From an uncultured Deferribacteres bacterium (lineage in GTDB: Bacteria; Zhuqueibacterota; Zhuqueibacteria; Zhuqueibacterales; Geothermadaptataceae), in assembly GCA_964014485.1 (NCBI GenBank), contig CAXHAT010000138.1:1-21709 (forward strand): a stretch of 21,709 bases of DNA, in the 5' to 3' direction. Made by a program: the position numbers and the translations under genes. The notes under the pieces were generated by a model. The model had not been told where the DNA came from and did no database searches. It was given only the letters and a program-made list of their open reading frames with translations. This document shows, one piece after another, positions 1 to 21,709 of this stretch (the first letter of the stretch is position 1; the number at the start of each line of letters is the position of its first letter).

Positions 1-2
1 CC

Positions 3-1334
3 GTCATCTTCACCGACGTTCACTGCTGCACGGTCTCGGTCATCGTCTTTTTGACCGTCAATCCCAATCCAACCGTGACGGTCGCCGACGTTTCGACTTG
101 CGCGGGCGGCAGCGCGACAATTTCAGCCGGAGTCACCAGCGGCACGGCGCCCTTCAGCTACGCCTGGACGGTTCCCGGCGGCGCAACCAATCCCGGCGAT
201 ACAGACAGTTTTAGCGCATCAGTGGCCGGAAATTATTCCGTCATCGTCACTGACGTGCACGGCTGCACCGGTTCCGACAACGGCGACTTGACCATCCATC
301 CCAATCCGACGGCTGACGCAGGTGCGGATGCGACGATTCTTTCCGGCGCTTCGACCGTCATCGGCGGAGCCACCACGGCTTCCGGCGGCACGGGTGCCTT
401 GACCATCGCATGGACGCCGACGACCGGCCTGGACGACGCGACCATCGCCAATCCAACCGCGACGCCGACGGCAACCACTGTCTACACCGTCACCGTGACC
501 GACGTCAACGGCTGCGAAGCGACCGACGACGTTACGGTCACGGTACAAACCAACAACGACGTGATCACCGACGCTTGCGCCGCCGTGCAGGCCTTGATCG
601 ACGATCCCAACACGCCAACCGACGCTTTGAGCGCGCTGCAAGATGCGAAGGACGCCTTGAACGACGCCGCAAATACGAGTGATACGGAAGATTTCTTTGA
701 CGCCATGCGCGAAGCGGCCAACGCGCTCGAAGACGCGCGCGACGAAGGCGTGGACACCGATCCGATCGCGGCCATGCTCTCCAATCTCGCCCGCCACATA
801 GCGACGCAAAAACGCGCCGAAGCCTTCGCCTGCGATCCGACCCCGACCGGCAAAATGCAGGACGACATTGACGACGGCGACAGCGACCTGGCCGACGGCG
901 ATCTCGAAGTGGCGACGACCTACCACGGCGACGGGATTAAGGATTACAAGAAGGCGTGGGAAGACTATTGCTCGGCGTTGGATCGCTGCCAGAATCCGAA
1001 AGCCGCGGCCTTCAATGATCAATTAGCAATAAACAATGAGCAGGCTTTGCCGACGGATTTCGCGCTGCATCAGAATTATCCGAATCCGTTTAATCCGAGC
1101 ACGACGATTCAGTTTGATCTGGTCGATGCGGGCCATGTTTCGCTGAGCATTTACAACAGCGCGGGACAACTCGTGCGCACGCTGGTTTCGGGCGATTACG
1201 CCCCCGGCGCGCACAAGGTCGTCTGGGACGCGCGCGACGATTCCGGTCAACGTGTGGCGAGCGGGGTTTATCTCTATACGATTAAAATTGGTCAACAATT
1301 TTCTGCGCAGAAAAAGCTCTTGTTAATGAAGTAA
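3..1334 (+). CDS. Secreted Ig-like (SprB/PKD-type) repeat protein with acidic helical domain and FlgD-Ig/T9SS-type C-terminal domain; 5'-truncated (paralogue P1)
   Basis: The frame is open from the contig edge. It contains Ig-like repeats (FSYAWT...GNYSVIVTDVHGC; PTADAGAD...YTVTVTDVNGCE), the shared helical domain at ~561-1001 and the CTD FALHQNYPNPFNPSTTIQF...WDARDDSGQRVASGVYLY at 1059-1334. The TTG at 51 is not a credible start. Confidence 0.85.
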   Translation, partial: VIFTDVHCCTVSVIVFLTVNPNPTVTVADVSTCAGGSATISAGVTSGTAPFSYAWTVPGGATNPGDTDSFSASVAGNYSVIVTDVHGCTGSDNGDLTIHPNPTADAGADATILSGASTVIGGATTASGGTGALTIAWTPTTGLDDATIANPTATPTATTVYTVTVTDVNGCEATDDVTVTVQTNNDVITDACAAVQALIDDPNTPTDALSALQDAKDALNDAANTSDTEDFFDAMREAANALEDARDEGVDTDPIAAMLSNLARHIATQKRAEAFACDPTPTGKMQDDIDDGDSDLADGDLEVATTYHGDGIKDYKKAWEDYCSALDRCQNPKAAAFNDQLAINNEQALPTDFALHQNYPNPFNPSTTIQFDLVDAGHVSLSIYNSAGQLVRTLVSGDYAPGAHKVVWDARDDSGQRVASGVYLYTIKIGQQFSAQKKLLLMK

Positions 1335-1390
1335 ACCGTTCGGTTGATAAAGCGACAGTTTCGAAAAATCATTTGGAGAAGGAAACGAAC

Positions 1391-3400
1391 ATGAAAATCA
1401 GAAAAACCTCTGGCGCAACAATCGTTTTCACACTGTTGAGCATCCTTATGTCTGCGAGTTTCGCGCAGGCGCAATTCACCGAAATCGCCAAGATCCAGGC
1501 GAGCGATAAAGAAGCTTTTGATCAGTTCGGCGTTTCGGTCTCGATTAGCGGCGACCGTGCCATTGTCGGAGCGGATCTGGAAGACGCGGACGGTTTCAGC
1601 GTCGGGGCGGCCTACATTTTTGAGCGCAGCGGCGGGGTATGGAGCGAAGTCGCCAAAATTCAGGCGAGTGATAAGCAACCCCTTGACCATTTCGGCAGGT
1701 CAGTTTCGATCAGCGGCGACTATGCCATTGTCGGAGCCGATAGGGAAGACACAGGCGCTTTAGACGTCGGGGCGGCCTACATTTTCGAGCGCAACGGCGA
1801 GGTATGGAGCGAGGTCGCGAAAGTCCAAGCGAGCGATAAACAAGCATCTGACTGGTTCGGCTGTTCCGTATCAATCAGCGGCGACCGCGCCATTGTCGGG
1901 GCGCGATTTGAAAGCACGGGCGCTTTGGTCGCCGGCGCCGCTTACATTTTCGAGCGCAACGGCGGGGTGTGGAGCGAAGTCGCCAAAATCCAGGCAAGCG
2001 ATAAAGAAGCTCTTGACCAGTTCGGCATTTCGGTCTCGATCAGCGGCGACCGCGCCATTATCGGAGCAAATCAGGAAGGCACAGGCGGTTCTAAAGACGG
2101 GGCGGCCTACATTTTCGAGCGCAGCGGCGGGGTGTGGAGTGAAGTCGCCAAAATCCAGGCGAGCGATAAAGAAGCCGGTGACCGGTTCGGCATTTCGGTC
2201 TCGATCAGCGGCGACCGCGCCGTTGTGGGGGCGCGTGGGGAAGACACGGGCGGCGACAACGCCGGGGCGGCCTACATTTTCGAGCGCAGCGGCGGGATGT
2301 GGAGCGAAGTCGCCAAGATTCAAGCGAGCGATAAAGAAGCCGTTGACCTTTTCGGCTACTCGGTCGCGATTAGCGGCGACCGCGTCATTGTCGGTGCGTA
2401 TGGGGAAGACACAGGCGGTTTAGATGCCGGGGCGGCCTATATTTTCGAGCTCAATGGCGGAGTTTGGAACGAACTCGCCAAAGTCCTGGCCAGCGACAAA
2501 GAAGCCCATGACTGGTTCGGCTATTCGGTCGCGATCAGCGGCGATCGCATCATTGTTGGGGCGTGGCTTGAAGACACGGGCGGTTCCAAAGCCGGAGCAG
2601 CCTACATTTTTGAAAACGCGCCGATTGCTTCAGCATGCAATAACATTCAGGCTTTGATCGACGATCCGGGAACCGATCCGGACGCGCTTGACGCCCTGCA
2701 GGAAGCCAAAGACGCTTTGGAAGACGCCCAGGAAGCGCTGGATAACGGCGAGATCGAAGACATGCTCAACGCCCTGCGCGACGCCGCCGACGCCCTGGAA
2801 GAAGCCCGCGAAGACAATGTTGATACAGATGCCATCGCCAGCCTTCTGGCCGATTTCGCCCGCAGCGTAGCTACAGACAAAAAAGACGAAGCTTTAGCCT
2901 GCGATCCCGCTCCAACCGGTAAAATGGCCGACGATATGGAAGACGGCGACAACGATCTCGCCGACGGCGACGAAGAATACGCCGACAGCTACTTTGGCGA
3001 CGCGATCAAGGACTATCGCAAGGCGTGGGAAGATTATTGCAGTGCGCTGGAACGGTGTGTTTCTCCGAAGGCAGTTTTCAGTGACCAGCATTCAGTGTCC
3101 AGTGATCAGTTATTGCCGCAAGCGTTTGCACTGTATCAGAATTATCCGAATCCGTTTAATCCATCGACGACGATTCAGTTTGATTTGATCGAAGCCAACC
3201 ATGTTTCGTTAAGCATTTACAACAGCGCGGGACAACTCGTGCGCACGCTGGTTTCCGGCGATTACGCTCCCGGCGCGCACAAGGTCGTCTGGGATGCGCG
3301 TGATGATTCCGGTCAGCGGGTTTCCAGCGGATTGTACGTGTACACAATTCGGATTGGACAGCAATTCACCGCGCAGAAGAAGTTGTTGTTGATGAAGTGA
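1391..3400 (+). CDS. Secreted 7-bladed FG-GAP repeat beta-propeller protein with acidic helical domain and CTD (P2)
   Basis: GGAGAAGGA lies upstream of ATG 1391. The signal peptide ends in AQA-Q. Seven 55-aa repeats (AKIQASDK..D.FG.SVSISGDRAIVGA..ED.GG...GAAYIFE) are followed by the shared C-terminal cassette. Confidence 0.9.
   Translation: MKIRKTSGATIVFTLLSILMSASFAQAQFTEIAKIQASDKEAFDQFGVSVSISGDRAIVGADLEDADGFSVGAAYIFERSGGVWSEVAKIQASDKQPLDHFGRSVSISGDYAIVGADREDTGALDVGAAYIFERNGEVWSEVAKVQASDKQASDWFGCSVSISGDRAIVGARFESTGALVAGAAYIFERNGGVWSEVAKIQASDKEALDQFGISVSISGDRAIIGANQEGTGGSKDGAAYIFERSGGVWSEVAKIQASDKEAGDRFGISVSISGDRAVVGARGEDTGGDNAGAAYIFERSGGMWSEVAKIQASDKEAVDLFGYSVAISGDRVIVGAYGEDTGGLDAGAAYIFELNGGVWNELAKVLASDKEAHDWFGYSVAISGDRIIVGAWLEDTGGSKAGAAYIFENAPIASACNNIQALIDDPGTDPDALDALQEAKDALEDAQEALDNGEIEDMLNALRDAADALEEAREDNVDTDAIASLLADFARSVATDKKDEALACDPAPTGKMADDMEDGDNDLADGDEEYADSYFGDAIKDYRKAWEDYCSALERCVSPKAVFSDQHSVSSDQLLPQAFALYQNYPNPFNPSTTIQFDLIEANHVSLSIYNSAGQLVRTLVSGDYAPGAHKVVWDARDDSGQRVSSGLYVYTIRIGQQFTAQKKLLLMK
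1475..2614 (+). repeat. Seven tandem 165-bp coding repeats (FG-GAP blades)
   Basis: Near-identical units such as gcggcctacattttcgagcgcagcggcggggtgtggagcgaagtcgccaaaatccaggcgagcgataaa recur every 165 bp. Confidence 0.9.
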
Positions 3401-3407
3401 TTTGACG

Positions 3408-3465
3408 AAAACCGGCAATCGTGAATCGAAAGTGGTCTGATTTGCGATTGCCGGTTTCATTTTTT
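3408..3465 (+). terminator. Rho-independent terminator after P2
   Basis: Stem AAACCGGCAATCGTGAATC / GATTTGCGATTGCCGGTTT (two G-U pairs) followed by CATTTTTT. Confidence 0.75.
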
Positions 3466-3713
3466 CGGGCCGCAATGTAAAATCTCTCGCCAGCCTATCT
3501 GCAAACCTTTGACGTTTTCGTAACTCTACGCAGAGGCGTTGTAAACGGACTTCCGGCGCCGTCCGCTTTCCATTGCATTTCCTGCGGATTCATTTCAGAA
3601 TGGACTCTACAATCATTCGCCAAATCCGACCAAGTTTTGGCGTTTAGAACAAAGCTCTTTCGAGTAAGCGGTTTTAATTCCGCACTATCCTTACAAACAG
3701 GAGGAAGTTTACA

Positions 3714-6700
3714 ATGCATGGAACATGGGCGCCAGGACAGTCAGAAAATCAGCGTCGATTCCGCAACGTTCTACAAGCAGGAGCGGCTTCTGCCGCAGCG
3801 ATGTTCGCTTTCCTGATGACAACCGTAGGAGGCGCGACCCCAACACCCGCACCACCGGCGACACACTGTTTTGTCGTGACAAACACAAATGACGCAGGAG
3901 CAGGCTCGCTGCGGCAGGCGATTCTCGATGCGAATGCGACTGCAAACATCGACGCCGCCACGCCGGATACCATAAAATTCAACATTCCAGGGGCTGGCCC
4001 GCATACGATTTCCCCGACCTCGCAGTTACCTGCGGTGACAGACCCGGTCATCATCGATGGTCTCACCCAGCCGGGCGCTTCCTGTTCCAGCTGGCCGCCA
4101 ACCCTGGAGATTGAACTCGACGGCAGCAATCTGGGCGGATCCAGCGCCTTCGGTCTGACTTTCAGAACGGATGGCAACACCATTCGTGGACTTGTTATCA
4201 ACCGATTTTCGTTGGCGGGCATCTGGTTTGATGGCAGTAACAACAACAAAGTAGCATGCAACTTCCTAGGCGCCGATGTGACTGGCCTGCTGGCGCGCCC
4301 AAACAACTTCGCCATTTCGATGGACGGCTCAAACACGCAAATCGGCGGGCTCACCACCGCTGAGCGTAACCTGATTTCAGGAAATTCTGGCCAGGGCATC
4401 TCTCTTGGCGGCGATAACAACATTATTCAAGGCAATTACATCGGTGTTGATGTGACTGGCGCCGCCGACCTTGGCAACGGCAGGTCCGGCATCCAGGTGT
4501 CTGGAGAGAACAACACCATTGGCGGGACTGCCTCCGGCGCCATGAATGTGATTTCGGGCAATCGACAATACGGTGTCACGGTTGACAGCAGGGGGGTAAC
4601 CCTTCCAACGAAGAAAAATACCATTCAAGGCAATATCGTTGGGCTGAACGCAGCCGGAACCGCCGCTGTTCCCAACGATTCGATCGGCGTTTTCATTGTC
4701 GAATCCGACAGCAATCTCGTGGGGGGCATTGTAGAAGGTGCGCGAAACATCATCTCCGGCAATGGCAGCAGAACCAATGCGAACGAAGATGGGAACGTTG
4801 GCGTCTATGTTCGGATGTCGAAACACAATACGATTCAAGGCAACTTTGTCGGGACAGATCTTTCCGGCACGGTCGATCTCGGCAATCTCGATCACGGTAT
4901 TTACGTTTTTGCCGATTCGGACAGCAATCTCATTGGCGGAACTGTACCGCGGGCGGGTAACCTGGTCTCTGGCAACGGTAGAATGGGCGTCCGCATTGGC
5001 GGCGGGTCAGAATACAATGTCGTCCAGGGAAATCTCGTGGGCACGGACGTGACCGGCACCGCGCCGTTAGGCAACGACGATTCAGGTATTCGCTTTAGTG
5101 GAGGTTCAAGTCATGGTATCGTAGGCGGCGTCGAACCCAATGCGCGAAACATTATCTCCAACAATGGTCGATTCGGCTTGCGGTTCAGCGGCGGATCTCA
5201 CTCAGCGGTCATCAAAAACAACTATATCGGCGTCGATATCACCGGAACGGCGGCCATGGGCAACGATACTTCGGGCGTCCGGTTCAGCGGTGGCTCCGAT
5301 TCATGCCAGGTCGGTGGATCTGCACCGAACGAAGGCAATGTCATCTCAGCAAACGGAGATGAAGGTCTGCTGTTCAGCGGCGGCGCCGCGGAGGGTGCAA
5401 TTGTTCAGGGCAACAAAATCGGCACTGATCGCTTCGGCAGCACGAACCTGGGGAATGGGTCGTATGGCATTAGAATGGAAACAACCGACCCGCCCGGACG
5501 CATTGCCCTTATTGGCGGCGTCAATCCTGGCGAAGGAAACATCATTGCCTTCAACGACAGCGCGGGCGTTCTCCTGACTGATGAACTCCGCATCCCGGTT
5601 GCTATTCTTGGCAACTCGATCTTCAACAATGGCGGACTGGGTATTGATCTCGGCGCCGATGCAGGCGACTTCGAAGACGGCGTCACCGGCAACGACCCTT
5701 CCGACGACGATACCGGTCCCAACGGCCTGCAAAACTTCCCCGTCATCACCGAGGTGAATACAGACGGCAGTGGCTCCGTGACCATTTCGGGGATCTTCAA
5801 CAGCACAGCGAATACCAGCGGTTTCCGCCTGGAATTTTTCGCGAATGCGGTGTGCAATGGCGATCAAAGTGGTGCGGCCCAGGCGGACGACTATGGCGAA
5901 GGTGAAACCTTTATCGGCGCCGATGTGGTGACGACCAACTCTTCAGGAGACGCCAGTTTTTCGTTTGCCTTTAGTGCGGTCGTGGCTGGCGGTGCATTCA
6001 TCACCGCAACCGCAACGTCGCCGGACAGCAGTACTTCGGAATTCAGCCAGTGCGTCATTGCTGTTCAAGGTTGTGGTGCTGAAACGGTCATCAATGATGC
6101 AACCGCCGCCGTACAAGCGCTCATCGATGATTCAGGTACCGATTCGGACGCGCTGGATGCCCTGGACGAAGCCAAAGACGCACTTGCCGACGCCCTCGGC
6201 TATGCCCTGGTAGATGACGTCGAAGAACTCTGCGACGCCCTGCGCGACGCCGCCGACGCCCTGGAAGAAGCCCGCGAAGACGCCGACGGCACCGATCCGA
6301 TCGCCAGTTCCCTTGCTGATTTAGCGCGCTGCATCGCCGAAGAAAAACGCGAAGAGGCGCTTGAATGCGATCCTTTGCCCTCCGGCAAAATGGCCGACGA
6401 CATCGAAGACGGTGACAACGACCGCGCAGACGGTGATGAAGAGTACAATGATGGCTACTTCGGCGACGCCATCAAGGATTATTGCAAGGCGTGGGAAGAT
6501 TATTGTGATGCGCTGGACCGTTGCGAGAACCCAAAAGCCGCAGCGCTCGACAATGATGAATCGATCATTGAAAACGCTTTGCCGACCGAGTTTGCACTGC
6601 ATCAGAATTATCCGAATCCGTTTAATCCATCGACGACGATTCAGTTTGATCTCGTCGACGCTGGTCATGTGTCGTTGAGCATCTACAACAGCGCGGGACA

Positions 6701-6866
6701 GCTTGTTCGCACGTTGGTTTCCGGCGATTACGCCCCCGGCGCGCACAAGGTCGTCTGGGATGCGCGTGATGATTCCGGTCAGCGCGTGGCCAGCGGATTG
6801 TACATGTACACGATCAGAATCGGTCAGCAATTCACCGCGCAGAAGAAGTTGTTGTTGATGAAGTGA
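3714..6866 (+). CDS. Secreted right-handed parallel beta-helix repeat protein with acidic helical domain and CTD (P3)
   Basis: RBS CAGGAGGA, then a hydrophobic N-terminal segment and a cap motif VTNTNDAGAGSLRQAILDAN. Many GN.IG.D.TG / N.ISGN beta-helix repeats follow, then an FRLEFFAN...ITATAT...STSEFS domain and the shared C-terminal cassette. Confidence 0.88.
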   Translation: MHGTWAPGQSENQRRFRNVLQAGAASAAAMFAFLMTTVGGATPTPAPPATHCFVVTNTNDAGAGSLRQAILDANATANIDAATPDTIKFNIPGAGPHTISPTSQLPAVTDPVIIDGLTQPGASCSSWPPTLEIELDGSNLGGSSAFGLTFRTDGNTIRGLVINRFSLAGIWFDGSNNNKVACNFLGADVTGLLARPNNFAISMDGSNTQIGGLTTAERNLISGNSGQGISLGGDNNIIQGNYIGVDVTGAADLGNGRSGIQVSGENNTIGGTASGAMNVISGNRQYGVTVDSRGVTLPTKKNTIQGNIVGLNAAGTAAVPNDSIGVFIVESDSNLVGGIVEGARNIISGNGSRTNANEDGNVGVYVRMSKHNTIQGNFVGTDLSGTVDLGNLDHGIYVFADSDSNLIGGTVPRAGNLVSGNGRMGVRIGGGSEYNVVQGNLVGTDVTGTAPLGNDDSGIRFSGGSSHGIVGGVEPNARNIISNNGRFGLRFSGGSHSAVIKNNYIGVDITGTAAMGNDTSGVRFSGGSDSCQVGGSAPNEGNVISANGDEGLLFSGGAAEGAIVQGNKIGTDRFGSTNLGNGSYGIRMETTDPPGRIALIGGVNPGEGNIIAFNDSAGVLLTDELRIPVAILGNSIFNNGGLGIDLGADAGDFEDGVTGNDPSDDDTGPNGLQNFPVITEVNTDGSGSVTISGIFNSTANTSGFRLEFFANAVCNGDQSGAAQADDYGEGETFIGADVVTTNSSGDASFSFAFSAVVAGGAFITATATSPDSSTSEFSQCVIAVQGCGAETVINDATAAVQALIDDSGTDSDALDALDEAKDALADALGYALVDDVEELCDALRDAADALEEAREDADGTDPIASSLADLARCIAEEKREEALECDPLPSGKMADDIEDGDNDRADGDEEYNDGYFGDAIKDYCKAWEDYCDALDRCENPKAAALDNDESIIENALPTEFALHQNYPNPFNPSTTIQFDLVDAGHVSLSIYNSAGQLVRTLVSGDYAPGAHKVVWDARDDSGQRVASGLYMYTIRIGQQFTAQKKLLLMK

Positions 6867-6895
6867 TTTGCGGTTTCAGCTTCATCTTATAACTG

Positions 6896-6941
6896 AAAAA
6901 GCATCGTTCGGGAAATCCGGGCGATGCTTTTTTGTTTTTTT
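6896..6941 (+). terminator. Rho-independent (possibly bidirectional) terminator after P3
   Basis: AAAAAGCATCGTTCGGG-AAA-TCCGGGCGATGCTTTTTTGTTTTTTT. Confidence 0.85.
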
Positions 6942-7032
6942 GCTCTTCGCATATGAAAGCAAGAAGGCTTGACTATCGCCGTACTTCGATTAACTTCTAG
7001 AAAAAGCGGTAACATGAAAATGTGCGAATCGC

Positions 7033-10000
7033 ATGAAAACATTCTACAGCCCAGGAACGGCCTACAAGCGAAGTTTCTATTCGCCGGAGAAATCAGTTCT
7101 TCTGAAAAACTTGAGATTCCAGCGTTCTCGCCGTGCAGTAAGCTTTATCGGCGCATTTTTGGCTCTGGCACTCTCTCCAGCCTTGGGGCAAAGTCAAGAT
7201 TTTTCATCGATTAAAGAAACCGGCGTTCCTTTCATGCAAAACTTCGGGTTTGAAGAGTACGGCGCGCATCCGCAGAATTGGGGGCTTGTGCAAGACGAGC
7301 GCGGCAGGATGTATTTTGGCAATACCGAAGGAATTATCATCTATGACGGCGTTCGCTGGCATTCTATTAAGCTGCCAAATCAGTCATTCGTTTTCGCGCT
7401 GGCGCAGGATCAAACCGGACGCATTTATGCGGGCGGCCAAAATGAATTCGGCTACTTGAGTCCTGATTCCGTCGGTCAATTGCGCTACGTTTCCCTAACG
7501 CCGCAACTTCCTGAGGAACATCGTGCGTTTGGCTTCATTTCGCAAATTCAAATTTCCGGAGAATACGTCTATTTTCAATCCTTGTCTCGGCTCTTCCGCT
7601 GGCAGCCCCGTCTGGCCGCTTCCGAAGATTCATTGACCGGCGATTTCAAAATTTGGCGCTCGAAAACCAGATTTCTCAGTCTGTACAACGTCGGCGGGGA
7701 AATCTTTACGCGCGAGCACCTGAACGGACTGGTCAGAGTCGACGGCGATTCCATCCATTCAGTACCCGGGGGAGAAATTTTCGCTACCGAGAGCCTTGCC
7801 AATATATTTACTTTTTCCCGCACGCCTGACGAACGTGCAATTCTGATTGTTTCTTCCGTTCAAGGATTGTTCGTGATCGAATCGGACGCGATTACGCCGT
7901 TTCCGACGCAGGCGGACGATCTTTTGCGGCAGGGCGATATTTTTTACGCTTGCGAGCTTGAAGACGGCACGCTGGCAATGGGAACGGCGCACTACGGCCT
8001 TCTTCGTTTGAATACACAGGGAAATCTGCTGCAAATTTTGGATAAATCCTCCGGCCTGATCGATCAAAACGTCCATGATATGCGCGCTGACGCCCAAGGC
8101 GGGTTTTGGGCGACTTTTGACAAAGGTTTGGCGCGACTGGAAATTCCCGGACCTTTTTCAATCTTTACGGCGAAACAGGGTCTGGAAGGTTCCGTTTACA
8201 ATATCGTTCGTCATCAGGGTAAAATCTATATTGCCACAAGCGTCGGCGTTTTTCATCTGGTCGAGAGTGAGAACGCCCGCCCCGTTTTTCGGCTTTTACA
8301 AAATTTCAACAACGAATCCTGGTGGCTCCTTTCTGCTGGGGAAGTTTTGCTGGTTGCGACCTCCGAAGGCGTTCATGCCTTCAAGGACGGTCGGATAACT
8401 CAGCTCAACAAAGACATTTCTTTTACTTTATTTCGCTCAACTTTCAATCCGTCGCAAATCTTCATCGGGCTGAATGACGGTCTTGCTTTGCTGGAGTTTT
8501 CAAGCAACCAGTGGCGATATTCCGGGCGAATTTTAACGGCTAAAAGCGACGTTCGCAGCATCACGCAGTCTGATAACGGCGACGTTTGGCTTGGAACCGG
8601 CTATGAAGGCGTGATCCGCATTCCCGATTGGCCGAGAGCCGTATTCGGTAAAACCGATAGTTCAGCAATCGATTTCGATGAATATGGAGAAGCGAACGGT
8701 CTCCCGCCCGGCGGAGCCTTTGTCGTAAGCGTCAATAACGATGTGCGTTTTGCGACTCGCCAGGGGCTGCGTTTCTATGCCGAAAACCCGAACATGTTTT
8801 TTCCGGATTCCAGTCTGGGCGTGGCCTTTGCGGATTCCAGTTTCCAAATAGGTCGTGTCGTACAAGAATCCGGCGGCAGCGTTTGGCTGCAAAAAGTTTC
8901 GGCCAATAGTTTGGAAACCGGCGTTTTGCAGATGCAGCAAACCGGAAGCTACGTGTGGAACGCCAGGCCGTTTATGCGCATCGCCGATTTGGCGAGAGAG
9001 CTTTCGCAAATCTATCCGGAAGAAAACGGCGTCACCTGGTTTGCGACGATTGACGCCGTCGTACGCTACGATTCTCGTATCGCGAAGAATTATTCGCGCG
9101 AACATCACGCTTTGGTGGGCCGCGTGCTCTTGAACGGAGATTCTCTTATTTTCGGCGGATATGGAACCGCTGATTTTGCCGCTCCTGAGTTGCATTATGC
9201 GAACCATACTTTTCGCTTCGAGTACGCAGCAACAAGCTTTGACCATCCCGCCGCTAACCAGTTTCAAACGTTTCTGGAAGGTTTTGACGAAACCTGGTCG
9301 TCCTGGACGCATGAAACGCAAAAAGATTACACCAATTTGCCGCACGGCGATTTCCAATTTCGCGTACGTGCGAAGAATGTTTATGGAAATCTGAGCCGCG
9401 AGGACAGTTTTTCGTTTTCCATCGCGCCGCCATGGTATCAGACATGGTGGGCGTATGCGATTTACGCCCTGCTTTTTCTCACTGCCGTTTTTGTCGTCGG
9501 AAAAATTTACGGGGACTATCGCGCGAAAGAACAGGCGAAAGAGCTGGCTCGGGAGCGCGAAATCAACGACCGTCTGCGCAAGGTCGACAAGCTCAAGGAC
9601 GAATTTCTCGCCAATACGTCGCACGAACTGCGCACGCCCCTAAATGGCGTTATTGGCTTGACGGAATCGCTGCTGGACGGAGCAGGCGGAGATCTGCCGC
9701 CCAAAGCCGCCGCCGATCTTGGGCTTGTGGTCGCCAGCGGCAAGCGGCTATCCAGCATGGTGAACGACCTGCTCGATTTTTCCAAACTCAAGACGCATGA
9801 ATTGACGTTGGTTAAAAAGCCGGTCGATCTTCACGTCATTGCTGAACTGGTGCTGAAATTCAGCGAAACGTTGATCGGCGGAAAAGCGCTGGCTTTGCAA
9901 AACCGCGTGCCGAAAAAGCTGCCTCCGGTTGACGCGGATGAGAGCCGGTTGCAGCAGATTCTTTACAATCTCATTGGCAACGCTGTGAAATTTACCCGGG

Positions 10001-11655
10001 AAGGAGACGTCATCATTTCCGCACATGAAACAACCGGCGGTGAGATTGAGATTTCAGTCTTGGATACGGGGATCGGGATTCCACAAGAAAATCACGAAAC
10101 CGTCTTTCAATCTTTCGAACAAGCTGACGCTTCGACGACGCGCGAGTATGGCGGCACAGGCTTGGGACTTTCGATCACCAAACAATTGGTGGAACTGCAC
10201 GGCGGTAAAATTTGGCTAAAATCACAGCCCGGCGAGGGGGCGAAGTTTTTCTTCACGCTGCCAATCGCAAATCAAGTGCCTGGCGAAGAGAAGAATGATA
10301 TTGGAGTAAGCGGTGAGTCGGAAAAATTGTTTGCGCCGGGTTTGGCGCGCGTTCAGGAAACTAACGGCAATGCGCAAGATATTTTCGTGGAAGAAAGCGG
10401 CCGCGCGAACGACGCGTTTCGCATTCTCGTCGTGGACGACGAGCCAGTCAATCAGCAAGTTTTAACCAATCATTTGCAGCCGCTGAATTACAACGTGACC
10501 CAAGCGTTTGACGGCGAACAAGCTTTGCGAGCCGTTGAGAAGGAAGCGCATTTTGACTTGATTTTGCTCGACATTATGATGCCGCGCATGTCCGGCTACG
10601 AAGTCTGCGGAAAAATTCGCGAACAATATTTGCCGAGTGAATTGCCGGTGATTATGGTGACGGCGAAAGATCAGGTCGGCGATTTAGTGGAAGGCTTCCT
10701 TTCCGGCGCCAACGACTATCTGGCCAAGCCTTTTTCCAAAGACGAATTGCTGGCGCGCATCAAAACGCACTTGAATCTTTACAACATCAATTCCGCTTAC
10801 GGACGTTTTGTGCCGCACGAATTTTTACGCGCCTTGGGCCATGAATCGATCATCGACGTCAGCGCCGGTGATCAAGTGAGCCAAGAAATGACCGTGTTAT
10901 TTTCTGATATTCGCGGTTACAGCGCCTTGTCGGAATCAATGAGCCCGCAGGAAAATTTTAACTTCTTGAATGCGTACTTGCGCCGCGTCGGGCCGGTGAT
11001 TGCGGAAAACCAGGGTTTTGTGAATCAATATTACGGCGACGGCATTATGGCGCTGTTTTGGGGCGGGGCGGATCGCGCCGTGCAAGCGGCCATCGATTTG
11101 CAAAAAAACGTTGCAAACTACAATCTTGAGCGCGAGAAAAAGGGGCGCTCGCCGGTCGAGATTGGCGTCGGTTTAAACACGGGGCCTTTGATGATGGGCA
11201 TTCTCGGCGACAGCGGCAGAATGAACGCGGGCGTGGTCTCTGACGCGGTCAACACCGCCGCGCGCATGGAAGGTCTGACAAAATTCTACAATGCGCCGAT
11301 TATCATCAGCGAAAATACATTGGCGAAAATTCGCCAGCTCGAAAGCTTTGCGATTCGGCGTTTGGGCCGGGTGCAAGTTAAAGGTAAAGTTGATGCCGTC
11401 ACAGTTTTCGAAATCATCTGCGGCGAAGACGAAAAAACGGTGCGTCTAAAAACCGAAACAACGGCACTTTTCGAACAGGGCGTGGACAAATACCTTTCGC
11501 GAGACTTTGCAGATTCGGCGGATATCTTTCATGAAATTGTACACCGGAACCTGGGAGACAAGACGGCGAAAATATATGCGGAACGAGCGAGCTTGCGTCG
11601 CGAAAAAGGCGCGCCTGAAGATTGGGACGGAGTGGAAAAGATGAAGGAAAAATAA
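7033..11655 (+). CDS. Membrane hybrid sensor: periplasmic beta-propeller + Y_Y_Y + TM + HisKA + HATPase + REC + class III adenylate/guanylate cyclase
   Basis: Signal-like segment ending ALG-Q; propeller repeats (QD..GR.Y.G); Y_Y_Y-like KDYTNLPHGDFQFRVRA; TM PPWYQTWWAYAIYALLFL; H-box FLANTSHELRTPL; N/G boxes NLIGNAVKFT, DTGIGI, GGTGLGL; REC VVDDE..LLDIMMP..AKPF; cyclase LFSDIRGY..GDGIMA..GVGLNTG..DAVNTAARME. The exact start is uncertain. Confidence 0.92.
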   Translation: MKTFYSPGTAYKRSFYSPEKSVLLKNLRFQRSRRAVSFIGAFLALALSPALGQSQDFSSIKETGVPFMQNFGFEEYGAHPQNWGLVQDERGRMYFGNTEGIIIYDGVRWHSIKLPNQSFVFALAQDQTGRIYAGGQNEFGYLSPDSVGQLRYVSLTPQLPEEHRAFGFISQIQISGEYVYFQSLSRLFRWQPRLAASEDSLTGDFKIWRSKTRFLSLYNVGGEIFTREHLNGLVRVDGDSIHSVPGGEIFATESLANIFTFSRTPDERAILIVSSVQGLFVIESDAITPFPTQADDLLRQGDIFYACELEDGTLAMGTAHYGLLRLNTQGNLLQILDKSSGLIDQNVHDMRADAQGGFWATFDKGLARLEIPGPFSIFTAKQGLEGSVYNIVRHQGKIYIATSVGVFHLVESENARPVFRLLQNFNNESWWLLSAGEVLLVATSEGVHAFKDGRITQLNKDISFTLFRSTFNPSQIFIGLNDGLALLEFSSNQWRYSGRILTAKSDVRSITQSDNGDVWLGTGYEGVIRIPDWPRAVFGKTDSSAIDFDEYGEANGLPPGGAFVVSVNNDVRFATRQGLRFYAENPNMFFPDSSLGVAFADSSFQIGRVVQESGGSVWLQKVSANSLETGVLQMQQTGSYVWNARPFMRIADLARELSQIYPEENGVTWFATIDAVVRYDSRIAKNYSREHHALVGRVLLNGDSLIFGGYGTADFAAPELHYANHTFRFEYAATSFDHPAANQFQTFLEGFDETWSSWTHETQKDYTNLPHGDFQFRVRAKNVYGNLSREDSFSFSIAPPWYQTWWAYAIYALLFLTAVFVVGKIYGDYRAKEQAKELAREREINDRLRKVDKLKDEFLANTSHELRTPLNGVIGLTESLLDGAGGDLPPKAAADLGLVVASGKRLSSMVNDLLDFSKLKTHELTLVKKPVDLHVIAELVLKFSETLIGGKALALQNRVPKKLPPVDADESRLQQILYNLIGNAVKFTREGDVIISAHETTGGEIEISVLDTGIGIPQENHETVFQSFEQADASTTREYGGTGLGLSITKQLVELHGGKIWLKSQPGEGAKFFFTLPIANQVPGEEKNDIGVSGESEKLFAPGLARVQETNGNAQDIFVEESGRANDAFRILVVDDEPVNQQVLTNHLQPLNYNVTQAFDGEQALRAVEKEAHFDLILLDIMMPRMSGYEVCGKIREQYLPSELPVIMVTAKDQVGDLVEGFLSGANDYLAKPFSKDELLARIKTHLNLYNINSAYGRFVPHEFLRALGHESIIDVSAGDQVSQEMTVLFSDIRGYSALSESMSPQENFNFLNAYLRRVGPVIAENQGFVNQYYGDGIMALFWGGADRAVQAAIDLQKNVANYNLEREKKGRSPVEIGVGLNTGPLMMGILGDSGRMNAGVVSDAVNTAARMEGLTKFYNAPIIISENTLAKIRQLESFAIRRLGRVQVKGKVDAVTVFEIICGEDEKTVRLKTETTALFEQGVDKYLSRDFADSADIFHEIVHRNLGDKTAKIYAERASLRREKGAPEDWDGVEKMKEK

Positions 11656-11661
11656 ACCAAC

Positions 11662-13731
11662 ATGCAAGTACGGATCGCAGCGTTTCTCAAATCTCTTCGT
11701 CCTTTATTAGAAGTGCTTCATAGTGAATGTCGTCAGTTTTCCGCTGGTGAAACCGTCGTGCGCGAAAACGAGCGTGATGATGCGCTTTTTTTTCTCGAAA
11801 AGGGCCAAGTACGTATCATTTGGGGAGCTGATAAATTTGAATTAGCCGTCGTGCAGGCTCCTGAAGTGCTCGGAGAATTGGCTTATCTGCAAAACGCTTC
11901 TCACTCAGCGACGGCCGTTGCGATAGATGAATGCTCGGTCATCATTTTACCGCGGAATGCTGTTCAAAAGCTCAAAGATATTCGCCCCGATTTGCATGAA
12001 CATTTGTACGAATATCTCCTGGAAATTCTTGCGTCACGTTTCCGTTACAACGCGGATATGCGCCATCAACTGGCCGTACAAAAAAAGGAAATTAGCGAGC
12101 TGAGCGACAAGCTTAAAGAAATGGATCGGCTTAAGTCGCGTTTTTTCACCAACATTTCCCACGAACTGCGCACGCCATTGACTTTAATTCTGGGCCAGAT
12201 CGAAACGGTGATGGAAAATTCCGGCGGCGAAAATAATCGTCAGAAATTGCAAATGGCTTTTCGCAACGCTAAACAATTGCTGCGCTTGATCAACCAATTG
12301 TTAGACCTCGCCAAATTTGACGCGCAACGGATGACGCTGAACGCCTCGCCCGGAAACATTGTGCCGTTGCTGAGGAATCTCACTTACTCATTCGAGTCCC
12401 TGGCGCACAAAAAACGAATCATGCTGTTTTTCGAGTCCGAACAAGATGAAGTTATTATCAATTTTGAGCAGGACAAGATTGAGAAAATCATGTACAATCT
12501 GCTCTCGAACGCCTTTAAATTCACGCCGGAAGGAGGGAGAATCAGTGTTCAGTTGTCAGTAATCAGTGATCAATCGCCGAGCAAGTCACTAAATACAAAT
12601 GACGACTTACTCATAACTGTCCGCGACAGCGGCGTCGGCATTCCCAGAGATAGATTGCCGCACGTCTTCGACCGATTTTACCAGGCCGATCATTCGCAAA
12701 CGCGAGAGTTTGAAGGAACCGGCGTCGGCTTGGCTTTAACGAAAGAACTCGTGGAGCTGCACGGCGGCGCGATTTCGGCGGAAAGCGAAGAAGGTTTTGG
12801 CGCAGCGTTTTCCGTTCGTCTGCCGGTGGTCAGTTTTCAGTCTTCAGTTTCCAGTGATCAAGCCGACGCAAATATTTTTTATAAGACTGACGCTCAAGAT
12901 TTCCAAAATTCCAACAATCCAACACGCCCAAAATCGATCAAACCAACAAAAAAGGGCGACTTTGTGCTCATTGTCGAAGACAACGACGACGTGCGGGCTT
13001 ACATCCGGCAAACATTGGAAAATGACTATCGCATCATAGAAGCTGCGGATGGCGAAGAAGGCTTTAAACGGGCGCAGGAATACATCCCCGATCTTATTAT
13101 CACCGACGTGATGATGCCGAAAGTTGACGGTTACGCGCTGAGCCGCATGCTGCGCGAAGACGAAGTGACGAGCCACATTCCGATCATCATGCTCACCGCA
13201 AAGGCGGGGGAAGATGAACGCATTGAAGGCTTCGAAACCGGCGTGGACGCTTACTTGATCAAGCCGTTCAGCGCGAAAGAACTGCGCGTTCGTATACGCA
13301 AGCTGATTGAACTGCGGCGTGCGATACAGCAAAATCTTCGAGAATCCGGACTCGATTCGCAAGAATCCAAAACGGAGCAAACAACGCTAAAAATCAGCGC
13401 GCTCGATCAGGCTTTTCTTGATCGCTTGCAAAAGCTTGTGTTGGAAAACTTGAATGATGAAAAATTTACGGCGCCCGTTCTGTCTCGAAAAATCGGCATG
13501 AGCGAGCGGCAATTACATCGCAAACTCAAATCATTGCTTGATTGCTCCCCGGGGCGGTTCATTCGCGACCAACGCATTTACGCCGCGAAAAATCTATTGC
13601 AAGACGGCGGCCTTACGATAACCGAAGCCGCTTTTCAGGTCGGCTACAACAGCCTTTCCTCCTTCACCCGCGCCTTCCGCGAAACCTTCGGCCAAACGCC
13701 GACGGATTTTCTAAAGCAACGGCTTGGTTAA
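11662..13731 (+). CDS. Soluble hybrid regulator: cNMP-binding domain + HisKA + HATPase + REC + AraC-type HTH
   Basis: cNMP fold (FSAGETVVRENE..LFFLEKGQVRI..LGELAYL..HSATAVA); H-box FFTNISHELRTPL; NLLSNAFKFT, DSGVGI, GTGVGL; REC IVEDN..ITDVMMP..IKPF; AraC IGMSERQLHRKLK...ITEAAFQVGYNSLSSFTRAFRETFGQTP. No TM segment seen. Confidence 0.92.
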   Translation: MQVRIAAFLKSLRPLLEVLHSECRQFSAGETVVRENERDDALFFLEKGQVRIIWGADKFELAVVQAPEVLGELAYLQNASHSATAVAIDECSVIILPRNAVQKLKDIRPDLHEHLYEYLLEILASRFRYNADMRHQLAVQKKEISELSDKLKEMDRLKSRFFTNISHELRTPLTLILGQIETVMENSGGENNRQKLQMAFRNAKQLLRLINQLLDLAKFDAQRMTLNASPGNIVPLLRNLTYSFESLAHKKRIMLFFESEQDEVIINFEQDKIEKIMYNLLSNAFKFTPEGGRISVQLSVISDQSPSKSLNTNDDLLITVRDSGVGIPRDRLPHVFDRFYQADHSQTREFEGTGVGLALTKELVELHGGAISAESEEGFGAAFSVRLPVVSFQSSVSSDQADANIFYKTDAQDFQNSNNPTRPKSIKPTKKGDFVLIVEDNDDVRAYIRQTLENDYRIIEAADGEEGFKRAQEYIPDLIITDVMMPKVDGYALSRMLREDEVTSHIPIIMLTAKAGEDERIEGFETGVDAYLIKPFSAKELRVRIRKLIELRRAIQQNLRESGLDSQESKTEQTTLKISALDQAFLDRLQKLVLENLNDEKFTAPVLSRKIGMSERQLHRKLKSLLDCSPGRFIRDQRIYAAKNLLQDGGLTITEAAFQVGYNSLSSFTRAFRETFGQTPTDFLKQRLG

Positions 13732-13759
13732 TGCCTGAGAAATCGTTTCAAAAAGAAAA

Positions 13760-14107
13760 TCAATCTAAGTCAAGATAGTTCTTAACGGCTTGTTCAAGCT
13801 CTTTCAATTTCCCAGGCGTACATGCTCCGACATAGCCTACACATTTGGACTTCTCAATCGTTGTGATCTGGTGAGCCAAAGCTGCGCACTTTTTATTCAG
13901 GCCAGACTCGCCTTTTGAAAAAAGGACGGTCGACGGACTTTTCCCAAGCCATCCTTCGCTCGTTGTCAGCGGGACAATCGTTAAAGACTTCCAGTTTGGC
14001 GCGTTGCTGAAACTGTTATGAGAAACGATGATTCCGGGACGCATGCCTTGCTGCTCAGAACCGCTGCGAGGCTGCAAACGAATAAGGAAAATATCCCCTT
14101 TTACCAC
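13760..14107 (-). CDS. mazF: PemK/MazF-family endoribonuclease toxin (type II TA)
   Basis: Motifs KGDIFLI..GSEQQGMRPGIIVS..IVPLTT..QITTIEK; GTG start preceded by GGAGG; overlaps the antitoxin stop by 7 nt. Confidence 0.88.
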   Translation of the reverse strand: MVKGDIFLIRLQPRSGSEQQGMRPGIIVSHNSFSNAPNWKSLTIVPLTTSEGWLGKSPSTVLFSKGESGLNKKCAALAHQITTIEKSKCVGYVGACTPGKLKELEQAVKNYLDLD

Positions 14108-14358
14108 TCCGTTTCCTCCAGCAATTGACGCGTGACGACAGGATCGAATTCCTGCACAAACTCTTCGCTGTGTTTCGCATTTTTCTCAACGTATTTGTCG
14201 AAAGCCTCCGCCAGTTTTCGCTTTTTGTTCTCTTCCACAAATCTTGACAAAACGCTTTCAATCACTTTGTTCAAGCTGACCTTTTGGTGCGCGGCAATCG
14301 CTTTCAAGTCATTGTAAAGCTCGTTGCTCACGCGAGCATGTACCTGTTGTATCGCCAT
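14101..14358 (-). CDS. Putative ribbon-helix-helix antitoxin
   Basis: 85 aa; N-terminal RHH pattern (VHARVSNELYNDLKAIA...VSLNKVI); acidic C-terminus; directly upstream of and overlapping the toxin. Confidence 0.75.
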   Translation of the reverse strand: MAIQQVHARVSNELYNDLKAIAAHQKVSLNKVIESVLSRFVEENKKRKLAEAFDKYVEKNAKHSEEFVQEFDPVVTRQLLEETEW

Positions 14359-14508
14359 GATTTAGTTGTTCTCCCTGCATAGATACTTTTTTTGGTGAAG
14401 TCATTGGTATCAAAAAATGGAGCAAAAAACAAGAAATTAATGCAACCGCTTTCTACTAGCTATTCTGACAACCAATCACTGAATACTTTTTACTAACTAC
14501 TGCTTCAC

Positions 14509-14584
14509 GGCGAATTCTGAACAACGTTGGCGAAAACTGCATAACGTTGGCGAAATCCGCACACTTTTTGGCGAATTCTGAACA
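14509..14584 (+). promoter_or_regulatory. Four direct repeats with 20-21 bp period; candidate AraC/HTCS operator
   Basis: GGCGAATTCTGAACA (14509), GGCGAAAACTGCATA (14529), GGCGAAATCCGCACA (14549), GGCGAATTCTGAACA (14570), upstream of P4. Confidence 0.65.
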
Positions 14585-14677
14585 GCCCGCCATCATCAAT
14601 TCCTTTATTTTTGCATAGCAATAAAACGGAAGCCCGGATTGCAATCTGGGCCTTTCGGAACAAAACCCCTGGATGCA

Positions 14678-14727
14678 CGACGGCGGGCGGCAAAGCAAGA
14701 TGCTGCGTCGCCTGTCGTCGATTTTTT
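14678..14727 (+). terminator. Terminator-like hairpin in the leader of P4 (possible attenuator)
   Basis: CGACGGCGGGCGGCAAAGCA-AGA-TGCTGCGTCGCCTGTCGTCG followed by ATTTTTT, about 50 nt before the start codon. Confidence 0.5.
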
Positions 14728-14779
14728 AATTCGGAAGAAGCTTTTTGCTGATGTAGAAACTAAAATGAAGGACAACAAA

Positions 14780-16615
14780 ATGAACACTGTAAAACGATCC
14801 CTCAAAAATTTTGTCATCGTTCTACTTTTCTCTCTTCTCGCAACCTCGGCGTTTGCGCAAGACGTGTTTGTGAATTGGAATTCGACAACTTCGGGCGATC
14901 TGGATGGGACAACCGTCACCTTGAGCGGTATGGATAGCCATGACTTTTTTTCAGCAGACCTGACTGGCCCCGATTATTCCGCCGCTCCCGGTTCAGTTTC
15001 GCAACAGACTGTGTCCTATAGTGTTAACAGTGCCGTCGTCACCGCGACCTTTAGCCAGCCGGTGTCCGGTATCCGGTTGTATCTGGTCTTTTGGAGACCC
15101 GACATCACGTTTACTTTCAGTGAGCCGTTCACAGTTTCTTCAGGTTTAACAACTTCAACCGTTTCCAGAGATCAAATCACCACGCCGCCTTCGGCGTTTG
15201 GAGACGGTATCATCGAATTCACTGGCCCCGTTTCTTCCCTGACCATTACTTCCAACGCACCTCCGATGAATTTTAGCAGACAAGGGATTACTTTTAGCAA
15301 AGCTGGACCCGCCAACAGCGATCCGACTGCCAACGCCGGCGGAGATCAACAAGTCTGCGCGTCCGGCGCCTCGACGAACGTCACGTTGGACGGTTCCGGC
15401 TCCAGCGACCCTGACGGCGACGCCCTGACTTACACTTGGACAGAAGGCGCAGCCACGATTGCGACCAGCGTGAATCCAAGCGTTTCTCTGAGCGTGGGGA
15501 CGCACACAATCGAATTGACTGTTGACGACGGCAACGGCGGAACCGATACGGATGAAGTCGTCATCGAGATATTTGCCAACCCGACCGCAGACGCCGGTGC
15601 AGATCAGGAAGTTTTTCAGGGTTTTAGCACGCAAATCGGCGGCGGCCCGACAGGTTCGGGCGGAACCGGCGCGCTGACTTTTTCCTGGACGCCGACCGAC
15701 GGACTCGACAATCCCGCGATTGCCAATCCAACCGCGACCCCTGCGGCAACCACGACTTACACCGTGACCGTAACCGACGCCAACGGCTGCGAAAGCACGG
15801 ATCAAATGACTGTGACCGTACTCTCCAACGCCGACGTGATCACAATGGCGCTTGCCGACGTTCAGGCGCTTATCAATAATCCCAGCACACCTTCAAGCGC
15901 TTTGGGCGCGCTGCAGGACGCCGTTGACGCGCTTAACGACGCACTGGCCGCCAGCGCCGCCGGAGACACGAAAGACATGCTCGACGCCATGCGCGACGCC
16001 GCCGACGCTTTGGAAAAAGCGCGTCACAAAGGCGCCAACACCGATCCGATTGCGACGCAGCTTTCCAGTTTGGCCAGACACACCGCCGTGCAAAAGCGCG
16101 ATGAAGCTTTCGCCTGCGATCCGACGCCGAGCGGCAAAATGCTCGACGACATTGAAGACGGCGACAAAGACTTGGCCGACGGCGACGCTGAAGTGAACGG
16201 AACCTATCACGGCGACGGGATCAAGGACTATCGCAAGGCGTGGGAAGATTATTGTGACGCGTTGAATCGCTGCCAGAACCCTAAGGCGGTAAGCAGTGAA
16301 CAGTATACAGTGACTAGTCCACAGGTTACAGTTCACAGTTTCGCGCTGCATCAGAATTACCCGAATCCGTTCAACCCGAGCACGACAATTCAGTTTGATC
16401 TGGTGGATGCGGGTTATGTGTCGCTGAACATTTACAACAGCGCGGGACAGCTCGTGCGCACTCTGGTTTCCGGCGACTACGCTCCCGGCGCGCACAAGAT
16501 CGTTTGGGACGCGCGTGATGATTCCGGCGCCCGCGTGGCCAGCGGACTCTATCTCTACACGATCAAAGCCGGGCAGCAATTCGCTGCGCAGAAAAAGCTG
16601 CTGTTGATGAAGTAA
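14780..16615 (+). CDS. Secreted protein: unassigned N-terminal beta domain + PKD + Ig-like + acidic helical domain + CTD (P4)
   Basis: AAGGA lies before ATG 14780 (alternative ATG at 14765). The signal peptide ends in AFA-Q. PKD motif PTANAGGDQ..VTLDGSGSSDPDGDALTYTW..LTVDDGNG; an Ig repeat closely matching P1; shared cassette. Confidence 0.88.
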   Translation: MNTVKRSLKNFVIVLLFSLLATSAFAQDVFVNWNSTTSGDLDGTTVTLSGMDSHDFFSADLTGPDYSAAPGSVSQQTVSYSVNSAVVTATFSQPVSGIRLYLVFWRPDITFTFSEPFTVSSGLTTSTVSRDQITTPPSAFGDGIIEFTGPVSSLTITSNAPPMNFSRQGITFSKAGPANSDPTANAGGDQQVCASGASTNVTLDGSGSSDPDGDALTYTWTEGAATIATSVNPSVSLSVGTHTIELTVDDGNGGTDTDEVVIEIFANPTADAGADQEVFQGFSTQIGGGPTGSGGTGALTFSWTPTDGLDNPAIANPTATPAATTTYTVTVTDANGCESTDQMTVTVLSNADVITMALADVQALINNPSTPSSALGALQDAVDALNDALAASAAGDTKDMLDAMRDAADALEKARHKGANTDPIATQLSSLARHTAVQKRDEAFACDPTPSGKMLDDIEDGDKDLADGDAEVNGTYHGDGIKDYRKAWEDYCDALNRCQNPKAVSSEQYTVTSPQVTVHSFALHQNYPNPFNPSTTIQFDLVDAGYVSLNIYNSAGQLVRTLVSGDYAPGAHKIVWDARDDSGARVASGLYLYTIKAGQQFAAQKKLLLMK

Positions 16616-16627
16616 CCTCAGGCCATA

Positions 16628-16654
16628 TGCAACGCACTTCCGAAGTGCGTCGCA
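16628..16654. repeat. REP-like palindrome, copy 1
   Basis: TGCAACGCACTT-CCG-AAGTGCGTCGCA in the P4-P5 spacer; related to 18754-18781. Confidence 0.55.
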
Positions 16655-16713
16655 CGTTCCACGCCCTCGTAAATAAGTTTCTATTTTTCATATTCAAAAC
16701 AGCGGAGAATCCC

Positions 16714-18729
16714 ATGAAGAATCTTAAAACGACGATTGGAAACTTGACCGTATTCTTACTCAATTTCTGCCTGCTGACGGTCGTCGCTCAAGCGCAATTC
16801 AGCGAGGTCGCCAAAATCCAGGCGAGCGACAAACAAGCCTTTGACGAGTTCGGCCGGTCGGTCTCGATCAGCGGCGACCGCGCCATTGTTGGGGCGTTTG
16901 CGGAAAGCACGGGCGGTTTCTTCGCCGGGGCGGCCTATATTTTCGAGCGCACCGGCGGGGGCTGGAGCCAGGTCGCCAAAATCCAGGCGAGCGATCAACA
17001 AGCCTATGACTTTTTCGGCGGTTCGGTCTCGATCAGCGGCGACCGGGCTATTGTCGGGGCGACTGAGGAAGACACGGGCGGTCCCTCCGTCGGAGCGGCC
17101 TACATTTTCGAGCGCAGCGGCGGGGTGTGGAGCCAGGTCGCCAAAATCCAGGCGAGCGATAAACAAGCCGTTGATCGGTTCGGTAATTCGGTCTCGATCA
17201 GCGGCGACCGCGCCATTGTCGGGGTGCGGTCTGAAGATACGGGCGGCGCCAGCGCCGGAGCGGCCTACATTTTCGAGCGCAACGGCGGGGTGTGGAGCGA
17301 AGTCGCCAAAATCCAGGCGAGCGGTAAACAATCCTGCGCCAAGTTCGGCGAGTCAGTCTCGAGCAGGGGCGACCGCGCCATTGTCGGGGCGGATGGCGAA
17401 GACACGGGCGGTTCCGGCGCCGGAGCGGCCTACATTTTTGAGCGCAGCGGCGGGGTCTGGAGCGAAGTCTCCAAAATCCAGGCGAGCGATAAACAATCCG
17501 GCGACAATTTCGGCCAGTCGGTCTCGATCAACGGCGACCGCGCCATTGCCGGGGCGGATGGGGAAGACACGGGCGGTTCCAGCGCCGGGGCGGCTTACAT
17601 TTTCGAGCGCAGCGGCGGGGTTTGGAGTGAAGTCGCCAAAATTCAGGCCAGCGATAAACAAGCTGTTGACCTGTTCGGCACTTCGGTCGCGATCGACGTC
17701 GACCGAGCCATTGTCGGGGCGACTCGGGAAGACACGGGCGGTTCCGACGCCGGAGCGGCTTACATTTTCGAGCGCAGCGGCGGAGTTTGGAGCGAAGTCG
17801 CCAAAGTCCAGGCGAGCGATAAACAAGCCAGTGACCAATTTGGCAATTCGGTCTCGATTAGCGGCGACCACGCCATTGTCGGGGCGCGTTTGGAAGACAC
17901 GGGCGGTTCCGATGCCGGCGCCGCTTACACTTTTGAAGCGCTAGACAATCCAATCGTCATCGCTTGCGCCGAAATTCAGGCGCTTCTCGACGATCCGATG
18001 ACTGAGCCGGACGCTCTGAGCGCCTTGCAAGACGCGAAAGACGCTTTGAATGACGCGCAAACAGCAATGGATAACGATAAAATTGAAGACATGCTCAATT
18101 TCCTTCGCGACGCCGCCGACGCTTTGGAAGAAGCGCGCGAAGACAATGTTTTTACCGACGATATCGCCGCGATTTTAGCCGACTTTGCGCGCGACACGGC
18201 AACGGCCAAAAAGGACGAGGCCTTGGCGTGCGATCCTAGTCCGACCGGCAAGATGGCCGACGATATTGACGACGGCGACAATGATCTTGCCGACGGCGAT
18301 GCGGAAGTCGGCGATACCTATTTCGGAGACGGAATCAAGGACTATCGCAAAGCTTGGGAAGACTATTGCAGCGCATTGGATCGCTGCCAGAATCCGAAGA
18401 CTGTAAGCAGTGATCAGTCTTCAGTTTACAGTTCACAGTTTACGCCGATAGCCTTTGCTTTGCATCAAAACTATCCGAACCCCTTTAATCCGACTACGAC
18501 AATTCAGTTTGATCTGATCGAGGCGGGGAATGTTTCGCTGAACATCTACAACAGCGCCGGGCAGCTTGTTCGCACGCTGGTTTCCGGCGATTTCGTCCCC
18601 GGCGCGCACAAAGTGGTCTGGGATGCACGTGATAATTCCGGTCAACGCGTGGCGAGCGGGCTTTATCTATACATGATCAAAGTCGGGCAACAGTTTACTG
18701 CGCAGAAGAAGCTCTTGCTCATGAAGTAA
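16714..18729 (+). CDS. Secreted 7-bladed FG-GAP repeat beta-propeller protein with acidic helical domain and CTD (P5, paralogue of P2)
   Basis: GGAGA lies before ATG 16714. The signal peptide ends in AQA-Q. Seven 55-aa FG-GAP repeats are followed by the shared cassette. Confidence 0.9.
   Translation: MKNLKTTIGNLTVFLLNFCLLTVVAQAQFSEVAKIQASDKQAFDEFGRSVSISGDRAIVGAFAESTGGFFAGAAYIFERTGGGWSQVAKIQASDQQAYDFFGGSVSISGDRAIVGATEEDTGGPSVGAAYIFERSGGVWSQVAKIQASDKQAVDRFGNSVSISGDRAIVGVRSEDTGGASAGAAYIFERNGGVWSEVAKIQASGKQSCAKFGESVSSRGDRAIVGADGEDTGGSGAGAAYIFERSGGVWSEVSKIQASDKQSGDNFGQSVSINGDRAIAGADGEDTGGSSAGAAYIFERSGGVWSEVAKIQASDKQAVDLFGTSVAIDVDRAIVGATREDTGGSDAGAAYIFERSGGVWSEVAKVQASDKQASDQFGNSVSISGDHAIVGARLEDTGGSDAGAAYTFEALDNPIVIACAEIQALLDDPMTEPDALSALQDAKDALNDAQTAMDNDKIEDMLNFLRDAADALEEAREDNVFTDDIAAILADFARDTATAKKDEALACDPSPTGKMADDIDDGDNDLADGDAEVGDTYFGDGIKDYRKAWEDYCSALDRCQNPKTVSSDQSSVYSSQFTPIAFALHQNYPNPFNPTTTIQFDLIEAGNVSLNIYNSAGQLVRTLVSGDFVPGAHKVVWDARDNSGQRVASGLYLYMIKVGQQFTAQKKLLLMK
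16798..17937 (+). repeat. Seven tandem 165-bp coding repeats (FG-GAP blades)
   Basis: Same repeat unit as 1475-2614. Confidence 0.9.
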
Positions 18730-18753
18730 AATCGACTTGGCAATGCAGCGGAG

Positions 18754-18781
18754 GTGCGGCGCACTTTGGGATGCGCCGCAC
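18754..18781. repeat. REP-like palindrome, copy 2
   Basis: GTGCGGCGCA-CTTTGGGA-TGCGCCGCAC, a perfect 10-bp stem just downstream of P5. Confidence 0.55.
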
Positions 18782-18879
18782 ACACACAATCCGCGCTGTC
18801 TCCGATCTGAAAATATTGGCCTTGTTCGCATGGCGGTTGTATATTGAGCCGACTTAATGACAATGTTTTGAGGAAGCTC

Positions 18880-21664
18880 ATGACGCCGTTGTTTCTCACG
18901 GTTCCGCCTGAATGTCCATATCCCGGCGGCGCGGCATGCCGGATTGCAATCAGCCTGGTTTTCAAGACAGCTTTGCTTAAAACCGCCGTTCCGGTTTTTC
19001 TGCTCACATTCTGCTTGAGGTCGCCTCTCTACGCGCAAACCGCCGAGTTGAAATTCGACCGCATTTCCGGCGAGTTGGGGCTGTCGCAGAACCTCATCAC
19101 CTGCCTGATGCAGGATCGTCAGGGTTTTCTCTGGGTTGGCACGAAGGACGGCTTGAACCGCTTCGACGGTTACCAATTCACCGTCTACCAACACGACGCC
19201 TACGACTCGACTTCGCTCTCGCACAATTTTGTCACGACGCTGCTGGAAGATCGCGAGGGCCGCCTCTGGGTCAGCACGCGGAACGGGCTGAATCTGTTTG
19301 ACCGCGACAGGGAAGTCTTTCACCGCAGCCTACCGGATTCCGCCAATCCGAACAGCGTGAGCCACGCTTTCGTTCGCCGTATCGTGGAAAATTCTCGCGA
19401 ATCCCGCGGCGGAGAGATTTGGGTCGCTACCGGCGGCGGGTTGAACAAAATCGTTCTCCCCGCTGGAGCCAGAAGTTTTGCCGAGGCAAGCTACACGCAT
19501 TTTCGCCGCGATCCCAATAACCCAAACGGTCCGGGGAGCGACAATTTTTCCCAGCTTGCGGTGGATGGTCAGGGCGTGGTGTGGGCCGCGACCAGGCGCG
19601 ATATTTACAAGCTTGCCCCGTTGGATGGCGGTTATGCCGATCCTGCGGGGCTTGTCCAGTCGACGGGGCAAAACGCATATCAGGTGAGCCGATTCGATAT
19701 CGACCCGCCTGACCCGGAATGGAAAAAATTGCTGGAAGACGAAAGCAATCTCGATCTCTACTTGTTGTACCCGTCGCGCGACGGCGGGATTTGGATTTGG
19801 GCCGGCGCCGGATTGATTCGCCGGGAAAGCGAAACCGGCGAGCTCCGATACTTCAATTTGCTTCACGAACGCCCGCCGGATTTTTCCTGGACGCTGTACG
19901 AAGATCGCGCCGGCGTTGTATGGATCGGCTTTGAAGGCGGCCTCGGGCGTTTCGATCCGGGCACGGACCACTACGCTTTTTACGGCCATGAATCCGGCAG
20001 CCCTCACAGCCTTCCCCAGTCCGGCGTCAATGCGATTCTCGAAGATGCGGGCGGCGTGCTGTGGCTGGGTTCAAACGGCAACGGCTTGTTTCGCCATGAT
20101 CCCAAAGCCGAACGCTTTGCCCAATATTTCACGCCGCCGGACGCAGCCGGGAAGGGCAAAATTTCATTGTGGCGGGGAAATAGCCTGCGGGCGATTTGCG
20201 AGACGAGCGACGGCGCCCTGTGGTTGGGTACGGCGGACAGAAAGTTCTTTCGTTTGGATCGTACGACCGGCGCTATCAGTCAACCGCCCCCGGCGGAGTG
20301 GCGCGTCGTTTATTCCATGCTGCAAGACAAGTCGGGAGCGCTTTGGATCGGCAGCTCGATGGGATTGTTTCGCATGGAATGGCAGGACGGCGCCTCCGGT
20401 CAAATCGATTATTTCGAGCCCGAACCCGAAGATCCGAAAGGCGTCGGAACGGATTGGGTCTATAAAGTCTTCGAAGACCGCGACGGTGAAATCTGGATCG
20501 CGACGCACGAAAAATTCAGTCGGCTGGATCGTAAGACCGGCAAGTTTGTGAGCTACCGTTATGTTGCACCCGATCCGGGCGCGGAACAGGAATCCGCATT
20601 TACTTTCATCCATCAGGATCGCGGCGGCGCGTTTTGGCTGGGAACCGCGGACGGGCTGCTGCGCTTCGATCACAGGACGGGTTCATTCAAACGCTGCCGC
20701 AACGACCCGCAAGACCGCGCCAGCCTGAGCCACAACGTGGTGCGGACAATTTGTGAAGACCCGCTTGAACCAGAAAAAATCCTCTGGCTGGGCACAGCCG
20801 GGGGCGGCCTGAATCGCTTTGACATGACGACTGAAAAGTTCACCCATTTTACCGTAGATGACGGCTTGCCGGATATGGTGATTTATGCAATTCTCAGTGA
20901 CAACGATAACAATTTGTGGATGAGTACCAATCACGGTCTATCGCGATTCAACCCGCGTACCAACACCTTCAAGAATTTCGACGTCAACGACGGCTTGCAG
21001 GACAATGAGTTCAATTCCGGCTCGTATTTCAAGAGTCCGAGCGGAGAGTTGTTTTTCGGCGGCATCAATGGCTTCAACGCTTTTTATCCCGAAGACATTC
21101 GCGGCAACCCGCACGCGCCGCCGATTGCGCTCACCGGTTTCCAGATTTTTAACAAGCCCGTTGCAATCGGCGGAGATTCGCCGCTCACGGCGTCGATCTC
21201 GCAGACCACCGCGCTCACGCTGCGCCACGATCAAAAGGTTTTTTCCTTCGAGTTCGCCGCGCTGGATTATACCGATCCGGCCAAAAATCGATACGCCTAC
21301 AAAATGGAAAATTTTGATCCAGACTGGCAGCAGGCGGGCACAAGCCGCTCCGCAACCTACACCAATCTCGATCCCGGCGAATACGTTTTCCGCGTTAAAG
21401 GGGCGAATAACGACGGCGTCTGGAATGAAGAAGGCGCTTCACTCAACATAACCATCCTGCCGCCGTGGTGGCGGACATGGTGGGCGTATTCGTTTTATGT
21501 GTTGTTCTCGCTTACCGCACTTTACGTTCTCCGGCGTTTCGAACAAAACCGCACCCGGCTCAAAAACCGGGCGCGGATGGAGCGCATTGAAGCCGAGAAG
21601 CTGCGCGAGCTGGACTCGATGAAGTCGCGCTTTTTCGCCAACATCTCCCACGAGTTCCGCACGC
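18880..21664 (+). CDS. Hybrid two-component system sensor (Reg_prop beta-propellers + Y_Y_Y + TM + HisKA), 3'-truncated; absent from the ORF track
   Basis: Manual translation from the ATG after AGGAAG gives ..LYAQTAELKFDRIS..GLSQNLITCLMQDRQGFLWVGTKDGLNRFDGY.., YAYKMENFDPDW..ATYTNLDPGEYVFRVKG, TM PPWWRTWWAYSFYVLF and H-box KSRFFANISHEFRTP at the contig end. Confidence 0.9.
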
Positions 21665-21709
21665 CTGTCTCTTATACACATCTGACGCTGCCGACGAGCT
21701 TCTTGGTGT
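21665..21709 (+). other. Illumina Nextera adapter read-through (artefact)
   Basis: Tn5 mosaic end CTGTCTCTTATACACATCT + GACGCTGCCGACGA + 8-nt index GCTTCTTG + GTGT. Confidence 0.97.

Follow-up and report, generated by a model that had tools for sequence, protein, structure and literature searches.

A predicted six-helix acidic module precedes the type IX sorting domain in five candidate surface proteins of an uncultured Deferribacteres bacterium

The window analyzed here (the whole 21,709-nucleotide stretch of DNA, from an uncultured Deferribacteres bacterium) carries five plus-strand open reading frames, P1–P5, and the initial annotation was right that all five share a C-terminal tail (Table 1). 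The order within that tail is constant, namely an acidic helical module of 147–151 aa, a variable linker of 18–19 aa, and a C-terminal domain of 91 aa. Public gene calls place the start of P2 at 1391 (P0010, 669 aa), of P4 at 14780 (P0001, 611 aa), and of P5 at 16714 (P0004/P0005, 671 aa), and P1 has a near-identical full-length relative of 1057 aa (P0003). Read by eye, the signal peptides of P2, P4, and P5 have a hydrophobic core behind a basic n-region and end in AQA or FAQ; P3 begins with a hydrophobic stretch, and the N-terminus of P1 lies outside the window. Neighbors of the five genes in the window include sensor kinases and a toxin-antitoxin pair. Scanning the window for Rfam families and tRNA genes gave no match.

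Table 1. Coordinates of the five genes and of the parts of their C-terminal tails (positions in the window).
Feature	Position	Strand	Description
P1 T9SS cargo gene	3..1334	+	5' end cut by window; visible head consists of PKD/SprB-like repeats
P1 helical module	561..1001	+	147 aa
P1 variable linker	1002..1058	+	19 aa
P1 T9SS type A sorting domain	1059..1334	+	91 aa + stop; TIGR04183 31.3 bits, FlgD_ig 46.9 bits
P2	1373..3400	+	Signal peptide + 7x FG-GAP_2 propeller + tail
P2 helical module	2630..3070	+	147 aa; sequence used for structure model
P2 linker	3071..3124	+	18 aa
P2 T9SS sorting domain	3125..3400	+	91 aa + stop
P3	3714..6866	+	Right-handed beta-helix head + tail; Beta_helix E 1.7e-9
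P3 helical module	6087..6536	+	150 aa, 6 Cys
P3 linker	6537..6590	+	18 aa
P3 T9SS sorting domain	6591..6866	+	TIGR04183, FlgD_ig
P4	14639..16615	+	Signal peptide + N-domain without family assignment + PKD domains + tail
P4 helical module	15833..16285	+	151 aa, 3 Cys
P4 linker	16286..16339	+	18 aa
P4 T9SS sorting domain	16340..16615	+	TIGR04183, FlgD_ig
P5	16627..18729	+	Signal peptide + 7x FG-GAP_2 propeller + tail
P5 helical module	17950..18399	+	150 aa
P5 linker	18400..18453	+	18 aa
P5 T9SS sorting domain	18454..18729	+	TIGR04183, FlgD_ig

The heads that precede this tail had been described as five unrelated domains, and in the window they fall into only three classes. The 7x FG-GAP_2 propellers of P2 and P5 are 73% identical, and P1 and P4 have a common PKD-like stretch just upstream of the module (50% identity over 178 aligned positions). 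The broader idea of a constant C-terminal cassette on different heads is borne out in the window's module clade, where many head types precede the tail (FG-GAP, PKD-only, beta-helix, Kelch, LamG, HYDIN-type Ig, Ig_3/DUF2207, and ThuA).

The C-terminal domain of P1–P5 is a type IX secretion system (T9SS) type A sorting domain, and the five proteins are therefore T9SS cargo. Its equal length was recorded correctly (91 aa in all five, 273 nt plus the stop giving 276 nt), and every copy exceeds the cut-offs of TIGR04183 (29.5–31.3 bits; cut-off 23) and FlgD_ig (45.2–49.0 bits; cut-off 27). Scores against PF18962 were 26.2–27.3 bits, which reaches the cut-off of 27 in P2 and P3 and falls just below it in the other three. 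The AlphaFold2 (AF2) model of the domain is a seven-strand Ig-like beta-sandwich (block-mean pLDDT 69–87), and Foldseek matched it to FlgD (3osv, E 2.6e-4), PorU (6za2_A, E 3.4e-4), and PorZ (5m11, E 1.5e-3). The sorting domain does not lie directly behind the module, as had been thought, since a poorly conserved linker of 18–19 aa intervenes. Its presence agrees with the earlier proposal that the proteins are surface-located or secreted, and we infer that P1–P5 are secreted, although no T9SS machinery genes lie within the 21.7-kb window. The identity of the signal, which the initial annotation had not named, explains the equal length of the C-terminal domain and puts the arrangement in a known secretion pathway.

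The module itself is present in all five proteins (147–151 aa), with 72 of 151 columns invariant and a mean column identity of 78%. Envelopes of a profile HMM built from a 40-sequence module alignment (A4) start within 0–9 nt of the boundaries first proposed and end 6 nt from them. The three motifs quoted for the module read as given except that the proline of 'QAL...P.T' is a serine in P3. The three cysteines described as invariant (C91, C137, and C143 in P1-module numbering) are so in the window modules, and a fourth, in helix 1, occurs in P1, P2, and P5 only. The composition is Asp/Ala-rich as noted before, with 19–32% Asp plus Glu, 17–18% Ala, and a pI of 4.05–4.34. Across copies, both the module and the sorting domain are under purifying selection: dN/dS between window copies was 0.10–0.27 for the module and 0.04–0.11 for the sorting domain, compared with 0.34–0.83 for the linker. 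Where estimable, dS between window copies was 0.4–2.1 (three pairs were saturated), implying that these are old paralogues kept by selection and not products of recent gene conversion. Recent gene conversion as the source of the uniform sorting domain was likewise ruled out by the sorting-domain dS of 0.40–1.96 together with its low dN/dS.

The AF2 model of the module (P2 sequence with the 40-sequence alignment; pLDDT 97.5, pTM 0.91) contains six helices, at residues 2–11, 17–38, 42–60, 67–91, 97–118, and 122–144, and suggests an autonomous, rigid, and very acidic all-helical domain. The N-terminal and C-terminal halves aligned in hhalign with a probability of 95.9% (E 6.3e-9, 62 columns); judged by this profile comparison, the halves are an internal duplication, and the module would have arisen by doubling of a unit with three helices and about 70 aa. 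Modeling of the tail repeated the module's six helices, except that the last one stops at 141, and pLDDT fell below 50 at residues 146–176, with the pTM dropping to 0.57; in P2 this low-confidence region spans the linker and the first residues of the 91-aa domain, which points to a flexible junction. Foldseek matches of the tail model to STAT3 (TM 0.17–0.20) are meaningless. In the window's clade, one or two disulfides, formed in the periplasm, probably staple the module.

The acidic sequence and cysteines raise the question of whether the module binds calcium or another metal, with DDxxDGDxDLADGDxE and the Cys residues coordinating ions that rigidify a stalk or bridge it to anionic surface glycolipid. 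The high Asp plus Glu content and the pI near 4 would suit such a role, the DGD motif recalls calcium sites of the DxDxDG type, and 10 of the 40 family members have weak, sub-threshold matches to Pfam SMBP (Small metal-binding protein; best E 1.8e-5). However, the DGD-rich stretch is modeled as helix H5 and not as a loop (pLDDT 97–99 per 10-residue block), and it aligns column by column with ordinary K/E/A-rich helices of the wider family, with Gly where others have Ala. The window modules match neither TSP_3 nor EF-hand even at E <=10. Furthermore, acidity and cysteines are confined to the window's clade plus one further protein (P0022), whereas the fold and position are family-wide. On these predictions the calcium-binding role suggested initially is not supported, and we regard metal binding as very unlikely to be the module's function.

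The initial annotation could assign the module to no named family, and likewise, when we scanned the whole proteins and the modules alone against Pfam and NCBIfam, no family reached its cut-off on the module. A PDB sequence search with a window-only module profile had its best match in a designed helical protein (E 0.0093). Foldseek of the module model against the PDB gave none of 487 matches at E <=1e-3 (best E 0.2; best TM 0.47, for the N-terminal domain of Borrelia BB0323), and against BFVD none of 397 matches (best E 0.35). With NCBIfam Amuc_1098 (cut-off 750 bits), the matches in 13 of 40 family members (best E 4.4e-4) look like compositional noise. DUF4398 (PF14346) is colinear with the module N-terminal half in all five window copies (E 0.017–2.5; profile positions 3–60 align to P1 module positions 2–60) and matches 25 of 40 family members at E <=1 (best 5.8e-5), but the window modules reach only 9.1–16.0 bits against a gathering cut-off of 27.9. 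A FIMAH-like match had been named beforehand as a possible known identity. FIMAH (PF22888) is absent from all five window modules even at E <=10, and elsewhere it matches 9 of 40 family members (best E 2.1e-5). The distant relative P0034 passes the FIMAH cut-off (39.1 bits against 24.8, the best stretch lying inside one P0034 module), and P0033 scores 24.1 bits. DUF4398 and FIMAH are both helical models of about 80 positions, each approximating one module half, whereas the module always joins two such units with a connecting helix and, in the window's clade, has extra cysteines and an acidic helix. Our literature search returned nothing on the FIMAH domain and only a single mention of DUF4398 in each of three papers, so a match to either would give the module no role. 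There is also a resemblance to tetratricopeptide repeats (TPRs): in PDB sequence searches, STI1 and consensus TPR units align with family profile positions 106–135 ('G.YD.AIK.Y..AWE.A'), which run from the end of H5 through the turn and H6, and sub-threshold Pfam TPR matches occur in up to 14 of 40 family members. However, the module has one such hairpin and no tandem 34-residue array, the window-only profile matches TPR chains at E 2.3–9.7, and Foldseek of the module model shows no TPR superhelix.

The module family is rare, with 48 members among 1.84 billion cluster representatives, and its position within proteins is highly regular. The sorting domain is present in 36 of 55 stored module proteins, always 14–22 aa after the module, while 18 of the 19 proteins lacking it end within 5 aa of the module; by these counts, the mature protein ends in the module in 54 of 55 cases. 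Two tandem modules occur in 15 of the 55. A search of genome contigs with the window-only profile turned up 227 pattern matches, none of them confirmed; with a narrower alignment (A5), 10 loci were found. Eight of these are from Calditrichia (L001–L008), where all 11 module-bearing open reading frames have two modules followed by the sorting domain, and a module without a sorting domain is also present in an Acidimicrobiales genome (L010). The Moranbacteria locus (L009) is spurious, as only 41 profile positions match, around 'AVKDYRDAWEK'.

A constant position ahead of the sorting domain could mean that the module extends the secretion signal, being recognized by T9SS components along with the sorting domain, or that it serves as an intramolecular chaperone, keeping large heads export-competent in the periplasm. 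The module-to-sorting-domain distance, fixed at 14–22 aa in 36 of 36 proteins, is compatible with this, as is the proposal for RgpB that motifs in both domains flanking the linker dictate processing (PMC4804311). However, the same Calditrichia loci hold six open reading frames with a sorting domain and no module, showing that the module is not required for export or processing in general, and 19 of 55 relatives, including the one from Acidimicrobiales, have the module and no sorting domain. We therefore consider a role in the export signal or as a chaperone highly improbable.

The reading that we favor, with a little more confidence than doubt, is that P1–P5 are T9SS cargo in which the helical module is a rigid base or spacer between the anchor and the variable heads. 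The stalk role proposed in the initial annotation is compatible with the fixed site just before the sorting domain and with the tandem doubling in Calditrichia. Each protein would open with a Sec signal peptide, followed by a variable binding head, the six-helix module, the flexible linker, and the type A sorting domain. By analogy with characterized T9SS cargo, the sorting domain would take the folded protein through the outer-membrane translocon, and a PorU-type sortase would cut in the flexible linker, after which the protein may be released or its new C-terminus joined to a surface glycolipid. The cut would leave the module as the last domain of the mature protein, a standard base that could keep the head off the membrane and off the sorting domain and give the processing machinery the same junction in every protein, irrespective of its head.

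Domains in a comparable position are described in gingipains. T9SS cleavage sites are reported to lie in the flexible linker that joins the folded sorting domain to the folded domain ahead of it (PMC11969387). In RgpB, an Ig-like domain precedes the sorting domain via a disordered 9-residue linker, with the junction length critical for glycolipid attachment, and the authors of that work suggest a spacer or insulator role for this domain as a proposal only (PMC4804311). The Ig-like (IgSF) domain of the gingipains RgpB and Kgp and of PPAD resembles the module in being the final folded domain ahead of a disordered linker and sorting domain, and in being a constant part while the functional part varies (PMC4804311). 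In contrast to the six-helix module, the gingipain domain is a beta-barrel of seven strands, no relation between the two is detectable in sequence or structure, and the junction in P1–P5 is longer, at 18–19 aa compared with 9. Stalk repeats of Gram-positive surface proteins (three-helix FIVAR or GA-type, Rib/Ig) are likewise small autonomous domains between a wall anchor and a head, and their copy number varies between paralogues, although secretion and anchoring follow a different pathway and no homology to the module was detected.

With about 48% invariant columns, a conserved acidic face, and conserved Trp/Tyr residues (KAWEDY), the module is conserved beyond what a pure spacer would need, which suggests a specific partner or ligand. 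One possibility is that the module is a docking or oligomerization domain, through which heads assemble via a common receptor or by self-binding, as in cohesin/dockerin systems. Such a function would fit the 72 invariant columns and module dN/dS of 0.10–0.27 across old paralogues, the conserved acidic face and aromatic motif, the several paralogues side by side in the window and in Calditrichia loci, and the occurrence of the module as a free C-terminal domain in proteins without a sorting domain, where a domain for non-covalent attachment would be expected. Against it, no conserved candidate partner gene lies beside the module genes, the module has no similarity to any known docking family, and its strongly negative charge (pI near 4) disfavors self-association without counter-ions. 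A homodimer prediction (two copies, alignment A4; score 0.00, mark 0.42) counts neither way. On balance we consider docking or oligomerization rather unlikely. It seems less likely still that the module represents a new class of C-terminal envelope-attachment domain, used by bacteria with and without a T9SS and always closing the mature protein, that docks non-covalently on surface glycans or on copies of itself. If that were so, the acidic, Cys-stapled clade might dock via divalent-cation bridges to anionic lipopolysaccharide, and tandem paralogues might form a mixed coat on the cell surface, with interchangeable heads on a common foot.

The module is best read as a new domain family within a known kind of secretion system. 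To our knowledge, T9SS cargo outside Bacteroidota is almost unstudied, and our literature search found no paper linking Calditrich* with type IX secretion. Conserved, confidently folded, unannotated, and next to a sorting signal, the module is a clean candidate for a new family, and it offers a handle on the role of the pre-signal domain in T9SS processing, whether as spacer, as recognition element, or as anchor foot. With a model of the module, many surface proteins that are labeled 'hypothetical' in Calditrichia-like genomes would be better annotated, and module, linker, and sorting domain together could become a portable surface-display tail. As leads only, an Atlas search returned unnamed clusters, the best (0.91) being a 134-aa hypothetical protein labeled Chloroflexota, and DUF4398 clusters at 0.75–0.77.

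We aligned the last ~265 residues of P1-P5, the five proteins with a shared tail, and found a mean column identity of 80% distributed over three clear zones: an acidic helical module of 147-151 aa (72 of 151 columns invariant, 78% mean column identity), a hardly conserved linker of 18-19 aa, and a nearly invariant terminal domain of 91 aa. The initial annotation had delimited the module to within 9 nt of the profile-HMM envelopes, and its sequence motifs were present, save that Ser replaces the Pro of QAL...P.T in P3. The three invariant Cys it described were confirmed in the alignment, and a fourth lies in the first helix of P1, P2 and P5. The terminal domain is indeed of equal length (273 nt and a stop codon in each gene), although it does not directly follow the module as first described, the linker being placed between the two.

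The terminal domain matched both the T9SS type A sorting domain (TIGR04183, 29.5-31.3 bits against a cut-off of 23) and FlgD_ig (45-49 bits, cut-off 27) in all five proteins. Modelled together with the module and linker, it folds as a seven-stranded sandwich, for which Foldseek returned FlgD, the C-terminal domain of PorU (6za2_A, E 3.4e-4) and PorZ (5m11, E 1.5e-3). Direct reading of the sequence also revealed typical Sec signal peptides in P2, P4 and P5. Given the sorting-domain match, the sandwich fold and the signal peptides, P1-P5 are therefore T9SS cargo proteins, which accounts for the equal length of their C-terminal domains and implies that they would be secreted.

Coordinates of genes in the window and of module-bearing loci on other contigs
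Feature	Sequence	Position	Strand	Remark
P1	window	3-1334	+	ORF; 5' end cut by window
P2	window	1373-3400	+	ORF
P3	window	3714-6866	+	ORF
Hybrid sensor, 1540 aa	window	7033-11655	+	ORF
Hybrid regulator, 689 aa	window	11662-13731	+	ORF
PemK/MazF-like toxin	window	13760-14107	-	match E 2.1e-18
85-aa ORF	window	14101-14358	-	weak sub-threshold HicB match (E 0.0011, 19.2 bits, cut-off 21)
P4	window	14639-16615	+	ORF
P5	window	16627-18729	+	ORF
Third propeller/Y_Y_Y sensor	window	18844 to window end	+	ORF
L005-L007	JANQQU010000012.1	166-200 kb		doubled-module cargo genes
L002/L008	JANQQU010000085.1	77-103 kb		doubled-module cargo genes
L010 ORF	JBKAGO010000061.1 (Acidimicrobiales MAG)	3416-4360		one module, no T9SS sorting domain

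Like the initial annotation, we could not assign the module itself to a named family, and no confident match to a characterised one emerged that would explain its role. Pfam and NCBIfam scans gave no model at cut-off on the module, and neither a PDB sequence search with the module nor a Foldseek search with its model (solved and viral-predicted structures, E ≤1e-3) returned a significant match. The family is real but rare: a five-copy profile recovered 48 proteins from 1.84 billion cluster representatives at E ≤1e-3 (22 at E ≤1e-10, 12 at E ≤1e-30). A genome scan with the window-module profile detected no close relative among species representatives. AlphaFold2, run on an alignment of 40 module sequences (pLDDT 97.5, pTM 0.91), predicted six helices (2-11, 17-38, 42-60, 67-91, 97-118 and 122-144). 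The N- and C-terminal halves matched each other by hhalign (probability 95.9%, E 6.3e-9). The module thus contains two copies of one unit, made up of a short helix, the 'DP.T' loop and a long hairpin of helices, with an extra helix connecting the copies. Pfam DUF4398 and FIMAH are each about one such unit in size. DUF4398 is colinear with the N-terminal half in all five window copies (E only 0.017-2.5) and was the commonest weak match across the family (25 of 40, compared with 9 of 40 for FIMAH), while the distant relative P0034 passed the FIMAH cut-off, with its best-scoring stretch inside one of its modules. The last hairpin resembles a single TPR unit. These similarities to DUF4398, FIMAH and TPR are remote; a literature search yielded no paper on the FIMAH domain and, for DUF4398, just three with a single mention each, so that neither family came with a described role.

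Calcium binding was among the roles first suggested for the module. However, its acidic DDxxDGDxDLADGDxE stretch forms helix H5 in the model and aligns with ordinary K/E/A-rich helices of the wider family (with Gly where Ala occurs elsewhere), which argues against a calcium-binding loop. Module Cys are restricted to the window's clade, the relative P0022 and the Acidimicrobiales ORF of L010. The loop Cys (CDP) and last Cys (RC) occurred together in all 20 Cys-bearing instances compared. The helix-1 and 'YC' Cys were both present in 12 of these and both absent in two (P0008, P0022), and mismatched in four (YC only in P0001, P0009 and P0011; helix-1 only in P0019); helix 1 was not covered in the remaining two (P0017, P0018). 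This pattern suggests two putative disulfides, C91-C143 and C3-C137 (P1-module numbering).

The heads of P1-P5, first described as unrelated, are not all so: P2 and P5 carry seven-bladed FG-GAP_2 propellers (73% identical), and P1 and P4 have in common a PKD-like stretch (50% identity over 178 aligned positions). The P3 head (3714-6086) is a right-handed, divergent parallel beta-helix with ~790 aa of 'N.ISGN...G(I/V)'-type repeats that match Beta_helix only weakly (E 1.7e-9, none of the individual stretches passing). Beyond FG-GAP_2, PKD and beta-helix, heads in the window's module clade include Kelch, LamG_3, HYDIN-type Ig, Ig_3/DUF2207, SIBA-E_N and ThuA, and the wider family adds SBBP and lactonase propellers, DUF11, M10 peptidase, NosD arrays, a solute-binding protein and invasin-type Ig domains. 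Given this variety, the proposed joining of interchangeable heads to a constant tail is real.

Among 55 stored module-bearing proteins (counting those of the window itself as well as near-identical copies), 36 have a T9SS sorting domain, in every case starting 14-22 aa past the module. Of the other 19, 18 have their C-terminus within 5 aa of the last module helix, and in all 19 it falls at profile positions 121-148 of 150 (17 at 134-148), a pattern indicating natural protein ends rather than contig truncation. Two tandem modules were present in 15 of the 55. Those relatives on genome contigs that share 32%-38% identity were found in two Calditrichia MAGs, whose loci L001-L008 hold 11 ORFs with two modules followed by a sorting domain (nine from one MAG), often adjoining one another, and six ORFs with a sorting domain and no module. 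In one Calditrichia MAG, doubled-module cargo genes cluster within ~35 kb (L005-L007) and ~25 kb (L002/L008), some of them back to back, mirroring the window's tandem arrangement. The actinobacterial L010 ORF carries a run of ~25 Asp/Glu (a poly-Asp tail) immediately after its module, has the same loop Cys plus a Cys just past the last helix, and matched no Pfam family at E ≤1e-5.

Across the five window copies, dS was 0.4-2.1 in all segments where it was estimable (three pairs were saturated), and dN/dS was 0.10-0.27 for the module, 0.34-0.83 for the linker and 0.04-0.11 for the sorting domain. Such dS values and low dN/dS ruled out recent gene conversion as the source of tail uniformity, which reflects purifying selection on old paralogues. 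P2 and P5 are closer in their heads (dS 0.53) than in their modules (1.57) or sorting domains (1.96), and the sorting domain of P2 diverges least from the P3 one (dS 0.40); with small site counts and some saturated estimates, this hints at a mosaic history of past head-tail exchange among P2, P3 and P5.

A sortase-like mechanism is reported to cleave and modify T9SS substrates (PMC4560394). For RgpB, a study describes a disordered 9-residue linker joining an Ig-like domain to the sorting domain, with junction length controlling glycolipid attachment, and its authors propose that this Ig-like domain serves as a spacer or insulator (PMC4804311); work on Prevotella places cleavage sites in a flexible linker ahead of a folded sorting domain (PMC11969387). 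Because the window linker is predicted to be disordered (residues 146-176 at pLDDT <50, tail model pTM 0.57) and evolves freely, and given the RgpB and Prevotella precedents, we propose that the sortase would cut within its 18-19 aa. The mature protein would then end in the six-helix module, which would adjoin the anchor and may serve as a rigid base or spacer; its copy number (one in the window, two in Calditrichia) would determine how long the stalk is. The main rival to a spacer is a docking domain, kept alive by the module's degree of conservation.

The window's plus strand holds eight long ORFs, and a window scan found no RNA families or tRNAs. The 1540-aa sensor combines Reg_prop/Y_Y_Y sensor, HisKA, HATPase, receiver and adenylate/guanylate cyclase domains, and six bases downstream begins the 689-aa regulator (cNMP-binding, HisKA, HATPase, receiver and AraC HTH). 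These adjacent genes (7033-13731) could form a cyclic-nucleotide relay and, placed between cargo genes, might regulate them; as a lead, they resemble regulators of a Bacteroidota-related group. The gap between the regulators and P4 holds a type II toxin-antitoxin pair on the minus strand (13760-14358) at lower GC (0.45-0.50), with the 85-aa ORF just upstream of the toxin and overlapping it by 7 nt. At the 3' end, positions 21666-21698 read ctgtctcttatacacatctgacgctgccgacga, which we take to be the Illumina Nextera transposase adapter; the last ORF reads through it and finishes in '...VSYTHLTLPTS'. The final ~45 bases are thus a library artefact at the contig end, where the third sensor gene is truncated.

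Follow-up and report, generated by a model that had tools for sequence, protein, structure and literature searches.

Hybrid two-component systems (HTCS) of the Bacteroidetes type are single chains that run from a propeller and Y_Y_Y domain through a transmembrane (TM) segment to a histidine kinase (HK), a receiver (REC) and an AraC domain. CyaC, the adenylate cyclase of Spirulina and Anabaena, carries HisKA-HATPase-REC immediately ahead of a class III cyclase at its C terminus, and its activation is described, in a passage of PMC3009899, as phosphorylation of the proximal receiver. The Synechocystis guanylyl cyclase Cya2 (PDB 2w01) combines its cyclase with a CHASE2 sensor and lacks both kinase and receiver; its substrate pair is given as Glu-Gly in a section of PMC4215837. 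Annotated kinases of about 400 aa combine an N-terminal cNMP_binding domain (CNB) with HisKA-HATPase_c, and our literature searches found no experimental study of them. In CRP, an Arg-Gly motif of the phosphate-binding cassette (PBC) binds the acidic group of cAMP, and in several regulators CRP/FNR-fold domains bind non-nucleotide ligands (both from passages of PMC12937710).

Here we report two adjacent genes from an uncultured Deferribacteres bacterium, lying within the window (the whole 21,709-nt stretch of DNA analysed), that bring known modules together in a combination both new and specific to this lineage (Table 1). The Pfam domains of both genes all scored over the curated cut-offs. A preliminary description of this DNA had placed the two open reading frames at exactly the coordinates found here. 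It had read gene 1 as propeller-Y_Y_Y-TM-HK-REC-cyclase and gene 2, beginning 6 nt later, as cNMP-HK-REC-AraC, with both H-boxes and both REC aspartates intact; the Pfam domain order, the reading frames and the motifs given below agree with this, the propeller (Reg_prop) signal being weak.

Table 1. Coordinates of the features of the two-gene locus, counted from the first nucleotide of the window
Feature	Position	Strand	Basis or remarks
Terminator-like hairpin	6894..6934	+	strong; 19-bp stem then T-run; 3' of upstream T9SS-cargo gene
Gene 1 (1540 aa)	7033..11655	+	HTCS-type periplasmic sensor, TM, HisKA-HATPase, REC, class III nucleotidyl cyclase, C-terminal tail
Gene 1 N-terminal signal/TM segment, aa 35-53	7135..7191	+	hydropathy scan
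Gene 1 periplasmic sensor region, aa 54-806	7192..9450	+	divergent Reg_prop repeats and Y_Y_Y; Pfam
Gene 1 Y_Y_Y domain, aa 736-797	9238-9423	+	Pfam
Gene 1 transmembrane helix, aa 807-825	9451..9507	+	hydropathy
Gene 1 HisKA, aa 855-920 (H864), and HATPase_c, aa 969-1079	9595..10269	+	Pfam, motifs
Gene 1 receiver, aa 1131-1244 (D1180)	10423..10764	+	Pfam, motifs
Gene 1 class III cyclase catalytic domain (Guanylate_cyc), aa 1282-1458	10876..11406	+	Pfam, alignment
Gene 1 C-terminal tail, 3' of cyclase core	11407..11652	+	conserved; common to >568 relatives across phyla
Gene 1 stop TAA and 6-nt spacer ACCAAC	11653..11661	+	followed by gene 2 ATG, same frame
Gene 2 (689 aa, soluble)	11662..13731	+	cNMP_binding, long helix, HisKA-HATPase, REC, AraC HTH
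Gene 2 cNMP_binding (CNB), aa 24-104	11731..11973	+	Pfam; PBC G71-E-L-A...H81-S-A; His81 codon 11902-11904
Gene 2 predicted continuous helix, aa 109-186, from CNB to DHp helix 1 (H167)	11986..12219	+	AlphaFold2 model
Gene 2 HisKA, aa 158-221 (H167), and HATPase_c, aa 270-389	12133..12828	+	Pfam, motifs
Gene 2 receiver, aa 435-545 (D482)	12964..13296	+	Pfam, motifs
Gene 2 AraC-type HTH_18 output, aa 607-686	13480..13719	+	Pfam

The hairpin upstream suggests that gene 1 opens a new transcription unit, and the spacing to gene 2, with no terminator between the two, implies co-transcription; the pair is thus a predicted operon. The two genes share a reading frame (4629 = 3 x 1543), a point that the preliminary description did not make, and a convergent gene lies 3' of gene 2. 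The junction is spanned with zero differences by contigs from two more sequencing runs, both belonging to one study (X2 record 10, 11589-11739; X3 record 12, 11488-11729), and the GC contents of 0.51 and 0.49 stand beside a genome mean of 0.50. Genes flanking the pair include T9SS-cargo genes.

Gene 1 shares with HTCS proteins (solved sensor domain in PDB 4a2l and 4a2m) a Reg_prop/Y_Y_Y periplasmic sensor followed by TM and HK-REC. Its Y_Y_Y domain scores 39 bits (cut-off 26.6), and 4a2l, an HTCS sensor, aligns to this part only (E 4e-10). The Reg_prop repeats sum to a weak 41 bits with no single repeat passing, and the propeller is a predicted one; an orthologue from another genome (G161) covers the whole sensor region (1e-144). 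The phosphorylation motifs are intact (H864 in HELRTP, the N, G1 and G2 boxes, D1180 in DIMMP, T1210 and K1232). From kinase to cyclase the arrangement is that of CyaC: the HK-REC module groups with HK-REC-cyclase proteins, cyanobacterial ones included (47-59% identity), and is 47-52% identical to those of three Microcoleus proteins of this type. HK-REC-cyclase is also the commonest architecture among related cyclase ORFs (78 of 112; Pfam-confirmed in 4 relatives). Gene 1 differs from CyaC in its sensor, which is HTCS-type and lies between two membrane segments. The reading of gene 1 as an HTCS-type periplasmic domain fused to a CyaC-like HisKA-HATPase-REC-class III cyclase module is well supported. 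Such fusions recur across no fewer than three lineages, namely the phylum of the window, a Calditrichia MAG (G167) and two Bacteroidota families.

The metal-binding aspartates of the cyclase (D1292, D1336) and its transition-state residues (N1407, R1411) align with those of 2w01, 3r5g and 5x4t, and the sequence does not indicate inactivity. Cya2 is the best solved-structure match (E 1.1e-22). At the substrate positions gene 1 has Gln1332 and Gly1400, not the Lys with Asp or Thr of a canonical class III adenylyl cyclase, whereas a Lys/Thr pair is found in 96 of 112 relatives. The Gly is shared with Cya2, as given in the same section of PMC4215837; at the first position, the Gln of gene 1 corresponds to Glu in Cya2 and, in a passage of PMC5995499, to Lys in the adenylyl-cyclase variant E488K. 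A Tyr reported in PMC4215837, in the section concerned, to raise the guanylyl cyclase activity of Cya2 aligns with Ala in gene 1. The Gln/Gly pair does not discriminate between cAMP and cGMP as product. Among the other sensor-cyclases of the window's phylum, the ten examined carry Arg/Asp, His/Asp or Arg/Thr pairs; the Reg_prop-Y_Y_Y-HK-REC-cyclase of G167 has Gln/Gly, as gene 1 does. In the tree gene 1 and the G167 protein fall in one Gln/Gly subclade (support 0.57), within a class III clade that carries Gln at the base-specifying position in 16 of 16 tips (support 1.0).

In gene 2 the hydropathy scan found no TM segment and Pfam no external sensor. Its kinase and receiver motifs are intact (H167, the N, G1 and G2 boxes, D482, T512, K534), and its HK-REC-AraC module is homologous to that of HTCS proteins, the identity with Y_Y_Y-bearing members being 50-65% across about 410 aa. 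HTCS proteins hold all of these parts in one chain, whereas here the first chain terminates in a cyclase and the second opens with a soluble CNB; neither was retained as a complete HTCS, gene 1 having no AraC domain and gene 2 neither sensor nor TM. It is well supported that gene 2 represents an HTCS cytoplasmic HK-REC-AraC part whose sensor and TM were exchanged for a CNB joined through a long helix (block-mean pLDDT 62-87 over aa 109-186, AlphaFold2). The N-terminal CNB before a kinase is shared with the annotated cNMP_binding-HisKA-HATPase_c proteins, which have no REC or AraC domain; in the one confirmed by Pfam (L185, 404 aa, from a Cyclobacteriaceae MAG) the PBC retains its canonical Arg. 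For residues 1-400 of gene 2, the closest neighbours by feature and structure are Atlas clusters of 56-143 members, commonest in Bacteroidota and Chloroflexota, which we treat as leads.

Identity between the HK-REC modules of the two genes is only 33%, and they belong to different lineages, one CyaC-like and one HTCS. The preliminary description had proposed a single HTCS split in two; gene 1 is not a severed half of one, because its HK-REC shares only 31-35% identity with HTCS modules. The divergence between the modules of gene 1 and gene 2 also bears on direct phosphotransfer or heteromeric contact between the hybrid kinases in place of a diffusible messenger, for example from kinase 1 to receiver 2, by which the sensor would gain both cyclase and AraC outputs and the CNB would be modulatory. 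Operon-encoded kinase and receiver pairs commonly interact, and gene 1 has no DNA-binding output domain by Pfam while gene 2 has no external sensor. Gene 2, however, has a complete kinase of its own, and signalling in HTCS and CyaC-type proteins is described as taking place inside a single chain; together with the divergence of the modules this leaves such contact little probability.

The CNB of gene 2 is clear as a fold family member, scoring 61 bits against a cut-off of 27.5 (PF00027) and matching PKA and PKG regulatory domains in the PDB. Its PBC sequence is GELAYLQNAS-H81-SATA, in which His stands where the full signature Gly-Glu...Arg-[Ser/Thr/Ala]-Ala has its conserved Arg; this substitution, like the Gln/Gly pair, was absent from the preliminary description. 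The remainder of the cassette (Gly71-Glu72-Leu-Ala, Ser82-Ala83) is as in true cNMP binders. Arg occupies the position in 30 of 33 surveyed CNB domains, and His in gene 2 and its homologue P0123. Because of the substitution we regard the domain as a putative cyclic-nucleotide binder only. The AlphaFold2 model is poor here (pLDDT <50 at aa 57-80), and the pocket region is not interpretable.

The adjacent pair was found in one genome only among those searched. At about 93 related cyclase loci, no gene with a cNMP domain was seen next to the cyclase: there was no cNMP or HK-REC-AraC neighbour at 11 related sensor-cyclase loci (12 genes) of the phylum and the source genome (phmmer, plus Pfam on 42 of 66 flanking ORFs), no such neighbour at either of two loci in G167, and, with a local cNMP HMM applied to as much as 8 kb around each of 80 wider loci, no cNMP neighbour there. 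The five other genomes with Gln-type cyclases gave no gene-2-like receptor (best match 50 bits). P0123, from G167, is the only detectable homologue of gene 2, and among 1.84 billion representatives searched its CNB-linker-HisKA stretch is the only other one found. No cyclase lies within 10 kb of P0123, its neighbours being rhodanese, AraC and T9SS-cargo genes. G167 does carry the Gln/Gly sensor-cyclase, unlinked to the receptor gene, so that co-occurrence extends to two genomes (n=2). Beyond this pair, the source genome holds 6 more cyclase domains, and a cNMP domain occurs in 5 of its other proteins. The co-conservation on which the preliminary description made its reading depend is not borne out by these searches, and its word "dedicated" sits poorly with this complement of cyclases and receptors.

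This distribution also bears on whether gene 2, or only its cNMP-linker module, came to lie after gene 1 recently and neutrally, the two acting independently. Besides the restriction of the pairing to one genome, there is no synteny with G161, whose true gene 1 orthologue is followed by a small toxin-antitoxin-like pair and a peptidase, and the identity of the gene 2 HK-REC is 65% with ordinary HTCS proteins as against 46% with the single homologue of its architecture, a pattern suggestive of recent shuffling. Against this, both genes are near the mean GC with motifs intact, their spacing implies co-transcription, and the output class of gene 1 is the input class of gene 2; we consider neutral juxtaposition unlikely. 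Alternatively, the genes could be co-transcribed but parallel regulators, the CNB sensing a cell-wide cyclic-nucleotide pool or another small ligand and not the product of gene 1. The Arg-to-His change in both family members, the solitary P0123, the other cyclases of the genome, the sensor-cyclases without such a receptor at every other locus examined and the non-nucleotide ligands of CRP/FNR-fold domains noted in PMC12937710 are consistent with this. The otherwise ordinary cassette, the strong Pfam match, a spacing to a cyclase that is hard to ascribe to chance and the Gln/Gly sensor-cyclase in the only other receptor-bearing genome argue against it, and we judge parallel regulation somewhat improbable.

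We tentatively favour, as the best single reading, the kind of two-tier relay that the preliminary description had proposed, from sensor through cyclic nucleotide and kinase to AraC. It is the most economical one because a 6-nt operon pairs the maker of a ligand class with an input domain named for the same class; the suggested functional link draws on adjacency, complementary architecture and co-occurrence in two genomes only. A periplasmic ligand would switch on kinase 1, and phosphotransfer to the adjacent receiver would activate the cyclase, by analogy with cyanobacterial CyaC. The product, cAMP or cGMP, would bind the CNB of gene 2, and the signal would travel along the long helix to kinase 2. 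Phosphorylation of receiver 2 would then allow the AraC domain to alter transcription, possibly of the flanking T9SS-cargo genes. A further step, which we consider quite unlikely, is that the Gln/Gly cyclase makes cGMP or another non-cAMP cyclic nucleotide that the His-cassette CNB reads selectively, keeping the cascade insulated from the remaining cyclases of the genome and from its Arg-type receptors; that both unusual features occur together in exactly the two genomes with the receptor would then reflect co-adaptation.

The rarity of the pair limits the finding to one operon in one marine-metagenome lineage, known from sequence alone. Independently of the pairing, the locus draws attention to recurrent fusions of HTCS sensors with HK-REC-cyclase modules and to a well-supported clade of Gln-type class III cyclases. 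If the relay is true, it would show two phosphorelays connected in series in nature via a diffusible second messenger, carrying an outside signal from an HTCS-type sensor through cyclic-nucleotide amplification to a cytoplasmic kinase and an AraC output, and it would provide a concrete case of cyclic-nucleotide control over a histidine kinase, an architecture that is common in databases.

The window is the entire contig C138 of an 8.4-Mb genome in 465 contigs. Both open reading frames of the preliminary description were recovered where it had placed them, and their domain orders were confirmed by Pfam and a motif scan, with all Pfam domains of the two genes exceeding the curated cut-offs. By hydropathy, a periplasmic region of ~750 aa in gene 1 is flanked by a signal/TM segment at the N-terminus (residues 35-53) and a TM helix (807-825); gene 2 lacks any membrane segment. 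The motif scan places the phosphorylation sites at H864 and D1180 in gene 1 and at H167 and D482 in gene 2; both proteins also keep the receiver Thr and Lys as well as boxes N, G1 and G2. At the junction, the TAA stop of gene 1 is followed by ACCAAC and the ATG of gene 2, with no terminator between them comparable to the hairpin that ends the upstream gene; contigs of two other runs from one marine-metagenome study span this junction with zero differences. We regard three points as established: what the modules are, that their catalytic and phosphorylation residues are intact, and that the genes are organised as an operon. Although the two genes share one reading frame, a fused or read-through form was rejected: P0123, the one full-architecture homologue of gene 2 found, begins at the equivalent N-terminus, no long protein in an all-lengths representative search covers a query joining the cyclic-nucleotide-binding (CNB) domain to HisKA, and the contigs from the other runs carry the identical TAA.

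Features of the window and of related loci (locus coordinates refer to the named locus)
Feature	Location	Position	Strand	Size	Content or basis
Five large T9SS-cargo genes	window	3-6866 and 14639-18729	+		FlgD_ig/Por_Secre_tail
Terminator	window	6894-6934		19-bp stem	ends upstream gene
Gene 1	window	7033-11655	+	1540 aa	ORF call; Pfam, N to C: Reg_prop (weak), Y_Y_Y, HisKA, HATPase_c, Response_reg, Guanylate_cyc
Gene 2	window	11662-13731	+	689 aa	ORF call; Pfam, N to C: cNMP_binding, HisKA, HATPase_c, Response_reg, HTH_18/AraC
Toxin-antitoxin-like pair	window	13760-14358	-		convergent with gene 2
MazF/PemK-like toxin ORF	window	13760-14107	-		PF02452, E 2e-18
Probable antitoxin ORF	window	14101-14358	-	85 aa	upstream of toxin ORF, 7-nt overlap
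Third sensor gene	window	18844-21708	+		Reg_prop 155 bits, Y_Y_Y 78 bits; runs off contig end
Cyclase domain	L001 (G000:C136)	3508-4053		241-aa frame	114 bits
Convergent pair	L083 (G161)	8526-9292	-		UPF0175 and unknown 142-aa ORF
Tandem sensor-HK-REC-cyclase genes	L084	10249-19838	-	1548 and 1624 aa	
Cyclase domain over two overlapping frames	L090	1703-6407	+	1393 and 224 aa	
GAF-sigma54 activator-HTH_8	L084	8384-9910	-		
GAF-sigma54 activator-HTH_8	L086	7237-8748	+		
GAF-sigma54 activator-HTH_8	L087	8028-9656	+		
cNMP_binding, class III cyclase, GFO/IDH/MocA oxidoreductase	L047	1384-3480	-	699-723 aa (three loci)	
Same	L048	8784-10907	+		
Same	L049	8914-11082	+		
N-terminal cNMP_binding on class II fumarase/aspartase-type lyase	L050	5864-7813	-		Lyase_1 and FumaraseC_C
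Same	L051	705-2564	+		Lyase_1 and FumaraseC_C

The pair had been described as one Bacteroidetes-type hybrid two-component system (HTCS) split in two, an origin that the comparison does not bear out. The two HK-REC blocks are 33% identical to each other and each is nearer a different family: that of gene 1 has 47-59% identity to HK-REC-cyclase proteins, three from Microcoleus among them, and merely 31-35% to HTCS modules, whereas that of gene 2 has 50-65% identity to Y_Y_Y-bearing HTCS proteins. Since the blocks belong to different lineages, the pair is not a single HTCS cut in two. These similarities point to gene 1 as a CyaC-like HK-REC-cyclase module that gained an HTCS-type periplasmic sensor, and to gene 2 as an HTCS cytoplasmic module in which, in a separate event, a CNB domain replaced the sensor and TM helix. 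Direct phosphotransfer crosstalk between the two kinases is a further reading, which we regard as very improbable.

REC-cyclase orthologues of gene 1 (50-57% identity, in ~1500-aa frames) occur in 10 other genomes of the phylum set of 167, unpublished G158 and G162 included, and as a paralogue on contig C120 of the same genome. The full Reg_prop-Y_Y_Y-HisKA-HATPase-REC-cyclase order was found by Pfam in Saprospiraceae, Cyclobacteriaceae and Calditrichia MAGs and in G161, whose orthologue of gene 1 has a sensor domain match of 1e-144; to judge from these architectures, the fusion of an HTCS-type sensor with HK-REC-cyclase is recurrent. One related locus carries two such genes in tandem (L084), and the split cyclase of another (L090) is a frameshift or sequencing error.

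Compared with solved cyclases, gene 1 retains the metal Asp residues D1292 and D1336 and the transition-state Asn1407 and Arg1411, and its base-specifying positions are Gln1332 and Gly1400. Rv0386 has Gln/Asn at its substrate positions. The best solved-structure match is Cya2 (2w01), described in passages of PMC4215837 as a guanylyl cyclase whose substrate pair is Glu-Gly and in passages of PMC5995499 as converted to an adenylyl cyclase by E488K alone. Gln at the first substrate position of gene 1 is neither the Glu of Cya2 nor the Lys of its variant, so the product is not callable. More than 568 relatives of the cyclase core and C-terminal tail are found in cyanobacteria, Bacteroidota, Acidobacteriota, Leptospiraceae and Chloroflexota. 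Among 112 cyclase ORFs (80 loci kept), 78 have the HK-REC-cyclase architecture, a count that rests on phmmer searches with domains taken from the window and not on Pfam; the substrate pair is Lys/Thr in 96, and Gln occupies the first position in 14. With gene 1 and a protein of G167, the Calditrichia MAG that encodes P0123, added to these 14, the 16 Gln-type domains group together to the exclusion of all others (support 1.0), and gene 1 falls in a Gln/Gly subclade of this group (support 0.57). The top-scoring cyclase domain of the genome, at L001, has a Glu/Gly pair as in Cya2 but Arg at the expected transition-state Asn, and the remaining four own-genome cyclases examined are Lys/Thr.

The receptor cassette of gene 2 (GELAYLQNAS-H-SATA) keeps Gly-Glu and Ser-Ala, and its His81 aligns with the invariant Arg in every PKA/PKG CNB alignment. 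Across 33 CNB domains from the phylum and the same genome (one from unpublished G158), this position is Arg in 30, Glu in 1 and His in 2, the His carriers being gene 2 and P0123. For CRP, PMC12937710 describes the Arg-Gly motif of this cassette as what binds cAMP, through its acidic group. An AlphaFold2 model of gene 2 has a mean pLDDT of 78, with the CNB domain poorly modelled; since pLDDT is <50 across residues 57-80, we draw no inference about the pocket. The model has a single helix (109-186) that extends from where the CNB domain ends into the H167-bearing DHp helix, and such a continuous helix is the usual route from sensor domain to kinase. With His in place of the Arg, this CNB-type domain might instead respond to the cell's general pool of nucleotides or to some other ligand, an explanation we consider unlikely, though far from negligible.

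When residues 1-160 were searched by word index against 5.8 billion proteins, the 548 candidates yielded the query and one irrelevant match. HMMER with residues 1-230 against 1.84 billion representatives gave one full-span match among the best 150, namely P0123 (694 aa, 49% identity, same architecture and same His); none of nine Pfam-checked proteins among the other 149 combines cNMP and HisKA. A one-genome-per-species scan for the family gave a single locus, in a Calditrichia MAG, and a metagenome contig scan with alignment A1 gave 323 pattern matches and no relatives. Apart from gene 2 itself, the phylum set offers at best a match of 33% identity to the CNB region, in a frame of CRP size. 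Six long-frame cNMP proteins of the phylum were examined as candidate kinases and none is one; they are cNMP-cyclase-oxidoreductase, cNMP-fumarase and cNMP-ferredoxin fusions, the first of which (L047, L048 and L049) would combine a cyclase with its own nucleotide sensor and a redox enzyme in one chain. In other lineages, Atlas clusters of 56-143 members are leads to cNMP-HisKA-HATPase kinases, and one confirmed kinase (404 aa) has the canonical cassette Arg.

Co-conservation of the pair was found neither in related loci nor in G167 nor in the wider set, an outcome that the preliminary description had itself named as refuting it. At 11 related sensor-cyclase loci (12 genes), no neighbor has a cNMP domain or is HK-REC-AraC; this comparison used phmmer, plus Pfam on 42 of the 66 listed flanking ORFs, and includes two loci on contigs <3.5 kb, with C120 examined separately and G153 (no flank) and unpublished G162 left out. 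No cyclase lies within 10 kb of the G167 homologue, which has a divergent rhodanese gene upstream and T9SS-cargo genes around it; the two HK-REC-cyclase genes of that genome are on other contigs, with unrelated neighbors. Across the 80 wider cyclase loci, no ORF with a CNB domain turned up in flanks of up to 8 kb, and none of five other genomes with a Gln-type cyclase has a gene-2-like receptor. The pair may be a neutral, recent juxtaposition, which we think unlikely. One observation runs counter to this lack of co-conservation: G167, the only other receptor-bearing genome found, also encodes a Reg_prop-Y_Y_Y-HK-REC-cyclase with Gln/Gly, and the other 10 phylum sensor-cyclases examined have Arg/Asp, His/Asp or Arg/Thr; with n=2 genomes, this co-occurrence may reflect shared ancestry or transfer.

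Other genes occupy the downstream position elsewhere. In G161 a convergent pair lies at the position of gene 2. In three related genomes from two genera of one order (L084, L086 and L087), a GAF-sigma54 activator follows the sensor-HK-REC-cyclase on the same strand, and in at least two a BNR/sortilin T9SS protein comes after it; the three activators are ~89% identical and therefore represent one locus in close kin. As alternative cNMP receptors they are no more than a weak lead; none has an NKFDE-like motif.

Around the operon itself, the five T9SS-cargo genes share a C-terminal sorting domain, two having seven FG-GAP_2 repeats each and one PKD domains, and their GC content is 0.555-0.596 against a genome mean of 0.50. 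A conserved regulon was rejected, the T9SS-cargo flanks of gene 2 and P0123 being alike only in the ~100-aa sorting domain. The cytoplasmic part of the third sensor falls beyond the contig.

We suggest, tentatively and at somewhat less than even confidence, that the cyclase of gene 1 signals to the CNB domain of gene 2. On analogy with CyaC, as presented in a passage of PMC3009899, a ligand would act through kinase 1 and receiver 1 on the cyclase; the cyclic nucleotide would then act through the CNB domain on kinase 2, receiver 2 and AraC. Taken singly, the modules are of familiar types (CyaC-like cyclases, HTCS, cNMP-input kinases and class III cyclases), and what is new is their combination, together with the His variant of the receptor and the Gln variant of the cyclase; neither an HTCS-type sensor-cyclase fusion nor a cNMP-HK-REC-AraC protein was found described in CC-licensed PMC papers or bioRxiv. 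Proposed for a single operon of a single lineage, whose receptor departs from the canonical form, the cascade would be a conceptually neat and directly testable design.
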